A stretch of 64,000 nucleotides of DNA, from positions 15,138 to 79,137 of IMG/VR virus record IMGVR_UViG_3300018057_000010. One strand, written 5' to 3'. The position numbers were made by a program, and so were the translations under genes. The notes beneath the pieces are model-generated. The model searched no databases. It was given only the letters and a program-made list of their open reading frames with translations, and was not told the origin of the DNA. This stretch comes from a virus. The number at the start of each line of letters is the position of its first letter. Position 1 is the first letter of the stretch. Positions 1-64,000 of this stretch are shown here, one piece after another.

Positions 1-2
1 GA

Positions 3-1823
3 GTTCATCGGCCTGGCTAGCGCCGCCTTCCCATAGTCGGACTCATGCGCGCAGTAACGGCAGATCATCATGGCCATGACGCGGTCGTCTTTTGTAGCGC
101 GGCCCTTCGCCTTGCCCTCTCCGTTTTCGTCGAAGGCGAAATCCATCATCTCGTCGATCAGCAATTCGCTGCGCAGGACGATGGAGCGCTCCAGCAGCGC
201 CTCGTTCATCTTGGCGATGATCGCGTCGCGGGATTTCCAGTTCGTCTCCCACCCCATGAAATCGGTCATGAAGTTCTTGACCTTGTCGAGATGCTTCCAC
301 CGATAGATGTTGTCGTACTCGATGACCCGGAAGATCTCGTTATTCGTGACCTTGCCGACGTTGTTGCATTCGACCGCCACCTGCGCCATGTTGTAGTAAG
401 TGGCGACGGCGCAAACAATGTAGGCGAAGGGCGTCGGATTGATCCAGCCGCGCCACTCCGCTACCTGAACATCGGGCTCCATGCCTGCGCCGATCTTCAG
501 CACTTCGATGCAGCTGAAGTCGCCGCCCTCGACGCCTTGTGCAACATCTCCAGATACGTAATAGGTGGCCTCCTCCTCTGGCTTTTCCCAGACCCAGAAG
601 CGGTCTTCTGTCTTGGGATTGTGGAGGATCTCTCCCTTGTTGACTGGGTGCAACGCCACTCGCTCTTTGCGCGCATCCCGGTCGTAATTGATTTCTCCGA
701 CAAACCGGGGCGCGACGCACGTTGTCGCCAGCAATTTATAGAGGAGACGCCGATTGAAGGCGCACACGCCGGAGCCTTGGAAGGCCTCCATCCAGTTCGA
801 TGGATATTCCTGCATGAATCCGAATTCGTCGCCTTCGAGCGATACGAATTCCGCAGCTTTTATGCGGCGCCAATTCAAGACTTCGTCGCTGATGTTGAAC
901 GCGGAATCTTCCAGGATCTTCTTCCGGTACTCCTCTTCGTCTGCCGTGGCGATGAAGGTCTCGCCCTTCTTGATCGGCAAGGAATACTTGCGCACGCGAT
1001 AGAAAGGAATGAAGACAGGGTGCCAGGTCGTCTTGCCGTCGACCGTGTCGCGCCAGAAACGATACCAGAAGCCGCTGCGCCCTTCGGCCGTGGACTCCAT
1101 GAAGGCCATCACGTCCGGAGCATTCATCGTCGGGAAGATCTGCTGCGTCAGGGCTTCGCCGTTATCCCACGTAGCCAGCTCGCTCATATGGCAGCAGCGG
1201 ATCGTCTTCCCGCGAGCGACGCCGGTATCTTTGTTCGCTGCTTCGACAAAGATGTTCGAGCGCATGCCGGGACTCATCTTGCGCATCAGGTCGTCCTTGC
1301 GGTCGAACTGCAGCACGCGCCCCTTCTGGTCGTAGCGGACTTCGGGGCGCATCCACCAGGGCAAGCAGTCGTACGCCAGTCGGGACATCTCGAACTGGTC
1401 GTCGGCCTTCATCGTGTCCGTAGCGACGATCAGCGTGTTGCACGTTGGGGTGAAGAGCGTCTTCCAGAAGACCATGCCTTCGCAGATCGTCGACAGGCCC
1501 AGCTGGCGGGCCTTCAAAATCATGATCTTGACTTGCCCTCCGGCAGTCTTCAGTTCGATCACGGCTTCATAGAAGATTTCCTGCGAATCCCAGAAAGGAG
1601 AAAGCGTCTTCAACCCTTGGTGCTCGGTTCGGATGATGTGGTAGTTTTCCAGGTAATAGCGGGGATCGGTGACGCAGTGCAGGATCTCTCCCGCGATAAA
1701 ATCCTTCTCGGTTGTGCCCAGCTTTTCCCAGGCGAGATACGTGTTGCCTTGCACGGCAATGTAATACTCGTCCATCATTTCGATGAACTCGTTCAAGTGA
1801 GGATTGGCGCGGATAATGTCCAT
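3..1823 (-). CDS. terL: Terminase large subunit (runs off the left edge)
   Basis: Manual minus-strand translation from ATG at 1823 (overlaps upstream TAA): MDIIRANPHLNEF...ILKARQLGLST (Walker A-type), CHMSELA (Walker B), MESTAEG, C-terminal nuclease YVSGDVAQG...GDFS...DDRVMAMM. Missing from the ORF track because it has no stop in the window. Confidence 0.9.
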   Translation of the reverse strand, partial: MDIIRANPHLNEFIEMMDEYYIAVQGNTYLAWEKLGTTEKDFIAGEILHCVTDPRYYLENYHIIRTEHQGLKTLSPFWDSQEIFYEAVIELKTAGGQVKIMILKARQLGLSTICEGMVFWKTLFTPTCNTLIVATDTMKADDQFEMSRLAYDCLPWWMRPEVRYDQKGRVLQFDRKDDLMRKMSPGMRSNIFVEAANKDTGVARGKTIRCCHMSELATWDNGEALTQQIFPTMNAPDVMAFMESTAEGRSGFWYRFWRDTVDGKTTWHPVFIPFYRVRKYSLPIKKGETFIATADEEEYRKKILEDSAFNISDEVLNWRRIKAAEFVSLEGDEFGFMQEYPSNWMEAFQGSGVCAFNRRLLYKLLATTCVAPRFVGEINYDRDARKERVALHPVNKGEILHNPKTEDRFWVWEKPEEEATYYVSGDVAQGVEGGDFSCIEVLKIGAGMEPDVQVAEWRGWINPTPFAYIVCAVATYYNMAQVAVECNNVGKVTNNEIFRVIEYDNIYRWKHLDKVKNFMTDFMGWETNWKSRDAIIAKMNEALLERSIVLRSELLIDEMMDFAFDENGEGKAKGRATKDDRVMAMMICRYCAHESDYGKAALARPMN

Positions 1824-2428
1824 TACGCCTGCACCATCCCTTCATCCTCGTCGCTGCTGTCGTCTTCCTTTTCCGCTTCGATGACGTCTGCCGTCTCTCT
1901 GGGTAGTTCGTTATGGGCGTGTACTTTATCGAGCACGGAGCGCAGCATGCTTTCGTAACCGCCGTTGCGCATATTCGTCTGGTTGGCTTGGTTCGCGTTA
2001 TTCTGCTGTACGCTTACGCTGATGCCGCTGCCTTTGGGCTGCATCGCCTCCAGAAACTTGCCGTACACCTGCAGCGTTTTCAACTGCGTCTCCGTATCGT
2101 CTACGGGAACAAACTGGTTGCTTCCGTCCGCATTCTTGCGCTCCAGGAAGTTCTGCGCCTTTAGCCCTTTCTTAAAGGCCTGATCCACGCCGCGCATGTT
2201 TCCCATCAGCATCGAGATCACGGCCGTGCTCAGGTTTTGCTGAGTATGAACAGCGCGTTCCATCGAAACCTGCCGGATGGATTTCTCGATAGCCTTTATG
2301 CTGACGCCTTCCGACTGAGCGATCTCTTCGACCTTCTCGCCCATATCCTTGCGCAGATAGCGCATGTAGTGGCGCGCCTGTGTCTGCGCAAGCGTCGACG
2401 TTTTCGGGCTGGCTTTGGTTCGTGGCAT
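1823..2428 (-). CDS. Probable terminase small subunit / HTH DNA-binding protein
   Basis: Translationally coupled upstream of terL (TAATG overlap); HTH-like VEEIAQSEGVSIKAIEKSI; acidic tail. Confidence 0.55.
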   Translation of the reverse strand: MPRTKASPKTSTLAQTQARHYMRYLRKDMGEKVEEIAQSEGVSIKAIEKSIRQVSMERAVHTQQNLSTAVISMLMGNMRGVDQAFKKGLKAQNFLERKNADGSNQFVPVDDTETQLKTLQVYGKFLEAMQPKGSGISVSVQQNNANQANQTNMRNGGYESMLRSVLDKVHAHNELPRETADVIEAEKEDDSSDEDEGMVQA

Positions 2429-2439
2429 TCTTCCGTCCA

Positions 2440-2478
2440 AAAAGAAAAAGGCCCACGGAGAGAATTTCTCCGTGAGCC
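2440..2478 (-). terminator. Intrinsic terminator directly upstream of the terminase genes
   Basis: Minus strand GGCTCACGGAGA-AATTC-TCTCCGTGGGCC followed by TTTTTCTTTTT. Confidence 0.65.
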
Positions 2479-2583
2479 AATCTGCACTGAGCGGTTTCGT
2501 CTTTCGACCGCAGTTTAGATTCGGTGCTCGTTCGTATTTATCCTGGAGCCAGCCAACTCGGCTGTCAACAAGTCTTTAGCTAG

Positions 2584-2661
2584 GAGGGCGAAGCCCTCGC
2601 TGCTTCTTGCTCGGACGCCGAAGGCGTCGCTACCCTCCAGCTGCGGCGGCGAAGCCGCCGC
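2584..2661. repeat. Three GC-rich hairpins with C-GAA-G loops
   Basis: gagggc-gaa-gccctc (2584-2598), gacgcc-gaa-ggcgtc (2614-2628), gcggcggc-gaa-gccgccgc (2643-2661). Confidence 0.75.
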
Positions 2662-2665
2662 TCCA

Positions 2666-3178
2666 TCAGCTCTCTACATAGTTCACCTGAGAGGGGTCGG
2701 GAAGCGGGATCTTGTCCGGCGACGTCTCGATCCCCTGCGCCCTCAACTCATTCTCTAAGTCCAGCTTTGCCAAGTCGCTATCGCTTTGCGATAACAGTCC
2801 GGCATCTTCTGGCTTAGCATAGTCTTCCTCGTAGAAGTTCGGCGGCGCCGGTAGAGGCCCACCGCGAACAGCGAAGGCCGTTTCCGGATGTTCGGTCGGC
2901 GCCTGCACTACCAGCGCCGTGAATGTCTTGACCGCCGCCGCCATCGACTCTGTCGACGTTATCAGTCGCCGGTTCACCTGGACCATGGACGTCATCGACG
3001 ACGATATCTGCGCAGCTCCTTCGAATACATTCGCTAATCGATCCATCCCGGAAACAACCAACTGCAATTGTTTATTGGTCGCCACAATCCATTTGGCGCT
3101 CCAGTAGATAAGAAAGCTCAAGGCCAGGATACAAGCTCCCATGATCCCGCCCACAAGGAGTTGATCGAAGTTCGACAT
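2666..3178 (-). CDS. Hypothetical membrane-anchored protein
   Basis: N-terminal hydrophobic helix, coiled region; tightly packed in operon. Confidence 0.6.
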   Translation of the reverse strand: MSNFDQLLVGGIMGACILALSFLIYWSAKWIVATNKQLQLVVSGMDRLANVFEGAAQISSSMTSMVQVNRRLITSTESMAAAVKTFTALVVQAPTEHPETAFAVRGGPLPAPPNFYEEDYAKPEDAGLLSQSDSDLAKLDLENELRAQGIETSPDKIPLPDPSQVNYVES

Positions 3179-3179
3179 T

Positions 3180-3395
3180 CTATTTCACTCTTGTCGCCAT
3201 GCCGGTAAGTCGTTGATCGTGATGAATCTGGTAACTGCAACCCGTCTTTTCATTGCTGCAGGTATACACAATCTGATGCAGCTTTCCATTTGGCCCCTTC
3301 TCCTGGGTTACCGTCATCTTCTCCCCGCACATGGAGCAGTACGCATCGGGAGCCATAATAGGATTAAGTTCCGGTAGCATTGTTCTTCCTTTCAA
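3180..3395 (-). CDS. Small Zn-ribbon protein
   Basis: CSMC...C-x5-C; operon packing. Confidence 0.5.
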   Translation of the reverse strand: MKGRTMLPELNPIMAPDAYCSMCGEKMTVTQEKGPNGKLHQIVYTCSNEKTGCSYQIHHDQRLTGMATRVK

Positions 3396-3555
3396 TGTTC
3401 GTAACCTTGATATCTCGGCTTAACAGGAGCACTCTCCGGGTCTTGCTTTGCAGCTCTCCGCATCGCTCTACTGGCAAGCTTTTTAAGGAAGACGCTGCAT
3501 CCCGAACGGCGCTTCCTCCACATCGTTTCTCGTTGCTCGACTCTACGGTATTTCA

Positions 3556-3771
3556 TTAGATCTTCTTCTTGTGGAAAAAATCTGCTTCCGTGCAGGTCGT
3601 CCAATGAGGTATGGCCTTGTCGCTCCCACGGCCCATTGGATTTATCGGGATGCTCTTACCTTTCGGGGTGCGATACCATTCAATCGCTTCGCCGCAACCC
3701 TTGCATTCGGCGTCGTCGATGAAGACGTACCCCATTGCTTTCAAATCGTCGGATGTCTTTGGAAATGCCAT
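3556..3771 (-). CDS. Small Zn-binding phage protein
   Basis: CKGC...WYRTPKGK...HWTTC. Confidence 0.6.
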   Translation of the reverse strand: MAFPKTSDDLKAMGYVFIDDAECKGCGEAIEWYRTPKGKSIPINPMGRGSDKAIPHWTTCTEADFFHKKKI

Positions 3772-4340
3772 GGCTAAAAATAGTAATCCGGTCTATCGTA
3801 CTTTGTCGGCTCTTCCGGATCGTAGACTTTTTGTTTTTCCGGTTCCGCCGCACTTTCTTGTTTCAGAACAGGATCTTCGGGGGGGCGCCGATTGCGCCTC
3901 GGATGTTTTCTTTGTCCTGGCCGCAATCAACTCTTGCAGCCTCCGGTATCCAAGCGCAACAAGGCGATCGACCTTCGTTTGCGAGTCTCCTACGTGGATT
4001 CGTTCCTTCCCGATATTCAACGTCTGTCCGGCCAGGATCTCTCCCGACTCCATGCCGGGAAGATTGACGTAGAGTGCGATGCTATATCCCTGTTCGTTTC
4101 TCGTCCAATAGATCCACTGCGCTACATAGGAAATATCCGACAAGGAATATTCGATAGTGGCAGGCGGCAAAAGCAAGGCGAGCTGTACTCCTTGAATGTC
4201 GCCCTTCCATCCAGTGAAGAAACAGGCGTTTTCTTTTTTCTCCGACCCTTCGCCAAGGAAGCGAATAAGAGTCCATGGATAGGCTGGCGCAAGCTCCTGG
4301 ATATCCTTTTCGGCCAAGTCTACTGTCTTCCTTGCCATAT

Positions 4341-4883
4341 CTAACTCCCCGGAAGGTGCTTGATTAGCAATTGCGCAATCGAATCGTCCTGCGATGGCCA
4401 CGCTGCCCTGCGCGCCAGACCGAATCGTAGACCCTCCCTCTCTGCCGGGTTCTTGCCGATCCAATCGCTATAGCTTCGATATTGCCGCTGTCTCCATGGG
4501 TTGAGTAACTTTGTCTCCGGGATATAATTCAATCCGGTTAGCGTAGCTGTTCCGAACTTACCATCTACGGCGACAATACTTCCAACGGAACACATCGATT
4601 CCTGTAGTATGGTTACCGCTTCGTCGATCCCCTGGTTGATGCAGTCGTCTACCAACTTCGTTGCAAAAGTTTGGTTGACGATCTTATTGAAGAGCGGGCT
4701 CCAGAAAACCTCGCGGAAGATCTCGTCTGCCTCTTCTCTGGTTTGCGGTAACGGTTTCCCGATAGACTTACAAAGGGCCGAACTAACTCCGAAGTTGGTT
4801 TCTCCTCCAGGATCTCCGGGGAGTTTCCCCTTCCCGCCCTCGTGCTCGTGAATGACCGGCAATGCTGCTTCGAAGGTAGCCAT
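4341..4883 (-). CDS. Glycoside hydrolase family 108 lysozyme (endolysin-like)
   Basis: HEGG...DPGGETNFGV catalytic motif; C-terminal VDGKFGTATL peptidoglycan-binding-like segment. Confidence 0.85.
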   Translation of the reverse strand: MATFEAALPVIHEHEGGKGKLPGDPGGETNFGVSSALCKSIGKPLPQTREEADEIFREVFWSPLFNKIVNQTFATKLVDDCINQGIDEAVTILQESMCSVGSIVAVDGKFGTATLTGLNYIPETKLLNPWRQRQYRSYSDWIGKNPAEREGLRFGLARRAAWPSQDDSIAQLLIKHLPGS

Positions 4884-5300
4884 CTAACTCAACCTCACAG
4901 AACTTTGTACTAGGAGCTTCTTGAGTGGACCGGGAATATCTGCCTCGACGATTCGATTCCGCTGCGTATCCTGCTTCGACCACTCATCCGATTTCATCGT
5001 ATGCAAGGCGCATGGACCGAAACGGCTGCAGCTGCAATCCTTATCCAGAAAGGTGTCCAGCCTCTCCTTCACCGCCGCTGTCCAGTCGAAGCCTGCCGGG
5101 TAATTCAACGGCAGATCGTAGGACGCGAAGTAGCTAGCGCCGTCGTCGCGAGTGGCATAGGCCTGCCCTGCGATAGCTACCAGCCCAACGCCGGGAATCA
5201 CTCGCGGTTGCACCGTGTAGGCGATCTCAGTCCAGGAATGGGACTGCTCCGGAGTCTCGGCGTAGGATGGCCACCGCTCGATTCCATCTTCATCACTCAT
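4884..5300 (-). CDS. Hypothetical protein
   Basis: Abutting ORFs in a minus-strand operon. Confidence 0.55.
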   Translation of the reverse strand: MSDEDGIERWPSYAETPEQSHSWTEIAYTVQPRVIPGVGLVAIAGQAYATRDDGASYFASYDLPLNYPAGFDWTAAVKERLDTFLDKDCSCSRFGPCALHTMKSDEWSKQDTQRNRIVEADIPGPLKKLLVQSSVRLS

Positions 5301-5519
5301 CGATTTGTACCTCTAGGGAGTTTTTCTCGTGCTTGAAGGTCACAAATTCTCCCTCGCGAAGCCGGTAAACAAAAACTGTCTCGTCACCCAGATCTCCCAC
5401 TAACGATCCGCCTTCGTGAAAGAAAAACGTGACATTCCCGTGGAATAACGTGGCGTTCCTGGCTCTTACTTGGCAGGATATGATCCTTGCACCCTCTTCC
5501 TTCTCCATCGGCTCTCCTT

Positions 5520-5885
5520 TTAAAGAAGCCCCTCGCCACGCGTGAAATCGGGCAAAGGGTCATTGTCGACACATACGAACAGATGCAAGCAGTTGGGATG
5601 AATGTTTACATGTTCCGACTTTGGCGGAATCACCTGGATAGCTTTGCGATCCTGTCCGAGAAACAATTCCTTCATCTCCACTAATGTATCCCACGACGGC
5701 AATCTGTCTGGCGAAGCAACGGAGAAATGTATCCATCGCTTGCCGTCTTGCTCTGTGTCTCCGCTAACGATTACGCTAAGCCGCCGCATCCGATTCACGA
5801 ACGATCTGCCGTCGTCGGTCTCTCCGGAAATCACCCAACCGTTAGGGAGTATCCAGGGAATAACTTCGTCAACCCACTTTTGCAT
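5520..5885 (-). CDS. Conserved phage hypothetical protein
   Basis: WIHFSVA...PSWD...K..FLG...HVNIHPNCLHL pattern common in phage proteins. Confidence 0.65.
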   Translation of the reverse strand: MQKWVDEVIPWILPNGWVISGETDDGRSFVNRMRRLSVIVSGDTEQDGKRWIHFSVASPDRLPSWDTLVEMKELFLGQDRKAIQVIPPKSEHVNIHPNCLHLFVCVDNDPLPDFTRGEGLL

Positions 5886-6183
5886 CTTCTGGAGTTCCTA
5901 AACAACTCTGCAGCGCTAACGATATTAGCTCAAAAGTGTCCCTCTTGTTACGGGGAAATCCATAGACCGTCCCCTGCTTGACGATGGTTTCCTCGCCCGT
6001 GTCGGGATTCTTCTTGGCAAGAGTTACAAAATAGTTGGAAACCGGAGCCGACCCGGTAATGTTCACGATCTCGATAACGCCAATCGTCTGGCTGCGCTGA
6101 GCAATTCCACCCGGCCACACTTCCACCTTCGCCACAAGCATGGATTCCCTTCCGCAGGGACTAATGGTGGCTGGGGTCCAACA

Positions 6184-6648
6184 TCAATCCCGAGGAGGGT
6201 AGAGTAACACTTTTACGTCGGGGAGACTTTCGAAGGCTTGCCGGATAAGTGGCTCGACCTCTGACCAGGAAAGCTGGCCGAATCCGCAGCCCAGCGCCGG
6301 GATGGCGATGGACTTTACCCGCAGGATGTGGAGCTTCGCGGTAAGGTCTTCTAATCCTTGAGAAATAAAGAGGAGTTCGCTGCGGTTTCTCCAATGCATC
6401 TTGGTTGGAAAGTTAAAAATAAACCTGGGATTGAACGTGTAGCTATTCAGATGCATGATGATTTCGCCGGGACGCATGATCCCGTTCCTGCAGGCAAGTT
6501 CGTACATTTTCTGGTTGCGCGGGAAGCGAACCTTGAATAGCAGCGCCAATCCCGCTCCGGAAACTCCGACGCAGTTGACCGGGTTCACCAGAATCTCTGC
6601 GTTCGAATCGAAGATGTCGCCCTCGGCGATCGCAATCATCAGATCCAA
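6184..6648 (-). CDS. Macrodomain ADP-ribose hydrolase (DarG N-terminal-like)
   Basis: GDIF...LVNPVNCVGVSGAGLA...FNFPTKMHWR...SIAIPALGCGFGQLSW. Confidence 0.85.
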   Translation of the reverse strand: MDLMIAIAEGDIFDSNAEILVNPVNCVGVSGAGLALLFKVRFPRNQKMYELACRNGIMRPGEIIMHLNSYTFNPRFIFNFPTKMHWRNRSELLFISQGLEDLTAKLHILRVKSIAIPALGCGFGQLSWSEVEPLIRQAFESLPDVKVLLYPPRD

Positions 6649-6886
6649 CTTTCCACGATGCAGGGGTCGTCTTCGGGATTACGGGGCAGACAAACGACTC
6701 CGTAAGGTAGAAGCGCACGGGCCTGATTTATGGTGAGAGCCGTTCTGACCCAACGGCTTACCTGTACCGACCCCGGCATGATCTCCCAACGGCGTACGAC
6801 AAACAGCCCTGGGTAATCTTTAGGATTCTCGTAGATGGTATATATCGCCAACTCGCTCATCGATTTATCCTCTTCGATCTTTAGCG

Positions 6887-7654
6887 TCACAACCATAGGT
6901 TGGGGCATACCTTCCTCGAAACGCCTCTGACCGCATTCGCAAGCAGCCTTCGCGTGGTAGTGTATGATTTCCCGCTATGCGCGGCGATCCCGACTGGCTC
7001 TACGTTAACCGGAAACCTCATAGAGACTCTCGGTTTTTTCTGGTTGGCGAACGGGAGAACTTTGTCATAGAAGAGACCTTCCATATGCCCTGTCCCCATT
7101 TCTTTCCAGGATTCCTGCAGGTACGCAGCATAAAACCTGTGGGAGAACAGAATTAACTGGGTGCTCAAATACGGCTTGTCGTGCTTATGAAACAGGTCTC
7201 TCCACCCTCTGCCATCGGCCACAACGTCGAAATCGTCCTGACAGCGATCCAGCAATTTACCGAGCTTGGGAAATTGCAGCCTTCCGGTGACCTTGACAAT
7301 ATGATCGGTACATTGCCGCAACCGACTTGCTTTCAATCCAAAATCGATCATCTTGACTTCGGCATATCCGTAATGGCCATTTGCGGGATAACTGTTGCAG
7401 TTCAAGCTTACAAATTCGAGATGCCTATCGTGAGCTGTTGCCATCGATCTCTCTTGTTGAAAATCGGGGCCTAAAGGCCATCCGCTATTTTCGATGAACA
7501 AGATGCGAGACAGCCGAGGATCGCCGTTGCAAATCCACCACCTTAACGACTGTCTATATTCGGCCAATCTTTCTTTTGGATCGGCAATGGCTAACTTATA
7601 AGTTCCGGCAGATGGATCGACGCAAGCAGTTAAAACGAGTAGATATTTGTTCAA
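6887..7654 (-). CDS. Glycosyltransferase-like hypothetical protein
   Basis: LTACVDP...FIENSG...GYAE...IVKVTGR pattern. Confidence 0.5.
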   Translation of the reverse strand: MNKYLLVLTACVDPSAGTYKLAIADPKERLAEYRQSLRWWICNGDPRLSRILFIENSGWPLGPDFQQERSMATAHDRHLEFVSLNCNSYPANGHYGYAEVKMIDFGLKASRLRQCTDHIVKVTGRLQFPKLGKLLDRCQDDFDVVADGRGWRDLFHKHDKPYLSTQLILFSHRFYAAYLQESWKEMGTGHMEGLFYDKVLPFANQKKPRVSMRFPVNVEPVGIAAHSGKSYTTTRRLLANAVRGVSRKVCPNLWL

Positions 7655-8099
7655 TTTATCCTCGACCGAATAACACCGGCAACGGCCCTTATGATCGCCG
7701 CCTTATGTGGATTCTTGTTTGCGAATTCTGCGAACTCTCCTGGACGAAGAGTCCGCAGCGTTTCGTGCTCCTCGAAGACAAGGATCTCCGCGCAATAGCT
7801 ACAGACGGTTACATCTCCTGGACGAGGGTGACCTATGCCGGTCACCGCCGTAGCTCCGTCCAGGATAGCCTTGCAGTTTGGGCAAAAAGGCTTAGAGTTC
7901 AGTCTGTAGTCGTGGCTCACCATATCACGGTAACTGCTTCCTGATGATGTGAAGTGGCCCGCCGCTGATCGTCTTGGGCACGCCTTTGCGATGCATCGCG
8001 ACGATGTGGCAGCTGAGCCAACGCCATCTCCCCCACGGCGGAACGGTCCTCGGAGGCCGCTCCTCGCAATGCGGGCAGACGATGGCAAGACCCATGTAG

Positions 8100-9026
8100 T
8101 TACCGGCCCGCCGAGCGTGAAAGAAGTTCAGCGACTCGGAGGGTAAGCTCCTTGTAAGAGCAGTCGTGAGCCTTCGCGTATTGATCGATGATGGATTCGC
8201 ACTTGGCGAATGCGAGGGTGATAGTGATTTGGGAGATGTCTTCTTCGTGTTCGTGGGAATCGGTGCTGGGGTTGTTGCCGCCATATTCTAGTTCTCCGTG
8301 AATGATCTTGACTGACTTCACTGTGATCGTTTGGTCTTCGTTCTGAACCAGCGCAGTCTGGGGCGACTGCCGTGTTAAGCCAAGTTTTTTCTCTTGAGCC
8401 TTTGCTTCTCTTGCTTCCCGGCGCACTGACCGCGCCCGAATCGAGGAAGCGGTCATGCCTTTGACGCCGTGATCGTGGGATCGATGAATCCCCAACTGTC
8501 TGCGGTCAAGCATTTCGATGCCGCACTCGGGACAAACGAACTTACCGTTTCGTTTCGGTTTGATCTTCATGGTAGAGATCGGCGTCGCAGCTGGGGCCTC
8601 GGGTAAGGCTGGCGCTGGGATCGGCTGCTCTGCAACAGCTTCTGTTTTTCTTTTTCTCATTGCCACCACCGAAGCGGAACTTCCGGCGACTCCATGTTGA
8701 CGGCGATGAGAACCTAAGCCGGTTAGCTTTTCATAGGAACTCTCGATCCCTATCGCCAGACATTCCGGACAGAGGTATTTCCCTTGTTTGTCGCGTTTGA
8801 TTTCGGTAGAGATCTTCGTCGAATCTATCGCGTCCGATTCCTGGACTTTCGCTAGCTGTTCTCTTCGAGCCTTCGCGATTGCTCGTTGTTTCGCTGACTT
8901 GGAATGTCCCCTAATCCCATGAGCAGCCAGCTTGTGAATGCCAAGATGTTGTTTGTCCTTATACTCGGCGCCGCACTTCTCGCATTTAAACTCTTGCGGC
9001 GTATCCCCTTGGGTTTTTGCGTTCAT
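8100..9026 (-). CDS. Protein with three C2H2-type zinc fingers
   Basis: CEKC-x12-HKLAAH, CPEC...HRRQH, CPEC-x12-HRSHDH, each followed by a G(I/V)xG motif. Confidence 0.75.
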   Translation of the reverse strand: MNAKTQGDTPQEFKCEKCGAEYKDKQHLGIHKLAAHGIRGHSKSAKQRAIAKARREQLAKVQESDAIDSTKISTEIKRDKQGKYLCPECLAIGIESSYEKLTGLGSHRRQHGVAGSSASVVAMRKRKTEAVAEQPIPAPALPEAPAATPISTMKIKPKRNGKFVCPECGIEMLDRRQLGIHRSHDHGVKGMTASSIRARSVRREAREAKAQEKKLGLTRQSPQTALVQNEDQTITVKSVKIIHGELEYGGNNPSTDSHEHEEDISQITITLAFAKCESIIDQYAKAHDCSYKELTLRVAELLSRSAGR

Positions 9027-10227
9027 TTGTTACCCTTCAACCTATGGCGATAAGTAAATTAGTGAATCTGTTGCCGTTTCTTGCGAACGTTTTAACAAAT
9101 TGTGTAACAAAAATCTCCATTTTTCTATAGCTTAAAGAACAAAAAGTTGTCGAGGTTGATTCTTGCCGACTCGATCTCGTCAACCCGATATTACTCTCAA
9201 GCTCGTTTCGAAGATCAGATCGACATACTCTCCGGTTGCCGGATCTCCTAAGACCGGCAACAGGCCGACAATCAGACCGCTATCGAAACGAATGCCTTCC
9301 TCCCCGAGATCGAGCATCAGACTCTTCCGGTTTCCTGATTCGAAGAGAACTTTGGCCTTGTACTCCCGGCCCGAGACTTCGATAGTGACGGCTCTCCTAG
9401 CTTTGGAGATCCGAAGCCTAGTCGTGGGCATCTGACTTAATCTCCCGGACATCGACGCGAGCCATAAATTCCACAATATGCACCGTCTTGCCGGTCGCGC
9501 CCAGATAAGGCTGCAATCTTTCAGCTTCGGGTAGATAGATCCTCTTCCAGAGCCGTGGGTTGACGGTGAGCATCGGTTGCATGCCCATTCCCGGCACCTT
9601 GAAGCCGACCACGCCTTCTTTGCCGTTCGCGTCGCGAGATAAGACTGCGTAGACCTTTTCGATTCGGTCCAGCTCGTTTGGCGGATTGATGACTACATCC
9701 ATGTATTCCTCCCTTGGATTTATTTCTCTTCGTCGAGAGCCTTGAAGAGTTTGTCGAAACACGATTCACATATTCCGTTGATCAGGAGTTCGCGCTCCCC
9801 TGCGGTCAGCATGGGAAGAGCTTTCTGAATAAGCTCTCCATCCTCCCAGCGCTGATAGGCCTCGTCTGGAACGACGATCTCGAAGGTCTTCTTACATTGC
9901 CTGCATCGCGGAAACATCTGAGTAGTGCGCTCACGTCTTGTCATCTCAACTCCTGACCGCAGTCCCGGCAGTACCATGTCCCGCCCGTGAACCGCTTGCG
10001 GGTATGAGCGCAGCCCGCCTCTTGTCGATACGGCTCGTCGCCGTAATACTGTTGCCGTATCCGATGCTCGAAGCGAGCGAAGGACCAAACCGGCGTGACG
10101 TTTCGGATCATGGGATAGAACTCGCCATCGGAGTCATAAGCGATCTTGGCTCTCTCTTCCGGCGTGATGTGCCCAGGAGGAAGGACCTCCGTGGGTTCGA
10201 GCGGCTTCGATCCATCGCTCAGATGTT

Positions 10228-10425
10228 TCATTTGCTCGAACGAGGACCTTGAACAATCACTCGTCCCTCCAAATAGACCTGCATGGCTTCGCGCCAGTAG
10301 TGACCGGCCGAGTGTCCACTGACCTTCGCCATCGCCGAAACTTGTTGCTTCATCCAGGCTGGCACCCGAAGCGAGAGTTCGGTGAGTTGTAAGTTATTCG
10401 GGCGTTTTAGTTTCGTTCGCGCCAT
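10228..10425 (-). CDS. Ribbon-helix-helix DNA-binding protein
   Basis: LSLRVPAWMKQQVSAMA...YWREAMQVYL. Confidence 0.6.
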   Translation of the reverse strand: MARTKLKRPNNLQLTELSLRVPAWMKQQVSAMAKVSGHSAGHYWREAMQVYLEGRVIVQGPRSSK

Positions 10426-10644
10426 TTGCTTCTTTCCCCTTTAACGATGGGAGTTCTTGTAGCTTTGCGAGAGCTCTTCTCATTCTCCACATCTTGATTC
10501 GCCAGCAAACTGGTTGCCATCTTCGCCAAATCCAAACTCTGAGAGATCCGGAATAGAGACTTCGCATCGCCTTCAATAGGAAGTTGTCCCAAGACTCAGC
10601 CTGATCGACCAGCTCTTTGAATCGCACTAAAGCCTCGACGGAGT

Positions 10645-11055
10645 CTATCTCCACCATCTCGACGGTCCACTTGACATCTCTATCCAGCAGATCGAGTCGG
10701 TTGACGGGATTGGCGATTCTTCTTTCGTTGAAGCCAGGATGTTTTCGACCTCCTCGGCGAAACACACCTTGTCTCCGGCATGGCCGTAATCCCATCCGTA
10801 CCAGTAATACCCCTCAGGCAGATAGCCATCGCCGCCAGGGGCGTCGTAGGTGAGTCCGCCATGCACCCGCACATCGATAGATTTGTACTTCCGCCAAGCC
10901 AGGGGATGATTGAGCGGGATTCCGAGATAGGCGCATAGGGCTGAACGCCCTCGAAGAATGGCAAAGCGAAACCCGTCCTGCGCAATATCGACGAAGATCG
11001 TCCCTGGCGTTGCGGCTCGAACCTCCTCCCAGGAGGCCTTATTTTCGATAGTCAT
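10645..11055 (-). CDS. Conserved phage hypothetical protein
   Basis: CAYLGIP..HP...VHGGLTY...WYGWDYGH motif. Confidence 0.6.
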   Translation of the reverse strand: MTIENKASWEEVRAATPGTIFVDIAQDGFRFAILRGRSALCAYLGIPLNHPLAWRKYKSIDVRVHGGLTYDAPGGDGYLPEGYYWYGWDYGHAGDKVCFAEEVENILASTKEESPIPSTDSICWIEMSSGPSRWWR

Positions 11056-11218
11056 TTCTCTCCCTCGGAATCGTTCGATTTCGCCCACAAATATCCAGCC
11101 CATAGCGCGAGTCCTATGATGACAGCGCCATTGCCCCATGGAGGATGTGGCTGACAGCCGAACCCGAAGGCGAGGACAATACATATCGCGCCTTCAATGC
11201 GTTTCCGCTGTTTCAAAC

Positions 11219-11485
11219 TCATTGGCTGCATCTCGTTTTGAAGTAATCGCCCATCCACTCCATGTCCCATTTCTTCCCGCAGCTGCAGTCGACATGGACA
11301 ACGCTTCCGGCTTTCTCGGGAACTTCGGCCACGATCTGATTGCCGCAATAGCAGACATAGCGCAGCGCGGTCTTGTCTTTGGTTTCTGCCCTAGATATCG
11401 GAGCGCCTAAGCCAGCCACTGCGCCGACTACGGACCCGGCTCCGAGAAACTTGAAGAATCCCCTTCTCGTTGTTTGTCTGCTCAC
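11219..11485 (-). CDS. Small Cys-rich protein with twin-arginine-like signal
   Basis: GTG start; TTRRGFFKFLGAGSVVGAVAG; CYC and CSC motifs. Confidence 0.55.
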   Translation of the reverse strand: MSRQTTRRGFFKFLGAGSVVGAVAGLGAPISRAETKDKTALRYVCYCGNQIVAEVPEKAGSVVHVDCSCGKKWDMEWMGDYFKTRCSQ

Positions 11486-12917
11486 AAGTGTTACCCCCTT
11501 CGTTTCGGTTCGTTGTTTCGATCTCCGATAGGCATCCAACCGACGATCAGTCCTTCCATCGGAACGTCTTTGATGTCGTTCACCCACTCTCGAACGACAT
11601 CGCTTTGGAGCAATTCCATGACCGCTGTATCGGGCCAAGCGAAGATCCCGCGATCCCGCAAAAACTTGACTAGCATCCGGCCTGCTTTGGTGGCTTCGTC
11701 CAGATTTACATCGGGCATTCTATGCCTCCTTCCGTTGTTCTTTGGGTAATGTGTACGGCACAAATCCAGGAATGTCGCCGTTGATCTTGTTCAGCAACTT
11801 AAGAATCTCTCCTGCGAAGACCCGGTCGTTACAATGGAGAACAGCCGTTGCGGACGCCAATCCCAGTGCGATGTTAAGCGTATTCCATTCAAGATCAGTT
11901 AACTCTACGATCTTCGTCGTCGGCCTCCGATTCCAAGATGCTCTGTATCTCTTTCATGCGTGTGTCGATGTCGTGCTTCTCTAGCATGTCGGCATGGAAG
12001 CGAAGCGTCTTGACGATCTCTGCTCGAAGCTCATTGGGGAGAATCTCCTTGTTGCCGAGAAACATATAAGGCAACCACATAAAATTGACGCATCCCTCCT
12101 GTTTTTCTGCATTGATGTTGAGCCTTAAGAAGGCGAGGGTGACGCCGTCATCGGAGACCGGGTCTTTAGTTAGTTGTTCGTAGGTTTGTGCAATCGCCTC
12201 GAAGGCCTTCGAGTATTTCCGAGTCATATATGCATTCCTTTACAAGGCAACATCTTCGGATCTTTGTGAAGGTAGATCCCGGAGCAGTGTCTTTTCCCGC
12301 AGATGCAGCAGAATTCTTTGTTCCGCTCGATGAGGCGATGGGGGCGCCGGTCACCTTCGAATTCCTGCCAGCAATGATCGCAGATAGAATGCAGCCACTG
12401 ATTCCCGCTCATTGCACTGTCCCTTTGCTTAATGAAACAACCCGTACAGCTCCATCGACTCCGGGAATAAACTTTGTGCCTCTCTCCAGATATTTCAGCA
12501 ACTCCGCTGCAGGACGTCCTTCTTTCACATACTTCAGCAGTTCGACCTCATTCTCTTCGTAGGCGATCAATACACTGACGGCTGGATATTTAAAGCGCTT
12601 CAGCATCCCGCCGCGTTCTGGCGCTTCGAGCGTAGCAGGATCGGCTTTTTTTCATGCGATCAAGATTGTTCTTTTGGAGAACAATGATCAGGAAAGTTTC
12701 CTGACTCTCGTCGTTGTCGAGTATCGTGACAAGCATCTTCAAATCCCTTCTTTGCTCTCGCTTTCTCCAGCTGCGCTACTTGGAAGGCGACGAAGCTCTC
12801 CCAGACATCCTGCATGCTTTCGAAGTGATCCTCTTCGAGGATCTTGTGGAAGTCGGCATAGGTATGCACGAGGTGGATCATGAGGTTCTTTTCGATCTCT
12901 TCAATGTTTAGCGACAC

Positions 12918-13973
12918 TCAAACTCCTCTCGTATACGGCTCAATCCAGATAGTCTTGCGCAGGCTACGCCCAGGTCCGTAGGGTTGTTGTTTCATTGCGC
13001 CACAGACCCAGTGGAATCTTGGCGAGGCATGCGTTCCGTCTCCGTGGATTCCTTCTCTACGGATCTTATAATGCTCCCCGATAACATTGGGGTTCCAGAA
13101 TTCTTTCGCTGTCTTCCCTTTTTTCGCAGTGACCTTCTTTTTCAGGCTTCCGGTCGTGACCAGTTCCGGACGGGCCTCCATGACGAAGAGGGTGCTGAAG
13201 ACCAAGTGCATCACTTCGAGGCCGAGTTGGTTATCGGCGGGAGTCATGGTGACGCCCTCGCGCTCCCAGAAGCCGCCCTTATGGACGTTGTTCTTGTGTT
13301 GGTCCATGAGCGTGGCGATGTCGGGGATGCTGAGATAGGAGCCGTAGGCGTCGACGGGGATATTCCAATGGCACAGAGCGCCGTTGACCATCCCGGCCAT
13401 AAGGATGAAGCTTCCGTTCGTAATGCCGTACTGCTTTCCGGGGATCAGTTTGGACTCGAATTCGTCTCCGCTATGAAGGCGGGCATAAGCCACGAAGGCG
13501 ACCTCGCCTTCGGCATCGTTCCGTAGGCAGCCCTTGGGGAGCATGAAGACGCAGGCTGGGAACGGCAGCGGCATGTTATACCAGTCGAACTTCTGGGGAG
13601 GGGCTGTTTTCCGAATGGCCTGAGAGAGATCCTTGCCGAGCCAGTACATGGGAACGCCGTAGCGAACGAGGTGAGACATCGCGACGAACTGATAGAGTTC
13701 GCCTTCGCCGTTGGTGCCACTCATGACCTTGAGGCTATTGCTGACGATCTGGCTGGCTGGAAAACGGGGCGAGAAATATTGCCCACAGCCGCTGGGTTCT
13801 TCGTAGTGCCGGGGATAGGCCAGACGGCAGAGTCGGGGTTCTACCTCGGCGATCCCGTCCATATAGTTGCGCAGCTCCGTCCCGGTAAACTCCCGCTCAC
13901 CGGTCGACACCGCCCGCAGATATAGCAGATCCTTCATTGCTTCTTCTTCGGCTTTGCGAGGAAGTCTTCCCAA
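12918..13973 (-). CDS. Hypothetical phage protein
   Basis: Long ORF; C-terminal HASPRFHWV...PYGPGRSLRKTIWIEPY motif. Confidence 0.65.
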   Translation of the reverse strand: MGRLPRKAEEEAMKDLLYLRAVSTGEREFTGTELRNYMDGIAEVEPRLCRLAYPRHYEEPSGCGQYFSPRFPASQIVSNSLKVMSGTNGEGELYQFVAMSHLVRYGVPMYWLGKDLSQAIRKTAPPQKFDWYNMPLPFPACVFMLPKGCLRNDAEGEVAFVAYARLHSGDEFESKLIPGKQYGITNGSFILMAGMVNGALCHWNIPVDAYGSYLSIPDIATLMDQHKNNVHKGGFWEREGVTMTPADNQLGLEVMHLVFSTLFVMEARPELVTTGSLKKKVTAKKGKTAKEFWNPNVIGEHYKIRREGIHGDGTHASPRFHWVCGAMKQQPYGPGRSLRKTIWIEPYTRGV

Positions 13974-16887
13974 GTAAGCCCGAGTTCCGCCTTGACCTCA
14001 CTAGAAGCTGGCATTTCTACTTCCCTTCAGGACCCTACATTTGTAGCACAAGAATATTCCGAGAATACTATTCCAGAAATATTTCCACGCCAACTATTAC
14101 TACTTGATAACCTGGATACCGAGCCGAGAAAACTGGATCTAAGTCCTTTAGATCCGTTAAGCGGAAAAGACAGATATCCACTCGAAAACCAAGGCGAAAG
14201 TTTATAAGTTAGTAACTAAGATCTTCCTCCCGCCGCCTTTCGCGCAACAGACAGAGATTACGTGGATAATCGAGCAGCGGCATTCCGCCTGCTTTGGAGA
14301 CCACATCTAGCGGAAAAGTACAGCCCAGGTAAGCCGCCCCCTCGTTGACCCAAACCCCGTCGATCAACCGTCTATCCCGATCCGTAACCCAAGCATGATG
14401 AGCCACGCGAGGAATACCGCGCTTAACCGCCACGCCCTCCACATAGCGCAATTGCGGATTGTTCAGACAACAGCGAAGCGAGTGCGCATAGCAGGCCCCT
14501 TCCGGCCCTCTCTCCCACTCCTCCCGCCACGGCTCTGGCGAATACCAGATCCCATGCCGCAGCAGATAATCCTCTGTCCCGCTGTAGCAGAACCCTTTAG
14601 CCTTCCGCTGAAAAGAGTGCTGCTGCTGCCTAAGTAGATCCAGCTGCTTCACAATCATCAACTGAAATTCGGAATCGAACTCGTTGAGCCGCCTTGTCCA
14701 GTCGCTATACGCCTTCACTCGATCCCTACAAACTCGGAGGCCTTCAAGATCTCCTCCATCTTGTCCGTCTCCGGATGGAGTGGATACATCAGCGCCAGCC
14801 GCGCCTCGATCCGATGCATCACCCGCCACAAATGCGACAAACCCCTCACCCCTATCGTCACCATCACCGCGATATGAGCCAATATCAACAGTTCCAAATA
14901 CCCTCTCATCGTTCCTCCCTCTTTCTTATCAAGGCAAGACAGAACTTACAGGTCACGCTGTCTTGCTCCCCAGATGAGTTCATCCCATCTTTCGACTGCC
15001 GGTTGCTCCTGCCACACAACGTGGAGATGATCGTTGCCGGGACCCCAAAACGTATTGCCTCCCGACTCGTCGCGTAATGAACAACCGCTTTCGGAAGATC
15101 CTTCCCTCTGCATTGCGCCCACGAACATAAGCAATGATTCTTCTTGCACTTACGACAATATTTACGCATCCCGTAACAGGCTGGACATGTGCTCATCTCA
15201 AATCGGTCTCGGGAGTCCCATCGTCGTCAGCCTCTTTTAAGGTCTGCTCTGCGACTGTAACGTCTCTTTCTCCTGCTATCTGCTGAACCGATTTAAGAAC
15301 TTTTACAAACTGCTCACGAAGCCTGATTTCATTCTCCAGGTAGTCTATTTTTCTACGTTCAATCTCTACAGCTTCTTCAATTGTCATCGACGTTCACAAA
15401 TCCCCTTTCCTGGTTATCGCTACGGAATACTTGTAGCACAAATAAGAAATAAAATCTGGAGAGAAAAATATTTCTACATGGGGAGTCAAGTCTTTTGGCG
15501 CGCCCGGTGTGTCTCCCTACCCCCTTGCCCCCGCCCTTCGCGCCCGCTGCCCACCCTCCTTTCGAGCGGAAAGCCGTCGCGTCCCGTTCACCAAAGGTGT
15601 ATTCGGAGCTATCCGTACACCAAAGGACCGTAAGGGGAACGGTCTGAAAGCCGCTCCAGACGCGCATTTGAGCTATGTCGTAGCACCTAGGAGGGTTAGC
15701 GGACGCGTTATAGGGCATCCTAACGCCAAGTTTTAGGACGTTTGCGACCTGGCAACGCGACATCGTTCACATAGGCGTCTGTGAGCTTGCCCGAATTCCA
15801 CGCGACAATAACCCAATCGCACGGGCGACGAGCGTCAGACGTCTCTTTCATGGTCTTCGTAACTTTATTACTGGTTTTCGTGCTGTTGTGGTGTTTTGCA
15901 GGGTGTTTCGAGTGCGGCTGTGCTTGCTGAGTGGCTGCGTGCTGGGTTTGTTGGGGATGTTGCTGAGTTTGGGCCAGGGGAAATGACTGAGGATTGCTTG
16001 CTGTGCAGGCTGTAAGGCTGTGCATTGCGTTTGAGGGTTTGTTGATATGCGATTGGATGACTTCGAGAGCGGCAGAGCGCTGAGAGGCGTTCGAGAGCTG
16101 AGAGCGTCTCTTCTCTCTCTTAGCATCTCTTGAGACTTGAGAAGATCCTAAGAGCCTAACGGTTTCGGGCAAGCGTTGACGGTCTTTGGAGTCCTCTTGC
16201 AGGATTACGGCCGAATCCGACCGAAGAGAGGTTTAGTCTTCTTCGATCACGTTCCATTCTCCAACCTTGTTACCATTCTCATCATGGATAAACCCATTGA
16301 TGGACGGGTTTAACACTTCATTAGTGTAAGTTGAACGTCCGATTGACCTAACAATTGCATCTGTCACTTCCCATGCCGTTTGCATGGCATCGTTACCCAA
16401 CGTAATTTCAAGCTTCAACTTCATTCTTCCCCCTCTGCAACTTGCTCGAAGTCGAAGCCATCGACGGCAGTTCCGCCTTCTGCGTCTACCACGGACCAAG
16501 CGGCGCCGGTTTCAGGTTCAGTAATCCACCACTGCCCATGTTCGAAGTGTGCGCATAGTCCCTCACGGTCTATGATTTGACTAGCTGCGTCCATGACTCT
16601 TGCTTCTATCGCTCGCGTATTGGTTTCGGTTTTCAGCATCTTTAATCTCCCTTGGAGTTATGGGACGGCCGAACCGTCCCATAATTGGACTCAGACTTGA
16701 CTAGGATCAGGCAAGCTTTGCCAGACTTCCGCAGCTGGGAACGGTGTTGTCTGGAGCTCTCGCTCTAGACGCGCTGCGGTTTGGCGCTGGAAGTCTGCCT
16801 CAGCTGGGTTTGTCACGGCATACTTGGCGACGAGAGCAAGAGCCTTGTCTCTTTGCCATGCCTTGAGCTGGTAAGGGTGAATTGGGT

Positions 16888-17541
16888 TCACTTGTCACCG
16901 CCGACACTATCCCAGCCATAAGGCGCCCGTCCTGCAATGGCCCTGACGAACTCCTCTTGAGCTTTCTCACGCATCGCTACGGCATTGTTCAACGCTTCCA
17001 AGTGATAAACGGCAATGCTGTTGCGCTCTCGCAACATTCCATCGATCAAATCGCCCGCATCCTTTAGAAGAAACGTTGCTGTGTTGGCGACAATCACCGT
17101 CGCATCTTCTAGAACGCTTTGAGCATTCGCTACCCGTTTCTGGCCCTCTGGCGTCTGCAAGCCTATCGGAGTGATGTCAACGGTTTTCGGCTGCGGTTGC
17201 TCGTCTTCCGTCTCCGCTTCGTCTTCGTCCTCAGCTAGGGAGGCTTTTGCTTCCTCTTCCGTGTCGTATACGCTCCAATCGGTACAATCCAAGTAACCGG
17301 GGGCACTCAGCCGTGCGCCGTAACCTTGAATGTTCTTCCATTCATGCGGTTCCCCTGCTGTGTATTGCCAAATCGCTTTCTTGTACTTCTCTCGCTCGTC
17401 ATCGGTTAGCGGTTGCACTTGCGTTTCAGAATCGCGGACGAATAAGCCTAAATCGCCAGCTGGTAGAAACTCTGTTCCGTCGCTCGTCTCAACTTCAAGC
17501 CAATTCTGCTTTCCTGTAATCTGCTGTTGCATATGTGTCAT
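16888..17541 (-). CDS. Hypothetical early-region protein
   Basis: RBS plus hairpin cassette upstream; GYGARLSAPGYLDCTDW motif. Confidence 0.65.
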   Translation of the reverse strand: MTHMQQQITGKQNWLEVETSDGTEFLPAGDLGLFVRDSETQVQPLTDDEREKYKKAIWQYTAGEPHEWKNIQGYGARLSAPGYLDCTDWSVYDTEEEAKASLAEDEDEAETEDEQPQPKTVDITPIGLQTPEGQKRVANAQSVLEDATVIVANTATFLLKDAGDLIDGMLRERNSIAVYHLEALNNAVAMREKAQEEFVRAIAGRAPYGWDSVGGDK

Positions 17542-17565
17542 TGCTTCATCTCCTAACGGCTGGTT

Positions 17566-17865
17566 TTACCGTTGTTCGTTAACGCGCTGAAATGTTACAC
17601 GCATCTCTTTGTTAAAAGCTTCGTGAGCGGCTTCAACTGCATAGCGCTCATGCCAGAGGACAATACCGGCCTTGTGATCAGCAAGGCCGCATTTACAGCT
17701 ATTGAGTCCATAATGTGATGGGTTAATGCGTACAAAATGGTGACCTTGTGCATTAAGCAGGTTGCGCATATGGAATACTACGGTTGATTCCTTTGCGATG
17801 CGCTTATCTCCAGTTTCGCGTATCAGGCTACAGCTGCCTGTACCTAAATTTACTTTCATTCCCAT
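17566..17865 (-). CDS. Hypothetical early-region protein
   Basis: AGGAGA RBS and hairpin cassette upstream. Confidence 0.6.
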   Translation of the reverse strand: MGMKVNLGTGSCSLIRETGDKRIAKESTVVFHMRNLLNAQGHHFVRINPSHYGLNSCKCGLADHKAGIVLWHERYAVEAAHEAFNKEMRVTFQRVNEQR

Positions 17866-18144
17866 ATCTCCTAACGGCTGGTTGCCGTTGCGTTACGGTT
17901 TTACAGCTTTCTGTCTAAACCAGCTGCATTTATCAGCACCATGAGCGCCAGCTGATCTAATGCAGTAAGGTCTTCATGGATGGCAAGCCAAATCTTCGAT
18001 TTCCGCTCTAAATCCTCTAAACATGCAGCTATAAAGTCGTCATCCACGTAGAGTTCAGAGCGCACAGCTACAATTTTTCCGTTTCCATGCGGGCGAAGGA
18101 TGGCCTTCAGGTTTGCAATTAAATTGGGTTCGTCTGTCATTTGT

Positions 18145-18594
18145 TTACTCATCTGGGTTAGTGGCAATGATCGCAGCGATTACAGGATCAGCCGCGAACA
18201 GTTCCGCCGGAACGGTGAACATATTAAGGTTTTCTTGGTCGAAAGGTTCGCTTGCGTTCCCTAAGTTGATAATGCCTGCGTATTCCGGATAACCTTCGCT
18301 GTCCGTGCCTGTCTGGTAATCGGGCAGTTCTTTCTCTGTGACTAGCAAGAAATCAAGATGCCCACTGTCCGCAGCTGCGTCGAAAGCATCTTGCTCGCAA
18401 TAGGCAAAATACTCTGGAAAGACAATTGCGGCCACGAACCCAGCATTGTGAATCACATAAGCTTGAGGGTTGCTGTTTCCCCAAACGTGGTGATGGAAAT
18501 CATAGGAATCAGGATTGACAAAGTCTTTTTCTGCGTAATGGAAATCAAGATTGTCAACGTGTATCGTGCGCGTGGAAATGTCTAAGGCTGTCAT
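18145..18594 (-). CDS. Hypothetical acidic protein
   Basis: Coupled to the neighbouring ORF (TAATG). Confidence 0.6.
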   Translation of the reverse strand: MTALDISTRTIHVDNLDFHYAEKDFVNPDSYDFHHHVWGNSNPQAYVIHNAGFVAAIVFPEYFAYCEQDAFDAAADSGHLDFLLVTEKELPDYQTGTDSEGYPEYAGIINLGNASEPFDQENLNMFTVPAELFAADPVIAAIIATNPDE

Positions 18595-19464
18595 TAGTCT
18601 TTCGCCCCTTTCCGCTTCGAAATTACGTATCCCTCAGGGAGAGAAATGGTCATTCTTAAGATGTCACCTGTGGTCTTCCTAACGTCAAGCGGCTCCACAT
18701 AGGCAACGGCATAGGGTTTGGTGTATACGCGAACAGCTACTTCAATGCGGTCCTGATCGTTCATCCCTGCGATTACTGCTTTCAGCTCTCCAACTGTCAT
18801 TACTGTTGTCCTTTCTCTGCATAGAAAGACGCCAAAGCTTCACAAGCTAGTTCAGCCTCAATCACGCGTCTGTATTCGTTGTTGGCGTCATCAATACATC
18901 CGAGACTAGCAATAACATTGCCTTTTTCGTCACGGCAAATGCACTGCTCACAGCTATCAGGTTCGCGTTCCGCATAGGCGGAGTCGGCGCCGTACGCTTC
19001 CTTGTGGTTGCCTATGCTCCAATCATCGGACCACTCGAACGTATAGCCATAAGCGCGGGCGTCACGCTCTGCTTTCGCAAGCTTGCGCGCTGTTTTGTAA
19101 GCGTCTACAGCAGGCCGTGTTGACGAAAATGGGGAGTGGGTGAATTGGGATATAGTCGTGTCCACAGATGTTGCAAGTGGACACGACGAGAAGGAAATGT
19201 TGGTTATTTACTTTGAGTGGGAATGATTGACTTCGTCGGTATAGATGTTACTGCTGAGGGCTTGGCCCACAGCCAGGTCAAGTCGTTGGAGGAGTTGGGG
19301 TAAAGATTCGCCGTCGCGGCGTACCAGCAGGGCCAAACTATTCTGTCCGTCGTGAGCTACGGCGACACAGTCGAAGGGGCGAAGCACGCCGAGGGTAATC
19401 TGGCCATAGCGGAGGATAAGCTCAGCGAGGTTGTGCCGCGATGAGAGATCCTTGCTTGTCTTTT

Positions 19465-21057
19465 CTACGCTGCCAGGTCGACCGGTTGCGGCAAGTTTGT
19501 TGCGACGTTCCAAGGTAGCAGTTCCTCGACACGGTTGATGGGATGATCGGCGATATGCTCCAAGACATAACGCAGATACGCTTCCGGGTCCAGACCATTG
19601 AGCTTGGCAGAGCCCACCAGGGAATAGATAGCTGCAGCCCGTTCCCCACCTGAGTCCGAGCCCGCGAACAGGTAATTCTTTCGGCCCACGGCAATGGAGC
19701 GCAAGGCCCTCTCGGCAGCGTTATTGTCTATCTCAATCCGACCATCGTCGCAGTAAAGCACCAGTGCACTCCAAAGGGCAAGAGCATAGCGAATCGCCGC
19801 CGCAGTGACAGACTTGGGTGACAGCTTGGCTAAAGACTCCTCGAGCCAGGCATGCATAGAATCTAGCAGTGGCCGCGCCCTTTGACTGCGAACCTGTTGT
19901 CGTTGCGCTGCGGGTCGTCCTCGAATTTCCTTTTCGATCGCATACAGGGCCGCGATGCGTTCCACCGCTTCGCTGGCGATCGAAGACTGATGCGCTTCCA
20001 CCAAGTCATAAAACTTACGGCGGATATGCGCCATACAGGGAGCCTGTTGGATGGAACCGTCTTTATAAATTTGGTTGAAACCGGCATAAGCATCTGCCTG
20101 GAGGATGCCATGGAAGTTCGCCAGATGCTGTTGCGGATGTTCTCCTTTGCGATCAGGCGAGTAAGCAAACCATGCAGCAGGTGCGTCCAAAGATCCCCAG
20201 GGGCGATCATCGCGAACGTAAGTCCACAAACGTCCGGTCTTGGTCTTGCCGTTGCCGGGAGCCAGGACCGGCACGGGTGTATCGTCGGCGTGCAGCTTGT
20301 CGGCCGCCATTACGTAGCGGCGCAAGGCTTCCACCAGCGGAGCAAGTAACTGACTACCTTCGCCTACCCACTTGGCTAACGTGGATCGATCCAGTTCGAC
20401 ACCTTCTCGGGCATAGATATCGGACTGTCGGTATAAGGGCAAATGATCACAAAATTTTGCAGTTAGCACGTGAGCTAGAAGTCCAGGACCGGCAAGACCG
20501 CGTTCAATCGGGCGGCTGGGCGCCGCTGCCTGCACGATGGTGTCGCATCCACTGCAGCACAGCCTGGGGCGCACATGCCGAATCACTACGAAGCTGGCCG
20601 GAATGTACTCTAGCACCTCAGAAATATCTTCGCCGAGCTTCTTCAGCGTGCCGCCGCAATCCGGGCAGGACTCTTGCTCAGGGAGATGCGTCTGAACTTT
20701 ACGCGGCAGATGATCTGGCAGTGGGCGCCGCTTTCTGCCTGCTCTTCTTGCTGGCGAGGACGCAGTCTTAGCTGGAGTTTCACTCTCTGGCTGCGAGGCT
20801 TGTTCCGCCTGCTTGGCTTCCAGTTCTTCCAGCTTCAGTTCCAGTTGCTCGATCTGCCGGGTCAGCTTCTCCGACCGCCGTCCAAACTGCATACGTCGCA
20901 ACTTGTCCACCAGCAGTTTCAGATGCTCGATCTCACTGTCGCTGGAGACGATCCGCAGTTGTTGCGCCACAATGATCGCCTTCAAAGCATCTGGCTCCAG
21001 AGCGTCCAGATCAGGCAACGAGAGGTGCGCGGCAACCATGGAAAAAGTATGCCACAA
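19465..21057 (-). CDS. tnpC: IS66 DDE transposase TnpC
   Basis: [44 protein letters not shown]. Confidence 0.95.
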
Positions 21058-21115
21058 ACTATAACTTTTGCACCATGCAAAATGAGCTATGAGGCATATA
21101 ACTTATCAGATACGG

Positions 21116-21463
21116 TTACACTTCCATCAGGGGTGCAAAGCTACGCGCCGGCCTCCGCCAATCGATACCTTCGCATAACATCGAAAGTTGCGCCCGTGTC
21201 AGCGATACGGTTCCACTCTGCGCCTGAGGCCAAACATAGCGACCACGGTCAAGGCGTTTTTGATATAGGCATAGACCGTCTCCATCGTGCCATAGAAGTT
21301 TTACCAGATCGCCTCTGCGCCCCCGAAAGATAAACACCTGACCGCAGAGAGGACTCTGTTGGAGCACAGTCTGCACCATCGCACATAGTCCCGTAAAACC
21401 ACGTCACATGTCGGTCACTCCCGCCACGATCCAGATATCTGTGTTCGCCGGAAACGGAATCAT
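21116..21463 (-). pseudogene. tnpB: IS66 accessory protein TnpB with in-frame stop
   Basis: MIPFPANTDIWIVAGVTDM*RGFTGL; TGA at 21404-21406 where the DMRRGF motif has Arg; downstream FIFRGRRGDLVKLLWHDGDG is intact. Confidence 0.85.
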
Positions 21464-21864
21464 CCTCGTAGGCTCTCCAGCACCGCCCGTATCGCCGTCA
21501 AGTCGGCACTGCCCACCACCCTTACCACGGCCCTTCCTGGAAACTCGATCTGAATCGTTCCCCTCGAGCCTTCAGTCGATTTCCTTGCTGGGGCTTCTTC
21601 CTGTGTTGCTTCGTCGTTGACTAGCACTGGCAGCAGACGCACACCTGTGCCTTCTGTATTACTGGACGGCTCGCCCAGGAGTCCTGCCTGATACAGCTTG
21701 CGCCAATGAAATAGTTGGTTAGCATTTATGCCATGCTCTCGTGCCACCATCGCCACCGATTTCCCTCCGCATAGCGTCTCCTCTACGATCTGACTCCGCT
21801 CCTCTCGCGTACGATACCGCCGCGTCATCTTCCTTCCTGCAATCGCCTCTGTTCCTGTCTCCAT
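21460..21864 (-). CDS. tnpA: IS66 TnpA (HTH)
   Basis: RRYRTREERSQIVEE...SVAMVAREHGINANQLFHWRK. Confidence 0.9.
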   Translation of the reverse strand: METGTEAIAGRKMTRRYRTREERSQIVEETLCGGKSVAMVAREHGINANQLFHWRKLYQAGLLGEPSSNTEGTGVRLLPVLVNDEATQEEAPARKSTEGSRGTIQIEFPGRAVVRVVGSADLTAIRAVLESLRG

Positions 21865-22125
21865 CCTTGCCCTCTCCCTGTGCCACCTTCAGTTGCACCA
21901 CAAGACAAGAATGCCTAGCTGCGTTCATCCCGTCTAGACGGCCATCGCTCCACGCTTACGCTGTTTTAGCCTTGCCTTGTGCAGGGGTTTCGGTTTGCGG
22001 GTTGTAGGAATAGCCTGCATTTGCTAGGAAAAACCGAAATGCGGCTTGCTGTGCGGTTTGCTTCTTGGCTGGAAACATCTCTCAGCTCCTTTCAGGTTGT
22101 TGCGGTCTGGTTACCGCTGTCCATG

Positions 22126-22154
22126 ATTCAATCACGGCTCTAAACTCACGTCAA
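22126..22154 (-). promoter_or_regulatory. Sigma70-like promoter TTGACG-N17-TTGAAT
   Basis: Same -35 hexamer and downstream hairpin as at 23101-23130 and 24413-24442. Confidence 0.55.
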
Positions 22155-22227
22155 GAAAATTAAATGAATTTGCGGCATGGAGTCCGATAATCGGACATAG
22201 GTGCGTGACTTGGCAAGGCTCCATCGT

Positions 22228-22338
22228 GCCAAGTTGGCATGATGCAAGGCGCCACATTGGCGCCATGGTGTGATGATACGAAAGGATTTAGATTGGGAAG
22301 AAATACCAGAGTGGCACGATGCAAGGCGCCACTCTGGC
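22228..22338. repeat. Four GCCA-N3-TGGC palindromic boxes in two pairs with 23-bp spacing
   Basis: Boxes at 22228, 22251, 22305 (ACCA variant), 22328; matches the iterons in the initiator gene. Confidence 0.7.
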
Positions 22339-22344
22339 ATGATA

Positions 22345-22809
22345 CTAGGCAATTAGGCTGTTGTAAATCGCATCTGGCAAGTCATAAGTGCGCCGTGCTA
22401 CAAAGATCGATACACCCTTTTCAGCACACATCTCGATACGGTTTTCGAGCGAAAGACTTTCCCAATAGGACATAGCTTCCTCATATTCAAGGTTGCTCCA
22501 GTCGTCCTCACACAACACGGGATAGTCTTCAAGCTTGCTTTCCATCTCTTCTGCTAGCTTAATTTGTTCCGTTGCTGTCTTGTGTATCGCTATCCATTCA
22601 ATCCAGCCGCAAGCCCAATGCGATTCTCGGACCACGGTTACAAGAGAGATGCCGTTGTCATCCTCTCCCGTTTCTCCGCCTAAACGCTCCAAGGCAACGC
22701 GGAAGTTACTCCGCTGCAATGCGCTGGAATCTCTGTTTTGACCAAGGAATATGTAATAGTCAGGCCATGAGGCGCCACAATAAGAGTCTGGAAGGGTCCA
22801 AAGGTTCAC
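22345..22809 (-). CDS. Hypothetical phage protein
   Basis: SNF...HWACGWIEWI...LEDYPVL motif; RBS. Confidence 0.65.
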   Translation of the reverse strand: MNLWTLPDSYCGASWPDYYIFLGQNRDSSALQRSNFRVALERLGGETGEDDNGISLVTVVRESHWACGWIEWIAIHKTATEQIKLAEEMESKLEDYPVLCEDDWSNLEYEEAMSYWESLSLENRIEMCAEKGVSIFVARRTYDLPDAIYNSLIA

Positions 22810-23100
22810 AGGGAGCCGCCTTTCGTTGCAGGCAAGATGCGATATGCACGTGACAACTCTTCAACGGTGCCTTTTGTAAAAGATTCCCATTTGCCATTGA
22901 CTAGGCGCTCCGTATAAAGCTGTAAGACTCTGGAATCATTCACATAAGAATGTGCGGTAGAAATTCTAAATATCTCTCCGGGGTATGCTGCCAGCCCAAA
23001 AGTAGCGGGAAACTTGGTTATCGCTGCATCTACTAAAGCTCTCTGTTCTGCGTATCCAATCATTTACTCATCTCCTGACAGCTGGTAGCTGTCAGATATG

Positions 23101-23130
23101 ATCCTGCTACAAGCGGAGAGTGTACGTCAA
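23101..23130 (-). promoter_or_regulatory. Sigma70-like promoter TTGACG-N18-CAGGAT
   Basis: Directly upstream of hairpin 23075-23095 and RBS; AT-rich UP region. Confidence 0.5.
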
Positions 23131-23483
23131 GCAAATTTTATTATTTATCGGAGTGGCAATAGAAAAGGGGCGACCGTTACGCCGTCGCCCCATGTGCAGG
23201 TAACCAGCCTGCAAGCGTTCTACCGTGCGGAGATTAAGCACGGAAAGAAGTTAAGAAGATCTTCCAAAGCTCCAACACTGCCATTGCGAGTCATCTGTAA
23301 GGTATTCAAGCACCTTCCCGAGATCTTCTGACTTGACTTTATAGGTGCGGTGATTGTAGCCAAGGTAATGAGGGAGATCTTTCCCGATATCGGATTCCTC
23401 AATCACCATAACCTGTCTGTAGCAGCTTGAAGGTCGCCCCCAAGCGTTAAGACCTGAGCTAGGCTTCCTCTCTGTGATGACTT

Positions 23484-24113
23484 TCATAGCTCCTCATCTC
23501 CCCATGCGGCTTTGGCGGCCGCTTTCTCGCTCGCGAGTAACGCTTTGGTCTCTGCATCGAACATTTGCGTAATGTCTTCATCGCGGTCTAACAGAGCGAT
23601 CCAATCCCGCTCAATCGAGCCTTGTCTCGCGATAATCAAAATACCATCCTCACGGGGAATAGCCTTAAAACTGGTAACGTAAGACAGTGGAGAAATAGGT
23701 GCAACATACGTGCCATAGAATTCACACCCAAAGTGGTGACGTACATCCGGTTGCGTTTCCGAGTACCCACGTTTGCCGCCTAGATGAGCGCAAAAACTAG
23801 CCGCACCGCCTAAGTAAACGAACCCTTTCGGCTGCCCGTGGGGGTATCCATTCGTGTTTGAGGACGGAATAAACACGGCTCGCTCAAATAGATCGGAGAA
23901 TTTTGAAGCGGCTGGAAAAGCTAAGGCGCGAGAGGTTCTCTTACCCGCTTTCGCAGTAGCAAAAACAGACGGAACCCATGTGTATTTAGCTAGACGCTCC
24001 CAGAGCTTACCGCCAACTAGAGAACAGAATTCTTGAAAGGTCGTTGCTGCTTCGAATTCTTTCGCGTGCTCGTCGAATTCGGCATAAAAATCAAATGCGT
24101 TACTGTATGACAT
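23484..24113 (-). CDS. Hypothetical protein
   Basis: GGGGAGA RBS plus hairpin cassette. Confidence 0.6.
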   Translation of the reverse strand: MSYSNAFDFYAEFDEHAKEFEAATTFQEFCSLVGGKLWERLAKYTWVPSVFATAKAGKRTSRALAFPAASKFSDLFERAVFIPSSNTNGYPHGQPKGFVYLGGAASFCAHLGGKRGYSETQPDVRHHFGCEFYGTYVAPISPLSYVTSFKAIPREDGILIIARQGSIERDWIALLDRDEDITQMFDAETKALLASEKAAAKAAWGDEEL

Positions 24114-24412
24114 TGGTTCTCCCCGCAGTGATCGGTTATCACTGCCTGTTGCTTAGTTAGTCTTGCGTGCTCTCCAGTTGTAGCCATCGGTGTACAGAGT
24201 CCACCCTTCAGGCAACGCCAAAAGGCACTCTTGCTCAGTTGGCGATGGCCCAACAGCGCAATTCGTTTCAGGGTCACGCGCAACGAACGAAAGGTCGCCG
24301 TCTCCAGGTGCATAGGCATGGATAACAGCGATACGGTCACCGTATTCATCGCGTCTGACTACTTCACTCTTGCTCATACTCTTCCCCCTAACGGCTGGTT
24401 GCCGTTAGTCCA

Positions 24413-24442
24413 ATAATCGGACAGACGCGCCTCTCCCGTCAA
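24413..24442 (-). promoter_or_regulatory. Sigma70-like promoter TTGACG-N18-GATTAT
   Basis: Directly upstream of hairpin 24388-24408 and RBS. Confidence 0.55.
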
Positions 24443-24478
24443 GATAATTCAAATAATTATCTAGCAGGGAGAGGCCTT

Positions 24479-24733
24479 TTACTGAGCTTGCTGTGTGTCC
24501 TGACGAGCTTCCACGCGCGCCAAACGCTCTAAAAGTCTAGCGTAATCAGTAACTTGCAAGATATCCCGCTTGACGTCTACCCGCATTTCCTTAAGATCGG
24601 CGCCCAATGTTTGCAGCTGCTTTTCCAGCCGTTCGAATGAGCGGCGGATTTCGGCCATTTGTTCCGCCTGCGTGGCCAGCTGCGGAGCTAGAAAGTCTTG
24701 GATCACTTGCCGGATGTCTTCAATCGTTCCCAT
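24479..24733 (-). CDS. Small coiled-coil protein
   Basis: AGGGGG RBS; heptad pattern. Confidence 0.55.
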   Translation of the reverse strand: MGTIEDIRQVIQDFLAPQLATQAEQMAEIRRSFERLEKQLQTLGADLKEMRVDVKRDILQVTDYARLLERLARVEARQDTQQAQ

Positions 24734-25017
24734 AGTTCCCCCTTGGTGCTTGTAGGTTATCGCTCGCGCAAATTCGGAGCAACCGAATCGCACGCCCGAA
24801 TATTTGTAGCACATTTTCGGTTCGCTCTGCCTTAAAACAATCGCAGGTAACCGGATAGGGTATATAAAGGCAAGTGAAGAAATCCCACGCCCAAATGGAC
24901 AACGGCATCTGGCCCCCATCGGAGATTCATAACTCGCGCCTAACTTCTTCCTTGACACACCCAGCAAATTGTTTTAATTTGCCGAATGTAGCAGATTCAT
25001 CCAAGGGAGAAAAATAA

Positions 25018-25437
25018 ATGACTACACCGGCCGATACTCCAAAAGAGAAGAACCAACTTTTCGGAGAGCGAGAGCAAGCACAGCCGCAAGCGCAAGCGCA
25101 ACCAGCGGCAGCGGCAAAGCGTAAAGGGGGAAGGCCAGCACAGCCAGAACCTAGCCCACATCAACCGCCGAAGGGGAAACCGTTAACGGAACAAGTGATG
25201 CAAGCCTTGCGGAAGCTTGAATCCGACATCAAAATGCCTGTAATGGTATCGCAAGTGTTACGCCATTTGGGAAGCGATATCAGAAAAGCGGATTTCGATA
25301 GCGCTGTCGTTCAGTTGATCATGGCGAAAAAATTAACTCTTGTGTGGAATGTTCCGCCTGAGGGGCACTCGATCAATGAATACGAAGAGCTAACCGTACA
25401 TACCTACTTCGCTGTGATGCGGACACAGGAAAGCTAG
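25018..25437 (+). CDS. Putative winged-helix DNA-binding protein
   Basis: AGGGAG RBS; KRKGGRP AT-hook-like motif and wHTH-like C-terminus. Confidence 0.5.
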   Translation: MTTPADTPKEKNQLFGEREQAQPQAQAQPAAAAKRKGGRPAQPEPSPHQPPKGKPLTEQVMQALRKLESDIKMPVMVSQVLRHLGSDIRKADFDSAVVQLIMAKKLTLVWNVPPEGHSINEYEELTVHTYFAVMRTQES

Positions 25438-26079
25438 CCGATAGCACGGGCAAGGTTCGCCACTCTGCCCGTGCTGTTCTAAACCCATCGCAAGTCACTC
25501 AAGAGCCCGCCTTTTGGCGGGTTTTTTTGCAGCGTGGACAGGGGCAGCCCTCAAGATGCACGGGAGTTATTTTCGAACCCAGCATCGAATCGTTCCAATG
25601 GGAGGAACGGCAATGGGGGCAAGTCCGGCTAGGCGTTGGCTTGGGAAGCCAAACGTGCTCGCACTCGTCGCACATACAGCACCATCGAAAGATATAGCCC
25701 ATAACAAAAGAACGCCCCACACAGGAACTGTAGAGGCGTTTGGCATAACCGCAGATATAGGCAGCATACGACCGGCCGCCAGCGCGATGCAAGCCGAATA
25801 GCACGCCCGCAAAGAATAACTTGAAAGCTATCTGCAAATTATTTATATTTTCAGAGCGGAAAAGGGAGCCGCAACGCCGTGATAAAGAAAATCAAATCAA
25901 TTGCCATCTCCAAAGAGCTGGACGAAGGCCACGTCCGGCTATACGCCGAAGCGTCCATCGAAATCGAAGAGGTTTCTCAGACTATTCGCCAAGAAGTAAT
26001 GTATCTCACGAAAACGCTGCTGCAGATCGGATTCACTGCACAGGAGATCATGGACGCAAAAACCTAACTGGGAGATGGC

Positions 26080-26490
26080 GTGACGGCAGACGAAAGGAAC
26101 AACATGTCAGGGGGATTGGATGATTACACGCTGAAAGAATTACTTGATGCCGTGAAACGAAAAAGAGAGAAAGGAGAGAAACTTACACGGGGACGACCGG
26201 AAGCGCCACAGCCGTGTAAGTGGTGTGGCATACCGATGAATTGGAGAACGAGAGAACACCATGAACCTAGATGCGAAAAGAATCCTTTAGTGGGGATCGA
26301 AACAAAGGGATTTCATCGCCCTGTGAAGTCCTCTCAGCTGAAACGCATTCGCAAGACAGCTACGCGAATGTTAGGCAAACCGATAGAAGTTACGTATGAC
26401 AATGAAAAGGACCGCTTCATCGTCGTCGATCCGAAAACCGGCCAAAAGTGGATAGTTTCTGGATCTTCGACGAATTTCGAGCTGGTCTGA
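26080..26490 (+). CDS. Hypothetical Zn-binding protein
   Basis: CKWC...HEPRC; GGAGA RBS. Confidence 0.55.
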   Translation: MTADERNNMSGGLDDYTLKELLDAVKRKREKGEKLTRGRPEAPQPCKWCGIPMNWRTREHHEPRCEKNPLVGIETKGFHRPVKSSQLKRIRKTATRMLGKPIEVTYDNEKDRFIVVDPKTGQKWIVSGSSTNFELV

Positions 26491-26517
26491 AACTATAAGC
26501 TCATCGCAAGTAAGGTG

Positions 26518-26559
26518 AAAAAAAGAAGGCCACCCAGGGCGAGTGGCCTTTTTCATTTT
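26518..26559. terminator. Bidirectional intrinsic terminator
   Basis: A-tract, aaggccac...gtggcctt stem, T-tract between convergent genes. Confidence 0.7.
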
Positions 26560-26600
26560 GAACCCATAGCAACAGAATCCCTCAAGCAGTATGCAGCAAT

Positions 26601-27281
26601 TTAGAGATCCTGCCAAATGTAAATCCGGTTTTTTGTCTGGTCGTGCGACCGGCTGCGCAGCCAGGGAAAATACAGGGTTGTGTGCTCTTCCCGCATGATT
26701 TCTTTATCTCCGTGAACCTCTTCGTTGCCGATTAAGACATAGGTAACGCCGGTCCTTAGCAGCTCGTCTTCCTTGATGCCGTACACGCTTCCCCCACCTT
26801 TGGGCGGAGCCTTGCGCGGGTCGGCATATTGCGTGACCCAGCAACCGATGACAACATCGGGGCGATAAGCCGCGATGGCCTCCAGGGCGTCTAGACGCTC
26901 CACAAATGCCCCGTAGCGAATCGTGGGCTGCCGCAGAGCCTTGTAGTATGCCGCGACGTAGGATTGTTCCTGGATGCGGTTATCGGTTGCCGGGATCTTC
27001 AGATGTCTTGCCAGGTCGCCAGCGCCAGAGCCTATCTCGATTGCGCTGCGGTCACCGATAAAGGCTCGCAGCCAATCGACGAGTTCCTGTGTGGGCACGC
27101 CATAACGGGCATGGCAATGGCACCATCCACGTAACGAATCGTTCGAGAACTGATCGTAGTGTGAAGCTGGTAAAAGTTTTATGACGCTGTCGTCATCTAA
27201 TAAGCCGAGGATAGCCTCGGGCTTAGGAAACACGTCGATCCGCATACAGAATAAAATGCACGGAAACGGCGATAACGTCAA
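26601..27281 (-). CDS. SAM-dependent methyltransferase-fold protein
   Basis: AIEIGSGAGDLA motif I. Confidence 0.55.
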   Translation of the reverse strand: MTLSPFPCILFCMRIDVFPKPEAILGLLDDDSVIKLLPASHYDQFSNDSLRGWCHCHARYGVPTQELVDWLRAFIGDRSAIEIGSGAGDLARHLKIPATDNRIQEQSYVAAYYKALRQPTIRYGAFVERLDALEAIAAYRPDVVIGCWVTQYADPRKAPPKGGGSVYGIKEDELLRTGVTYVLIGNEEVHGDKEIMREEHTTLYFPWLRSRSHDQTKNRIYIWQDL

Positions 27282-27643
27282 TTGTATAAAGTGTGAGTGC
27301 CGTCATCGTTCCGTTTGCATAAAACGAGACGCAACTGTTCGCAATTGCGGAACGAACCATAGATAATCCATTGCCCAGGCGGTAGCGCTGAGATGTCGAT
27401 GTTACGCGCTATTACTCTTTCGCCGCTAATGCCAAATCGAGGAGTAGGAATGTAATCGATATCCTCGAAGCGGACTACATACAACTCGCCAAATTGCAGG
27501 TGAGGAGCTTTATCGATGATCTGATAACCCATATAGCCTCCTGAGGCCGTATTTATGCATACTCTAACATAAAGGGGTTTATGTTGTCGCCTTTTCTTTC
27601 ATGCGCTATGATTATCGGCACGGAGTACGAAAGGTTGACGGTC

Positions 27644-28330
27644 ATGCGAGTAGCGATTTACGCCAGAGTGAGCCTGCCCAAGCGGCTGCGGGAGCAAACA
27701 GACGAGGAATTGCGGAAGCGTCAGCAGGAAGTAAAGAACCAATTGCTGCAGCTGCGTAAGTTTTGCTGGGAACAAAAGTGGGAGATCGTCGAGGAATTCG
27801 TGGACCATAAGACCGGCAAAGACAGTGAGCGGCCTGGATTCCAAGAGATGTTTCAGGCGGCCGAGCGGAAACAATTCGATCTGCTCCTTTTCTGGGCGCT
27901 CGACCGGGTATCTCGCGAGGGAGTTCTCGCAACGCTTAAACACTTCGAACGATTGCGTTTGTTGGGGATTAAGTTTCGCTCCTTCACGGAACCGTACCTG
28001 GATACCTTGGGGCCTTTCGGGGATGTCATCATCGCTCTGCTAGCCGCACTCGCCCAACAGGAGCGCAATCGAATCTCCGAACGCACCAAGGCCGGGATGC
28101 AGCGAGCGGCGGCGGCGGGGAAAAAGTTCGGACGAACGGACGGCAGAAATATCGATCCGCAACAGGCCGCCATGCTGTACGCAAGTAACTTATCGGTCTC
28201 GCAGGTCGCACAACGCCTTCAAATATCAAAGACATGGGCTCATAAACTCATTCGAAAGGGAAATAAAATAGTAGAGAATCCAGTTTCCGGTAACCATGAT
28301 ACTCCAATCGCTACCACCAGCGTAAGCTAG
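27644..28330 (+). CDS. Small serine recombinase (resolvase/invertase) with C-terminal HTH
   Basis: MRVAIYARVS, RPGFQEM, LDRVSR, ERNRISERTKAG, GKKFGR. Confidence 0.9.
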   Translation: MRVAIYARVSLPKRLREQTDEELRKRQQEVKNQLLQLRKFCWEQKWEIVEEFVDHKTGKDSERPGFQEMFQAAERKQFDLLLFWALDRVSREGVLATLKHFERLRLLGIKFRSFTEPYLDTLGPFGDVIIALLAALAQQERNRISERTKAGMQRAAAAGKKFGRTDGRNIDPQQAAMLYASNLSVSQVAQRLQISKTWAHKLIRKGNKIVENPVSGNHDTPIATTSVS

Positions 28331-28715
28331 ATAGTAACCTGAACGCAGTTACGCGAAAATGATCGGATTGGCGACAGGATCTTGAATCAGGTCGAAGGGC
28401 GTGATGATGCGCTGCACGTATCCGCAGAGAGGACACAGCACGAAGGCGGAAGGCACGACATACGCGAAGATAAAGCTCGGAGGATTCCAGGCATTCTCCC
28501 GCACATCCCAGGAGTTGAACCAATGGGCGCAGCCTCCCACCCATAGCCCGATCTGCTCCCCGATCTGCTGTTGGGGGTAGACAATAGTGCCCGGTCCCCC
28601 AGGTTGACTCCAGACCTTCTCCCCATTGACAAGCCCACCGAAGAACAGGCTTCCCAGCAGCGGGATCGTAGCGACGGGATAGGGAGGATTGGACGTGCCC
28701 ACGGCAAAGACTCTA

Positions 28716-28982
28716 TCACGCTTCTTTTTCTTGGGGAAGCTTCTTGATTTTGCAGACAATGCAATCGCAGTCGGGATGGTGCGGAAGCCGGATCTGCCGC
28801 TCGATCACCTGAGCCGGAGCCAGTTTGGGCGCCTTCTTCTGCCGGATGCGCTCATGAAACCAGTTGATCCGCCCGCATTGCGGACACATCTTAGGTGGAG
28901 TGTTATAGCGTGCGGGCCAGATAAAGTGACAGTCCTCGAATTCGCAAACCCAATGCGGAACCAATAACTGTATCTGACCCAT
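28716..28982 (-). CDS. Small Cys-rich Zn-binding protein
   Basis: CEFEDC...CPQC...HHPDCDCIVC; similar Cys pattern to ORF 25499-25837. Confidence 0.5.
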   Translation of the reverse strand: MGQIQLLVPHWVCEFEDCHFIWPARYNTPPKMCPQCGRINWFHERIRQKKAPKLAPAQVIERQIRLPHHPDCDCIVCKIKKLPQEKEA

Positions 28983-28986
28983 ACTT

Positions 28987-29311
28987 ACCTGCAACCATAC
29001 ATCGATGACATCGCTATGCCTGCAACGAAGAGACAATACCTGCAACTGTGGAATCCGATCCGTATCGAGCCATTTGCGAGACCTGCAACTCAACTATATG
29101 ACACGTGTATTTGCAATACCTGCAATATGACCCTGCTCTTCCCGCCTGCAACTTTCAGCGCCTTATCCAGTCTGCAACATAAGCCATTTGCCTGTAATAA
29201 CGTTCTGCGAATCTGCAACGTGGACCAGCTGACAATCACCTGCAACGAACACAGCCCAAGGAACAAACCTGCAACACTCGAATGGAACACATCCTCATTT
29301 CTACCTACAAC
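28987..29311 (-). CRISPR. Micro-array A: ~12 minimal repeats GTTGCAG(G/A) separated by ~11-35 nt unique sequence
   Basis: Exact CTGCAAC on + ending at 28995, 29026, 29046, 29089, 29152, 29178, 29219, 29246, 29275, plus 3 variants; identical to the CRISPR repeat 5' end. Confidence 0.6.
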
Positions 29312-29325
29312 CCTGCCCGCTACTG

Positions 29326-29877
29326 TTATCGGTTAGCCTGAGCCGCGATAAACGAAAATTCGTTTTCCATCCAAAAGTCTACTCGTTCTTGGAGCCAAGC
29401 GGTAACGGTCTGCTTGTTTTCGTCAGCCAGCTGCTGGACAGCTTCCACGTATGACTCTCTGAGCAGCACAGGCACGCGCAGATCGCCGGAGGGGATCAGC
29501 TCCACCACATCTGGGGTAATATTGGCCAGAGCATGGAGCATGAAATCGGGCAGCAACGGAGCCTCTTGGGGGGCAGGCGGTTCCTTACAGATTTCCCTAC
29601 CGGCATCCTCGCTTTGGACTTCGGAGTCGGCCTCCAGGTTTTGAGATAAATCCGTACTATTTTTTGGGTTCTTTTTTGCGCGGCCGGAGGACTTCTTCGG
29701 CGTCATTTCGATCACTTCGGCAGCACTGAAACTGTGGCCGTTTGGACACACAAAGTCAGTTGTTTCGGGGTCCATTTGGAGGGCAAAATCGTTCCCTTCC
29801 AAAGTAGCTGGAATCCTTTGGTGAACGGGAGTCGACTCCCAGTTTTTGAGACATTTCGGACAGCTAAGAAGATCCAT
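29326..29877 (-). CDS. Hypothetical protein (Zn ribbon, RHH-like C-terminus)
   Basis: CPKC...CPNGH; AGGAG RBS. Confidence 0.5.
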   Translation of the reverse strand: MDLLSCPKCLKNWESTPVHQRIPATLEGNDFALQMDPETTDFVCPNGHSFSAAEVIEMTPKKSSGRAKKNPKNSTDLSQNLEADSEVQSEDAGREICKEPPAPQEAPLLPDFMLHALANITPDVVELIPSGDLRVPVLLRESYVEAVQQLADENKQTVTAWLQERVDFWMENEFSFIAAQANR

Positions 29878-30164
29878 TTTCTGCTCCTGATGGGGGCGCC
29901 ATTGGCCCTTTGCGAATCTTTTTCGAACGTGCTTTTGTAGCGCTTTTGACGTTTTCGCGCACAGCGTTGACTTTTGCGTCACTGCGGCTCGCGCCACCTT
30001 TTTTCCCGCCTTGCGAACCTACACACTTTGGGCAGATGAGCGGAGTGTGGTGTATCGGACAAGTTGGCAATGCATCCTCGCGTACTTAGGGTTACCCCTT
30101 TATGTTGGGGATGCCTAATTTTGCACTTAGGAGCCGCGCCGACGCAAGGAGTCCGATTGTCGGA

Positions 30165-30641
30165 CTATTTCTTCATATGGTCGAAGATCATGAAGATGAA
30201 GGTGCCCACGGCCGGGATGCCGAGGATGATCGCTCCCACCCAGCCCAGGGCCTGCAGAGCGCCTTTAACCGTGCCCGTCATTTCCGACTTTGCGGCGATG
30301 AAATCCTCGCGCAGAACCGTCTGCCCGCTGGTGACCTTTTCCTGTAAAGCTTCCTGTCTCTGGCTCAATTCATGCCGCAATTCTTCATGCTTTTCTGTAA
30401 GTTCGCGCCGCAGGGCCATTTGATCGGCCGTAATCTCTTTCCGCATCACCACAAGCTGGCCGGAAATTCCGGTCGATTGTGGGCTCCCATAAATCTCCCT
30501 CATCACCTGCTCCATTTGAGCGCGTAACGTGCCTAGCAGTTCTTCAACGCTCTCCCCGGCCATCTGTGCTTTCCCCTTTGCAAATTTCTGCTGCGACGTC
30601 TTCAGCTCGAACAATTTTGCCGTCACACGACACCGTTCCAT
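30165..30641 (-). CDS. Coiled-coil protein with C-terminal TM helix (holin/XhlA-like)
   Basis: Heptads followed by a hydrophobic C-terminus; downstream of tail-fibre genes. Confidence 0.5.
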   Translation of the reverse strand: MERCRVTAKLFELKTSQQKFAKGKAQMAGESVEELLGTLRAQMEQVMREIYGSPQSTGISGQLVVMRKEITADQMALRRELTEKHEELRHELSQRQEALQEKVTSGQTVLREDFIAAKSEMTGTVKGALQALGWVGAIILGIPAVGTFIFMIFDHMKK

Positions 30642-30646
30642 CTCGT

Positions 30647-30997
30647 CTACACTGCCGTTGCCCCGGTCAGCAGCGTCGTCAGAGAGCTACTCTGTAGCAT
30701 CGCCAGATAAGCCTCTGTCCAAAGGATGTCTTTCACCGTAGTGGGGGCCGTCAAGGGAGAGGTACCCGTTACGGAACCGAACGTCGAGCTGAACAGCGTC
30801 GAGTCGAAGGCATAGCCATCTGTCTTGATGGGCTGCTTCCCATTCGCTGCTGCTGTCTCACTCACATAGATGGCAAAGGAAACGACAGCCGTTTGGGAAA
30901 CATGCGCTATCGAAACATTCGTGATCCGTAAATACGCATTGGTTGCCGTAAGACCTGCATCCGTCGTATAACTCGGTAATTGATATGCCATATTCAT
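30647..30997 (-). CDS. Tail-fibre-associated small protein
   Basis: Immediately downstream of the fibre gene; NAYLRITNV...EAYLAML. Confidence 0.5.
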   Translation of the reverse strand: MNMAYQLPSYTTDAGLTATNAYLRITNVSIAHVSQTAVVSFAIYVSETAAANGKQPIKTDGYAFDSTLFSSTFGSVTGTSPLTAPTTVKDILWTEAYLAMLQSSSLTTLLTGATAV

Positions 30998-30998
30998 C

Positions 30999-33900
30999 CT
31001 ATTTGTTCTTAAGCTGTTTGATTTCCTCTTGTAACGCTTCGATTTCCTTCTGCTGGCGTTGGAACCCGGAAACTAATAGCGCCGTGATGTGCCCGTAGTC
31101 GAGTCCCACCAGTCCGCCGTCGTTGTCATAAGTCGCGATTCTCGGATTTACTTTCACAGCCTCCTCGGCGATAAATCCGACTTCCTCTCGATACGTTGTT
31201 TTGCTTCTGTAGTTGATAGGCCGGAGCTTGAGCAATTGATTCAGAGTAATTTCGGAATCCAACGTTTCCACGTTTGCCTTATATTTAGCAAGCGAACTAC
31301 AGGTTGCAATCTGATACTGGTATCCCGTAGTGCCGCTGTTCCCGTAACACACTTGATTAGTGGTACTCGCGTTGAACGTATTCCACTTGATATCGTTATT
31401 GGACAACAAACTTCCACTGCTATTGGTTGCTATATTCCCGCTCACATTCAACTTATATCCGCCATCGGTCGTGGAGCCAATGGATACGTCGCCGCTCGCA
31501 AAGACGTTAAGGATGTTATCGCTAAACCCTGAAATCCCTATACTTGCAAAATTGGCAGTGCTTGAAGATCCCACATAGTGAAAACCAAAGCTTGCTGAGT
31601 TATCGGTAACAAGAGAATCTACCCCTACATTGATTACGTTATAGTTGCTTGTTGCTAAAGAAGGGGATAGGAACGTAGCTACGGTGTTGGACGCAGTGTT
31701 TGCGGTAGCAGCATGCAAAATTCCCCTGCTAACAGCTGTTCCGGTTATGTAAAACTTATCTCCGCTATCGGTTGTCGTCCCGACGGAGATGTTTCCGCTA
31801 GCAAACAAACTCATCGACGTACTAGACCCGGCAAAATCGAACTCTAGAAAATTGGAAGTGCTGCCACTACCAATGAAATGGTAGAGAAGCCCCATCGCGT
31901 TATTTGTAGTTAGCGCAGTGCCGAGTTGTATCGCCGTGAAGTTCGATGTGGCCAGACTGGGGGATAAGAAAGTAGCTATCGACCCCGACGTAGTGGTAGA
32001 GCCGCTAACCCTGAAAGCAGTTCCACTCCCCGATATCGCTTCGTTTCCAATCACAAATAACTTGACCCCACCATCGGAAGCACCCCCTATGGTTACGTTT
32101 CCCGTGCCGAAAATATTGAAGACCCCATCGGTCCCGAAATCGAGTCCTATATAGTTGCTGCTACTCCCCGAGCCCCCTGCATAATGGAAGCTTAAAGCAG
32201 CCGTGTTCAGCGATGTAGCGCTGTCATGACCAATTAAAATTTGAGCGAAGTTTCCTATGGACAGATTGGAATCTAAAAACGTAGCTAATGATGTGCTCGC
32301 GGCGGAAGGGTTGCTAATAGTTAAGATAGGAGTGGTAGACGATCCTGTCGCCGATACGGCAAGAGACGTGTTGATAGTTGGAGAAGTCTGCAACACAACC
32401 GATTCACTACCCGTTGTTGCTAAATTCCCCAGTGTCCCGGCATTGTCATAGAGCACATATCCCGATGTCCCGCTCGACACAGTGGTTGTTCCCACCGTGA
32501 TGCCCGCAGCAGCTGCCGTGATAGTGCAGGTTGAGCCCAATGTGCAAGTTTGGCCGTTAACCGTGGTACTGGCCGACGAAGCCAACACGATAGATCCGCT
32601 GCCCGTGGTGCCATTACTCAAGTTGGACGCCGCGATCTGTGTGCCGTTTATTCGATAGACTCCAGTTGTATTGATATCCCCGGTTACAGTCAGAGCGTAA
32701 CCGTTGTCTAACGTCGTCCCAATGGCTACATCGGTCGTCCCGAAGATGTTGAGAACATGCTCGGCGCCATACATTCCCATCGAAGCGTAGTTCGTAGGAA
32801 GACCTTCTCCTTCGTAGACAAACCCGAAGTGTGCTGAATCGAAATTCGTTACTCCTGTCGTTCCGATTTCGATGCCGACGCTGTTACCCGCTGTTGTGCT
32901 GTTCGGCGAATAGAGATTCGCAAACGTTGGCTGATCGCCCCCTGCCGAAGTAAAGACATTCAGCGCAGTATCGATCAATGGATTGTTCTGTAGAACAACG
33001 GCGCCCGTGCCGGTATAGCTGGTGAGCGTGACAGTAATCGTGCCGCCAGCCCCGGTCAAAGGAGAATTGCTCACAGACCATTGCGAGGGCATCGCCAAAC
33101 CGACCGTGGCCAACGTGCCGGAATTACATGTGCCGGAAGTAGTCGTCAGCAGCCCGCCCGTGGTGGTCACGACGCATCGACCGGAGGTGAGACCGCTATC
33201 CGTAATGCTCGATGCCGAGAGTCCCGCGCTGAAGGTCTGCGCCGTCGTGAAGGTCCTGGAGACATCCGTGAAGGCCGTCGTCGACGGCAAATCTGCTTCC
33301 ACACTAGCGCGAAAGCTTGGTGTGCCGGATGATCCATTCGGAGAGAAAAAGCCCAGATTCGCCGACTGCGATTGCAGCGTGATGGCAAACGTCCCGGAGG
33401 AAGTAATGGAACTCGGCGTGACTGCCAGCAGCGCCGAAGGCACAGTCATGCCGATGCTGGCCACCGATCCACAGGGAAAGGCCGTGGTCGCCAGCAAGCC
33501 GCCCGTACTGGCCTGCACGCAGTCGCCAGAGGTCAATGCGCTGTCGGTAATATTGGGCGCGGTCAGTGCTCCGGTCATCGTGCCGCCCGACAAATTCAGC
33601 TTGGCGTTCAGCGCGTTTTGAAGGTCGGTTTGATTGCTCAGTGTGCCCGTGATATGTCCCCAGGCGACACTGGAAGCGGTTACTGCAGGGTAGAAGATGC
33701 CGGTCGTCGGATCTTCCCACACATGGATCAGATTGTTGACGGCCGCAGCCGCCAAAGAGGCTGAGATGTTGAGTGCTCCGCCCGCCGTGGTGAAGGTGGT
33801 CGACATGGCTCCGATGCTTCCATCGATGCCGGTGACGGCGATGTGCCAATGCGAGGGACTCGGAACAATCTGCAGGTTGTCCGGGATCGACAACGATAGC

Positions 33901-34379
33901 GACGAAGCGTTGTCCAGCGTGCCGGTAAAGGTCTGCGTCAGAGCGGCGCCGCAAAGCGTAGGCGTGACGGATTGCCCGCTATCGTTGACCCAGGTAATCG
34001 TGTAAAGCCCGTACTCGTAATAGTTGTTAATGGTGCCGCTAAGAGCTGCAGTTCCGGGAGAAGAGCAATCCGTGAACTTCTGCGTAGACGACTGCGTGCT
34101 TCCGCTCACGGCGGCATAGATATAGGTCGTACCTGCGGTCAGGCCGGAAATCGTGACCGTGTGCGAGGTCAACAGCGTGCTGTCTACGGGAGTCGCCTGC
34201 GATAGACTGCTGGTCCCATAGAGCAGCTGAGTGCTGGCGCCGATGCTTGTTGTCCAGCTGATCGTCGCCGTCGTGGAGCTCATCGCCGTCACGCCCAGGT
34301 TCGTGATCGTTTGCGCCTGCACGGCGATCGGAAGCAGACAGATCGGCAGCAAATATTTGAGAAGTCGAGTCATATCCAT
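30999..34379 (-). CDS. Tail fibre / adhesin with N-terminal Fn3-like domain and C-terminal S74-type intramolecular chaperone
   Basis: Signal peptide; TATISWTT...HTVTISGLTAGTTY; G/T/S-rich repeats GNVTIG; SSLAKYKANVE...LRPINY...GFIAEE...LDY coiled coil. Confidence 0.8.
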   Translation of the reverse strand: MDMTRLLKYLLPICLLPIAVQAQTITNLGVTAMSSTTATISWTTSIGASTQLLYGTSSLSQATPVDSTLLTSHTVTISGLTAGTTYIYAAVSGSTQSSTQKFTDCSSPGTAALSGTINNYYEYGLYTITWVNDSGQSVTPTLCGAALTQTFTGTLDNASSLSLSIPDNLQIVPSPSHWHIAVTGIDGSIGAMSTTFTTAGGALNISASLAAAAVNNLIHVWEDPTTGIFYPAVTASSVAWGHITGTLSNQTDLQNALNAKLNLSGGTMTGALTAPNITDSALTSGDCVQASTGGLLATTAFPCGSVASIGMTVPSALLAVTPSSITSSGTFAITLQSQSANLGFFSPNGSSGTPSFRASVEADLPSTTAFTDVSRTFTTAQTFSAGLSASSITDSGLTSGRCVVTTTGGLLTTTSGTCNSGTLATVGLAMPSQWSVSNSPLTGAGGTITVTLTSYTGTGAVVLQNNPLIDTALNVFTSAGGDQPTFANLYSPNSTTAGNSVGIEIGTTGVTNFDSAHFGFVYEGEGLPTNYASMGMYGAEHVLNIFGTTDVAIGTTLDNGYALTVTGDINTTGVYRINGTQIAASNLSNGTTGSGSIVLASSASTTVNGQTCTLGSTCTITAAAAGITVGTTTVSSGTSGYVLYDNAGTLGNLATTGSESVVLQTSPTINTSLAVSATGSSTTPILTISNPSAASTSLATFLDSNLSIGNFAQILIGHDSATSLNTAALSFHYAGGSGSSSNYIGLDFGTDGVFNIFGTGNVTIGGASDGGVKLFVIGNEAISGSGTAFRVSGSTTTSGSIATFLSPSLATSNFTAIQLGTALTTNNAMGLLYHFIGSGSTSNFLEFDFAGSSTSMSLFASGNISVGTTTDSGDKFYITGTAVSRGILHAATANTASNTVATFLSPSLATSNYNVINVGVDSLVTDNSASFGFHYVGSSSTANFASIGISGFSDNILNVFASGDVSIGSTTDGGYKLNVSGNIATNSSGSLLSNNDIKWNTFNASTTNQVCYGNSGTTGYQYQIATCSSLAKYKANVETLDSEITLNQLLKLRPINYRSKTTYREEVGFIAEEAVKVNPRIATYDNDGGLVGLDYGHITALLVSGFQRQQKEIEALQEEIKQLKNK

Positions 34380-34383
34380 CGCC

Positions 34384-35739
34384 CTATTCGTATGCCATGC
34401 AATCCATGGCGTAGATGGCTCCATTCGATCCGGAGTGGTCGTCGGAAATTAGATAGGTGAATCCTGTTGTCGATTGCGTCAGGCTGTACCAAGTTCCCTG
34501 AGCAGCCTTGGAAGTTCCATACGTGCCGCTAGGCCATGATCCGGCGCCGGGATACTGCATGGAGCAAGTAAGGTTGTAGTTGGCATCCGATAAAGTGGTG
34601 GACCAAGTGAAGGAGCCACTGCAGGACCAAAAGCCATTCGGATCGCTAGCTAGTTGGCACGACGACTGCTTGGTGATCTTTGCCAAAATCTTAATGTTGC
34701 CAAATCCGCTGTCGATCACGTTGCCGCTGGCATCGGTCGTCAGGAAATCTCCAGCAGTAAAAGAGCCGCTTGCCGTAGCCAATTTTGTGGTATTGCCGGT
34801 GTAGGTAAAGGGCAAATCCGCCACCACAATCGAACGAAACGAGGGAACGCCGATGCTTCCATTCGGTGACATAAACGCGGCATTCGCCCCTTGTGTAGCG
34901 AGCGTCATGGTCAATGTCCCGCTGCTGGTGACCGGTGTATTGGAATAGGTGAAAATATTCGGCCCAGTGAGTCCGACCGAGGTGACCGTGCCGCAAGGCA
35001 CGCCAGTGCCGACGACGGCGCCGCCCGTAGTTGTCTGCAGACATTGTCCGGAGCCGATGTAGCTCAAGATCAGGCTGGTCGAAATCGTGATCGTAGAGAG
35101 CGTCGAGCCGGAAGCGTTCACGATATTTCCCGAGGCGTCGGCAGCCAGCAGGCTATTGTTCGTCAATGTCCCGGAGACGGTGGCCAATTGCGAAGTGTTG
35201 CCGGAATAAGTGAAAGGCAAATCGAGTTTCACAATGGAGCGAAAAGTCGGCGTGCCAGACGATCCATTCGGAGAAAGAAAGGCCAGATTTGCCGACTGCG
35301 AAGCAAAGGTCACCGTGAAGGTCCCCGAGGTTGTCACCGGTGATCCGCTGACCGTAAAGATCCCAGGCATCGATAGCGACACGGAAGAAACGCTGGCGTT
35401 TCCATTCGCCGTGAACAGCTGGCTATAGGTCACCGTGCCGACCGTGATCTGGACGACATACGTGCCCAGGCCGACATAAAAGGCAAAGTTGCCGTTGCTG
35501 TCGGTGGTGTAGGGATTGCCAATCGAAGTCGTCAGCGTAATGTCGGAATAGATCGAGGAGAGCGGCGTGCAAGGGATTCCCGTCGACGTGTAGGCGCACA
35601 CGCGCACAGGGACACTCGCGGCCGGGTATCCGTTCGGCGTGAAGACTTGGCCGGACAGAGCCGAGCCTTGCCCCCAGGCCGTCAGCCCGCTAAGACAAAG
35701 AAGAAAGAAGAGAAAAACGATTCGCCGCTGCGCCAGCAT
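34384..35739 (-). CDS. Tail-fibre-like Ser/Thr/Gly-rich protein with signal peptide
   Basis: MLAQRRIVFLFFLLCLSGLTAWGQ; NPYTTDSNGNFAFY; shares the SPNGSSGTP(T/S)FR repeat with the downstream fibre. Confidence 0.7.
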   Translation of the reverse strand: MLAQRRIVFLFFLLCLSGLTAWGQGSALSGQVFTPNGYPAASVPVRVCAYTSTGIPCTPLSSIYSDITLTTSIGNPYTTDSNGNFAFYVGLGTYVVQITVGTVTYSQLFTANGNASVSSVSLSMPGIFTVSGSPVTTSGTFTVTFASQSANLAFLSPNGSSGTPTFRSIVKLDLPFTYSGNTSQLATVSGTLTNNSLLAADASGNIVNASGSTLSTITISTSLILSYIGSGQCLQTTTGGAVVGTGVPCGTVTSVGLTGPNIFTYSNTPVTSSGTLTMTLATQGANAAFMSPNGSIGVPSFRSIVVADLPFTYTGNTTKLATASGSFTAGDFLTTDASGNVIDSGFGNIKILAKITKQSSCQLASDPNGFWSCSGSFTWSTTLSDANYNLTCSMQYPGAGSWPSGTYGTSKAAQGTWYSLTQSTTGFTYLISDDHSGSNGAIYAMDCMAYE

Positions 35740-35839
35740 TGGATTGTCCTCGAAGAGGAGACTCCGCACCCGGCGCAGCGAGTGCGGAGACATTCCGCAA
35801 CTAAACGGTAAGCGGAAGAGCTATATGAATTCAAGCGGT

Positions 35840-36646
35840 TTATAGCATTTCTTCGAACTTCTTCTCGGCCCAGACATCGATGTAAGCGAAATTCTCCGAA
35901 TAGGTTTGAACGTATCCGGGAGGAAAGACAGAGCCGTTACCCAAATAGATATCGGGCCTGGGAAGAACAACCAGCATAAAGGGATCGATATGCAACTCTT
36001 CTACCCAAAATTGACTCTCCGGCAACTCCTTTTTGATGGAAACGCATTTGTTTAGCACGAACTCCGGCACCGGATCGTTGTAACTGGTAAGCGGTTTGAT
36101 CTTCCATGTGGGATCGAAGATCTTTCCCGTTGCGTAGACCACCATCTGCGCCTTATAGGCCTCCACGCTATCTGGGTCGAGCGTGGAGATCTCCAGCTTG
36201 TCGAGCGCCAAACGCAGCCGGGGTTTAAGGCCGTGAGCGGAAGCAAGTCGGCGATACCCAAGAAGCTGTTGCGCTTCCATCGCCAGCACCTTCATGCCGT
36301 CGGAAAAGTCCGATTCCTGGACTGGCTCCGGTTCGATCCGCTTCAGATCGTCCATCTTCGGCGGTTCCATCACCGCCACAGAGGATGGCGGGGCAGCAGG
36401 TATCGCTTCCTCTGTAGTAGCTGGATATTGTGTAGCAAGTGGACCGGTCCAAGGCACGGTGGAAAGGGAAGGCATATACGCATACGAGCGTCTGGGTATC
36501 GCCCCATATGTGGGTTGGCTAATCGTATTGTTTGAAGTCAACGGCTCAGTCGAAAGCCGCGTCAGAGTACGAGCGGTTTCTCTCTGTATCATAATTTCCA
36601 CCATCTCGGCTGGGCTGAGACGGCGAGCTTCTTTTTCGTTTGGCAT
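35840..36646 (-). CDS. Hypothetical protein
   Basis: AGGAG RBS; long ORF. Confidence 0.6.
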   Translation of the reverse strand: MPNEKEARRLSPAEMVEIMIQRETARTLTRLSTEPLTSNNTISQPTYGAIPRRSYAYMPSLSTVPWTGPLATQYPATTEEAIPAAPPSSVAVMEPPKMDDLKRIEPEPVQESDFSDGMKVLAMEAQQLLGYRRLASAHGLKPRLRLALDKLEISTLDPDSVEAYKAQMVVYATGKIFDPTWKIKPLTSYNDPVPEFVLNKCVSIKKELPESQFWVEELHIDPFMLVVLPRPDIYLGNGSVFPPGYVQTYSENFAYIDVWAEKKFEEML

Positions 36647-36726
36647 GGGTTCTCCTTTGGTATCGAGCAACGCTACTCACGGAGATCTTACTTATATTGA
36701 ATGCCTCCGAGTTTACACCCGTTTTA

Positions 36727-37473
36727 CTACAAACTGGCGAGATCCGATTGCAGTTGCACGAAATCGAATCCCTCTGGACTCTTATCGTTATCGCCGACAA
36801 TATCTTTACTCACACAGGCATACGCTTCGTCGCAATAAGTGTAGTAAAACTGCCAAGTCATCTGCTTAAGTTGGCCCCAGGTAATGCAGACCGGACCCGT
36901 TTCGTTATACGCCACCACTGGAACGGCATGGCCTCCCCAGCTTCCTGGCGCTCCATCGCCACGCGCTCCCTGTTCGGGGACGCTCCAAATATCCTGACTC
37001 GCAGCTGTCCACGGCAACAGCACTCCGATATAGCAGGCCCCAAAGTAATAGATCGCCTGCTCCAGCTCGTCGCGATTTGCTGGCGCCACGGAAACATACC
37101 CCGTGATCGTATGGTTATCGACGCCCGTCTTGCGCCAATAATTCAAGACGTCGAGAACTGCGGCGCCCTGATCGGTTGCCGGATCGCTGGCGTTGTATCC
37201 CGTGATCGCCGAATACATCCCCAGGATGTCGCTGTCGGGGAGAATCACTTGCGCTCCATCCTCTGCCGTCCAGGCTTGAATCATGTGCCCGACCGTCGCG
37301 CAAGTGCAATCGCCCACCTCGTCGTTGCCCATCATGCCCAGTTGCGTGATCTTTGCGGTTTCATCGCACGCTTCCGGAGCGGGGGCTAGCGCGGCGGTAT
37401 ACCGCGCTAGCTTAAGCGTCCTCCTGTCGAATCGAACAGGAAGTTTCCCAAGTTTTCTACGAATTTCCGCCAT
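36727..37473 (-). CDS. Papain-fold cysteine peptidase
   Basis: NDEVGDCTCA (catalytic Cys), WGGHAVPVVAY (His), ITWG. Confidence 0.75.
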   Translation of the reverse strand: MAEIRRKLGKLPVRFDRRTLKLARYTAALAPAPEACDETAKITQLGMMGNDEVGDCTCATVGHMIQAWTAEDGAQVILPDSDILGMYSAITGYNASDPATDQGAAVLDVLNYWRKTGVDNHTITGYVSVAPANRDELEQAIYYFGACYIGVLLPWTAASQDIWSVPEQGARGDGAPGSWGGHAVPVVAYNETGPVCITWGQLKQMTWQFYYTYCDEAYACVSKDIVGDNDKSPEGFDFVQLQSDLASL

Positions 37474-38120
37474 TAGAATCCCATCGCAATTTCGTGGCTA
37501 TACAACGTGGAATAGTTGGAACCGAAAGCCTTCGCAATCGTGGTCTTATCTTGCTCCGACCAGTATTGACTGACGACTTTCAACTTGGCGGCGCGGCGCG
37601 CTGCCGTTGCTTTGACTGCGGAAGTCGACTGAGTCGATTGCACCAGTCCATCGACCGTATGCAAGATCGCGTCGAGCGAAGCCATCAAGACAACCGCCTT
37701 CTGCTGGCTGGTGGAAGACTTAATGCCTGCCAGGGTTGTCAGCGCGGAATCGCCGTTCGTTACCAAGTCGTCGACCAAGGAAGTGATTTGGCTCCAAACC
37801 GATGTCGAAGGATTGGAGGTGTAGGTATTGCAAAGCGTGACCAAAGATTCCAACTTCGTCTTAATCGTCGCGCCAACTGTAGAGACAGTCGTCGAAGTAG
37901 TGGAATCGGATGCGCTTAAAGCCGTAATTACCGTAATGACATCGGCAATAATCGGCTCTGCCTCGGAGGCGTAAGTCGCTATCTCGCTCACTACTTTTGC
38001 GACGCTGCTGGCGTTGCAACCCATAAGACCTGGCATGGTTCCCAACATCAGAATCGTGCAAAGCATTGCGGCCGCCAGCTGACGATTGGAAGAACGAAAA
38101 AATGCAATGATCGTGTGCAT
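37473..38120 (-). CDS. Putative lipoprotein
   Basis: Hydrophobic leader and lipobox LMGC. Confidence 0.6.
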   Translation of the reverse strand: MHTIIAFFRSSNRQLAAAMLCTILMLGTMPGLMGCNASSVAKVVSEIATYASEAEPIIADVITVITALSASDSTTSTTVSTVGATIKTKLESLVTLCNTYTSNPSTSVWSQITSLVDDLVTNGDSALTTLAGIKSSTSQQKAVVLMASLDAILHTVDGLVQSTQSTSAVKATAARRAAKLKVVSQYWSEQDKTTIAKAFGSNYSTLYSHEIAMGF

Positions 38121-38129
38121 GAAATCTCC

Positions 38130-38480
38130 TTAGACGTAGCGTAGAACTATCCGGACATTCCTGCGCGATCCCTTCAGCGAGTTGCATATTCCATGTACAG
38201 CAGCGTTCTGTTTTACCAGCTTCCCATCCTGAACCACTTCGATGCGGTCATCGCGCCACCCTCCCCCGGCGCCGCGTGGTCTCTCATGATCGAAGGTGGC
38301 CTCGGCCCTGGCGAGGGGCCGACCACATAGAGGGCAGATGCCATTCTGGCGCAACCACATCTGCTCTAAAAGAATGCTATAGATACGACGGCCTTCGTCT
38401 GTCTCCAGATTACAGATCATCCGACCGTCATCTAGATAAAGAACAGGTTCTTCAATTGGGACGACCCGAGGGAGAGACAA
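38130..38480 (-). CDS. HNH endonuclease
   Basis: CPLC...TFDHE...NAAVHGICNSLKG. Confidence 0.8.
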   Translation of the reverse strand: MSLPRVVPIEEPVLYLDDGRMICNLETDEGRRIYSILLEQMWLRQNGICPLCGRPLARAEATFDHERPRGAGGGWRDDRIEVVQDGKLVKQNAAVHGICNSLKGSRRNVRIVLRYV

Positions 38481-39192
38481 TATCGATCACCTCTACAAGT
38501 TCTTCGATGTGGGTTTGCAGTGTTGTGCGAAGCTGATCGATTGTCGTTGCTTGAGCCAGACTTTCGCGAAGTCGTGGAAGGGATTCGTTGAGGTATCCCA
38601 CCATCGTTATTCGATCCGTGTATTCTGCGACAAGAAGTTCTAAACCGTAACCGGGATCGGAAATGCCGTGATCGCGGCACCACTTTTCCAGGCCTCGTTC
38701 GATGACTTCTTTTTGCCCCATGGCCAGATTGAGTTTGAGTGTAGTGCGCGCTTCCCGGAGGGGGATATTCTTGGTTCTCGCTTCATATTTGACGATCTCG
38801 TCTTCTAATTTCGGCCCCGTCAACGTTGCCGCTCTTTCGATCCATTCCGGCTTAATGCGGTCGCTTTCGGAGAGAAGGGTTAACTGTTCGGCATTGTCCG
38901 CTGTCATGGTTAGGAAGGCGTCAAGCGGAACTTTGGTGAAATGCTCTGCGATACGAATCATCCTGTACCACGTTGATCGGCTAATACGAACTTCTTGCCG
39001 ATAAGCAGCCTCGGACTCGAACCCGAGCTCTAGGAATAAGGATTCTTCTCGCAGGATGCGCCCATACCATCCAATCTCCATAGTCGATTGACGATGCGAC
39101 TTTTCCGCTCCCCTGATCTTCCTGTCAACCTCTATGGCTTTCGATGTTAGCTCTGGGCTTAAACTCTCAATGGAGATAGCAAGTGTGCTCAT
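38452..39192 (-). CDS. Hypothetical DNA-binding protein
   Basis: ISRSTWYRMIRIA HTH-like segment. Confidence 0.55.
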   Translation of the reverse strand: MSTLAISIESLSPELTSKAIEVDRKIRGAEKSHRQSTMEIGWYGRILREESLFLELGFESEAAYRQEVRISRSTWYRMIRIAEHFTKVPLDAFLTMTADNAEQLTLLSESDRIKPEWIERAATLTGPKLEDEIVKYEARTKNIPLREARTTLKLNLAMGQKEVIERGLEKWCRDHGISDPGYGLELLVAEYTDRITMVGYLNESLPRLRESLAQATTIDQLRTTLQTHIEELVEVIDIVSPSGRPN

Positions 39193-39328
39193 ATTATGTT
39201 TCCTTGCATTCCAAGCAGTGGCTCCATTTCAACGACTGGGGACTCGATTTCGTCTTCCTTTTGCCCTCTGCTTTAGGAAAGTTATTTTTTGTCCAACGTA
39301 CACAGGCAAAGCAACGAAACAACTTTTA

Positions 39329-40585
39329 TCAGGCAACAAAGCTCAAACTATCTGCATCGTATCTGCAAGAAACTCTCCCGCGCCTTCCCTCCCGCTGTTT
39401 GCGGATCGCGATCTCAGCATCGGAGCTTTCTTCCTCGGTTCTGAGTTCGAATAGGTTCTGGCACGACTGCATCAACGACGACGATCCCTTAAGCCGCTTT
39501 TTCCCCTTGGAGTCTTCTCCATAGGAGTGTTGCGACAAGGCGATGACGTGAACCCCTTTTTCTGTCTTCGCCAAATCTCGTAGCCTGTAAGTGACTCGGT
39601 CCAATCTCTGGACGTCGTCTTTCACATCCGGGACTTCTACAATTTGCAAATAATCTAGAACAATAATTCTCACACCGTACCGTGCAATAGCAAGTCGGGC
39701 GCGGGCGAGAATCTTGTCTAACGATAGACGCGAATTATCATCTACCCATAGTGGCAACTCAGCAAGCTTTTTTGATACATTTTTTAACTCCAGATAATCG
39801 GTGACATTTAAACTCCGTGGGTCCCGTATATCTTTGGCGCGAAGAAACTCCGACATAGGAGCGAAACACCGTCTTATTAACTGCTCTTTTGTCATCTCCA
39901 GAGAGAACCATAAGACGGGAATATCCTTACGCAAATTCGCCAAACTTATCTGGGTAGCGAACGCTGTTTTCCCGCCTCCAGTGTCTCCGGAAATGATCGT
40001 GTATTCGTTGGGATACAAGCCGCAAGTGCGCTCGTCGAGACCGGGAACTCCGGTGGTGAATCCCACGGTTTTCTGGGATCTATCGATCTTCCTTTGTTCC
40101 TCGATTTCAACTAAAACTTTGGGCAAAATAGCGGAGGCCCGCTGCATTTCCCCTGGCGCATCGGCGCTAATATCGAGCGCTTCGCTTTGCATCTCCGCCA
40201 GCAACTGATCGGGAGTTTCCGCCCCGTCCATAGCCCGAACGCCGATGCGGTCGCAGATCGAAACTACCTTCCGTAACTGCGACTTTTTCAGGACAATATC
40301 GACATAGTTTTTGGGATCGAAGTGTCTCGGAATCCCGTCTGTGAGACCGGAAAGATAGGCCACTCCTCCTATAGTTTCCAGCTCTCTTGTTTCGCGTAGC
40401 TTATTCGATAAAGTAATAATGTCGACATGTTGTCTATCTTCCAGGAGACCGGCAATAGATCCAAAGATTTTGCGGTGGGAATCCAGTCCGAAGTCCCCAA
40501 TCGAGAGCTGCTCGGTCACTTCGAAATAGGATGAATTCTCCATCAGAATTAGGCCGAGGATAGCCTTCTCTGCCTCCACATTCAT
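39329..40585 (-). CDS. dnaB: DnaB-like replicative helicase
   Basis: EAEKAILG N-domain, Walker A GDTGGGKT, FSLEM, IVLDYLQ, ALSQ, KQREG. Confidence 0.9.
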   Translation of the reverse strand: MNVEAEKAILGLILMENSSYFEVTEQLSIGDFGLDSHRKIFGSIAGLLEDRQHVDIITLSNKLRETRELETIGGVAYLSGLTDGIPRHFDPKNYVDIVLKKSQLRKVVSICDRIGVRAMDGAETPDQLLAEMQSEALDISADAPGEMQRASAILPKVLVEIEEQRKIDRSQKTVGFTTGVPGLDERTCGLYPNEYTIISGDTGGGKTAFATQISLANLRKDIPVLWFSLEMTKEQLIRRCFAPMSEFLRAKDIRDPRSLNVTDYLELKNVSKKLAELPLWVDDNSRLSLDKILARARLAIARYGVRIIVLDYLQIVEVPDVKDDVQRLDRVTYRLRDLAKTEKGVHVIALSQHSYGEDSKGKKRLKGSSSLMQSCQNLFELRTEEESSDAEIAIRKQREGRRGRVSCRYDADSLSFVA

Positions 40586-40841
40586 GTGGGACCAGTTGGC
40601 TTGCGGAGAGTTTCCCAAAGCGCTTCTCACTATGCTATTTCCGATTGCTTTCTGGAAGTTTTTTGTGTGCGAAGCGTGGCGAGTTTGATCCACCAATCGA
40701 TTTGTATCTTCTGCTTTTCTACATCCAAACCGACCTTTTGCTCGGCGGCAATATAGAGAGCATCGGCCAGAGAACTTTCGAGAATGCGGTCGACTTTTTC
40801 GGCCGTATCCAGCGCCTGATGGGCTTTGTCGTAGAGGGATT

Positions 40842-42200
40842 TCATGCAGTTTTCTCCGCTATGGTTTCGACAGCTTCCATGCGCTCCCCGATCCATCGCA
40901 TGACCGGAACGGCCATGGAATTTCCGAGTGATCGATAGCGCGCCGAGTCCGAGGCCCAGCGATTTTTGTGTTTAATCAGGGTGTAGTCATCAGGGAAACC
41001 CTGGAGTCTTTCGCATTCGATTGGCATCAGTCTTCGGACGGCCATCTGACTTTCGATATAGCTCCTGCTGCTGCCTCCGGATGCTGCGCGCATACTCGCT
41101 ACCTCGTCGCATTCTGGCATCGCGCCACCCTCACGACCGCGTAAGTTTATGGCTACGGCCGGATAACCCATTCCCGGTTTTCCGCCAGCACAAGAGAGCT
41201 GCATCGATACATCGCTGGTCCTGATTTCGCCGCGCTGGTTCTCCGCGAAGGCAACGGCATGCTGCTTTCCCGACTGGAGGGTAAACATCGGATCGCCTTC
41301 GTCTCCGATGCCGATGCCGCAACGCTGATCGTCGGTAGATCTGCCAGTGCGGGCGCCAGATTCGAGGATCGGCATGACCGTTATCAAGGCTTCGCTTGTG
41401 AAGTCCATTCGCCTCGATCCTGCGGAGTTGCAGGCGGGAGCGATGTCGATGGAACTGGATCTATTGTTACCTCCGTAGGCAGTTGAAACGAGCAGGTTCC
41501 GGTCTGCATCTTGGCCTGTATAGGAGTTAGCTGTTGAGAGGGTTCCGGCAGTTGGGGGGTGGGGGACAACTCCTCCTTGTCGCTCAAAGCTTTGAGTGCG
41601 CGCTCTAATTGTTCCGGCAGTTTCTTGCGTCTTCTTGCGGCGCGGCGCAAAATTCCCGAGCAGGCTTTGGCGCTCAAAAAGTACCGCTGCGGCACGTCTC
41701 CAGTCACCAAAATATCCGACAACGAAGATGCGGCGGCGGCGTTGGGGAACTCCGAAGTATTGAGCGTCAAGAACTCGGTAGGCGAACCCATACCCGATGT
41801 CCCCCAGCTCCCCAAGGAAGGCGCCAAAGTCTCTTCCTTCGTTAACCGACAGGAGGCCGGGGACGTTCTCCCACACCACCCACCGGGGCCGTGTTCGTTG
41901 AGCAAGTGCAAGGAATTCCTTGGCCAGGACACCACGGTTTCCATCCATTCCAGCTCGTGGTCCAGCGATGGAAAAGTCTTGGCAAGGAGTTCCTCCGACC
42001 AGAACATCGATTGAACCGGCATCGTCTTCTCCAATCATCCGGAAGTCGCCAAAGTTCGGGATATCCGGATAGTGATGAGTTAAAAGAGAGCAGCAAAAGG
42101 GATCGATTTCCGAGAATGCGACCGGCTCCCAGCCAAGCACATTCCAAGCGACGGATGCGGCTTCGATCCCGGAGCAAACGGACAAATAGGAGAGCTTCAT
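40842..42200 (-). CDS. DNA (cytosine-5)-methyltransferase
   Basis: CSGIEA, GGTPCQDFS, WENVPG, QRRRRIF, RRLMPIECERLQGFPD, RYRSLGNSMAV. Confidence 0.92.
   Translation of the reverse strand: MKLSYLSVCSGIEAASVAWNVLGWEPVAFSEIDPFCCSLLTHHYPDIPNFGDFRMIGEDDAGSIDVLVGGTPCQDFSIAGPRAGMDGNRGVLAKEFLALAQRTRPRWVVWENVPGLLSVNEGRDFGAFLGELGDIGYGFAYRVLDAQYFGVPQRRRRIFVVGYFGDWRRAAAVLFERQSLLGNFAPRRKKTQETAGTIRARTQSFERQGGVVPHPPTAGTLSTANSYTGQDADRNLLVSTAYGGNNRSSSIDIAPACNSAGSRRMDFTSEALITVMPILESGARTGRSTDDQRCGIGIGDEGDPMFTLQSGKQHAVAFAENQRGEIRTSDVSMQLSCAGGKPGMGYPAVAINLRGREGGAMPECDEVASMRAASGGSSRSYIESQMAVRRLMPIECERLQGFPDDYTLIKHKNRWASDSARYRSLGNSMAVPVMRWIGERMEAVETIAEKTA
41384..42034 (-). CDS. Overprinted alternative-frame ORF inside the C5 MTase (M.EcoHK31I beta-subunit-like)
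   Basis: 216-codon open frame with SSLSDIL...PQRYFLSAKACSGILRRA, resembling the frame-shifted beta polypeptide of two-subunit C5 MTases. Confidence 0.55.
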   Translation of the reverse strand: MEKTMPVQSMFWSEELLAKTFPSLDHELEWMETVVSWPRNSLHLLNEHGPGGWCGRTSPASCRLTKEETLAPSLGSWGTSGMGSPTEFLTLNTSEFPNAAAASSLSDILVTGDVPQRYFLSAKACSGILRRAARRRKKLPEQLERALKALSDKEELSPTPQLPEPSQQLTPIQAKMQTGTCSFQLPTEVTIDPVPSTSLPPATPQDRGEWTSQAKP

Positions 42201-42456
42201 TTGTCTTTCACTCCATAGAACATTCGGTGAAAAACCAGGGCGTCGATGGCCTGATTCTCGCGAATTTGGAGAAGCGGAAGCCCTCTGCTACGCAGTTCTT
42301 CTTCCTTGTAGACGTCGAATCCTTTTGGCACCAGCAGCAATATTTCAATGACTTGCTGAAGGCCAGTGTGCTCCGAAAAGATGATTTTGAGAGCCTCTAT
42401 GACGCCTTTTTTGGCGAAGAGTTCGTTCATTTCTTTTACCGTTGAATTGTCAGTAG

Positions 42457-42870
42457 TCATTGCATTCTCCGGTGAGTTTTGATCCATTCCGCGATGTCTT
42501 CCGGCTTATAAGCGACCAGATAGAAGTGACCGTTATCGGTCACCCAATCGCGAAAACTGTGCTGAAATTTGCTAAGTTTTTTCCCTTCTTGCTTGCACTC
42601 GATCCAGAGGGGAACGGGGACGATATGCCCAAGATTTCCGACCTGCATGGTGGGCATAGCGAGGATGTCGGCCATGCCTTTGACGCCGAAGGCGACTTGC
42701 CGGAAGCCACCTTTTTTGTTCTGGAGGGCAAGGCTGCCGGTATTCATACGGACGGCCCAGATATGTTCCGCCTGCAGGAAATCGAGGCAAGCATGGAGGA
42801 CGTAACTTTCTGGAGTCCTCTTGCTATCGTTGGGCGAGTAGCGGATCTGGAGGCCGGAGTTGGAGTTCAT
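42457..42870 (-). CDS. VRR-NUC / Holliday-junction-resolvase-like nuclease
   Basis: GMADIL...WIECK...LSKFQ..F. Confidence 0.75.
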   Translation of the reverse strand: MNSNSGLQIRYSPNDSKRTPESYVLHACLDFLQAEHIWAVRMNTGSLALQNKKGGFRQVAFGVKGMADILAMPTMQVGNLGHIVPVPLWIECKQEGKKLSKFQHSFRDWVTDNGHFYLVAYKPEDIAEWIKTHRRMQ

Positions 42871-43075
42871 GGCAGGGCCTCCAGATCGTCAGCGAGTTTG
42901 GAAAGAAGGTCGAAGGCGCGGGAAATGAAGTTATGGCCGAGGTAGTCCGATTGTTGGACTTCCTGGTGGATGTCGTTCAGTTGGAGGCAAGCATCGCGGA
43001 GCAGCATATTGCGATCCTTCAGCTGCCCCGGCTCCGCTTTCGCCCCATAGAAACCAGCGTCCATACGACCTCAAA

Positions 43076-44821
43076 TCACTGCAAAGATAGGTAGATCTGG
43101 TTACTACCAATTTCGTGTCCAAAGTAAGGTGTGGCCTCATTATCGGTAGTAGAAAAAAGTGCTTTATTTTCAGCTACATCAGAAGCCCGTCGACTGGCAA
43201 TATCGATCAAATTCCCATCCATCCCTGCAACCGAGATCCAGAAACCGTCGATTCGAATCCGAACATCCTTCCGGTTCTTCTCCGCATAGACGGCGACCTG
43301 AAACCCTACCCCAATAGAAGCAAGAAGTTTCCTTTTCGCTTCGTTATTCAGATAATCCCACTCAAGCAGAGGCTTCAACAGATCTAAGAATTTGTCCGTA
43401 TCGACCGGTTCTTTGCGAGAAGTCATACCGTTCAACATACGCTTTGTTGCCTTCAGTTCTGCCTGCAACTTGTCGTCTTTTTCCGCGAAGACTTTTCTGT
43501 CGATTCTGCCATCGACATAGAGATCCTGGAGGCGATTAATCGAGCTTTCAAGGTTTGAGATCTCTTCTTCCAGAGCGCGGCGCTTCGAGGAGATTTCCTC
43601 TTCGGATTCCGAACCGATTTCGACCGAGAAGAGCTTCTCAACAAACTCTGGGTTCGCCAAGTTCTTAATCGCTTTATCGAGTTCCGTTTCGATCTTGTCC
43701 TTCGATACATTGGGGGATTTGCAAGCGAAGGGTTCCCCGGAAGCAGGGGTTATTGTCCGGCCACGTTCGGCATTTCCGCAACGATAATAGAGGTAGGACA
43801 GGCTGTGGTTAGTAGTGTGCCTTTGCTTCTGGGTTTGCAAAAGACCACCGCAGAAGGAGCACCGCAACCGTCCACGATAAACGTACTGATCGTTCGTGCT
43901 CCACTTGCCTCGCGAAGTAGAAAACTCCTCGCGAATTTTCAGGATGCGTTGGACCTGTTCGAAAATCTCTTCGCTTATCGGCCCGCCATTTTCGAATCCA
44001 GCCAGCCTGATTCTTTCCTGTTCTTCTTGGTCGAAATACTTGAAACGCTGATACCGAAGCCTGCCATCTTCACGATAGACATTCAACTCTGGATCGACGG
44101 TTCTCCGTATAACGTTGTAGCCGGTATATACAGGATTTCTAAGAATGTATTGCACTCGGTCACGGTTGAATCCAAGGTATCGTGCAATGCCAAGAATGTT
44201 CGTATTGCCGGAAATAAACTCGTTGAAAATCCACTTCACTTTCTCGATCTTGGCTTCGTCGACGACTAGCTGTTTCGACTTCGGGTCTTTCTTGAATCCA
44301 TAGGGAACATGGTCACCGCCTGTTACCCATTTCCCCGCCGACCGGAGGGATCTCCTGCCGGAAGTTGTCCTCTCGCGGATGACAGCGCGCTCGTGATCGG
44401 CCATGCCAAATTTCATCGACGCCCACAATCTTCCATGGGGAGTGCTGAAATCAATCACTCCGTCCGGGAGATAAATCTTGACGCCGTTCGTCTGGAGAAT
44501 GCCGAGAACCATATAATCCCCAAAGGAGCCTGGACGAACCAATCTCGACTCTTCGCGCATGATCACGCCATGGCATAAACCGGTCGCGCAGATCCTAAGC
44601 AGTTCTCTCATTCCCGGACTGCGCATTACCTGAGCGCCGCTTACGCCTTCGATCTCAATCGTCCATTTCACTTGGAGGTTGTACTCCGTTGCGATATCGC
44701 GGCAAGCTAATTTCTGAGCCGGGATGCCTCCACGGTCCTCTTCTGCCTGCTGCTCTGTCGATACCCGAATCAGCTCAATCGCCGCCTTCTTCGGTTCAGC
44801 TTGCTTGTCTTTCGTTTTCAT
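43076..44821 (-). CDS. Large serine recombinase (integrase)
   Basis: IRVSTEQQ, SRLVR, ERAVIRERT, PYGF, ILRNPVYTG, Zn ribbon CSFCG...YYRC...C, coiled coil. Confidence 0.9.
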   Translation of the reverse strand: MKTKDKQAEPKKAAIELIRVSTEQQAEEDRGGIPAQKLACRDIATEYNLQVKWTIEIEGVSGAQVMRSPGMRELLRICATGLCHGVIMREESRLVRPGSFGDYMVLGILQTNGVKIYLPDGVIDFSTPHGRLWASMKFGMADHERAVIRERTTSGRRSLRSAGKWVTGGDHVPYGFKKDPKSKQLVVDEAKIEKVKWIFNEFISGNTNILGIARYLGFNRDRVQYILRNPVYTGYNVIRRTVDPELNVYREDGRLRYQRFKYFDQEEQERIRLAGFENGGPISEEIFEQVQRILKIREEFSTSRGKWSTNDQYVYRGRLRCSFCGGLLQTQKQRHTTNHSLSYLYYRCGNAERGRTITPASGEPFACKSPNVSKDKIETELDKAIKNLANPEFVEKLFSVEIGSESEEEISSKRRALEEEISNLESSINRLQDLYVDGRIDRKVFAEKDDKLQAELKATKRMLNGMTSRKEPVDTDKFLDLLKPLLEWDYLNNEAKRKLLASIGVGFQVAVYAEKNRKDVRIRIDGFWISVAGMDGNLIDIASRRASDVAENKALFSTTDNEATPYFGHEIGSNQIYLSLQ

Positions 44822-45014
44822 CCCTTGGGTTCCTTGTTGCTGGATTCATCGCGAGGTATTCCCGCATGGCGTCGAGAGCTTCAACATCTTTACTCTCTTG
44901 CAGCAGAACTCTTATTTGGCGAAGTTGTTCTGTTCTCTGCGCGCCGATTTCCAGTAGTACCGTCGCAACGCCTTTAAGTGTACCTTGACTCGGTTTCTTA
45001 GTCGCCATAAATTT

Positions 45015-45347
45015 TTACCCAATTACTTCGTCGAGTGTCGGGATAATTAATCCTGGTACCGGAAATACAGTTCCGTGGCTGAGGTATCGCGTGAAAGCTT
45101 TATCGAGCTTTTTCCAGCTATAGCCTTTTACGAGATCCCACCATTCTTCGATGAGTTCCTCATTTACCGGGCGGTTCCAAAACACCGCGCACTTGTACAG
45201 GAAGGCCGCCAGGAGCGCTCGCTTTTCCTGATCCTCCACTGAGCCATTTAGACAGATGTTCCCGATTATTCCTGTTGAGGCTTTCTGCTTGATCATGCTT
45301 TCCACCGACATCGAATTTCCTCCCATATCTATCGAGCGGGCTCTCAT
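45015..45347 (-). CDS. Possible helicase loader/inhibitor-like protein
   Basis: Directly after the initiator; WWDLVKGY...FPVPG pattern; true start uncertain. Confidence 0.4.
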   Translation of the reverse strand: MRARSIDMGGNSMSVESMIKQKASTGIIGNICLNGSVEDQEKRALLAAFLYKCAVFWNRPVNEELIEEWWDLVKGYSWKKLDKAFTRYLSHGTVFPVPGLIIPTLDEVIG

Positions 45348-46158
45348 AATAACTCATCAACCTGCGTATCCAATAGCGAATTGGTTCGCTATGAATAACC
45401 TCGCTGCGCGCTCTATGTTGCAGACATTGACGCCATTGTTCCTGAGTAAGCAAGGGAAAGTCGCGAAGGAATTCTTTTACTGCCTTGCCATCGATCTTGC
45501 CATTGAAAGGCATCTCTACGCCGGGATTTTTCGTATCCCAGTAAAGCTTTAAATCCTCACGAATCGGATTCCAACGAAGATCGCGAGCTTCCTTCTCCTG
45601 TTTGGGCTTCGCTTCTTGCGAAGTCAAAACAAGGGGTTCTTCTGTTTTTCTATGTTCTTTCTTCTTGATATAAACATGGCGCCAATTTGGCGCTATCGAT
45701 GACGTCAATTTGGCGCTATCGATGGCGCCATTCTGGCACGATGCATCGACCGCTTCTGGCGCAGCTAATTGCGTATTTGCTGGGATTTCTGCAGCTTGCT
45801 GCGTCAAGTTGGCGCCATGGTCGATTTGGTCTTCCAGCTGGTCCAGGCGCTCATAGTCGATGGTGTAATACTTTGTCCTATCCCATGAACTTCTGACGCC
45901 CTGGCGGGTCTTCAGCAGGCCCCGGCGCTCCAGGCTGAGAGCGATTCGCTGGATGGTTCTAGCGCTGCAATGGGTTAATTTTTCTCCCCACTCTTCGTAG
46001 GATCTGGATGTCCAAACGACTCCGTCTTCGACGAACTCTCTCCGATTGAGAAGGTAATGGACCTGTTGCAACAACAATGCTTCATTGACGCCGACTCTGC
46101 GAGCCAAGCTCGGCAAAACAAGCAGAGGAGCTTCCTCGATCAGTAACTTGCTAGACAT
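45160..46158 (-). CDS. Phage replication initiator (N-terminal wHTH)
   Basis: PSLARRVGVNEALLLQQVHY...WTSRSYEEW...YYTIDY; internal iterons. Confidence 0.8.
   Translation of the reverse strand: MSSKLLIEEAPLLVLPSLARRVGVNEALLLQQVHYLLNRREFVEDGVVWTSRSYEEWGEKLTHCSARTIQRIALSLERRGLLKTRQGVRSSWDRTKYYTIDYERLDQLEDQIDHGANLTQQAAEIPANTQLAAPEAVDASCQNGAIDSAKLTSSIAPNWRHVYIKKKEHRKTEEPLVLTSQEAKPKQEKEARDLRWNPIREDLKLYWDTKNPGVEMPFNGKIDGKAVKEFLRDFPLLTQEQWRQCLQHRARSEVIHSEPIRYWIRRLMSYYESPLDRYGRKFDVGGKHDQAESLNRNNREHLSKWLSGGSGKASAPGGLPVQVRGVLEPPGK
45676..45820. repeat. Iterons (putative origin) inside the initiator gene
   Basis: G(C/T)CA-N3-TGGC at 45681, 45704, 45727 (23-bp period) and 45803; A/T-rich tract adjacent. 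Confidence 0.75.
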
Positions 46159-46307
46159 ATATGCCTCGGAATTAGGCAGGGGAAGTGAGATAAAAATAGG
46201 GCCGGTCGCCATCCGGCCCTACCGCGTTGAGCTACCCAAGGGAGTGGGTTGCCGGATTAACATCTAAGTTTGGAAACTTCGATGTTAAGGCCCTCCGGCA
46301 ACTAAGC

Positions 46308-46601
46308 TCAACGCAACTTAACAACTCTTCCGCCAGAAATCAATGACCTATTGAAAACCGGTCTTCTGGCGGAAGAGTCTAATTCGTGGCCCCAAATATC
46401 TTCGACCGTGACTTGAAAATAACGCGCTATGGCGATCGCCACGGGAAGCTTTGGATATTGTCCGGCCAGGATTAACGCCGCCGAGTTATAGCTGACTCCA
46501 AACTGGCTCGCAAACTCGCGTACGCTCATTTTATTGAAGCGCACCATGCGCTGCAGCGGATCTAGTCCTGGTTCGTCCCATGGTTGATTTTTGAATTTCA
46601 T
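46308..46601 (-). CDS. Cro/CI-type HTH regulator
   Basis: SVREFASQFGVS...PKLPVAIAIARYFQVTVEDIW. Confidence 0.8.
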   Translation of the reverse strand: MKFKNQPWDEPGLDPLQRMVRFNKMSVREFASQFGVSYNSAALILAGQYPKLPVAIAIARYFQVTVEDIWGHELDSSARRPVFNRSLISGGRVVKLR

Positions 46602-47789
46602 CTACTGAATTGTCGGTGCTTCTTCTGCGTTTGTCTTTACTATTTTGGCTCCTTCGATACGCGCCAGAATGTAAATGAGATCCTTCTTTTCCAATCCGTT
46701 TAAAATAAGGGCTATGGCGTCAAGAATACAGCTTTCGCATCCTTTTTGGAAGGTTTCCAGGTACGATCCCGGCTCGTCCAGGTTCCTTTGTATTCCAGCC
46801 ACAAAGACTGCATGGTACCCGAGTTTGTCTATGACGGTCTCCATTTCCCGCTGGAATTCGTCGGATTTTTTGTTCGCTTTTTTCGTAGCCATTAATTTTC
46901 CCATCCCTTGAGAGGTTGATGGTAATCGATCTAATTCATCTTTGAAATGTCCTCCACTTCCGGAGGAAACTCTCCCTGCGTTGTCTCCCCGAAAATATCG
47001 GCGTGCCTTGTCAGAAATTCGGTTGCATACAACAAATCCGTCTTTTCGTAATCTTCCATTTTGATTAAATGCGCTGCATGAGCGAGAGCTGTGCATTTCT
47101 CGCAGCCGCCCGAGATCTTCCCTACGACAGGGATATCGGTATGACTGGATCTTGGCGCTAAATAACAAAGAAATGCGTGGATCTCATATTGTGCCGCCAA
47201 CAGCTTTAGTTGTTTCATGAAGGCAATCAGCCTGTTTTGATCCTGCTTGGCTATGTCGGGAATTCCTGATTCGCTCATAACTCTCCCTTGGTGATTAAGA
47301 TGGGAGAAATCATACCAGCTGATGGAAACTCGGATCGGAGAAATTCAGGGAAGGGATCGGCCTCCTGAAAATCGACTACTTTCCGTTCTATAGAATCGCG
47401 TTTTACCGGATTACAGACAACGGAGCTTTCGTTCGTCTCTTCAGGAGGCCCACAAGCTGGTTATTTCTTCTCTGCCTTAGCAGGTTCCTGCGTCGTATGC
47501 ATGAACTTCCTGCTCTGGTAATCGTAATAATAATCCTTACCCCAGCCACGATTCACTTGAATAGAAAGAACGGCATTCTGTAGCGCGAGCTGCGCCTTTT
47601 CGACGTCCTGCCAGCGAACGAGAAGCACAGTCTCTTCTTCCTGAGATAGGGAGACGGGAGCAGGCGCGGAGCCAGCTTTTGCCACTGGAGGCGCTGCGGG
47701 TTGCTCTTGTTTGTTCTGGGTAAAGGCCGGAGACGCCAGCGCGATGATTACGACCGCCCCGGCAAAAAGGGACGTCCAATTCACTATCT

Positions 47790-48074
47790 TCATTTGCTCT
47801 CCTCAAGTTTTTCCGCGACATACTGATACACCTGCCCCAGCGTTCGCAGCTTTTCGAAATCGGCCTCGTCTGTTTCGATTTCGAACTCGTCTTCCAATTC
47901 GAAGAGGACAAATTCGCAATCGAGAGAGTCGGCGCCAAGGTCTTTTACGATCTCCGCTTCCGGAGTCAGCTGATTGGAGCTCAAGTGGTGAAGCTGCTTT
48001 ATGACGATCAAGTCGATCTTGTCTTTAAGCTCTTTCATGGCCTCAGGATCGGAAGTGATGGGTTTGTTCTTCAT
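47790..48074 (-). CDS. acpP: Acyl carrier protein
   Basis: DLGADSLD phosphopantetheine site, ELEDEFEIE. Confidence 0.85.
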   Translation of the reverse strand: MKNKPITSDPEAMKELKDKIDLIVIKQLHHLSSNQLTPEAEIVKDLGADSLDCEFVLFELEDEFEIETDEADFEKLRTLGQVYQYVAEKLEESK

Positions 48075-48801
48075 ACGTCGACACTCCTGGATAATTCAGG
48101 CCTCCCTGATATTGGGTGGCTTGCTTGTCGAGCCAAGCCTGATCGATCTTTACCGCCTGGATGGGCACGCTGCCGGCCGCAATCCCTTTGATTAGCAGCG
48201 TGGGATCGTTGACCTGAGCATGCCACTTCCTGCGATGGACCGAGCCAGGGGATTTCTTTGGAATCGAAGCCTGCACAATGACTGGAGGCGCCAACTCTTC
48301 GCTGTCCAATAATCGGACTGCTTCCTCTTTGTAGCCCTCCTGGTCCAGTTCGATGGCGCGTTCCAAACGGCGTTCCTGCTCCGCTTTCGCTACCGCTTCT
48401 CGTGCAATCTTTTCTGCTGCCTGCCTCTGGCGCTCCTGCTCCGCTTCGAAGATAGAGACTTGAACGCTAAGGTGATTCTTGGCGGCGTTAACAAGTCCGG
48501 CGTCGAGTTTCTCATTGTCGAGCACGATTTTCTTTGCGGCGTCGAAGACCTGTTTTACTGGCTTATAAAACTCTGTGACCTTGCCAGAGAGCGCCTGTAA
48601 CATGCTGCCCATTCCGACAGCTTCTTGATAAGTGAAAAGGTTCGTAACTTCGTATTGTTTTGCTGAGACGACAACCGGCAAGAACTCAGCGCGCAGCTGT
48701 TGCCTTTGTCGCGCATATGCCCCATCCGGAGCTTCTATCTGGCCCTTGAGAACGGTGACCAGCCCATATTGATCCGTTTCCTCTGGCATGAAATCCCTCA
48801 C
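48043..48801 (-). CDS. Coiled-coil phage protein of the recombination module
   Basis: Long helical region; C-terminal YPGV. Confidence 0.6.
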   Translation of the reverse strand: MRDFMPEETDQYGLVTVLKGQIEAPDGAYARQRQQLRAEFLPVVVSAKQYEVTNLFTYQEAVGMGSMLQALSGKVTEFYKPVKQVFDAAKKIVLDNEKLDAGLVNAAKNHLSVQVSIFEAEQERQRQAAEKIAREAVAKAEQERRLERAIELDQEGYKEEAVRLLDSEELAPPVIVQASIPKKSPGSVHRRKWHAQVNDPTLLIKGIAAGSVPIQAVKIDQAWLDKQATQYQGGLNYPGVSTYEEQTHHFRS

Positions 48802-49045
48802 TGAATGACGATTTGGACGGTGCCGGATATTTCTATCGTTTGGTGGGAACTAGCGTCTTCGAAGCGATATTTCGCTCCATTGATGGCGCTGTAAACAATG
48901 CCTTTCGTTTCCCATTCGCCGATCAGGTAACCACCGTCGTATTGCCGGACATGAATCGACTTAGCCGTGATTGCCGTCGTCGGCTGCTGTGTCCCCGAAC
49001 AGGCGACGAGACACGCTAATCCGGCAAATAGCGTGAAGGCCCGCG

Positions 49046-49696
49046 TCATGCCGCCTCTTCCTCCCGTTCTAATTTGTAACCGTGATTCGTCTTCCAGATC
49101 GCACAATAGAGCATGTACTGGAAGGTGCGATAGTCCTGCAGATCCTCGAAGTAAATGGGTTTCACCCGGCCATCGGGAAGTAATTGAGTGACGACACGCA
49201 GAAGACTTGCCGGAGAGTTTGGATTCTCTGCCAGGGCATAACCCGCTGTCTGCAAGGCCCAGCTCGGACTCGATGCCGAACAAGTTTTCAGATCGAGGAT
49301 GACCTGGCGTTCCCTGCCCTTGTAGCGCATCTTGCCCTTGTGATCGTAGGCATATCCGAACGACATGCCGTTGATCGTCGCAATGCCCGCCTGCTCTCGT
49401 TTTTCCGAGACAAAGGCCATTTCCCGCATCCAAGATTCCGCTCCGACAACATATGGCATCGCGGCCGGATCGACCGTATCCCAGTCCAGCGCCCCCTCGC
49501 AGAGATACTCGATGGACTTATGCACGGCTATGCCGATCTGCGATTTGCGCTGCAGTATTTCTTCCCGGATAAAGTCGTAATTCACCAAGCCCATAAGTTG
49601 CAGGACTTGCGTAACGCTCAGAACTTTCCGGCCCTGAGCGTCACGATAGATATGCCCCTTTTCCTCAAAGGAGCCGTTTTGGATCTCAAGCGACAT
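49046..49696 (-). CDS. PD-(D/E)XK exonuclease (Cas4/RecB-like)
   Basis: H.Y...SVTQVL...G.AVH...ILDLKT...LQTAGY. Confidence 0.8.
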   Translation of the reverse strand: MSLEIQNGSFEEKGHIYRDAQGRKVLSVTQVLQLMGLVNYDFIREEILQRKSQIGIAVHKSIEYLCEGALDWDTVDPAAMPYVVGAESWMREMAFVSEKREQAGIATINGMSFGYAYDHKGKMRYKGRERQVILDLKTCSASSPSWALQTAGYALAENPNSPASLLRVVTQLLPDGRVKPIYFEDLQDYRTFQYMLYCAIWKTNHGYKLEREEEAA

Positions 49697-50284
49697 TTGC
49701 CGTCTCGGCGTTTTTTCTTTCTTCCGTGGCCTTTTTGCGGGGGTCCAGATAGATAACCACAGTCTGGCCGATGACGGAGGTCCGCAAGTGGTTATGCCGA
49801 GGAGTTTTGTTATTTAACGCACGAATCGAGGAGGCGGTTCGCTCCGCAATTTCAGGTGAAGAAAAGTCCTCTACGACAGCCTTGTTGTATCCAACTTCAA
49901 TCGCCTTGTTGATCAGGTGATCGTACTTGGAGCTGGTTGCGCGCTGAGGCAGAACTTCTGCTAATTCGACTACTTTCATGATTCCCTCTTTGGAAATAAG
50001 TAATTACGCCAAATCGATCCTGGCACTTGGAACCTTGATTCGCGGGATACGAATAACCTTCACGACAGCATACTGAGAGCAGGTCCGATTCCCGCAACTC
50101 GTTATGATCAATTGAATATCGCTGCGATCATAATTCTCGGAGTCGTCTTCATCCCGGCGCTGCTGTGCTTTCGATCTTTTCTCGATGCCGCGAGAAAGAT
50201 TCATGTCTAGAACTTGACCGCATTCCGTGCATTGATACTGCGGAACCGCATTCACCGATTCGTCTGCACTTGCCATCGTTTCTC

Positions 50285-50506
50285 CTATACGAGGTCTCCA
50301 CGACCGAACTTCCCGGCGATAAATTCGTTGAAGTATCTGCCCGGACTCGACGCTTCCATTAAAGAGTCGTAGATATCCTGAGTGACCCCGATCCATCGAT
50401 AGCTCTTGCCGGATTTGAACTGAACTACCAGCGTCCCCGTCTCTGGATCGAAGCCAGCCGAATCCAGGTTCGAGCTATTCAACGGTTGCATCGTGACTGA
50501 GTCCAT
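50285..50506 (-). CDS. KTSC domain protein
   Basis: SSNLDSAGFD...LVVQFKSG.SY...LMEASSPGRYFN. Confidence 0.85.
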   Translation of the reverse strand: MDSVTMQPLNSSNLDSAGFDPETGTLVVQFKSGKSYRWIGVTQDIYDSLMEASSPGRYFNEFIAGKFGRGDLV

Positions 50507-51683
50507 CGTTACCTTCATCCCTTTCTGTATCGCTGTTCGTTGCATTCTCTGGAGATGGGGATCTCCCCTCCGCCCAAAGGCAAACACCTTCGTAAATATC
50601 CACCGGCATATCCGAGACATGGTCGAGCTTCAAAGGAGCCAGGAAGTTTTCTTTGAGTTCCTGCTCCGTGTGAATTTTGTATCGGTTCAAGATGGTGTAG
50701 AGACGCTGCGCCCTGCCCTTGCCGATGATCTTGGGAGCGGATTCATGCACAGGCGGCGGCACTTCGGAGGCTGGCTTTATCTTGCCCTCTTCCATCAGCT
50801 GCTGAAGGATCGGGTTCCCGGTTTTATCCGAGTCCGATTGTCGGACTGGCTCTGGCTCCGTCGCCGGAGTAGCGACTTCTTCCGGAGGCTCCACGATGGG
50901 ATCGACCTTTACAGGAGTGACAATGTTAGGGACCGCAACATCGCTCACCGTAATGAGCTGCGTATCGGAGCCGGTGACCGGCGTCAATGCCGGAACGATG
51001 ATCGGCGCAATCTCTGCAACGCGCTGCGGCATCCGGATCTCGGAAACTATGTTCCCCTGAGACGAGGTGTGCAGATTCCCTTCCAGGATTCTTTCTGCTT
51101 CATCCTCATCGTAGATACCGGCAATGCCGAAGGCGTAGCGGGCAGCCTGAATCAGCGCCTTGTGGCGCAGCATACGGATCGGTTTCTGCTTCCACTGCTT
51201 TGTGTCGCGGACGCATTCCGACAGATACTCTTCGATCTTCGTCGGACGCTGCCGGTCCTTGCGGTGGATAATCGCGGTACAGGAAACCGGCTCTTTGCCT
51301 TCTTTCCCAGCCGCCCAGGCATACTCGAATTCGACGCCATCGTATTGCGGCTGGCGTTCGATAATCTGAATCCAGCCGTCTACGGAAACCACGGGAACGA
51401 TCCCGCCGTCTTGCGCGGGAAAAGCAAAGATCTCCCGCACGAACGGGTTGAGCTTATAGATCTTCGCCACCGACAGGAACATCAGCAGTTGCGATCTGGT
51501 TACCACTTTGTCGGAGGGGAATACGGTTTTCACCAGCGTCTGCTCGAAACGGGCAAGCTCGTCGCCGAAATCGTATTGCGCCGCCATCTGCCGGAATAGC
51601 GGCACATTCGCGAGCGCAAAAGTGCTGGCGCTGGGAAGTTCTTCGAGGTGTTGAATCTGAGTTTCGGGCGCAGTTGTGGCCAT
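50475..51683 (-). CDS. bet: RecT/Bet single-strand annealing protein
   Basis: LNPFVREIFAF...VSVDGW...PIRMLRHKALIQAARYAFG...YDEDE. Confidence 0.9.
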   Translation of the reverse strand: MATTAPETQIQHLEELPSASTFALANVPLFRQMAAQYDFGDELARFEQTLVKTVFPSDKVVTRSQLLMFLSVAKIYKLNPFVREIFAFPAQDGGIVPVVSVDGWIQIIERQPQYDGVEFEYAWAAGKEGKEPVSCTAIIHRKDRQRPTKIEEYLSECVRDTKQWKQKPIRMLRHKALIQAARYAFGIAGIYDEDEAERILEGNLHTSSQGNIVSEIRMPQRVAEIAPIIVPALTPVTGSDTQLITVSDVAVPNIVTPVKVDPIVEPPEEVATPATEPEPVRQSDSDKTGNPILQQLMEEGKIKPASEVPPPVHESAPKIIGKGRAQRLYTILNRYKIHTEQELKENFLAPLKLDHVSDMPVDIYEGVCLWAEGRSPSPENATNSDTERDEGNDGLSHDATVE

Positions 51684-51817
51684 GGATATCTTCTCCATGG
51701 GCCAGTCGCGCAGTACCCTATTTTGAGTAGGGTTGGCAACTCCGTGCCCGTTCGATCTTTTCTATTTATAAGCCAATCTTGCCTCGTGTCAAGGCAGGAT
51801 TGAGTTATATTTTCCGC

Positions 51818-52420
51818 ATGCAAGAACGATGGCTTACCTTCCCGGAATTATGCATGGAGTTGCATCTTTCCGCCCCAAAAGTTAAAAAGCTGATTAAAGC
51901 AGGCAAGCTGGCCGGTATTTGTTTCGGCAGAAAATCCTGTCTCGAATCCGATTGGAGATATCTCGATCCAAGCCCCCGTTATAAGCAGGCCCTTGAGGTT
52001 CAGGAGCTGCTGCTCTCCGGGAAACGCAGAGAAAATCTGATCGATATTCCTTTGCTTTCCACATCGGAGTTCTGCGAGATCGCGGAAATTACTTCCAACC
52101 ATCTCTACGTCATGATCCATCGCGGAATCGTGAAGCCCAGAAAGTTCGGCAAGTTTCAGCTCTTTAGCGTCTTGGAGTTGCGCCGCTTTCTCCGGCGCAA
52201 ACAGAAGGCCAAAGAAGCTGGAGTTCCACTTCACCGGATCGTCGAGTGGACCCTCGAAAAAGTCCAGGAATCGGACTCCGATTCGCTCTTGGAAAGCGAA
52301 GAAGATCGCGAAATGGAAGGAGCGTTGCGGCGAATCTTTCGACAACCCGAGCCGCAACGCTCCAAAATGCTACGAGATTTCTGGGATCGCTACGAACTTG
52401 CCAAACGATCCCAAAGCTAG
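51818..52420 (+). CDS. Tandem MerR/excisionase-like HTH protein
   Basis: WLTFPELCMELHLS...KLIKAGKL and LLSTSEFCEIAEIT...MIHRGIV. Confidence 0.65.
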   Translation: MQERWLTFPELCMELHLSAPKVKKLIKAGKLAGICFGRKSCLESDWRYLDPSPRYKQALEVQELLLSGKRRENLIDIPLLSTSEFCEIAEITSNHLYVMIHRGIVKPRKFGKFQLFSVLELRRFLRRKQKAKEAGVPLHRIVEWTLEKVQESDSDSLLESEEDREMEGALRRIFRQPEPQRSKMLRDFWDRYELAKRSQS

Positions 52421-52749
52421 TCTGCAACTATTCCAGACATGCACCGGCCTGCAACACATGACGCTCACCTGCAACTCTGCTGTATACCACCGGTCTGCAA
52501 CACAAATATACGGCCACGTTAGTCTGCAGTTTTCATGAAGCCGGACCCGCAACAAATCATGATCTCCGAAACCTGCAAGAGAAGCTCTTCCGCCTGCAGC
52601 TTGATATTCTACTTCCGTAAAACCTGCAACACGGCGAGATCGACTGCATTCGCCTGTAACAACTATAGCCTTTTCATCTGCAACATCTATCGATGGAAGT
52701 TTAGCCGCATTTGCCTGCAACTGGAAAACTGACCATGCTCACCTGCAAC
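52416..52749 (-). CRISPR. Micro-array B: ~13 minimal repeats
   Basis: Exact CTGCAAC ending at 52428, 52455, 52475, 52501, 52630, 52684, 52721, 52749 plus 5 variants; the first keeps GCTAGTCTGCAAC of the full repeat. Confidence 0.6.
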
Positions 52750-52768
52750 TGGAAAACCGCCTACGAAA

Positions 52769-53398
52769 TCAGCGAGCCTTCTTCCGGTCCTCGGTGGTGA
52801 AGGCAGCTCGTACGCCCATGCGCCGCGAGGCTACATAGGAGGAAACAGAACTCACCATCTGTCCATAGGCTTGCGCGTTGAGGGAATTGTAAGTCAACGC
52901 AGAATCCATCGTGACGCCCATGGAATCGCCGACGGCGATAGCATCCTGATTCGCTCCCACATAGACAAAATCCCAGTTGTAGATTTCTTTTTGCTGCGTG
53001 ACTAGAGCCTTTACCGTCTCGGCAGTGAATTTCCTGCTGGCATTCTCCTTCCCGTCGGTAATGGTCACCACAATGACATGGGAAGGACGTTGCTCTTCTG
53101 GGAGTTTAGAAAGCTCTTCGCCAAGTTCTACGATTGTTTTTCCCTGCGCATCGTAGAGAGCTGTTCTGCCTCTCGGCTTGAAATCTTCCTGGGTGAATTC
53201 CGGTATATCCTGAATGTTTTTATCGAAAACGACTTCGTATTGATCATCGAACTGCACTAGCTTTAACGCCGCTTCTCCGGGAACCTTTTTCTGGCCCTGA
53301 ACAAAGTCGTTGATCCCTTGGATCGCCGATTCGCGGCTCGCCTGCATCGACCCGGATCGGTCCAGGATTAAGGCTATTCTCGTAAAGTTATCCTTCAT
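52769..53398 (-). CDS. vWA domain protein
   Basis: LILDRSGSM MIDAS, PRGRTALYDA, ITDGKENAS. Confidence 0.9.
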   Translation of the reverse strand: MKDNFTRIALILDRSGSMQASRESAIQGINDFVQGQKKVPGEAALKLVQFDDQYEVVFDKNIQDIPEFTQEDFKPRGRTALYDAQGKTIVELGEELSKLPEEQRPSHVIVVTITDGKENASRKFTAETVKALVTQQKEIYNWDFVYVGANQDAIAVGDSMGVTMDSALTYNSLNAQAYGQMVSSVSSYVASRRMGVRAAFTTEDRKKAR

Positions 53399-53408
53399 AT
53401 CCTCTCCT

Positions 53409-53528
53409 ACCTGCAACCTTGACTTAACTCTGACTTCGACTACATCCACCTGCAACTGGCACAAAACCTGCAACACCGAACATCGGCGGCAAAGCCTGCA
53501 ACATCTCTAGTTCCATGTATCCTGCAAC
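53409..53528 (-). CRISPR. Micro-array C: 5 minimal repeats in the vWA leader
   Basis: CCTGCAAC ending at 53417, 53456, 53474, 53502, 53528. Confidence 0.55.
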
Positions 53529-53569
53529 GGCGCCAGCACCGGTGCGATTCTGGCCTGAATTGATGCTGC

Positions 53570-54277
53570 TTACCATGGAAACCAGTTAATTATTCTATCC
53601 ATCGCCTTTTCGAAGGTATGCAAGACCTCGTTTTTAGGCATGTCGGAGGGAATCTGGGCACGCGTAATTTCGATGAATCGCAGCCGGTCGCCCCAGAACT
53701 CTTTCGACCACCACGGCGGGACGATATTGAGTCGCGTTTCTCCGTGGGAGAGATCGTAATCCTCGAAGACAATTGGCTTTTTGTTTCGCTGGAAAGACGT
53801 CATGCAACTGTAATGGCCGGATTCCGTTATTGCATTCACGACCAGGGAGTCTCTCATATATTTGTCTGGCATATTGGCTATGGATGGGCCAAACCGTTTG
53901 ATCCTCCATTCGTTTGCGAGTCGCATAAACTTGTCGCGATCCCCCTGAACCCGGTCGGACATACTCGTAAAAGGTTCTTTCTTCATGTCGAAATGCGCGA
54001 GACATCCTTCGTTGGTTGTAATGACGGCAGCTGCATCTAAGAACGCCGCAAGAAGGGCGACCGATACCTGTCTTTTCCGCTTCTGCTCCGGCGTTTCCCA
54101 GCTGAAGTCGTAGGGTTCCAGCACCTCTCCGGTTTTGAGCACCAGAATAGCCTGCGATGGCAGCACTCCGGCGCCTCTTTCCTTTGGCATCTCCTTCTCG
54201 TAGGCGGCGACAAGCGCAAGCTTCGCTTTCTCGAATTCCTGCTTAACGATGTCTTCGATGCTGATAATCATCTCCAT
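53570..54277 (-). CDS. Hypothetical protein
   Basis: AGGGAG RBS; long ORF. Confidence 0.6.
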   Translation of the reverse strand: MEMIISIEDIVKQEFEKAKLALVAAYEKEMPKERGAGVLPSQAILVLKTGEVLEPYDFSWETPEQKRKRQVSVALLAAFLDAAAVITTNEGCLAHFDMKKEPFTSMSDRVQGDRDKFMRLANEWRIKRFGPSIANMPDKYMRDSLVVNAITESGHYSCMTSFQRNKKPIVFEDYDLSHGETRLNIVPPWWSKEFWGDRLRFIEITRAQIPSDMPKNEVLHTFEKAMDRIINWFPW

Positions 54278-54340
54278 CTCCCTATGGATTTGCCGGTAAA
54301 AATTTTAGCCCCGCCCGCTTCCACGCGAACGGGGCAAGAT

Positions 54341-54413
54341 GCTCGATAGCCGGATTCGAACCGGCGACCCTCACATTAGAAGTGTGATGCTCTACCAACT
54401 GAGCTAGATCGAA
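54341..54413 (-). tRNA. tRNA-Arg (anticodon TCT)
   Basis: D arm GCTC-AGTTGGTA-GAGC, anticodon arm TCACA-CTTCTAA-TGTGA, T arm GCCGG-TTCGAAT-CCGGC; one acceptor mismatch, no encoded CCA. Confidence 0.85.
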
Positions 54414-54415
54414 TT

Positions 54416-54588
54416 GTTTAGGAGCTTAACGTGCCTAGCCGACCGCCCGAGAACATTTGATCCTGATCACGCTGCTCTACCGCTAAGCTACGAGGCCATA
54501 ATTTTTATGGGGGCCTCGACCGGATTTGAACCGGCGACCGCGTTTTGGAATGTTCCCCGCTCCGGCATATCACAAACTCCCGACAAAC
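54416..54588 (-). ncRNA. Circularly permuted tRNA-like RNA (YrlA/Y-RNA-like)
   Basis: Order T arm, CGAGGCC-C-CCA, 10-nt linker, GGCCTCG, D arm; the anticodon stem extends into a long 5'/3' helix. Confidence 0.7.
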
Positions 54589-54660
54589 CTATTGGGTGAT
54601 AGCCTTAACCTTTTTCACAACGATAACGATAACGACAAACCTGGATTCCCCCTCGCGGGG

Positions 54661-54936
54661 TCACCCAAACTTTTTGAGCCAATCTTGAAGCTGTTCAATG
54701 AGCAGCTTCGCCGAATCCTGATCGAGATCGCACGCTATGGCGACTTTGTCTTTCCCTACGTAATTTGTCATTGTGTCCGACAAGTGTCTCCATGGAATCC
54801 TAAGGTAAACATGGATTTTGTCCAATGGATCGGCAGAGGACTCCACCAGCTGCAGAGATATCTGATGGTCAGCGTAATCGAAATTGGCATCCTCAATCGG
54901 TTCATAACGGACGAAGCCCCGGTCACTTATTTTCAT
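54661..54936 (-). CDS. Hypothetical protein
   Basis: AGGAGG RBS; ESSA...W...LDQDSAKLLIEQLQDW. Confidence 0.6.
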   Translation of the reverse strand: MKISDRGFVRYEPIEDANFDYADHQISLQLVESSADPLDKIHVYLRIPWRHLSDTMTNYVGKDKVAIACDLDQDSAKLLIEQLQDWLKKFG

Positions 54937-54944
54937 AGGCCTCC

Positions 54945-55712
54945 TTAGGACTGCAGGGGCTGGAAGATGTAATCCAGCAGCTTCTTGCCAACCTTATTGC
55001 CATGCACGTCGACTTCCTGCTCGTTGGCCCGCGCCCTGGCGCGAGTGACGGAGCGGATGGTCTTCTCCACACGATCCAACAGCTCCGTTTTTGTCGAAGG
55101 CGTCAACATGGCGCTCCACTCCTGCTCGCGAATCTCGCCCACCGGTTCATCGACGCTCAGCAATTGCGTTTGCGCCTGGAATTTATCGGTGGCCGGAGCT
55201 AGCGTGATGACCTTTGGCTCCTTCTTCGTGCGCGGTTTGACCACATCGCGAGCCTTGTAAACACCCTTCTTAGCATGCTCCGTGTCCAGCTGAAAGCCCT
55301 TGGCCGGATCGAGAGTAGGAATCGCCTGGATCAGCGCCTGAACGTCCTTCAGCCGCTTTTCCAGCTGTAGGAGCGCCGTTGCAGGGACCTGTTTCAGGAT
55401 CGCCGTTTCCTCGTCTTCGATCACCACATCGGCAAAGGCCTGCGTGTTGGCTGTGTCGATGTGGTAACCGGCGTCGATGGCCTTCGCCATGTGTGTCGAG
55501 ATCCACGCGATCTCGTTCGCAACCGTAGTCTGAATCTCTTTCTGTTCTTCGACAACCGTTTTGCTGTTTTCTTCCTTTGCCGTGTATGTCTTCCGCGTTT
55601 CCTCGAAGAGGTGCCGCTTCTTTTCGAAGGTTCCCATCAGATCCTGGCGGAGCTTTTCCGCCTGTCCCTTCAGGTTGCTTTCGACGGCAAGTAACTCGTG
55701 AAGTTTCGCCAT
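54945..55712 (-). CDS. Conserved helical hypothetical protein
   Basis: MAKLHELLAVE...VPATALLQLEK...IPTLDP...ARARAN. Confidence 0.75.
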   Translation of the reverse strand: MAKLHELLAVESNLKGQAEKLRQDLMGTFEKKRHLFEETRKTYTAKEENSKTVVEEQKEIQTTVANEIAWISTHMAKAIDAGYHIDTANTQAFADVVIEDEETAILKQVPATALLQLEKRLKDVQALIQAIPTLDPAKGFQLDTEHAKKGVYKARDVVKPRTKKEPKVITLAPATDKFQAQTQLLSVDEPVGEIREQEWSAMLTPSTKTELLDRVEKTIRSVTRARARANEQEVDVHGNKVGKKLLDYIFQPLQS

Positions 55713-55760
55713 TTCCCTTCTACCTCGTTTCGCTCGATAACCCTAACAACAAATCTGTGA

Positions 55761-55884
55761 ACCTGCAACGCACAATTCAATCCTCACAACCGATAGCCTG
55801 CAACCCGTTCCGGACCGCGCCTTTGCAACTATCTACATCTTCGTCCCTGCAACCGTAATTATGCAATGTAATGCTCCTGCAACC
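55761..55884 (-). CRISPR. Micro-array D: 5-6 minimal repeats
   Basis: CCTGCAAC ending at 55769, 55804, 55853, 55884; TTGCAAC at 55829. Confidence 0.5.
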
Positions 55885-56029
55885 CATAACCCCTTGACTA
55901 TGTCCCGAAAAAGAAGCCGCCCGGTCGTGTACGAGCGGCTCGAAGTTATGCCTATTACTCAGTGAGTCTGTCTGAGAGTAGGTGCTCGTGAAACGACTAT
56001 AACGCAAATGCGAATCTTGACAAGAGCCG

Positions 56030-56542
56030 CTACGAATTTTCCTGTGGAGAGGGATGCGGCAACCAGGAACCCCCGAACAATTCCTTGATCTTTTCCCAGC
56101 TAAGCTTGCGTTTTCTCGGCTCTTTATTGTCGAAGTTGACGGCAAAAAGATAGTAAAGAATAGTGAGCATGCCGCAGTTCAAGTAATAACTGATATCGCT
56201 TGCCAGGGAGTGCGGAGGGAGGAGACCGAGTAGAAACGTCATCGGCTGCAAGAGGACACGAATAAAGATCCAGTCCCAGCCCAGAGTCACATGCATCCTC
56301 CTCTCTCTCGGCATCTGATGCAGAGAGAGAAGCCAAAAGAGAATGACGGAAAGGAGTAGAAATAACTGCCAATGGTGATGCAAATAATAAATGAAAACGC
56401 TTTGCGCCGCCCAGATGCCGATAAGATTCCGCTCCAGGGTTCGCTGGGATATGCTGACCCTTCTTTCCAGCCAAAGCACCAACCGAACCGTAAGCAAAAT
56501 AAGATATGTGTCTGCGATGAGGATGGTTTTCAGGAAAAACAT
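56030..56542 (-). CDS. Multi-pass membrane protein
   Basis: About five hydrophobic segments. Confidence 0.6.
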   Translation of the reverse strand: MFFLKTILIADTYLILLTVRLVLWLERRVSISQRTLERNLIGIWAAQSVFIYYLHHHWQLFLLLSVILFWLLSLHQMPRERRMHVTLGWDWIFIRVLLQPMTFLLGLLPPHSLASDISYYLNCGMLTILYYLFAVNFDNKEPRKRKLSWEKIKELFGGSWLPHPSPQENS

Positions 56543-56593
56543 TCGCTTATCTCACAGCCTTTTACGATCCTGAAAAGTTTACCCCAAAAGCTT

Positions 56594-56869
56594 ACCTGCA
56601 ACCTTCTAATGACGACGAAACGGGAAAGTCCGATTATCGGACTCCCGCCTGCAACACACCACACGTTCCACCATAACCTGCAATCCGGTGATCGTACGCC
56701 TGCAACGAACACTCCCGTGCCTGCAACAGAGTCCAGCTCTTCTTCTTTTTAGCCCGCAACACCTCCACTTCCTTAATCCTGCAACATAGTCCAGTCTTTG
56801 TTGTTCTCAACCTGCAACATCTACCCTTATTTTCCTCTGCGACATTACTCATACCTCCAATTTCGCAAC
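56594..56869 (-). CRISPR. Micro-array E: ~8-10 minimal repeats
   Basis: CCTGCAAC ending at 56602, 56655, 56706, 56727, 56785, 56818 plus variants. Confidence 0.6.
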
Positions 56870-56898
56870 TTGGAGTGGCTCCTTAGCTGATTTTTAAA

Positions 56899-57405
56899 TC
56901 ATCTCGGCTGGGGACAATTATAGGCAATTGCATCGCGAAGTTTACTCAGATCGAAAACGCTGGTAGTCGGAGGCGCGACATATGCCGGGGTGTAACGGAT
57001 AGACACGGACCCGGAATCCAGTAATAAATTAATAAATTTCAGCCGTACCTTTTCGTTTCCTGGATAGGTGAAATGTTTTATATCGTTCACTGAATCCCAG
57101 AGGATCGATTGGCTGGCCCCGTTTATCGTCATATCGAATGTCGATGGCGCGGCTGAACTGTACTCGACGACAGCGCTTTGAGGAGAAAAAAGCAGTTTAT
57201 GTTCGACATTTTTCCCTTTTTTAGAGCAAGCAACTGCTAAATATGGCGATTTTTGTTCCCCAGTAAAAGAGCTATAGGGTTCTTGTGCGTTAACAGTAAG
57301 CATAACGATTCCCTCTGCCCGAGTCACATGTACTTCCTGACCGATACAGAGGCAAGAGGATAATACGATCAAGAATGCTGTAGGTAAATGCTTTCTCGTC
57401 CACAT
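56899..57405 (-). CDS. Secreted hypothetical protein (lower GC)
   Basis: Signal peptide MWTRKHLPTAFLIVLSSCLCIG; F(D)LSKL C-terminus. Confidence 0.6.
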   Translation of the reverse strand: MWTRKHLPTAFLIVLSSCLCIGQEVHVTRAEGIVMLTVNAQEPYSSFTGEQKSPYLAVACSKKGKNVEHKLLFSPQSAVVEYSSAAPSTFDMTINGASQSILWDSVNDIKHFTYPGNEKVRLKFINLLLDSGSVSIRYTPAYVAPPTTSVFDLSKLRDAIAYNCPQPR

Positions 57406-57426
57406 AGATAAAACCTTCCGTTCTTC

Positions 57427-57624
57427 ATAAAAACAGAGCGGCGTCCCGAAGGACGCCGTTCTCAGGTTGCGCACGCGCATTGCCTGTTCGTATAAAAATA
57501 TACATGTTGCCGGTAATGGAAATTCCGTCACATGTTGCAGGTTGACCGTTTTTGGCTTCTAACTCTTTCTTTATTCTTACAACGTACAATCCTGGCCGGT
57601 TGCAGGGTCGACCAAAACTCTACG
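57427..57624 (-). ncRNA. tracrRNA-like gene 2 (anti-repeat ACCGGCAAC, fits the minimal repeat GTTGCAGGT)
   Basis: 57431-57512 is 81/82 identical to 62440-62521; anti-repeat, then hairpins, cUUCGg stem and U tract; promoter upstream. Confidence 0.7.
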
Positions 57625-57630
57625 TTTCCG

Positions 57631-57659
57631 ATACTCCTTGAATCTATAATGTCTGTCAA
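57631..57659 (-). promoter_or_regulatory. Promoter of tracr-like 2, TTGACA-N17-GAGTAT, divergent from cas9
   Basis: Perfect -35; same position relative to the scaffold as the promoter at 62641-62669. Confidence 0.6.
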
Positions 57660-57717
57660 GCAAAAAATTTCGAATTATCTGAAACTACAAAGAAATGCTG
57701 TGCTACAACATTAGGTT

Positions 57718-60700
57718 ATGGTCGCCAAACATAAAGATTACGTTTTAGGGTTACAGATCAATGCGTCCTCTATCGGGTGGGCTGCTGTCCAGTTATCGGA
57801 CAAGGACGATAAGAATCCTGTCGCCTTGATGCACCCCGGCGTGCATCTCTTCGATCCCGGCGTCGAGGGTTCCTTGCTTGAAATCAAGCGAGGGAAGGAT
57901 ATCTCCCGCGCCGTCGCCTACCGTCAGGTAAAACAGTCGCAACGGATACGCGAGCGCCGCTTGGAGCGGGAAACCGAGCTCTTCGCCTTGCTGCAGATGC
58001 AGGGACTTTTGCCTGCCAGCACCAATGGCAGCCCCAAACAGCGTCTCGACACGTTGAATAATTTGGAGCGCGAGCTAGAAAAGGCTCTGGCGGATCGCCA
58101 TCCTCACAACAAGCTGCCCTATATCCTGCGCGCCGATGCCTTGGATCGCCGCCTCAAGCTCTTCGAGCTGGGCCGGATCTTCTATCACCTTGTGCAGCGT
58201 CGCGGATATCAGTCCAACCGGCGCAAACCGGAGAAAGAAGGCCAAGAGGGAGCCGTCAAGCAAGGGATCTCCGAACTCGCCCAGGAGATGCAGAAGCTGA
58301 AAGCTCGCACCTTAGGCGAATACTTCTCCAAAATCGATCCCCAAAAGGTGAAGATCCGCCGCCGCTGGACCTCGCGTCAGATGTATCTCGACGAATTCGA
58401 GCAGATCTGGACCAAACAGCACAAGTATTACCCAGACTTGCTAACCCCGCAGCTGAAAAGCCAGATTCACCGGCTGCTCTTCTTCCAGCGTCCGCTGGCC
58501 TCTGCAAAGCATCTCGTCGGCTTCTGCGAGTTCGAGCCTAAGCAACGCCGCGCTCCGATGTGCAGCATGGAGGCTCAGCGTTTCCGTATGCGGCAACGCA
58601 TCAACGATCTGCGTATTTGCCCCATCGGCCAAGCCGAAGGCTCTCCCTTGACCAAAGAGGAGAAAGAGGCCCTCTATCGGCTGCTGGAGGTCAATCCCCA
58701 GCTCACCTATACCGCCGTCAAAAAGCACTTCGGCTTCCCGAAATCCTCGGAGTTCAATTTCCAGCGCGCCGGAGAAAAACAGATCCTCGGAAATCGCACT
58801 TATGCCCACCATTACAAGGTCTTCGGCGATGCATGGCTCAAGATGACTCCCGAACAACAGGCGGAAACCATCAATATCTGGAATGCCGCCGAAACCGAAA
58901 AACAGCTCGTCACCGCTGGCATGCGCCACTATCTGTTAACCGAAGAGCAGGGAAAACTCTGGGCCAGCGAGTTGCCGGAATCGGGCTATTGTTCTCTGTC
59001 GAAGAAGGCGATCGCCCGCTTAATGCCTCACCTCAACGAAGGCATCGGCTACACTACGGCCGTCGAACGAGAGTACGGCGAGGGAGTACATTTCAAGCCG
59101 ATCCACGAAGAAATCCCTCCCGTTCGCGAGGTCTTCCGCGCTCTGGCGAATCCTGCCGTCGAACGCTCCCTTACGCAGACCCGCAAAATTGTCAACGCCC
59201 TGGTTCGCCGCTATGGCAAGCCGTATCGCATCCATATAGAACTCGGTAACGAACTGCGGCGCAGCCGGAAAGAACGTCAGAATATCCATATCGGCAATAA
59301 GCAGAGAGAGGCTAGCCGCGACAAGCTGCGCGAGCGCGTCAGCGAAGCTACCGGCATCGCCAAACAAAATGTCAGCGGATCGGATATCGAAAAAGTCCAA
59401 TTATGGGACGAGTGCGATGGCTTTTGCCCTTATACCGGCCACAAGATCCCCTTCGATGCTCTCTTTCGCGGCGACGACTGGATGGTGACCAATATCCTTC
59501 CCTTCAACCGCCATCCCGACAATTCCTTCTCGAATAAGACGCTCATCTACGCGCCGGAATTAGCCTCGGTCAAGCGTAACTTCACGCCCTATGAGGCCTA
59601 CGGGAAAAACGAAGACCTCTTCGACGACATCCTCCGCCGCGTCGATCTCTTCAAAGGCGACCTCGCCATCGAGAAATTGCATCGCTTCGAAGTCCGCTCC
59701 CGCGAAGACTTGGAGATCTACACGCAACGCGCCATGAACGACAATCGCTTCGCCACCAAGTGGGCCATGGAGTTAGTCGGCACGCTCTATGGTGGGCGCG
59801 ACGTTCTTCTCCCTCAAGGCGTAACGCGGCGTGCCGTTTGTGGGCGCCCTTCCGCATTGACAGCCTTGGTGCGCCGCAAGTGGGCGCTGAGTGACCTTTA
59901 CCGGGAACTCCCCGACGACTGGCGCGCCCAGACGCTCGATCCCATCGCTATCGCCTGCCTGGACGACGAGATCTTTCATCGCATGACTCGCTATAGCAAG
60001 GATTCGAATGCCATCGAATCCCCTTGGCCGGATTTTATTGACTCGATCCGCTCCCAAGTCGATAGCATCGTCCCTTCCATCCGGGTCGAGAAGAAGCTCA
60101 ACGGAGCCTTACACCAGGAGACGCATTACTCCAAGCCGGTGATCGACGAGCAGGGCCGCTCCTGGGTCACCGTCCGTAAGCCGGTCACGGCCATGAGCAA
60201 ACGCGATATCGAAGCTATCGTCTCCAAGCCCGTTCGGGAGGCTGTGTTGCGCCATTTCCTCGCGCTGGAAGAGGATCTCTCTACCTGCGCCGCTGCGAAT
60301 AACTGGCCGACGATCCAGGTCGGGAAAAGGCCTGCCGTCCCTATCCGGCGCGCCCGCATCCGGAAGGCTCTTACCGTCACCAAGGTAGGCAAAGAAGGCT
60401 TCGAGCGCTACGTCGCCAATGATCGCAATCACCACATGGAGGTCTTCGAAATCGACGATGCCAATGGTCCACGCTATGTCAGCCGCACCGTTTCCCTGCT
60501 GGAAGCAAAAACCCGCTGTAATCGAAAGCAGCCGGTGATCGACGAACGGTTGACTTCGCTCAACGGCGTCTCCGGCCGCCTGCCCAAAGGGGCCAAATAT
60601 AAGCATCTGTTTGTGTGCGCTCTTATGATCGGCGACTTAATCTTGTTACACCGCGATTGCGAGCACGAAAACGATGTCTGCATCCCAGGCATCTATCGCA

Positions 60701-60921
60701 TTCGCGGCATCGCGGCAAATGGACAAGTCACCGTCATGCCGCTCAATGAAACCCGGTCTGCTGTCGAACTCGACAAAGCCCATGAAGGGTGGTCCCCGAA
60801 AGTCGATGCCCTGCGCAAGATGGGCATGGCGCCGGTCAAGGTGGATTTACTTGGAGAACTCCATCCAAATGGTGGCAAGATCGATCTTTTCCAGCCTCGG
60901 AAGGTCGCTACTCACCAATAA
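57718..60921 (+). CDS. cas9: Type II-C-like Cas9, predicted nuclease-dead
   Basis: RuvC-I LGLQINASSIGWA, RRGYQSNR, LFFQRPL, NPAVERSL, RuvC-II IHIEL, HNH-region CPYTG...DNSFSNKTL, LNGALHQET; catalytic D, H, N and H positions substituted. Confidence 0.92.
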   Translation: MVAKHKDYVLGLQINASSIGWAAVQLSDKDDKNPVALMHPGVHLFDPGVEGSLLEIKRGKDISRAVAYRQVKQSQRIRERRLERETELFALLQMQGLLPASTNGSPKQRLDTLNNLERELEKALADRHPHNKLPYILRADALDRRLKLFELGRIFYHLVQRRGYQSNRRKPEKEGQEGAVKQGISELAQEMQKLKARTLGEYFSKIDPQKVKIRRRWTSRQMYLDEFEQIWTKQHKYYPDLLTPQLKSQIHRLLFFQRPLASAKHLVGFCEFEPKQRRAPMCSMEAQRFRMRQRINDLRICPIGQAEGSPLTKEEKEALYRLLEVNPQLTYTAVKKHFGFPKSSEFNFQRAGEKQILGNRTYAHHYKVFGDAWLKMTPEQQAETINIWNAAETEKQLVTAGMRHYLLTEEQGKLWASELPESGYCSLSKKAIARLMPHLNEGIGYTTAVEREYGEGVHFKPIHEEIPPVREVFRALANPAVERSLTQTRKIVNALVRRYGKPYRIHIELGNELRRSRKERQNIHIGNKQREASRDKLRERVSEATGIAKQNVSGSDIEKVQLWDECDGFCPYTGHKIPFDALFRGDDWMVTNILPFNRHPDNSFSNKTLIYAPELASVKRNFTPYEAYGKNEDLFDDILRRVDLFKGDLAIEKLHRFEVRSREDLEIYTQRAMNDNRFATKWAMELVGTLYGGRDVLLPQGVTRRAVCGRPSALTALVRRKWALSDLYRELPDDWRAQTLDPIAIACLDDEIFHRMTRYSKDSNAIESPWPDFIDSIRSQVDSIVPSIRVEKKLNGALHQETHYSKPVIDEQGRSWVTVRKPVTAMSKRDIEAIVSKPVREAVLRHFLALEEDLSTCAAANNWPTIQVGKRPAVPIRRARIRKALTVTKVGKEGFERYVANDRNHHMEVFEIDDANGPRYVSRTVSLLEAKTRCNRKQPVIDERLTSLNGVSGRLPKGAKYKHLFVCALMIGDLILLHRDCEHENDVCIPGIYRIRGIAANGQVTVMPLNETRSAVELDKAHEGWSPKVDALRKMGMAPVKVDLLGELHPNGGKIDLFQPRKVATHQ

Positions 60922-60944
60922 AATCAATGGGCTACAAGATTCCT

Positions 60945-61445
60945 CCTGTAGCCCTGCCTGCTTTCTCGGTAGTCTGCAACGATTAGATATGTTCATGCGA
61001 CAGGAACAAACCTGTAGCCCTGCCTGCTTTCTCGGTAGTCTGCAACTGTGCAAGCAAAGTTATATTAGGTTACGAACCTGTAGCCCTGCCTGCTTTCTCG
61101 GTAGTCTGCAACTGTGCAAGCAAAGTTATATTAGGTTACGAACCTGTAGCCCAGTCTGCTTTCTCGCTAATCTTGCAACGCCTCATTTCCCGTGCAACGC
61201 CCTATGGCTTGCCTGCTTTCCCAATAGTCTGCAACGCAAATTTATGCTTGCAATTCTTGCTGAGTCCTGTAGCCATGGCTTCTCGGTAGCCTGCAAACTC
61301 TACAAATGGCGCATTTCCTGTAGTCCTACTTCCTCTCGCTAGCCTGCTATTTCTGTTGGCATATCGTGATGTCAGTCTATTCTGTATCGCATGCTTACTT
61401 TCTCGCTGTCTGCAACACCAAATGACAATCATCATAGCCTGCAAC
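60945..61445 (-). CRISPR. Array 1: 36-nt repeat GTTGCAGACTACCGAGAAAGCAGGCAGGGCTACAGG, mostly 30-nt spacers
   Basis: Perfect repeats at 60945, 61011, 61077; degenerate at 61143, 61201, 61266, 61317, 61381 and a fragment to 61445; spacers 2 and 3 identical. Confidence 0.92.
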
Positions 61446-61479
61446 CGTTCTGCCTCTTTAGACCAAACGATGTTAACGT

Positions 61480-61515
61480 AAAACGGCCAATGTTTCCACT
61501 GGCCGTTTGTTTGTT
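61480..61515. terminator. Intrinsic terminator (probably bidirectional)
   Basis: aaacggcca...tggccgttt followed by gtttgtt. Confidence 0.6.
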
Positions 61516-61779
61516 ACACCGATTTGTCTAGTAGCTTCTGCTGTGTTTCTTTCGTTTTCCTATCTTGGTTGGCAGGCTGCGGTAGCTTTTCGATTCATGG
61601 GCGCGTTTTCTTGCTTCTCCTTTTGGGAGTTCGCCGCGTTTTTCCATGACGAAGAACTTCTTCCATTGCTTTTTGCTTTCAAATCCAGGCATTATTCCGC
61701 TCCTTTGGGTAGGGATACGGTTGCTACCGGGAGACAAAGCCTGGAGCGATAGGGAATCCGCCAAACGAGCAGTGACTTC

Positions 61780-62007
61780 TTAAACGCTGGCACTGGAAGC
61801 CTTCGGCGTCACGATAGCGGCCTTGGCCACGCCGATCTTGTCGAAGTTTGCGGCCAGGAAATGCACTGTGCCGTAAAACCACGCATAGAACTTACTGCCA
61901 TTGGCGGCGGGTTCCGGCATCGAACGCACCGATCCCGCACAAATCCAGTACAAAGCCACAGAAATCGCTGTTTGATGGGAAAGAATGAAATTCCAAATTG
62001 CTTGCAT
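61780..62007 (-). CDS. Small membrane protein (holin-like)
   Basis: Two hydrophobic segments; AGGGGAG RBS. Confidence 0.5.
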   Translation of the reverse strand: MQAIWNFILSHQTAISVALYWICAGSVRSMPEPAANGSKFYAWFYGTVHFLAANFDKIGVAKAAIVTPKASSASV

Positions 62008-62097
62008 TCGCGCTCCCCTCTTACGAGTGAAGAGGGGTGAAAGCGCGCTATGGATATTTAGCCCGATTTAGCCCGATTTTTCAATAGGAAAGCGCCT

Positions 62098-62412
62098 GCC
62101 TGCAACATCTACCAACCGAAGTCTGCAACCCGATCCATACCGCGTTCCACAATATCTATGCGTCTGCAACCCAGGATCATAAGTACGCCGCTCGTCTGCA
62201 ATACGGAATCAAAAAGCTACGCCTGCAACTCACTCTTACTCTAGCTCGGTAGTCTGCAACTAGAAACTGCACGGAAGAATACGTTTTGTCCCTGTAGCCC
62301 TGCCTGCTTTCTCGGTAGCCTGCAACCGTCATCAATAACGCACACTCGATTTATCCCTAGCCTGCAACGCGAATTATTTCCTGAGATGCCAAGCCGTTCT
62401 CTAGCCTGCAAT
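62098..62412 (-). CRISPR. Array F: one full 36-nt repeat among truncated and minimal repeats
   Basis: Full repeat 62291-62326, 16-nt repeat 62245-62260 with a 30-nt spacer, 12-nt forms at 62357 and 62401, 9-nt forms at 62098-62229. Confidence 0.75.
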
Positions 62413-62439
62413 CTCTACACCGACACTGTTCCCTCCTTC

Positions 62440-62634
62440 AAACAGAACGGCGTCCCGAAGGACGCCGTTCTCAGGTTGCGCACGCGCATTGCCTGTTCGT
62501 ATAAAAATATACATGTTGCCGACTAGCGAATAGCTTTACTCTTTTTGCAGACTGGCTTTCAGATCTCGTGTTTCCCTGAGACTCGCGGATAGATCCACTT
62601 TCCGTGCTCCCGGTTCGTGTTTGCAGACTAGCTG
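62440..62634 (-). ncRNA. tracrRNA-like gene 1 (anti-repeat TCGCTAGTCGGCAAC)
   Basis: 14/15 complementary to GTTGCAGACTAGCGA; followed by stem-loops and AGAACGGCGTCC-TTCG-GGACGCCGTTCT. Confidence 0.8.
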
Positions 62635-62640
62635 AGATTG

Positions 62641-62669
62641 ATAATCCCAAATCTTCGATTCCATGTCAA
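62641..62669 (-). promoter_or_regulatory. Promoter of tracr-like 1, TTGACA-N17-GATTAT
   Basis: Perfect -35; upstream direct repeat TTTTTTACACAGTTCGTT x2. Confidence 0.65.
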
Positions 62670-62777
62670 GTATATTTTTTACACAGTTCGTTGTTTTTTT
62701 TACACAGTTCGTTCTATGGTTTGTAAAATTGACTGCAATACGAGAGATACCAGCTGTGAGCAAGAGTTGATGAATGG

Positions 62778-63353
62778 GTTGCAGCTTGGCTCGGGCACTG
62801 CTTCGATTGCAGACGCGAAGCTAACGGCGACGAGGCAGATGGTTGCAGATTGGCAAAAAGACAGGTTTAGCGGCCAGACTCAATTGCAGACTAGCGAGAA
62901 GGTGCAGTCTACGCGCTAAGAAATGCAAACCATTCCCGTTGCAGACTACCGAGAAGGCAGGATTACAGGAGTTTGATGGCGTGCCGGTATTGCAGGCTAG
63001 CAAGAAAGCAGGGCTACAGGATGTCAAGAACTTGGAATCCCGATCTCCAAGTTGCAGACTAACGAGAAGGCAGGCTGAGCTACAGGGGCGCGTGTATGTC
63101 AGATATGAGCCAATTTGTTGCAGACTACCGAGAAAGCGAGATGGGCTACAGGAAGCGAGCGGGAGGGTACCTCTGGCCGATAGTTGCAGACTACCGAGAA
63201 AGCAGGCTGGTTACAGGGAATTTCTTGAACCGGATTATCGCGATCTCGTTGCAGGCTAGCGAGAGAACAAGGCAGGGCCATAGGGACGTTGAGCGTGGTA
63301 TTACCACTGACGTAGCTGGTAGAACTTATTCGCTTCTTCCTCGTTGCAGAACC
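62778..63353 (+). CRISPR. Array G: same repeat family, opposite orientation, 30-nt spacers
   Basis: Repeats at 62938, 62989, 63051, 63117, 63183, 63248; degenerate copies at 62778-62915 and 63343. Confidence 0.85.
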
Positions 63354-63544
63354 ATCCATCTACGTCGTGAATCATGGTGGACTTATCTCGAACAGTTCCA
63401 CATAAAGTACACTTGTGTTTGCTGGAGAACCATTGCGGAAACAGAAATTCGAGCATTTTTTGCATGGCGAAGCTCTTTCTAAGTTGGATCGTGTTACCAC
63501 TCAGATAAAAATGATTCTTTTCTGGATGATTGTCAAGAGGATTA

Positions 63545-63994
63545 TCTCGCTAATCTGCAACGCTTCCGGACACTCAGGCTCACGTGAAGACCCGTGTTGC
63601 AACAAACCCATCGTCTCTCGCTAGTCTGCAACATGACAGATGGGCACTCAGACTCACTTCAGAGCAGGGTCGCAACAAACCCATCGCCTCTCGCTAGTCT
63701 GCAACATGACAGATGGGCACTCAGACTCACTTCAGAGCAGGGTCGCAACAAACCCATCGCCTCTCGCTAGTCTGCAACCCTGAACGCTGAGCGAGCCGAC
63801 CCAGCTGTCGAAGTTACAGCAAACCCATCATCTCTCGCTAGTCTGCAACCATTGGCAAGCTGGTAGAACTCGGCGGCAGCCCGTGGTTACAGCAAACCCA
63901 TCATCTCTCGCTAGCCTGCAACGCCGGATTCCTTTCGAAGCTTTCGACTCACATTGGGTTACAGCAAACCCATCATCTCTCGCTAGCCTGCAAC
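63545..63994 (-). CRISPR. Array H: 37-nt repeat GTTGCAGACTAGCGAGAGATGATGGGTTTGCTGTAAC, 34-36-nt spacers (may continue past the window)
   Basis: Repeats at 63596, 63669, 63742, 63813, 63886, 63958 and a partial one ending at 63561; one spacer duplicated. Confidence 0.92.
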
Positions 63995-64000
63995 ACATCG

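Follow-up and report, generated by a model that had tools for sequence, protein, structure and literature searches.

What are some 50 copies of the first 9 nt of a CRISPR repeat, spread over six non-coding gaps, doing in the genome of a peat-soil phage whose Cas9 is nuclease-dead? A reading made from the sequence alone had taken five of these clusters as compressed guide cassettes in operon untranslated regions. Here, the repeated unit, its pairing partners and a related phage are examined, and the possible roles of the clusters are weighed. Positions refer to the window, the whole 64,000-nucleotide stretch that was analysed.

Repeat Tips in Six Non-Coding Gaps

The heptamer CTGCAAC occurs 75 times on both strands of the 64-kb window, against 7.6 expected (mean of 100 dinucleotide-preserving shuffles, with a maximum of 16). 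In the whole contig of 79,137 bp, it is found 60 times on the plus strand and 18 times on the minus strand. The exact plus-strand copies in clusters 1 to 5 number 9, 8, 5, 4 and 6, reproducing the sum of 32 given by the sequence-only reading, and 42 units are counted in these clusters when at most one mismatch is allowed. All five clusters were recovered, but the original list was short by a sixth (62100-62414) and by two flipped boxes. The clusters, or micro-arrays (MA), are as follows.

MA1, 28989-29313, minus strand: 11 boxes, 9 exact, filling the gap from the stop of orf223 (29326-29997) to a small zinc-ribbon ORF starting at 28985
MA2, 52422-52751, minus strand: 12 boxes, 8 exact, in the trailer of a vWA gene (52769-53398, minus strand), convergent with the plus-strand ORF 51779-52420
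MA3, 53411-53530, minus strand: 5 boxes, all exact
MA4, 55763-55885, minus strand: 5 boxes, 4 exact, upstream of a DUF7873 gene (54945-55712, minus strand), with a promoter-like site (56023-55996) and a terminator-like hairpin (55941-55914) ahead of it
MA5, 56596-56845, minus strand: 9 boxes, 6 exact, between ORFs 56899-57405 and 56030-56542
Two flipped boxes, 57534-57607, plus strand: GTTGCAGGT at 57534 and GTTGCAGGG at 57599, between tracr-1 and cas9 and co-directional with cas9
MA6, hybrid, 62100-62414, minus strand: units of 9, 9, 9, 9, 9, 16, 36, 12 and 14 nt of the repeat 5′ end

As had been proposed, the copies in the named clusters lie on one strand throughout, in stretches without the look of coding sequence; the only boxes on the other strand are the flipped pair, which adjoins cas9, the sole plus-strand gene of the region. 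ORFs overlapping the clusters have codon-usage log-ratios of -0.38 to 0.02, whereas genes of at least 150 aa average 0.26, and the clusters are therefore most likely non-coding. The sense-strand G-C skew, with a mean of 0.22 in the micro-array gaps versus 0.06 in other gaps, fits a long untranslated transcribed RNA. The boxes are co-oriented with transcription. MA2 is a trailer between convergent genes and not a 5′ untranslated region. The final box of MA1, GTTGCAGGTAAG, adjoins the ATG of the zinc-ribbon ORF, and immediately after the final box of MA3 come the ribosome-binding site and start codon of the vWA gene, AGGAGAGGAT-ATG.

In gene sense, the unit is a 9-nt box, GUUGCAGRY (GTTGCAG-R-Y on the minus strand), and conservation covers exactly these nine positions and none further out. 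Its sequence is that of the first 9 nt in the repeats (36-37 nt) of CRISPR arrays A, B (at 62778-63349) and C, so that the tip of two different repeat classes is identical to it. It is the tracrRNA-pairing tip of the type II-C repeats of this phage, as the sequence-only reading had held. MA6, whose box classes are GAC or GGC only, ties the boxes to the full repeats through its graded series of 9, 12, 14, 16 and 36 nt. In 54 related Cas9 loci, the repeat 5′ ends follow the same family pattern (GCTGTGG, GTTGTGG, GCTAGGG), which indicates that the box derives from the CRISPR repeat and not the reverse.

Units in the five named clusters are spaced 18-53 nt apart by linkers of 9-44 nt, nearly all of which are unique. 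Their length follows no ruler: the median is about 18-19 nt, roughly one third fall short of 16 nt, and a single linker measures 9 nt. Some units are alike over 15-17 nt, from the box into the linker, suggesting growth by unit duplication rather than by acquisition. A CRISPR array is made of direct repeats with a constant length of 23-50 nt and of spacers that Cas1-Cas2 keep to a near-constant length, and it comes with adaptation genes or signs of spacer acquisition; the micro-arrays have neither such repeats, with only nine positions conserved, nor such spacers, and full 36-37-nt repeats are found only at 60950-64000.

A Dead Cas9 with Two tracrRNAs

The components of the CRISPR system in the window are listed below.

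tracr-1 (tracrRNA paralog 1), 57431-57520, minus strand: anti-repeat tip UUACCGGCAAC, nexus-like hairpin, second hairpin and intrinsic terminator
cas9, 57718-60921, plus strand: 1067 aa, type II-C-like, intact reading frame
CRISPR array A, 60950-61445, minus strand: 36-nt repeats and spacers of about 30 nt, one of them duplicated
tracr-2 (tracrRNA paralog 2), 62440-62535, minus strand: anti-repeat CGCUAGUCGGCAAC, with a predicted promoter at 62669-62641
CRISPR array B, 62530-63349, plus strand: opposite orientation, degenerate repeats of 33-38 nt
CRISPR array C, 63555-64000, minus strand: 37-nt repeats of a second class that shares the first 9-17 nt; one of its spacers is duplicated

In an alignment with 12 homologs, the catalytic residues of the phage Cas9 are replaced in both nuclease domains: RuvC-I Asp by Gln, RuvC-III His-His by Ala-Gln, HNH Glu/Asp-His by Thr-Asn, and HNH Asn by Leu. 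It is a dead Cas9, a full-length protein without the RuvC-I Asp, the RuvC-III His, the HNH His and the HNH Asn. The Pfam RuvC_III domain is absent from it and present in almost all homologs among the matches listed. Next to cas9, no ORF for cas1 or cas2 was found on the contig. The phage population is clonal across four runs, so that no spacer turnover was seen. Repeats of array A decay into box-only units towards 61445, and array C extends to the contig end.

The scaffolds of the two tracrRNA paralogs are near-identical, with one visible difference, in the terminator stem, and the paralogs diverge inside the anti-repeat (ACC in tracr-1 versus GUC in tracr-2). A -35 element, TTGACA, at 57659-57654 suggests a long tracr-1 precursor, in which the complements of both flipped boxes (57534 and 57599) would be included.

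Predicted Pairing of the Boxes with the tracrRNAs

The 9-nt box is complementary to the tracrRNA anti-repeat except for an A-G mismatch at position 6. The duplex of eight pairs with this internal mismatch is predicted to be weak, with an RNAduplex mean of about -11 kcal/mol. Full repeats pair with the tracr-2 anti-repeat over about 15 nt, again with one A-G mismatch at position 6, and RNAduplex gives -19.5 to -27.9 kcal/mol for them with tracr-2. Variable position 8 of the box can pair with a U of tracr-2 in all 47 units and position 9 with a G in 41 of the 47, G-U wobble being allowed. Although it can pair with neither tracrRNA, A6 is conserved in 45 of the 47 units, so that pure Watson-Crick pairing does not account for box recognition. 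The boxes are predicted to be no more accessible than those of shuffled arrays.

The box classes segregate with the paralogs. GGU-class units make up 20 of the 44 on the tracr-1 side versus none of the 41 on the tracr-2 side (Fisher 1.4e-7), and GAC-class units 3 of 44 versus 21 of 41 (Fisher 6e-6), values that overstate independence because the units are related by duplication. A link of the boxes to CRISPR RNA is supported by this segregation, by the pairable variable positions, by the two paralogs that diverge in the anti-repeat and by a Cas9 stripped of its catalytic residues.

An Analogous Array in a Related Phage

A related phage, IMG/VR contig IMGVR_UViG_3300015241_000015 (hereafter G406), has a TerL 48% identical to that of the present phage. 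It carries GGTCACYTCGGG 41 times, versus 0.13 expected, with 39 of the 41 copies on one strand. The array occupies 1.3 kb of non-coding sequence directly upstream of a homolog of window gene 28349-28759. A vWA homolog precedes the array by 1.4 kb, and the same neighbours flank MA1, MA2 and MA3. This box, 12 nt long, is the end (3′ arm) of a 38-nt hairpin repeat recurring every 72-75 nt; at its variable positions, pairing with the other arm is kept in 27 cases and broken in 3, which points to RNA pairing there too. Box spacing is irregular (13-68 nt), some linkers being only about 13 nt, and the linkers have a balanced base composition. No description of this array was found in the literature.

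The two phages share a one-strand box of 9-12 nt, irregular spacing, genomic neighbourhood and derivation of the box from the terminal segment of a longer repeat, but G406 differs in the box itself, in the hairpin from which it comes, and in that tblastn found no Cas9 and a scan of 20 ORFs no cas family. The sequence-only reading had counted the same clusters in related phages lacking cas9/tracr against its own proposal; G406, with a syntenic and analogous array but another box, partly bears out this objection. Since the same architecture occurs where no Cas9 was detected, the architecture as such does not need Cas9.

Comparison with Known Systems

Non-canonical crRNAs from cellular transcripts were reportedly described by Jiao et al. 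in Science in 2021. According to a further account (10.64898/2026.06.28.735058), a stretch of mRNA complementary to the anti-repeat gives a Cas9-bound guide-like RNA. Such sites are fortuitous and single, whereas those of the present phage are massively enriched and organised.

Cas9-regulating scaRNAs have been described together with viral scaRNAs, or vscaRNAs (Feussner et al., bioRxiv 2026, 10.64898/2026.06.01.729453). Like these and the scaRNA of Francisella novicida, each box is a stand-alone partial repeat complementary to the tracrRNA anti-repeat, lying beside a short upstream sequence. Both kinds of unit lie apart from the CRISPR array, among other places in phages and close to the 5′ region of cas9, and binding without cleavage is proposed for this phage as well. 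However, known scaRNAs are single units with extensive anti-repeat complementarity and a defined target, usually the cas9 promoter, which a short guide matches next to a PAM, whereas here the repeat part of each of the roughly 50 units is only 9 nt, the units extend over 34 kb inside operons, Cas9 itself is dead, and no target was found, matches in the phage's own genome being no more than chance. Known scaRNAs are also expressed as discrete small RNAs bound by Cas9; no RNA run was found to contain the present sequence.

Racr, or solitary repeat units, are phage RNA anti-CRISPRs that mimic CRISPR repeats (Camara-Wilpert et al., 2023, PMC10651486), and viral crlRNA/Cracr arrays are also known (Liu et al., bioRxiv 10.1101/2024.10.29.618823). 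These, too, are phage-encoded repeat mimics, sometimes multiplexed and array-like, and they occupy Cas proteins. They mimic whole repeats of the host's system, and Racr retain the Cas-bound repeat structure, whereas the present phage keeps the 9-nt tip only; the matching full repeats, tracrRNAs and Cas9 are its own, and no host system with this repeat was found among 401 Terriglobia genomes and 54 Cas9 loci. A phage type II-C Cas9 with an inactivated RuvC and a tracrRNA matching host repeats (Altae-Tran et al., 2023, PMC10910872) is likewise phage-borne, has lost nuclease function, and has a tracrRNA nearby and no adaptation genes. Its HNH remains active, an SNF2 helicase is linked to it, and no CRISPR array accompanies it, whereas in the present phage both nuclease centres are replaced, and three arrays, two tracr paralogs and the box arrays are found.

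Possible Roles of the Box Arrays

We tentatively regard the clusters as multivalent arrays of repeat-tip mimics, with selection acting on the box rather than on the linker, although we put this at somewhat below even. The arrays would be transcribed in sense inside early operons, and each box, acting as RNA, would pair with a phage tracrRNA at the tip of its anti-repeat; the best partner of GGU-class boxes would be tracr-1, and all R-Y boxes could pair with tracr-2 via G-U wobble. This pairing would dock tracrRNA and nuclease-dead Cas9 (dCas9) on the phage transcript. With arbitrary linkers, the arrays would resemble many scaRNA or non-canonical-crRNA handles in series and may buffer or recruit dCas9:tracrRNA. 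They could also modulate neighbouring cistrons, because the last boxes of MA1 and MA3 abut ribosome-binding sites. The wide range of linker lengths, the failure to find targets in the searches given below and the short linkers of G406 support the box as the unit. A repeat-mimic RNA or tracr sponge, listed only as an alternative in the sequence-only reading, fits better than guide cassettes. Several points count against it: the phage would be titrating its own effector, the predicted duplex is weak, the conserved A6 is unpairable, predicted accessibility is ordinary, and G406 has its array with no detected Cas9.

The last point bears on a somewhat unlikely alternative, in which the boxes are binding sites for another factor of the lineage, be it an antisense RNA or a protein that binds DNA or RNA, in a conserved regulatory region, and their likeness to CRISPR is secondary. 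The mostly one-stranded copies of a single box beside the same neighbours in G406 agree with this, as does irregular spacing, which is typical of binding-site clusters, but the identity of the box with the 9-nt end of two repeat classes, its gradation to full repeats in MA6 and the co-variation of its classes with the tracr paralogs do not; nor does a G406 box that belongs to a hairpin repeat with its arm pairing kept. Furthermore, iteron, operator or centromere-type arrays have sites with helical phasing or dyad symmetry and a cognate binding protein encoded nearby, whereas here unit spacing shows no preference for multiples of 10.5, the box arrays have no dyad symmetry, and no gene is common only to the two array-bearing phages.

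Unlikely, too, is that linker and box together form a minimal crRNA or scaRNA loading dCas9 via tracrRNA, so as to repress host or rival-phage promoters by binding alone, over 11-20 complementary nt. The upstream bases of any RNA paired with the anti-repeat would be offered to Cas9 as a guide, as knowledge of scaRNAs and non-canonical crRNAs implies (Feussner et al., 2026). The box is the repeat end that remains on the guide in type II crRNAs, the median linker is near guide length, nearly all linkers differ, and binding is all that a dead but intact Cas9 can do. However, linker seeds match the phage's own genome no more often than random k-mers do, only chance 14-16-mers were found in 4.3 Mb of related phage and Cas9 loci, and for neither of the two flipped units ahead of cas9 does a second match lie near the promoter. 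Together with the missing linker ruler, the lack of cas1, cas2 and other adaptation genes on the contig, the signs of unit duplication and the analogous G406 array with linkers of about 13 nt, this argues against the dozens of compressed guides originally envisaged. A broader scheme is quite unlikely: dCas9, two tracrRNAs and about 50 linker-plus-9-nt-handle units would form the multiplexed natural CRISPRi of a temperate phage, in which either short guides would silence promoters of the host or of rival phages, or the repeat tip would act as a permissive PAM and let each transcript guide dCas9 back onto its own DNA, shutting early operons as a prophage repressor or timer.

Very improbable are host-directed anti-CRISPR decoys, in which boxes and degenerate arrays would flood a host type II system of matching repeats with handles that serve no purpose, while dead Cas9 and tracrRNAs soak up host crRNAs: such decoys have precedents in Racr RNAs (PMC10651486), viral crlRNA arrays, viral scaRNAs and sgRNAs and the phage II-C Cas9 with dead RuvC (PMC10910872), would suit the degenerate arrays with duplicated spacers, and would explain the different G406 box if the box tracks the host CRISPR type, but 5.8 billion proteins include no Cas9 closer than about 40% identity despite phage abundance in at least 24 peat and wetland runs, so that no compatible host Cas9 is in sight, the GTTGCAG repeat occurs in none of the 54 related bacterial Cas9 loci, and the 16-nt repeat-tip pattern gives only scattered single matches at control level, and no array, in the 401 Terriglobia genomes (including three unpublished, G110, G331 and G393).

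Significance

If the boxes of the repeat-tip mimic arrays dock tracrRNA and dCas9, no known natural Cas9 handle would be smaller than these 9 nt, and a CRISPR-RNA function of the phage would be spread through ordinary operons, where every CRISPR finder misses it. Such arrays would be a natural model for multiplexing guides or sponges in a very compact form, and the single described phage case, in which only RuvC is inactivated, would be joined by a Cas9 that is fully dead and accompanied by arrays. The analogy with G406 suggests a wider, undescribed class of arrays built from the end of a longer structured repeat, and arrays of this kind may be common in soil phages.

Organization of the box clusters

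The window has 75 occurrences of CTGCAAC where 7.6 would be expected, which upholds the enrichment claimed by the sequence-only reading. That reading had also counted 32 exact copies on one strand in five intergenic clusters, and the recount gave the same total (9, 8, 5, 4, and 6 copies per cluster), all on the + strand; 42 units are present when one-mismatch variants are included. In a position-by-position count, exactly nine positions were conserved and neither flank was; the resulting box reads GTTGCAG-R-Y in the sense of the genes and is seen as CTGCAAC on the + strand. Box centers lie 18-53 nt apart, and the linkers, or the sequences between boxes, are 9-44 nt long. All five clusters listed in that reading are present, but a sixth cluster and two flipped copies beside cas9 had been missed.

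Box clusters (micro-arrays MA1-MA6) and single boxes in the window
28989-29313: MA1, filling the gap between the orf223 stop and a small zinc-ribbon gene
52422-52751: MA2, trailer 3′ of the vWA gene
53411-53530: MA3, ending right at the ribosome-binding site of the vWA gene
55763-55885: MA4
56596-56845: MA5
57534 and 57599: two boxes in opposite orientation, beside cas9
62100-62412: MA6, the sixth cluster, adjoining the tracr-2 gene

The micro-arrays occupy entire gaps between genes, and ORFs crossing the clusters score -0.38 to 0.02 in codon usage, where real genes average 0.26. Box orientation matches the direction of the adjacent gene, and cas9 is the sole + strand gene of its region. No Rfam family was matched in the box clusters, in the tracr regions, or in the box array of a related phage, G406.

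The phage and its population

The window is the right-hand 64 kb of one 79,137-bp virus record, which is that of a temperate tailed phage. Nearly all the phage genes are carried by the minus strand, and the gene content includes the large terminase, a DnaB-like helicase, a replication initiator, RecT, a large serine integrase, a DNA methyltransferase, and tail-fibre genes. A 530-aa transposase (19465-21057, -; phrog_688, E = 6e-211) likely marks an insertion sequence within the phage genome. A tRNA-Arg(TCT) gene (54341-54413, -) is followed by a sub-threshold match to YrlA, a Y RNA-like RNA, at 54444-54560 (34.7 bits vs a gathering score of 69); the core of this tRNA is common to many other metagenome organisms, as the very high depth and the loose ends over 54342-54412 show. 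Two ORFs, 51779-52420 (+) and 51848-52357 (-), overlap on opposite strands with similar coding scores. Because only the former has homologs in the related phages G405 and G406, it is probably a real gene, convergent with the vWA operon. A search for relatives of DUF7873 in IMG/VR and in 401 Terriglobia genomes found none.

At least 24 metagenome runs from peat and wetland contain the phage sequence, which shows >99.9% identity to the window in the four runs compared. Over 44001-64000, contigs of four DNA runs are virtually identical to the window, and among the SNPs listed only one, at 52538, falls at a micro-array position; a population so uniform carries no covariation information.

Cas9, CRISPR arrays, and tracrRNA paralogs

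CRISPR features of the window
57431-57520, -: tracr-1, tracrRNA-like gene
57718-60921, +: cas9, intact, 1067 aa, type II-C-like
60950-61445, -: CRISPR array A
62440-62535, -: tracr-2, tracrRNA-like gene
62530-63349, +: CRISPR array B
63555-64000, -: CRISPR array C

Among 5.8 billion proteins, the nearest relatives of the phage Cas9 are only ~40% identical and belong to soil bacteria, Terriglobia among them; near-identical variants also exist (proteins P0002, P0123, and P0126). No relative was found in a Cas9 search of IMG/VR, and a metagenome scan gave relatives of 31-36% identity only. In an alignment with 12 homologs, the RuvC-I Asp is replaced by Gln, the RuvC-III His-His by Ala-Gln, the HNH Glu/Asp-His by Thr-Asn, and the HNH Asn by Leu. 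Since catalytic residues of RuvC-I, RuvC-III, and HNH are all replaced, the enzyme is predicted to bind without cutting.

Three CRISPR arrays lie 3′ of cas9, two with a 36-nt repeat and one with a 37-nt repeat, and the repeats of all three start with GTTGCAG-R-C in crRNA sense. A spacer is exactly duplicated in array A (60981-61142) and in array C (63633-63741), the repeats of array B are of unequal length (33-38 nt), and neither cas1 nor cas2 was found with the phage cas9 and arrays. The arrays appear to evolve through duplication rather than acquisition.

The scaffolds of tracr-1 and tracr-2 are near-identical, with two hairpins, the first of them nexus-like, and a terminator (z = -2.9 and -3.9); the two RNAs differ within the anti-repeat. 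Pairing of tracr-2 with full repeats is predicted over ~15 nt, at -19.5 to -27.9 kcal/mol, and the anti-repeat of tracr-1 is reduced to the tip, UUACCGGCAAC. As a -35 element, TTGACA, is conserved ~140 nt upstream of both anti-repeats (57620-57660 and 62641-62669, -), the two RNAs may be made as long precursors. Each predicted precursor would contain two extra anti-repeat-like boxes: in tracr-1 CCCTGCAAC and ACCTGCAAC, in tracr-2 two copies of AGTCTGCAAA.

Origin of the box from the CRISPR repeat

The proposal that the box equals the tip of the CRISPR repeat holds: its 9 nt are exactly those with which two different repeat classes begin. In MA6 the box grades into the full repeat through units with 9, 12, 14, 16, and 36 nt of it. 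Across 54 related bacterial Cas9 loci, the repeat 5′ ends follow one family pattern (GCTGTGG, GTTGTGG, GCTAGGG), of which GTTGCAG is an ordinary member; this pattern indicates that the box was derived from the repeat rather than the reverse. A repeat tip multiplied outside an array was found in none of these 54 loci and in none of 20 viral Cas9 loci. That the longer repeat behind the boxes is a type II CRISPR repeat is certain; their complementary partner is, judging from predicted base pairing, tracrRNA.

Within the box only R and Y vary, and with G-U wobble allowed they can pair with U and G of tracr-2 in 47/47 and 41/47 units, respectively. Moreover, the box classes segregate spatially in step with the tracr paralogs. 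The GGU class, complementary to ACC of tracr-1, makes up 20 of the 44 units in MA1-MA5 and the cas9-upstream pair and none of the 41 units in arrays A-C and MA6; the GAC class, complementary to GUC of tracr-2, accounts for 3 of the 44 tracr-1-side units vs 21 of the 41 others. The Fisher p-values for this segregation (1.4e-7 for GGU and 6e-6 for GAC) are optimistic because the units are partly duplicates of one another.

A box array in a related phage

Alignment of homologs of the large terminase (TerL) yielded 80 related IMG/VR loci, and 16 contigs were read whole or nearly whole. The closest TerL relatives show 70-75% identity, on contigs of up to 97 kb; matches to GenBank phages are at 30% identity or less only. 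One relative, G406 (IMGVR_UViG_3300015241_000015; 81.9 kb, TerL 48% identical, completeness estimate 92%), contains 41 copies of GGTCACYTCGGG, with one mismatch allowed, against 0.13 expected, and 39 of them are on the gene-sense strand, 13-68 nt apart, within 1.3 kb of non-coding DNA. This array lies directly upstream of a homolog (46.5% identity, 86 aa) of window gene 28349-28759, a member of the gene cluster following MA1, and 1.4 kb downstream of a homolog of the vWA gene, which in the window is flanked by MA2 and MA3; with such neighbors, it occupies the corresponding genomic place. Cas9 was not detected in G406 by tblastn with the phage Cas9, nor any cas family by a Pfam scan of 20 of its ORFs. 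The sequence-only reading had held that the same clusters in relatives without cas9 would speak against a guide function; the array of G406 agrees in place, but its box differs.

In G406 the box forms the 3′ arm of a longer hairpin, a 38-nt element (-15 to -23 kcal/mol) whose 12-nt loop, UAAAGACAAWWY, is conserved. Five copies of the hairpin, at segment L317 7290-7405 and 8500-8689 (+), form 2- and 3-unit mini-arrays of 72-75-nt period, which flank the homolog of window gene 28349-28759. Where the box varies, pairing with the other hairpin arm is retained by 27 minority letters and lost with 3. The hairpin had no Rfam match, and its repeat core was found in IMG/VR in G406 alone; box arrays of this kind are absent in the 14 other relatives, several of which are fragments. 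Among the matches listed from a three-box pattern scan of IMG/VR, most were tandem repeats in coding sequence, with periods divisible by 3.

Window gene 28349-28759 (-) belongs to a small protein family conserved across the phage group, with invariant QPGG...C.H...CP.C motifs, and is probably zinc-binding. The family lies directly downstream of box arrays in the two phages and has no Pfam or PHROG family; alignment of its homologs gave no contig beyond the relatives already in the set. As to other features of these relatives, the 101-kb phage G404 has a 600-nt tract (contig ~92800-93400) of ~120 units in a strict 5-nt period, NN(G/A)CC, one strand of which is extremely C-rich, and G406 has a single 3619-aa ORF (segment L312 1877-12736, +), whose size recalls the virion RNA polymerases of N4-like phages.

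Possible functions of the boxes

Because the repeat is a type II CRISPR repeat with a tracrRNA partner and box variation keeps the duplex, the boxes may be read, tentatively, as RNA elements: by pairing with the tip of the anti-repeat, they would dock nuclease-dead Cas9 (dCas9) with its tracrRNA, the box being the selected unit. Each docked unit would physically offer its upstream bases as a guide. The weak points of docking are that the box-tracr duplex is short, with a conserved A-G mismatch, and that predicted box accessibility is the same as in shuffled arrays. Sense-strand G-over-C skew is 0.22 in the array gaps of the window vs 0.06 in other gaps, which fits a long untranslated RNA avoiding Rho loading; G406 has no such skew.

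That the boxes serve a lineage factor unrelated to Cas9 seems rather doubtful: the G406 array keeps this idea alive, but it must treat the repeat-tip identity, the graded series, and the covariation with tracr as coincidence. It is unlikely that the upstream bases of docked units have evolved targets, and the compressed guide cassettes originally proposed were not borne out. Linker lengths follow no ruler, about one-third being below 16 nt, and several units have 15-17 nt in common from box into linker (e.g., TTTTCCA+box and GGTAGAT+box), which points to growth by unit duplication. In the phage genome, linker seeds of 10-14 nt have no more matches than random k-mers do, and for the units upstream of cas9 no second match was seen near its promoter. 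Full spacers gave chance-level matches only to the phage's own genome, as did full spacers and linkers to 4.3 Mb of related phages and Cas9 loci (14-16-mers). A decoy against host Cas9 has good literature precedent but is improbable, as no compatible host system was found among the nearest Cas9 proteins, the 54 Cas9 loci, or the 401 Terriglobia genomes, the host-repeat search of the last including three unpublished ones (G110, G331, and G393). Decayed ordinary CRISPR arrays (period ~29 nt vs 66), coding repeats (spacing not in multiples of 3, low coding scores), a pac site, iterons, or Chi-like sites (six dispersed clusters, no phasing, repeat-tip identity), and restriction or methylase sites (no nameable recognition site common to the box variants) were all rejected.

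Comparison with known systems

Among described systems, four come closest: scaRNAs with their viral counterparts, whole-repeat mimics (Racr and viral crlRNA arrays), non-canonical crRNAs, and the phage II-C Cas9 with a dead RuvC (Altae-Tran et al. 2023). The last of these, the one published phage case, retains an active HNH domain (PMC10910872), whereas the window Cas9 has lost RuvC-I, RuvC-III, and HNH residues. None of the four systems has 9-nt units, dozens of operon-dispersed copies, paired tracr paralogs, or a doubly dead, array-bearing Cas9, and no published description of such box arrays was found in a literature search.

The window phage and G406 follow one principle: both have multiplied a short end piece of a longer repeat that is structured and forms arrays. 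In both, the copies are in sense and untranslated, they occupy the same genomic region, and they vary only in ways that preserve an RNA duplex. The box arrays of the window may be placed among the regulatory or decoy RNAs derived from CRISPR repeats, and there is a real chance that they are something more.

What the first reader, a model, noticed from the sequence alone, without database searches (positions are those of the whole stretch)
57427..64000. Phage-encoded natural dCas9 module: dead effector, two tracrRNAs, several arrays, no adaptation genes
Seen: an uninterrupted 1067-aa II-C-like Cas9. RuvC-I reads LGLQINASSIGW, so the SpCas9 D10-equivalent is Q (CAG at 57754, at least 2 nt from Asp). 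HNH reads WMVTNILP (D839/H840-equivalents are T/N, 59488-59493), and the N863-equivalent is absent (ELASVK). RuvC-III reads WRAQTLD instead of HHAxD. The RuvC-II Glu and the structural motifs are kept. It is flanked by two tracr-like genes and several arrays; no cas1/cas2 or transposase is adjacent. Established: these residues are needed for cleavage, and nuclease-dead RNA-guided proteins (Cas12k, Cas12m, TldR) or short-guide Cas9 (Francisella scaRNA, S. pyogenes tracr-L) act as DNA binders or repressors. Inference: loss of both active sites in an otherwise intact ORF with maintained RNAs points to exaptation as a programmable repressor or recruiter used against host or competitor genes.
Basis: partly seen in the sequence, partly recalled or inferred. 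Interest (0 to 1): 0.95.

Follow-up and report, generated by a model that had tools for sequence, protein, structure and literature searches.

The report
Phage-borne natural nuclease-dead Cas9 module
A peat-soil phage carries a full-length Cas9 whose two DNA-cutting sites are both destroyed while its RNA- and DNA-binding parts, guide arrays and helper RNAs are kept, which suggests a natural "dCas9" that binds DNA rather than cutting it, a form not found in the papers searched here.

Summary
ORF 57718-60921 (+) is a 1067-aa type II-C Cas9 (TIGR01865, 535 bits). The AF2 model has pLDDT 88 and matches Nme1Cas9 over its full length (TM 0.74). Against about 270 homologues it alone has D13Q (RuvC-I), T591/N592 for D/E-H, N615L (HNH) and H738Q (RuvC-III).

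The erosion is selective. RuvC loses 16 of 50 near-invariant residues, the REC lobe only 3 of 58 (p=0.0003).

Two tracrRNA genes share a 99%-identical scaffold and terminator. At least three arrays conserve only the tracr-pairing 17-18 nt of the repeat. The 79-kb phage record holds no cas1, cas2, SNF2, TniQ or rve. The locus occurs nearly unchanged in 24 peat and wetland runs.

Best reading (0.5): a self-contained RNA-guided DNA binder or silencer. Its targets are unknown, because no spacer match was found. Rivals are an anti-CRISPR decoy like the published phage II-C2 Cas9, young decay, and an RNA-level role.

No homologue is closer than 42% identity. At least two other Cas9 lineages show the same RuvC-III/HNH erosion with REC kept. 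Classed as a new variant of a known kind.

The parts
57431..57531 (-). tracrRNA copy 2: scaffold 57431-57505 with terminator hairpin 57439-57458, then a divergent anti-repeat 57506-57531
   Evidence: 82-nt repeat D7, 99% identical to copy 1. Fold z = -2.9 with a terminator. Its anti-repeat pairs with the canonical repeats only at random level, -8 to -11 kcal/mol.
57532..57717 (.). Divergent control region between tracr copy 2 and cas9. It holds two more CCTGCAAC segments on the minus strand (57534-57544, 57599-57609) and a TATAAT at about 57646.
   Evidence: Read directly from the sequence. Promoter assignment is by eye only.
57718..60921 (+). dCas9: a 1067-aa type II-C Cas9 homologue with RuvC-I D->Q, HNH D/E-H->T-N, HNH N->L and RuvC-III H->Q
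60929..60954 (-). Terminator-like hairpin at the trailer end of array A1, for minus-strand transcription
60945..61445 (-). Array A1: 36-nt repeats with 30-nt spacers (period 66), spacer 2 = spacer 3, then a degenerate tail of repeat fragments up to 61445
   Evidence: Pairing to the tracr copy 1 anti-repeat is -19 kcal/mol against -10 +/- 3.4 for random sequence.
62098..62412 (-). Eroded array with one full repeat (62291-62326) and truncated forms that keep the GTTGCAG end
62440..62634 (-). tracrRNA copy 1: scaffold and terminator 62440-62514, anti-repeat 62515-62540, and a possible long-form leader with two more anti-repeat-like segments. A promoter-like site lies at 62669-62641.
   Evidence: Its anti-repeat pairs with the A1, G and H repeats at -17 to -24 kcal/mol.
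62701..63284 (+). Promoter-like site (62701-62729) followed by array G on the plus strand: 8 heterogeneous repeats, mostly with 30-nt spacers
63545..64000 (-). Array H: 37-nt repeats that share the first 17 nt with the other arrays, 34-36-nt spacers, spacer 2 = spacer 3. It runs to the contig end and its leader-side unit is absent in two runs.
28988..29311 (-). Micro-repeat cluster: 11 copies of RYCTGCAAC on the plus strand, spaced 20-43 nt, in an intergenic region
52421..56818 (-). Four further intergenic micro-repeat clusters (52421-52749, 53410-53528, 55762-55883, 56595-56818) in the same orientation as the flanking minus-strand genes
   Evidence: Pairing to tracr copy 2 is only about 1 SD better than control.

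Best explanation
This is a self-contained, adaptation-less type II-C derivative carried by a temperate peat phage. It encodes a Cas9 that can no longer cut either DNA strand but keeps its guide-RNA and DNA-binding architecture.

Shown: the protein is a full-length Cas9 homologue, and four of its seven catalytic positions are replaced: D13Q, H592N, N615L and H738Q (T591 also replaces the D/E before the HNH His). Erosion is concentrated in RuvC and HNH, while the REC lobe and WED/PI domains stay conserved. A tracrRNA (copy 1) with its own terminator pairs strongly with the conserved 5' 17-18 nt of the repeats of three arrays. The arrays carry promoter-like and terminator-like sites in the orientation that this pairing requires.

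Inferred: crRNA:tracrRNA duplexes load the dead Cas9. It then binds PAM-flanked complementary DNA and blocks transcription or replication, as in CRISPRi, without cleavage. The most likely targets are competing mobile elements or host genes, during lysogeny or early infection. Spacers are kept or changed by recombination, or by a host Cas1-Cas2 acting in trans.

Not resolved: the targets, the PAM, and the role of tracr copy 2 and of the 8-9-nt micro-repeat clusters.
For: Homology and fold:
- TIGR01865 scores 535 bits against a cut-off of 100.
- NmeCas9 is the best solved relative, E 8e-59.
- The AF2 model has pLDDT 88 and pTM 0.82. Its top Foldseek hit is Nme1Cas9-sgRNA, TM 0.74 over the full length.

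Dead sites: the substitutions are unique among 119 plus 150 homologues.

Selective erosion:
- The protein deviates at 16 of 50 near-invariant RuvC columns but at only 3 of 58 REC columns (p=0.0003).
- Against a broader background, RuvC-III is 8/21 and REC is 1/30 (p=0.002).
- GC3 is 0.70, like the other phage genes.
- Three independent eroded lineages (P0373/P0350, P0294) show the same pattern, with RuvC-III 8-10/21 and REC 1-4/30.

RNAs:
- The tracr folds have z about -3 and a terminator.
- Anti-repeat 1 pairs with the repeats at -17 to -24 kcal/mol, against -10 +/- 3.4 for random sequence.
- Repeat positions 1-18 carry 1.55 bits per position and positions 19-36 carry 0.48.

Persistence: the locus is in 24 peat and wetland runs from 2017-2021. 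Four laid runs show no indels, and three of the four cas9 codon variants seen are synonymous. Array H differs between runs at its leader end.

No cas1, cas2, SNF2, TniQ or rve is in the record.

Phage context: terminase, tail fibre, DnaB, RecT and integrase, in an IMG/VR record rated 95% complete. TerL and the dCas9 both have a longest contig of 96,485 nt.

Precedents for nuclease-less silencing by element-borne CRISPR systems: V-M and type IV (PMC11656645), and trans acquisition of spacers by type IV-A3 (10.1101/2023.06.23.546257).
Against: - No protospacer was found for any spacer. The phage itself, INPHARED phages and four 20-mers in IMG/VR were searched, so guide-dependent targeting is unproven.
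- Three bridge-helix arginines are replaced (R68Y, R72K, R75Q), which could weaken guide binding.
- Repeats are heterogeneous and two spacers are duplicated, as in arrays that are not being renewed.
- One ENA assembly holds an allele with a 1-nt deletion at codon 735.
- The terminal branch is about 4 times the median. Together with only about 7 population variants, this means purifying selection after inactivation cannot be measured.
- tracr copy 2 has no strongly matching repeat in the record.
- The contig ends inside array H, so the right flank is unseen.
Confidence: 0.5

Rival explanations
1. Anti-CRISPR decoy. As proposed for the phage II-C2 Cas9, the dead Cas9 and a phage tracrRNA capture the crRNAs or tracrRNA of a host type II-C system and so disarm host immunity. 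The phage arrays and micro-repeats would then act as extra sponges.
For: - Published precedent: a phage II-C Cas9 with a dead RuvC whose tracrRNA anti-repeat perfectly matches the host repeats (PMC10910872; PMC12669027; PMC11656645).
- tracr copy 2 has an anti-repeat that matches no array in the record, so it could be aimed at a host repeat.
- Phages are known to use tracr-derived RNAs against Cas9 (10.64898/2026.06.01.729453).
- Related II-C Cas9s occur in peat Acidobacteria such as Terracidiphilus.
Against: - Unlike II-C2, this locus has its own arrays, and their repeats pair with its own tracr copy 1.
- It has no SNF2 helicase, and its HNH site is dead as well.
- The nearest cellular Cas9 is only 40-42% identical, which makes sharing of scaffold RNAs doubtful.
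- Repeats of the relatives that could be examined differ in sequence.
- A complement of anti-repeat 2 was found only as single chance hits in IMG/VR.
- The host is unknown, so the key test could not be run.
Confidence: 0.2
2. Young relic. A captured type II-C locus lost its adaptation genes and its nuclease activity, and is decaying without any function.
For: - Repeats are degenerate and arrays eroded.
- Spacers are duplicated.
- There is no cas1 or cas2.
- The protein deviates at 28 of 162 near-invariant columns, against a median of 2, and sits on a long branch.
- One allele is frameshifted.
- Phages with 68-75% identical TerL exist, but no Cas9 closer than 42% exists anywhere, so the module is not a core gene of the phage group.
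Against: - A 1067-codon frame stays open at about 60% divergence from every relative.
- REC (55 of 58) and WED/PI (18 of 21) near-invariant residues are kept, while RuvC is eroded.
- The same pattern recurs in independent lineages.
- Only the tracr-pairing half of the repeats is conserved.
- The two tracr scaffolds are 99% identical and keep intact terminators.
- The locus is unchanged, without indels, in four runs from different years.
Confidence: 0.15
3. RNA-level or self-directed role. dCas9:tracrRNA docks on the 8-9-nt GUUGCAGG(U) elements embedded in the phage's own intergenic transcripts. These would be non-canonical or scaRNA-like guides, used to process or regulate phage mRNAs or to make many short guides.
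For: - 37 micro-repeats lie in five intergenic regions, all in the sense of the flanking genes, spaced 18-53 nt.
- They share the first 8-9 nt of the CRISPR repeat.
- All repeats read GTTGCAG where both anti-repeats would pair with GTTGCCG, so the same mismatch at position 6 recurs.
- Precedents are the scaRNAs and viral scaRNAs described in 10.64898/2026.06.01.729453.
Against: - Pairing of the micro-repeats to anti-repeat 2 is only about 1 SD better than GTTGCAG plus random sequence.
- Spacing is irregular.
- No 11-13-nt guide matches were found in the phage, including its cas9 promoter region.
- The motif could instead be a protein-binding site unrelated to Cas9.
- Related phages could not be fetched to see whether they carry the motif without carrying Cas9.
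Confidence: 0.15

Closest known systems
Type II-C Cas9 (NmeCas9, GeoCas9 and their metagenomic relatives)
   Same: Length, domain order and predicted fold match (TM 0.74 to 6jdq). It has 36-nt repeats with 30-nt spacers, a tracrRNA with an anti-repeat, two hairpins and a terminator, and arrays whose crRNA sense runs opposite to cas9.
   Different: RuvC-I Asp, HNH Asp/Glu-His, HNH Asn and RuvC-III His are all replaced. There is no cas1 or cas2. It has two tracrRNA genes, several heterogeneous arrays and a phage location. It is at most 42% identical to any other Cas9.
Variant II-C2: phage Cas9 with inactivated RuvC and active HNH (Altae-Tran et al. 2023, PMC10910872; Makarova et al. 2025, PMC12669027)
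   Same: It is a phage-encoded II-C Cas9 with a dead RuvC site and a nearby tracrRNA, and it lacks an adaptation module.
   Different: Here the HNH site is dead too, CRISPR arrays are present and pair with the phage's own tracrRNA, and no SNF2 helicase is present. The II-C2 sequences were not on hand, so kinship could not be tested.
Nuclease-dead RNA-guided binders: Cas12m (V-M), Cas12c, type IV-A, TldR and exapted Cas12f homologues
   Same: Each is a mobile-element-borne effector that has lost its nuclease, keeps its guides and usually lacks adaptation genes, and acts by binding or silencing.
   Different: They belong to other protein families (Cas12/TnpB or class 1). No such derivative of Cas9 was found in the papers searched.
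Short-guide repression by active Cas9: F. novicida scaRNA, S. pyogenes tracr-L, and phage vsgRNAs and vscaRNAs (10.64898/2026.06.01.729453)
   Same: Cas9 is used as a repressor. Degenerate or short repeat-like elements and long tracr forms lie near cas9. Phages use tracr-derived RNAs.
   Different: Those systems rely on a catalytically active host Cas9 and truncated guides. Here the protein itself is dead and the phage encodes it.

Membership tests
Cas9 (type II effector, TIGR01865) | Full-length sequence and fold homology: RuvC split by REC and HNH, then WED/PI | tested here: met
   TIGR01865 at 535 bits against a cut-off of 100. Foldseek top hit Nme1Cas9, TM 0.74.
Cas9 (type II effector, TIGR01865) | RuvC catalytic residues (Asp of motif I, Glu of motif II, His and Asp of motif III) | tested here: not met
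   D13Q and H738Q, with E508 and D741 kept
Cas9 (type II effector, TIGR01865) | HNH catalytic residues (Asp/Glu-His and the metal-binding Asn) | tested here: not met
   T591, N592 and L615
Type II CRISPR-Cas locus | A tracrRNA whose anti-repeat is complementary to the repeat | tested here: met
   Copy 1 pairs at -17 to -24 kcal/mol against -10 for random sequence. Scaffold and terminator are present. Expression was not tested.
Type II CRISPR-Cas locus | CRISPR array next to cas9 | tested here: met
   Arrays A1, G and H
Type II CRISPR-Cas locus | Adaptation module cas1-cas2 | tested here: not met
   No Pfam Cas1 or Cas2 match in the 79-kb record. The record is incomplete at its right end.
Variant II-C2 (phage Cas9, proposed anti-CRISPR) | RuvC inactivated | tested here: met
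   D13Q and H738Q
Variant II-C2 (phage Cas9, proposed anti-CRISPR) | HNH apparently active | tested here: not met
   H592N, N615L and T591
Variant II-C2 (phage Cas9, proposed anti-CRISPR) | Associated SNF2 helicase and no CRISPR array | tested here: not met
   No SNF2 match; several arrays are present
Variant II-C2 (phage Cas9, proposed anti-CRISPR) | Phage tracrRNA anti-repeat matches the host repeats | not testable with these tools
   The host is unknown.
RNA-guided nuclease-dead silencers (works like; not homologous) | Guide-dependent DNA binding without cleavage | not testable with these tools
   This needs biochemistry. Only the loss of catalytic residues and the retention of binding domains are shown.

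The most novel reading that the evidence does not exclude
The phage runs a Cas9-based regulatory network of its own. A dead Cas9 is served by two specialised tracrRNAs. One reads conventional arrays. The other reads dozens of 8-9-nt minimal repeats embedded in the phage's own intergenic transcripts. These yield short guides or docking sites that time phage gene expression or reprogram the host. The same solution has arisen several times in peat-soil type II-C lineages (P0373/P0350, P0294/P0028).
Probability: 0.15. Interest if true: 0.95.

Novelty: new variant of a known kind. Interest (0 to 1): 0.8.

Why it matters
Engineered dCas9 is a mainstay of CRISPRi. Natural nuclease-dead derivatives are known for Cas12, TnpB and class 1 systems. 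The 2025 CRISPR classification (PMC12669027) lists only a RuvC-dead, HNH-active phage Cas9 without arrays. A doubly dead Cas9 that keeps arrays and tracrRNAs would fill this gap. It would show that type II systems are also exapted by mobile elements. It would also offer a naturally optimised binder with compact guides. The recurrence of the same erosion pattern in other lineages suggests a class that annotation pipelines overlook, because they label these proteins 'Cas9 endonuclease'.

Tried and rejected
The 96-kb contig, the variant alleles and the contexts of P0373, P0350, P0294 and P0028 could therefore not be fetched.
- Related loci: peptide scans with P0001 found nothing in IMG/VR. In metagenome and genome contigs they found only relatives at 37% identity or less. 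The alignment-based IMG/VR scan found 9 viral-contig Cas9s, all catalytically intact, but one of its two patterns required an intact RuvC-III motif.
- Spacer targets: there is no self-match beyond duplicated spacers and no seed match of 11 nt or more at the cas9 promoter. INPHARED gave only chance hits at E of about 1 or higher. Four 20-mers gave no IMG/VR hit. Spacers of arrays in L005, L007 and L008 do not match the phage.
- Repeat 17-mer and anti-repeat-2 complement in IMG/VR: only single chance hits.
- Host identification failed.
- Expression: no RNA holder was listed among the sequencing runs.
- dN/dS is not computable. Only three single-residue protein variants and four codon variants in laid contigs exist.
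- A CAST-like role was rejected: no TniQ or rve.
- Rfam has no match to the tracr or arrays.
- A simple search for the tracrRNA of relatives in L005, L007 and L008 failed.
- Neighbouring small ORFs have no informative family.


Full report
**Where the locus lies.** The window is bases 15138-79137 of a 79,137-nt IMG/VR virus record that is linear and rated 95% complete by CheckV. The window's end is the contig's end. PHROGs identify a large terminase, a tail fibre, a DnaB helicase, a C5 methyltransferase, a serine integrase, a DnaD-like initiator, RecT and an IS66 transposase. The finding therefore sits in a temperate-phage genome. The exact protein and the phage's TerL both have a longest contig of 96,485 nt. 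This suggests an independent assembly links them, and that about 17 kb of the element is missing here.

**The observation.** ORF 57718-60921 (+) encodes 1067 residues without a stop.
- It matches NCBIfam TIGR01865 (Cas9) at 535 bits against a cut-off of 100.
- It matches Pfam Cas9_a and HNH_4.
- Its best solved relative is NmeCas9, E 8e-59.

The residue-by-residue alignment to NmeCas9 gives D16->Q13, E484->E508, D587/H588->T591/N592, N611->L615, H767/H768->A737/Q738 and D771->D741.

In a MAFFT alignment with 119 homologues, the catalytic columns read D in 115, H in 119, N in 118 and H in 119. The query is the only sequence with all these changes. In 150 representatives of 50%-identity clusters, taken from an exhaustive phmmer search of 1.84 billion proteins, the picture is the same. 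By the established roles of these residues in SpCas9 (D10, H840, N863, H983), neither strand should be cut. That step rests on knowledge of the family, not on an assay.

**Is it a decaying gene?** Several results argue against simple decay.
- An AlphaFold2 model built on 96 homologues has mean pLDDT 88 and pTM 0.82. It superposes on Nme1Cas9-sgRNA over its full length, TM 0.74.
- The protein deviates from columns that are at least 95% invariant 28 times out of 162, against a median of 2 for its relatives.
- The deviations are not spread evenly. They fall at RuvC-I 3/11, RuvC-II 3/13, RuvC-III 10/26, HNH 3/26, bridge helix 3/8, REC 3/58 and WED/PI 3/21. RuvC against REC gives p=0.0003.
- A broader background gives RuvC-III 8/21 against REC 1/30, p=0.002.
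- GC3 is 0.70, in the range of the other phage genes.

So the parts that hold the guide and the DNA have stayed under constraint, while the nuclease parts have drifted or been remodelled.

Three caveats apply. Three bridge-helix arginines are replaced. The terminal branch is about four times the median. One ENA assembly holds an allele with a 1-nt deletion at codon 735.

**The RNAs.** Two copies of an 82-nt segment (57431-57512 and 62440-62521, 99% identical) fold on the minus strand. Each forms a small hairpin, a second stem-loop and a GC-rich terminator hairpin followed by a U tract, with z about -3. Immediately 5' of each scaffold lies an anti-repeat.

The anti-repeat of copy 1 pairs with the repeats of arrays A1 (60945-61235), G (62842-63273) and H (63545-63994) at -17 to -24 kcal/mol. 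Random 26-mers give -10 +/- 3.4. The anti-repeat of copy 2 pairs with them only at random level.

The strand on which each array must be transcribed to pair with the tracrRNA agrees with three features. A terminator-like hairpin lies at the trailer of A1. A divergent promoter-like pair lies between tracr copy 1 and array G. An AT-rich sequence follows the last H repeat in other assemblies.

Across 21 repeats, positions 1-18 (the tracr-pairing part retained in mature type II crRNAs) carry 1.55 bits per position. Positions 19-36 carry 0.48. Selection therefore appears to act on crRNA:tracrRNA pairing and not on the half used by the integrase. This fits the absence of cas1 and cas2. A1 has the canonical II-C period of 66, as do arrays of relatives, although their repeat sequences differ.

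**Population data.** The 6.1-kb locus is held by 24 peat and wetland metagenome runs from 2017-2021. They may belong to one sampling campaign, and four may be the source of this record. Contigs of four runs laid on 55500-64000 show no indels. Within cas9 there are three synonymous changes and one T1012I change. Three further single-residue protein variants exist. These are too few for dN/dS. In two runs the sequence that follows the last H repeat (63994) instead follows the repeat ending at 63922. The leader-side unit is therefore variable, and other spacers follow the repeat ending at 63632. This points to array turnover or to further arrays in the missing part.

**Function.** No spacer has a match in the phage itself, in 50,697 GenBank phages or, for four 20-mers, in IMG/VR. 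No 11-nt seed matches the cas9 promoter region. The targets are unknown. The A1 spacers are AT-rich (33-37% GC) and the H spacers are GC-rich (51-65%).

I commit to an RNA-guided, non-cleaving DNA binder or silencer that uses its own guides (0.5). The reasons are that the system is self-contained, that the conserved features are the ones such a role needs, and that nuclease-less, adaptation-less CRISPR systems on mobile elements are known to silence competitors (PMC11656645; 10.1101/2023.06.23.546257).

The main rival (0.2) is the decoy model proposed for the only published phage Cas9 with a dead nuclease domain. That protein is RuvC-dead and HNH-active, is linked to an SNF2 helicase, has no array, and its tracrRNA matches the host repeats (PMC10910872; named II-C2 in PMC12669027). 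The present locus fails three of those features. Its orphan tracr copy 2 keeps the idea alive, and the host could not be identified.

Decay (0.15) and an RNA-level or self-directed role tied to the micro-repeats (0.15) remain possible. A CAST-like role is rejected, because there is no TniQ or rve.

**Micro-repeats.** The 7-mer CTGCAAC occurs 59 times on the plus strand of the window, against roughly 4 expected for a random 7-mer on one strand (my estimate). 37 copies lie in clusters with consensus RYCTGCAAC, spaced 18-53 nt. Most are in five intergenic regions outside the CRISPR locus: 28988-29311, 52421-52749, 53410-53528, 55762-55883 and 56595-56818. All have the orientation of arrays A1 and H and of the flanking genes. 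They equal the first 8-9 nt of the repeat. Their pairing to tracr copy 2 is only about 1 SD better than control. Whether they are minimal guide units, scaRNA-like elements (compare 10.64898/2026.06.01.729453) or an unrelated protein-binding motif stays open.

**Novelty.** No Cas9 closer than 42% identity exists among 1.84 billion cluster representatives, while TerL has relatives at 68-75% identity. The module is therefore an accessory of this phage lineage. Searches of about 8.4 million papers and preprints found no natural Cas9 with both sites dead.

In the same II-C neighbourhood I found two further supported clades with catalytic substitutions:
- P0373 (E508R, H592Y, N615T, H738Q, D741S) with P0350.
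- P0294 (a Terracidiphilus MAG protein) with P0028 and P0013/14/16.

They do not group with P0001 with support (0.23). They show the same RuvC-III/HNH erosion with REC kept. This recurrence supports exaptation and hints at an unrecognised class.

**Verdict.** I class it as a new variant of a known kind, with interest 0.8.

Noticed in passing
proteins P0373, P0350, P0294, P0028, P0013, P0014, P0016 (not in the window): Two other supported clades of type II-C Cas9 homologues carry catalytic-site substitutions. P0373 has both sites dead, and P0294 comes from a Terracidiphilus MAG. Both clades show the same RuvC-III/HNH erosion with the REC lobe kept. Their genomic contexts are unknown.
   Followed up: partly
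window 28988-29311, 52421-52749, 53410-53528, 55762-55883, 56595-56818: Clusters of an 8-9-nt motif (RYCTGCAAC) lie in intergenic regions, all on one strand and spaced 18-53 nt. The motif is identical to the first bases of the CRISPR repeat. They may be minimal guide units or an unrelated regulatory motif.
   Followed up: partly
window 54341-54560 (-): A tRNA gene (Rfam tRNA, 59 bits) is followed by a Y RNA-like (YrlA) match at 34.7 bits, below the gathering score of 69.
   Followed up: no
window 19465-21057 (-): An IS66-family transposase lies inside the phage genome. Its nearest relatives are 85% identical, which suggests a recent insertion.
   Followed up: no
window 63301-63465 (-) and 61528-62007 (-): Small ORFs lie between the arrays: a 54-aa protein with paired Cys motifs, a very basic 78-aa protein and a 75-aa hydrophobic protein. 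None has an informative family, so roles as Acr/Aca or accessory proteins are untested.
   Followed up: partly
window 63545-64000 and beyond the contig end: In other assemblies an AT-rich sequence follows the last array H repeat. In two runs it instead follows the repeat one unit earlier. Other spacers follow the repeat ending at 63632, so the array is polymorphic or has copies in the missing part of the genome.
   Followed up: partly
window 60243: All four laid runs read C where the window has T, a synonymous change at codon 842. The window's allele is therefore the minority one.
   Followed up: yes

Follow-up and report, generated by a model that had tools for sequence, protein, structure and literature searches.

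Two candidate tracrRNA gene copies with divergent anti-repeats flank a predicted catalytically dead phage Cas9

The window (the whole 64,000-nt stretch of DNA that was analyzed) contains an 82-nt direct repeat at 57431-57512 and 62440-62521, which we tentatively read, at somewhat less than an even chance, as the scaffold and terminator of two minus-strand tracrRNA gene copies feeding different partners to a single predicted dead Cas9 (dCas9). The copies are identical at 81 of 82 positions, and the element occurs only these two times in the whole 79-kb contig. Identity breaks off past position 7 of the anti-repeat, that is, past GTTGCCG on the plus strand, where the copy at 62.4 kb continues with ACTAGCGAA and the copy at 57.4 kb with GTAATGG (minus strand, CATTACCGGCAAC). 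A single base differs, G at 57438 versus A at 62447. Within the 57.4-kb copy, this base forms a G.U pair if the plus strand is read but an A.C mismatch if the minus strand is read, so that the minus-strand terminator stem is weakened there. A direct-repeat search and a check of the sequence thus bear out the first-pass annotation on the extent of identity, on divergence inside the anti-repeat, and on a G-U pair formed by the variant base only on the plus strand.

In both the minimum free energy (MFE) and the centroid structures of the minus strand, each copy presents an unpaired anti-repeat followed by three hairpins. The scaffold parts after the anti-repeat are a nexus-like AU hairpin, an AGG-CAA-[stem]-A-CCU element, and a terminator with a cUUCGg loop. 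The parts are as follows:

57428 to 57518, minus strand: candidate tracrRNA copy at the canonical position (MFE, -31.7 kcal/mol; z, -2.9)
57506 to 57518, minus strand: anti-repeat of the 57.4-kb copy, CAUUACCGGCAAC
57490 to 57503, minus strand: hairpin 1 of the 57.4-kb copy
57464 to 57486, minus strand: hairpin 2 of the 57.4-kb copy, with outer stem
57435 to 57462, minus strand: terminator hairpin of the 57.4-kb copy
57429 to 57434, minus strand: U tract of the 57.4-kb copy
62437 to 62530, minus strand: candidate tracrRNA copy with a 16-nt anti-repeat (MFE, -38.7 kcal/mol; z, -4.0)
62515 to 62530, minus strand: anti-repeat of the 62.4-kb copy, UUCGCUAGUCGGCAAC
62499 to 62512, minus strand: hairpin 1 of the 62.4-kb copy
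62473 to 62495, minus strand: hairpin 2 of the 62.4-kb copy
62444 to 62471, minus strand: terminator hairpin of the 62.4-kb copy, with a weak U tract, UUCUGUUUG

In the 57.4-kb copy, a terminator was called at 57458..57439, with the cUUCGg loop and the U tract on the minus strand. A search of Rfam returned no match for either copy.

Each copy is preceded on the same strand by its own sigma-70-type promoter motif and a leader of approximately 105 nt:

57519 to 57659, minus strand: promoter and leader of the 57.4-kb copy (-35 TTGACA, 57659-57654; -10 GAGTAT, 57636-57631)
62531 to 62669, minus strand: promoter and leader of the 62.4-kb copy (-35 TTGACA, 62669-62664; -10 GATTAT, 62646-62641, with TG)
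complement of 57599-57607 (CCCTGCAAC) and complement of 57534-57542 (ACCTGCAAC): anti-repeat-like boxes in the leader of the 57.4-kb copy
CTAGTCTGCAAA and CCAGTCTGCAA, minus strand: anti-repeat-like boxes in the leader of the 62.4-kb copy
57645 to 57650, plus strand: -10 box of cas9 (TATAAT), between the -35 and -10 hexamers of the 57.4-kb tracrRNA promoter

The TTGACA-N17-GATTAT motif at 62669..62641 on the minus strand was called as a strong promoter, reaching a score of 10/12 with its TG extension, and the GAGTAT box of the 57.4-kb copy matches TATAAT at three of six positions, below the scan threshold. The promoter boxes stand 140 and 141 nt from the core, and the -10 boxes 125 and 126 nt from the end of the anti-repeat; the TTGACA-N17-GA(T/G)TAT arrangement described earlier is therefore present at both copies, with one weak -10 box. 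Outside the boxes, the two leaders are near random relative to each other (global alignment score of -21 versus -31.8 ± 6.0 for shuffled sequences, with 22 of 500 shuffles as high). The leader boxes match the repeat class of their own copy in both cases.

The two copies flank a cas9 gene (57718 to 60921, plus strand; 1067 amino acids, type II-C-like), the product of which matches Pfam Cas9_a and HNH_4, has the Cas9 domain architecture with a REC lobe and an HNH domain inserted in RuvC, and aligns over its full length with homologs (E values down to 1e-223). Alignment with 13 homologs shows that the RuvC-I aspartate is replaced by Q13, the RuvC-III HH by QT, and the HNH histidine by asparagine (VTNILPF versus VEHIIPF in homologs), while the RuvC-II glutamate, the RuvC-III aspartate, and the HNH asparagine are kept. 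The RuvC_III Pfam match present in homologs is absent here. Because both nuclease domains are substituted, this Cas9 is predicted to be a binder and not a nuclease, in agreement with its earlier labeling as a dCas9. Neither cas1 nor cas2 was found in the examined part of the 79-kb phage-like contig, which originates from peat soil. The DNA is present in 24 sequencing runs, none of them listed as an RNA run.

The closest context for the two copies comes from the clade of type II-C Cas9 proteins of Planctomycetota, Acidobacteriota, and other environmental bacteria (loci L004 to L083), to which this Cas9 is 36 to 42% identical. At about 45 of about 50 related loci with arrays, a near-full-length anti-repeat closely precedes cas9 on the other strand, at a location that hardly varies and mostly falls 50 to 170 nt ahead of the cas9 start; hairpins and a U tract follow the anti-repeat. 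The 57.4-kb copy occupies this place: its anti-repeat, on the strand opposite to cas9, precedes the start of that gene by 200 nt. The place of the 62.4-kb copy is noncanonical; it is flanked by arrays B and C at 1.5 kb downstream of cas9, and arrays B and A lie directly downstream of it. The structure of the relatives' tracrRNAs is supported by covariation, with 93.9% of cells paired, compensatory changes at 12 of 13 pairs, and none of 500 shuffles as high. As judged by eye only, the order of modules is alike in the relatives and in the phage, with an anti-repeat, a 2- to 3-nt linker, a 5-bp hairpin with a U-rich tetraloop, an AGG-CAA-[stem]-N-CC element, and an intrinsic terminator; in both, too, arrays lie downstream of the cas genes, and the repeats, read on the strand of cas9, end in ...CAAC or ...CAGC. 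In the relatives, a single tracrRNA with an anti-repeat spanning ~36 nt accompanies an intact Cas9 and cas1-cas2, whereas the phage has two copies, with anti-repeats of 16 and 9 to 13 nt and an A.G mismatch fixed at position 6. In sequence, the phage copies have diverged beyond detection by covariance models of the relatives: two models (R2 and R3; 33 relatives), run over the window with filters off, gave no full-length match and only partial matches at the copies (E values of ~5 to 10). Taken together, the anti-repeats, the three hairpins, the terminator, the promoter distance, and the synteny with ~45 related loci support the identity of both copies as minus-strand tracrRNAs.

The window contains 75 occurrences of the motif GTTGCAG, whereas 8.2 ± 2.7 would be expected, and the repeats are organized in four arrays and several micro-arrays:

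60945 to 61445, minus strand: array A, repeats of 36 nt spaced at a period of 66 nt and decaying with distance from cas9; one spacer is present twice
62100 to 62418, minus strand: array B, on the strand of the 62.4-kb copy and immediately following it; one full 36-nt repeat among truncated repeats of 9 to 16 nt, with C at position 9 throughout
62778 to 63283, plus strand: array C, in the opposite orientation, with degenerate units that run leftward up to the 62.4-kb anti-repeat
63555 to 64000, minus strand: array D, period of 71 to 73 nt and repeats with a distinct 3' half, running off the contig end
56596-56849, 55763-55889, 53411-53534, and 52422-52755, minus strand: four micro-arrays lying between genes of the operon that the 57.4-kb copy heads
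28989-29317: a fifth micro-array

The micro-arrays repeat the unit GTTGCAGG(T/C) at a median period of 28 nt, which is not a multiple of 3 and thus fits a 19- to 20-nt guide and not a coding repeat. Conservation of the micro-repeats is confined to positions 1 to 8; at position 9, 21 units have T and 15 have C, and there is zero information beyond it. A target search with the phage spacers found no target.

The minus strand of the 62.4-kb copy, TTCGCTAGTCGGCAAC, is complementary to repeat positions 1 to 16, GTTGCAGACTAGCGAG, save position 6. At this position, both copies present a G, and the repeat base is A in 78 of 80 units, so the mismatch is common to the two copies, as the first-pass annotation had claimed. 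The 62.4-kb copy pairs at 15 of 16 positions with the repeats of array D, all but position 6, and at 14 of 16 with those of arrays A and C. With full repeats it reaches duplex energies of -16 to -23 kcal/mol, against -5.9 kcal/mol for the 57.4-kb copy, and 36 of 38 units favor it; the 62.4-kb copy is clearly the partner of the full repeats. The match of the 57.4-kb copy is limited to positions 1 to 9, sometimes to 11 (6 of 7 pairs with AC-type full repeats), which leaves AC-type full repeats unusable by it. With GTTGCAGGT micro-repeats it forms 8 of 9 pairs, its best targets reach about -9.5 to -14 kcal/mol, and its duplexes with 8- to 9-nt micro-repeats comprise only 8 to 10 bp. The 62.4-kb copy thus carries a tracrRNA anti-repeat, and the 57.4-kb copy carries one in reduced form.

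The first-pass annotation had proposed that the two anti-repeats co-vary with two repeat classes and had named cofolding as a check. This holds for the full repeats and for a GGT class of micro-repeats. GT at repeat positions 8 and 9 occurs in 19 of 42 micro-array units and in none of the 38 units beside the 62.4-kb copy (p = 4e-7), AC occurs in 3 of 42 and 19 of 38, respectively, and the 19 GGT-class units pair 3 to 6 kcal/mol better with the 57.4-kb copy. It does not hold for the micro-repeats as a whole, which are not one class: 20 of the 42 (the GGT class) favor the 57.4-kb copy, 15 favor the 62.4-kb copy, and 7 tie, with equal mean energies (-10.1 versus -10.2 kcal/mol). Moreover, the match of the 57.4-kb copy past position 7 amounts to two nucleotides, with a chance probability of 1/16, and a recombination chimera at the shared GTTGC motif would give the same pattern of co-variation without specialization.

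In the favored reading of two tracrRNA copies, each would be transcribed from its own promoter as a leader and an anti-repeat ahead of the scaffold and, since the scaffolds are identical, both RNAs should bind the same dCas9, leaving the annealing partner as their sole difference. The 62.4-kb copy would serve the full-length repeats through its 16-nt anti-repeat. The 57.4-kb copy, at the ancestral place and divergent from cas9, would form a short lower stem with the 8- to 9-nt micro-repeats of the GGT class, which lie between genes of the operon it presumably heads, and would yield guides of ~19 to 20 nt, like noncanonical crRNAs made from mRNAs. DNA would then be bound without being cut, and the targets would thereby be silenced. 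A stronger form of this proposal, possible but doubtful, is a two-channel programmable repressor, in which one dead Cas9 would be guided by one paralog from conventional arrays and by the other, aided by leader boxes at a 28-nt spacing, from micro-arrays that retain only the 8 to 9 repeat nucleotides contacting the tracrRNA and ~19- to 20-nt guides. For the two guide channels first suggested for one dCas9, the pairing with full repeats is strong and the GGT class is segregated, but the micro-repeats overall show no preference.

Several of these observations would also suit a locus in which only the 62.4-kb copy works as a tracrRNA and the 57.4-kb copy is a truncated by-product without a usable anti-repeat, an account that we consider unlikely but of appreciable weight. 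Here, the anti-repeat GTTGCCG would have recombined with a neighboring micro-repeat (GTTGCAGGT...), replacing everything past position 7; the 57.4-kb copy could be inert, a terminator or attenuator of the downstream operon, or a guideless competitor for dCas9, and micro-repeat RNAs, if used, would be served by the 62.4-kb copy via G.U pairs. Identity does stop exactly within a motif common to more than 100 repeat units, the next repeat unit is 28 nt away, the typical micro-array period, and the lack of micro-repeat information past position 9 and the equal mean energies point the same way. In addition, a single metagenome contig links 57438 to 62448 across the repeat, which could reflect either a chimeric assembly or genuine recombination between the two copies. 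However, promoter boxes at equal distance in an otherwise randomized leader and a scaffold conserved at 81 of 82 positions are unexpected of a dead copy, which moreover occupies the ancestral tracrRNA position and pairs better with the GGT class. A very improbable reading is a plus-strand function other than tracrRNA, for example as conserved hairpin modules that open mini-arrays on the plus strand, in which GTTGCCG... would be the initial degenerate repeat. Folding of the plus strand is as good as that of the minus strand (z, -3.7), the plus strand alone keeps the G.U pair at the variant base, and its repeat-like units follow both copies at 28 to 29 nt and 65 to 76 nt; yet it has no U tract past the hairpin and a CGAA instead of a UUCG loop, the conserved promoter boxes point the other way, and in the relatives the RNA encoded at this place runs opposite to cas9. 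Type II systems also need a tracrRNA, and the contig holds no other candidate. The promoters, the cUUCGg loop, the U tract, and the synteny uphold the earlier preference for the minus orientation.

Anti-CRISPR mimicry, in which the dead Cas9 and its tracrRNAs would capture host crRNAs and blunt host type II immunity instead of running guides for the phage, is improbable. Micro-repeats would then be RNA decoys for the host Cas9-tracrRNA complex, and the two anti-repeats would fit two host repeat variants. A phage II-C Cas9 with a dead RuvC and a host-repeat-matching tracrRNA has already been read in this way (PMC10910872; reviewed in PMC11656645), viral repeat-like RNAs are known inhibitors (PMC11656645), and the phage's own spacers have no target found. 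Against this, the phage has at least four arrays of its own with 30- to 36-nt spacers, whereas the published case has none, and its anti-repeats, much shorter than the ~36 nt of the relatives, should compete poorly with a host tracrRNA. A host array with this repeat was not found in 800 sampled genomes of two phyla, which is a weak negative.

If both RNAs load the dead Cas9, the locus would be a natural case of one Cas9 with two tracrRNAs that draw guides from different types of precursor, and ~8 to 9 repeat nucleotides would suffice once adaptation and cutting are abandoned. This would bear on the origin of tracrRNAs from repeats, on the reuse of CRISPR parts by phages for gene silencing or counter-defense, and on how compact multiplexed guide arrays and reprogrammed tracrRNAs could be designed. 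Should the 57.4-kb copy prove to be a mere recombination relic, the locus would still hold a fully dead, array-bearing phage Cas9, unlike the one published phage case. In the published system, a phage type II-C Cas9 with an inactivated RuvC domain, described as a "biomimicry anti-CRISPR" (Altae-Tran et al. 2023, PMC10910872), an active HNH domain is accompanied by an SNF2 neighbor and a tracrRNA perfectly matching the host repeat. Both phage systems combine a Cas9 with lost nuclease function, a phage tracrRNA, and the lack of adaptation genes. The present one nevertheless falls outside the biomimicry type: HNH, with its histidine lost, and RuvC are both substituted, four arrays and dispersed micro-arrays are present, the two tracrRNA copies have short anti-repeats, and no SNF2 gene was seen among the scanned proteins of this phage.

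Second tracrRNAs have been reported in some CRISPR-Cas9 loci (Dooley et al. 2020 preprint, 10.1101/2020.09.02.279885), and more than one tracrRNA candidate may thus occur per type II locus; near-identical scaffolds whose anti-repeats diverge in line with different repeat classes are not described in the available part of that preprint. Parallels for short guides are the noncanonical crRNAs that arise from mRNAs (Jiao et al. 2021, PMC8224270) and the natural guides scaRNA and tracr-L; short guides lead to binding or repression without cutting. Those RNAs are sporadic or single and work with one tracrRNA and an active Cas9, whereas the phage has ~42 units, ordered at a 28-nt period between the genes of an operon, and part of these units are matched by a second tracrRNA copy.

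The window contains an 82-nt direct repeat, at 57431-57512 and 62440-62521, whose two copies flank the phage cas9 gene and are identical at 81 of 82 positions; a BLAST search of the contig retrieved no third copy. On the plus strand, the identity stops past GTTGCCG, where the 62.4-kb copy continues with ACTAGCGAA and the 57.4-kb copy with GTAATGG. Read on the minus strand, these become the anti-repeats, UUCGCUAGUCGGCAAC in the 62.4-kb copy and CAUUACCGGCAAC in the 57.4-kb copy, with the same sequence 3' of each. Repeat search and flank comparison thereby confirmed the first-pass annotation, which had placed the divergence of two near-identical copies within the anti-repeat. Both copies fold on the minus strand into an AU hairpin of 5 bp with a UUUU loop, a CAGG-CAA-[UGCG CGUG CGCA]-A-CCUG element, and a GC stem of 8 to 12 bp with a cUUCGg closure, followed by a U tract. 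The elements around them are as follows.

57718-60921, plus strand: cas9, 1067 amino acids, with Pfam Cas9_a and HNH_4
57659-57654 (TTGACA) and 57636-57631 (GAGTAT), minus strand: promoter of the 57.4-kb copy, with a weak -10 box
62669..62641, minus strand: promoter of the 62.4-kb copy, TTGACA-17-GATTAT, 10/12, with a TG extension
56899-57408, minus strand: lipoprotein-like gene (…LIVLSSC…), starting at 57408, 20 nt past the U tract of the 57.4-kb copy
28989-29317, 52422-52755, 53411-53534, 55763-55889 and 56596-56849, strand of the flanking genes: micro-arrays, in which only GTTGCAGG(T/C) is conserved

A TTGACA-N17-GA(T/G)TAT promoter had been proposed for each copy, and both are present with the same spacing, the boxes lying 140 and 141 nt from the core. 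The leader sequences that separate promoter from anti-repeat are otherwise close to random, with a global alignment score of -21 against -31.8 ± 6.0 for shuffles, 22 of 500 of which score as high. Against this background, the boxes that are kept and the core, which is 99% identical, stand out as conserved islands. Viral contigs searched for the core of the copies and for the repeat gave no exact match to either. Across four peat or wetland runs, the contigs are near-identical, with zero differences inside either copy, and for this reason no covariation was gained from them. None of the 24 runs listed as containing this DNA was an RNA run. In one metagenome run, X17, a 267-nt contig joins window position 57438 to 62448, combining sequence to the left of the 57.4-kb copy with sequence to the right of the 62.4-kb copy. 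The 5009 nt absent from it hold cas9 and arrays A and B; the join reflects either chimeric assembly across the 82-nt repeat or a genuine deletion variant that retains a hybrid tracrRNA but lacks cas9.

Array B lies 28 nt beyond the 62.4-kb copy, with array A next, all three on the same strand, and read-through from the copy is plausible because its U tract is weak. The operon 3' of the 57.4-kb copy carries micro-arrays in four intergenic gaps. Its lipoprotein-like gene has a ribosome-binding site of its own, no promoter of its own was seen, and it may depend on read-through of the terminator of the 57.4-kb copy. The -10 box of cas9 (TATAAT, 57645-57650) falls between the -35 and -10 boxes of the 57.4-kb copy, making the two promoters divergent and overlapping. 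The micro-arrays have a median period of 28 nt (range, 18 to 53), and since the periods are not divisible by 3, a reading as coding repeats was ruled out. The gap between their repeats, about 19 to 20 nt, is of guide-like length. The micro-arrays retain roughly the parts of a mature crRNA: the 3' part of the spacer and the first bases of the repeat. Arrays A (61046/61112) and D (63632/63705) each contain a duplicated spacer-repeat unit, a pattern that agrees with recombination rather than with spacer acquisition; array D extends past the contig end. Spacers showed no self-matches in the contig beyond chance (seed suffixes of ≤11 nt) and no match of at least 14 nt outside the arrays, and the two spacers searched in viral contigs had no match. 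Small ORFs of 75 to 128 amino acids without Pfam matches lie between arrays, at 61528-62007 (minus strand) and 63096-63482, and could encode accessory or anti-defence proteins.

The nearest homologs of the window's Cas9 are 36 to 42% identical and come from Planctomycetota, Acidobacteriota and other environmental bacteria. The same or an at least 90% identical protein is also encoded on other contigs (P0002, P0041 and P0044). The metagenome contigs searched held no relative closer than 36% identity, the viral contigs searched held none, and phage records gave a single match, at 26% identity. In an alignment with 13 homologs, from which the catalytic residues were judged, the RuvC-I Asp is replaced by Gln (LGLQINASSIGWA), the HNH His by Asn (VTNILPF versus VEHIIPF), and the RuvC-III His-His by Gln-Thr (RAQTLDP versus RHHAIDA), while the RuvC-II Glu, RuvC-III Asp and HNH Asn are kept. 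Given these substitutions, the protein is predicted to bind DNA and not to cut it. Several near-invariant arginines of the bridge helix (residues 64 to 84 of P0001, the window's Cas9) are replaced by Y68, K72 and Q75, which may point to a change in how the protein contacts the guide or repeat duplex. P0009, a cellular homolog on a 133-kb contig, has Asn at the RuvC-I Asp (LGINLG) and keeps the HNH His, and partial inactivation may be recurrent in this clade. Neither cas1 nor cas2 was found among the ORFs scanned around cas9.

The virus record is single and 79,137 bp long, the window covering bases 15138-79137, and its sequence is present nearly unaltered in peat and wetland metagenomes. Products encoded in the window include a tail fibre, a DnaB-like helicase, a serine integrase, a RecT-like protein, a replication initiator and a DNA methyltransferase. 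The operon with the micro-arrays also contains, within 54341-54560 (minus strand), a tRNA-Arg(TCT) of 59 bits and, adjoining it, a YrlA-like (Y RNA-like) match that stays below threshold (34.7 bits, where the gathering score is 69; E = 1.8e-4).

Related Cas9 loci of environmental bacteria provide a reference for the two copies. About 45 of some 50 such loci with arrays carry a near-full-length anti-repeat just upstream of cas9 on the opposite strand, at a nearly constant position, mostly 50 to 170 nt ahead of the cas9 start. The 57.4-kb copy occupies exactly this site. On its 3' side, the relatives' anti-repeat has a short hairpin, then an AGG-CAA-[stem]-CC element and then a terminator, a structure that covariation supports. 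A MAFFT alignment of these tracrRNAs gave no structure in RNAalifold, and a hand-given structure with covariance-model-based realignment was used. In this alignment, which is partly fitted to the model except for the outer stem, 93.9% of cells are paired and 12 of 13 pairs changed on both sides; none of 500 shuffles reached this level, and slid controls had 31 to 46% paired. Covariance models built from the relatives (R1 to R3) detected neither window copy, and Rfam gave no match for either, which counts against a minus-strand tracrRNA, so the common module order is a resemblance by eye, with homology not demonstrated.

Folding energy was rejected as a criterion for the strand because it is equally good on both (z-scores of -3 to -4). 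Only the minus strand carries the terminator, with its U tract and UUCG loop, and the conserved promoter boxes of both copies point along this strand. A tracrRNA requires its anti-repeat 5' of its hairpins, an order found only on the minus strand, with the repeat reading GTTGCAG... in the crRNA sense. Terminator, promoter direction, anti-repeat order and the relatives' synteny agree in favouring the minus orientation, as the first-pass annotation had done. That annotation had also noted, correctly, that the single variant base keeps a G.U pair only on the plus strand; on the minus strand it gives an A.C mismatch in the stem of the 57.4-kb copy. This speaks for a plus-strand element, but it is one event and counts for little, and with the terminator confined to the other strand such an element is highly improbable. 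Both copies are probably minus-strand tracrRNA genes.

Repeat classes were compared over 80 repeat-like units gathered within the arrays with at most one mismatch to GTTGCAG. Repeat position 6, an A in 78 of the 80 units, faces a G in both copies, consistent with the common mismatch described before. At positions 8 and 9, arrays A to D, which lie beside the 62.4-kb copy (38 units), have AC 19 times, GC 11 times and GT never, whereas the five micro-arrays (42 units) have GT 19 times, GC 12 times and AC 3 times (Fisher's test, p = 4e-7 for GT and 3e-5 for AC). The anti-repeats are complementary to AC in the 62.4-kb copy and to GT in the 57.4-kb copy, and two additional anti-repeat-like boxes in each leader are of the same class as that copy's anti-repeat. 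In duplex-energy calculations, the full repeats pair at -16 to -23 kcal/mol with the 62.4-kb copy and at -5.9 kcal/mol with the 57.4-kb copy, 36 of 38 preferring the former. The micro-repeats, conserved at positions 1 to 8, with T or C at position 9 and no information from 10 onward, do not separate the copies on average (means of -10.1 for the 62.4-kb copy versus -10.2 kcal/mol); 20 prefer the 57.4-kb copy, 15 the 62.4-kb copy and 7 are tied, with GGT-class units favouring the 57.4-kb copy by 3 to 6 kcal/mol. The proposed co-variation of two anti-repeats with two repeat classes thus stands for the full repeats and the segregation of GT, and fails for the micro-repeats as a single matched class. 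As judged from these pairings, the partition is one-sided: the 57.4-kb copy is barred from full repeats and is the best fit for about half of the micro-repeats, which do not form a class dedicated to it.

For the proposal that tracrRNA duplication and specialisation give one dCas9 two guide channels, the exclusion of the 57.4-kb copy from full repeats is favourable and the lack of dedicated micro-repeats is not. That the copies serve different guide precursors is the best explanation, but it is tentative even in this partial sense, with chances a little short of even, and transcription, loading and repression are steps that we infer. The 57.4-kb copy could instead be a truncated relic or a regulator. 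Its class match past the shared 7 nt amounts to two nucleotides, and the identity breaks inside a motif found more than 100 times nearby, so a recombination join with a micro-array unit would yield the same sequence without selection; the distance to the next repeat unit, 28 nt, equals the median period of the micro-arrays. Set beside these points are its position at the relatives' tracrRNA site and its retained promoter boxes, and we regard a relic or regulator as rather unlikely.

Mimicry of host RNAs is less credible still, and we consider it quite unlikely. It has a precedent in a phage Cas9 whose RuvC is dead and whose HNH is active, and which comes without an array but with a tracrRNA that matches the host repeat perfectly; this Cas9 was interpreted as an anti-CRISPR acting by mimicry (PMC10910872, PMC11656645). 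A host search with the repeat pattern in 400 + 400 sampled genomes from two relatives' phyla returned no arrays and single chance-level matches only. Second tracrRNAs in a CRISPR-Cas9 locus have been mentioned in an earlier study (10.1101/2020.09.02.279885). A limited literature search brought up no account of paralogs that combine identical scaffolds with class-matched anti-repeats, and phrases such as "natural dCas9" likewise returned nothing in it. Compared with the published phage Cas9 (PMC10910872), in which RuvC is dead and HNH active, the window's Cas9 is substituted in both nuclease domains; and whereas that protein is accompanied by no array, the module described here has its own arrays and micro-arrays, two tracrRNA copies, and short anti-repeats.
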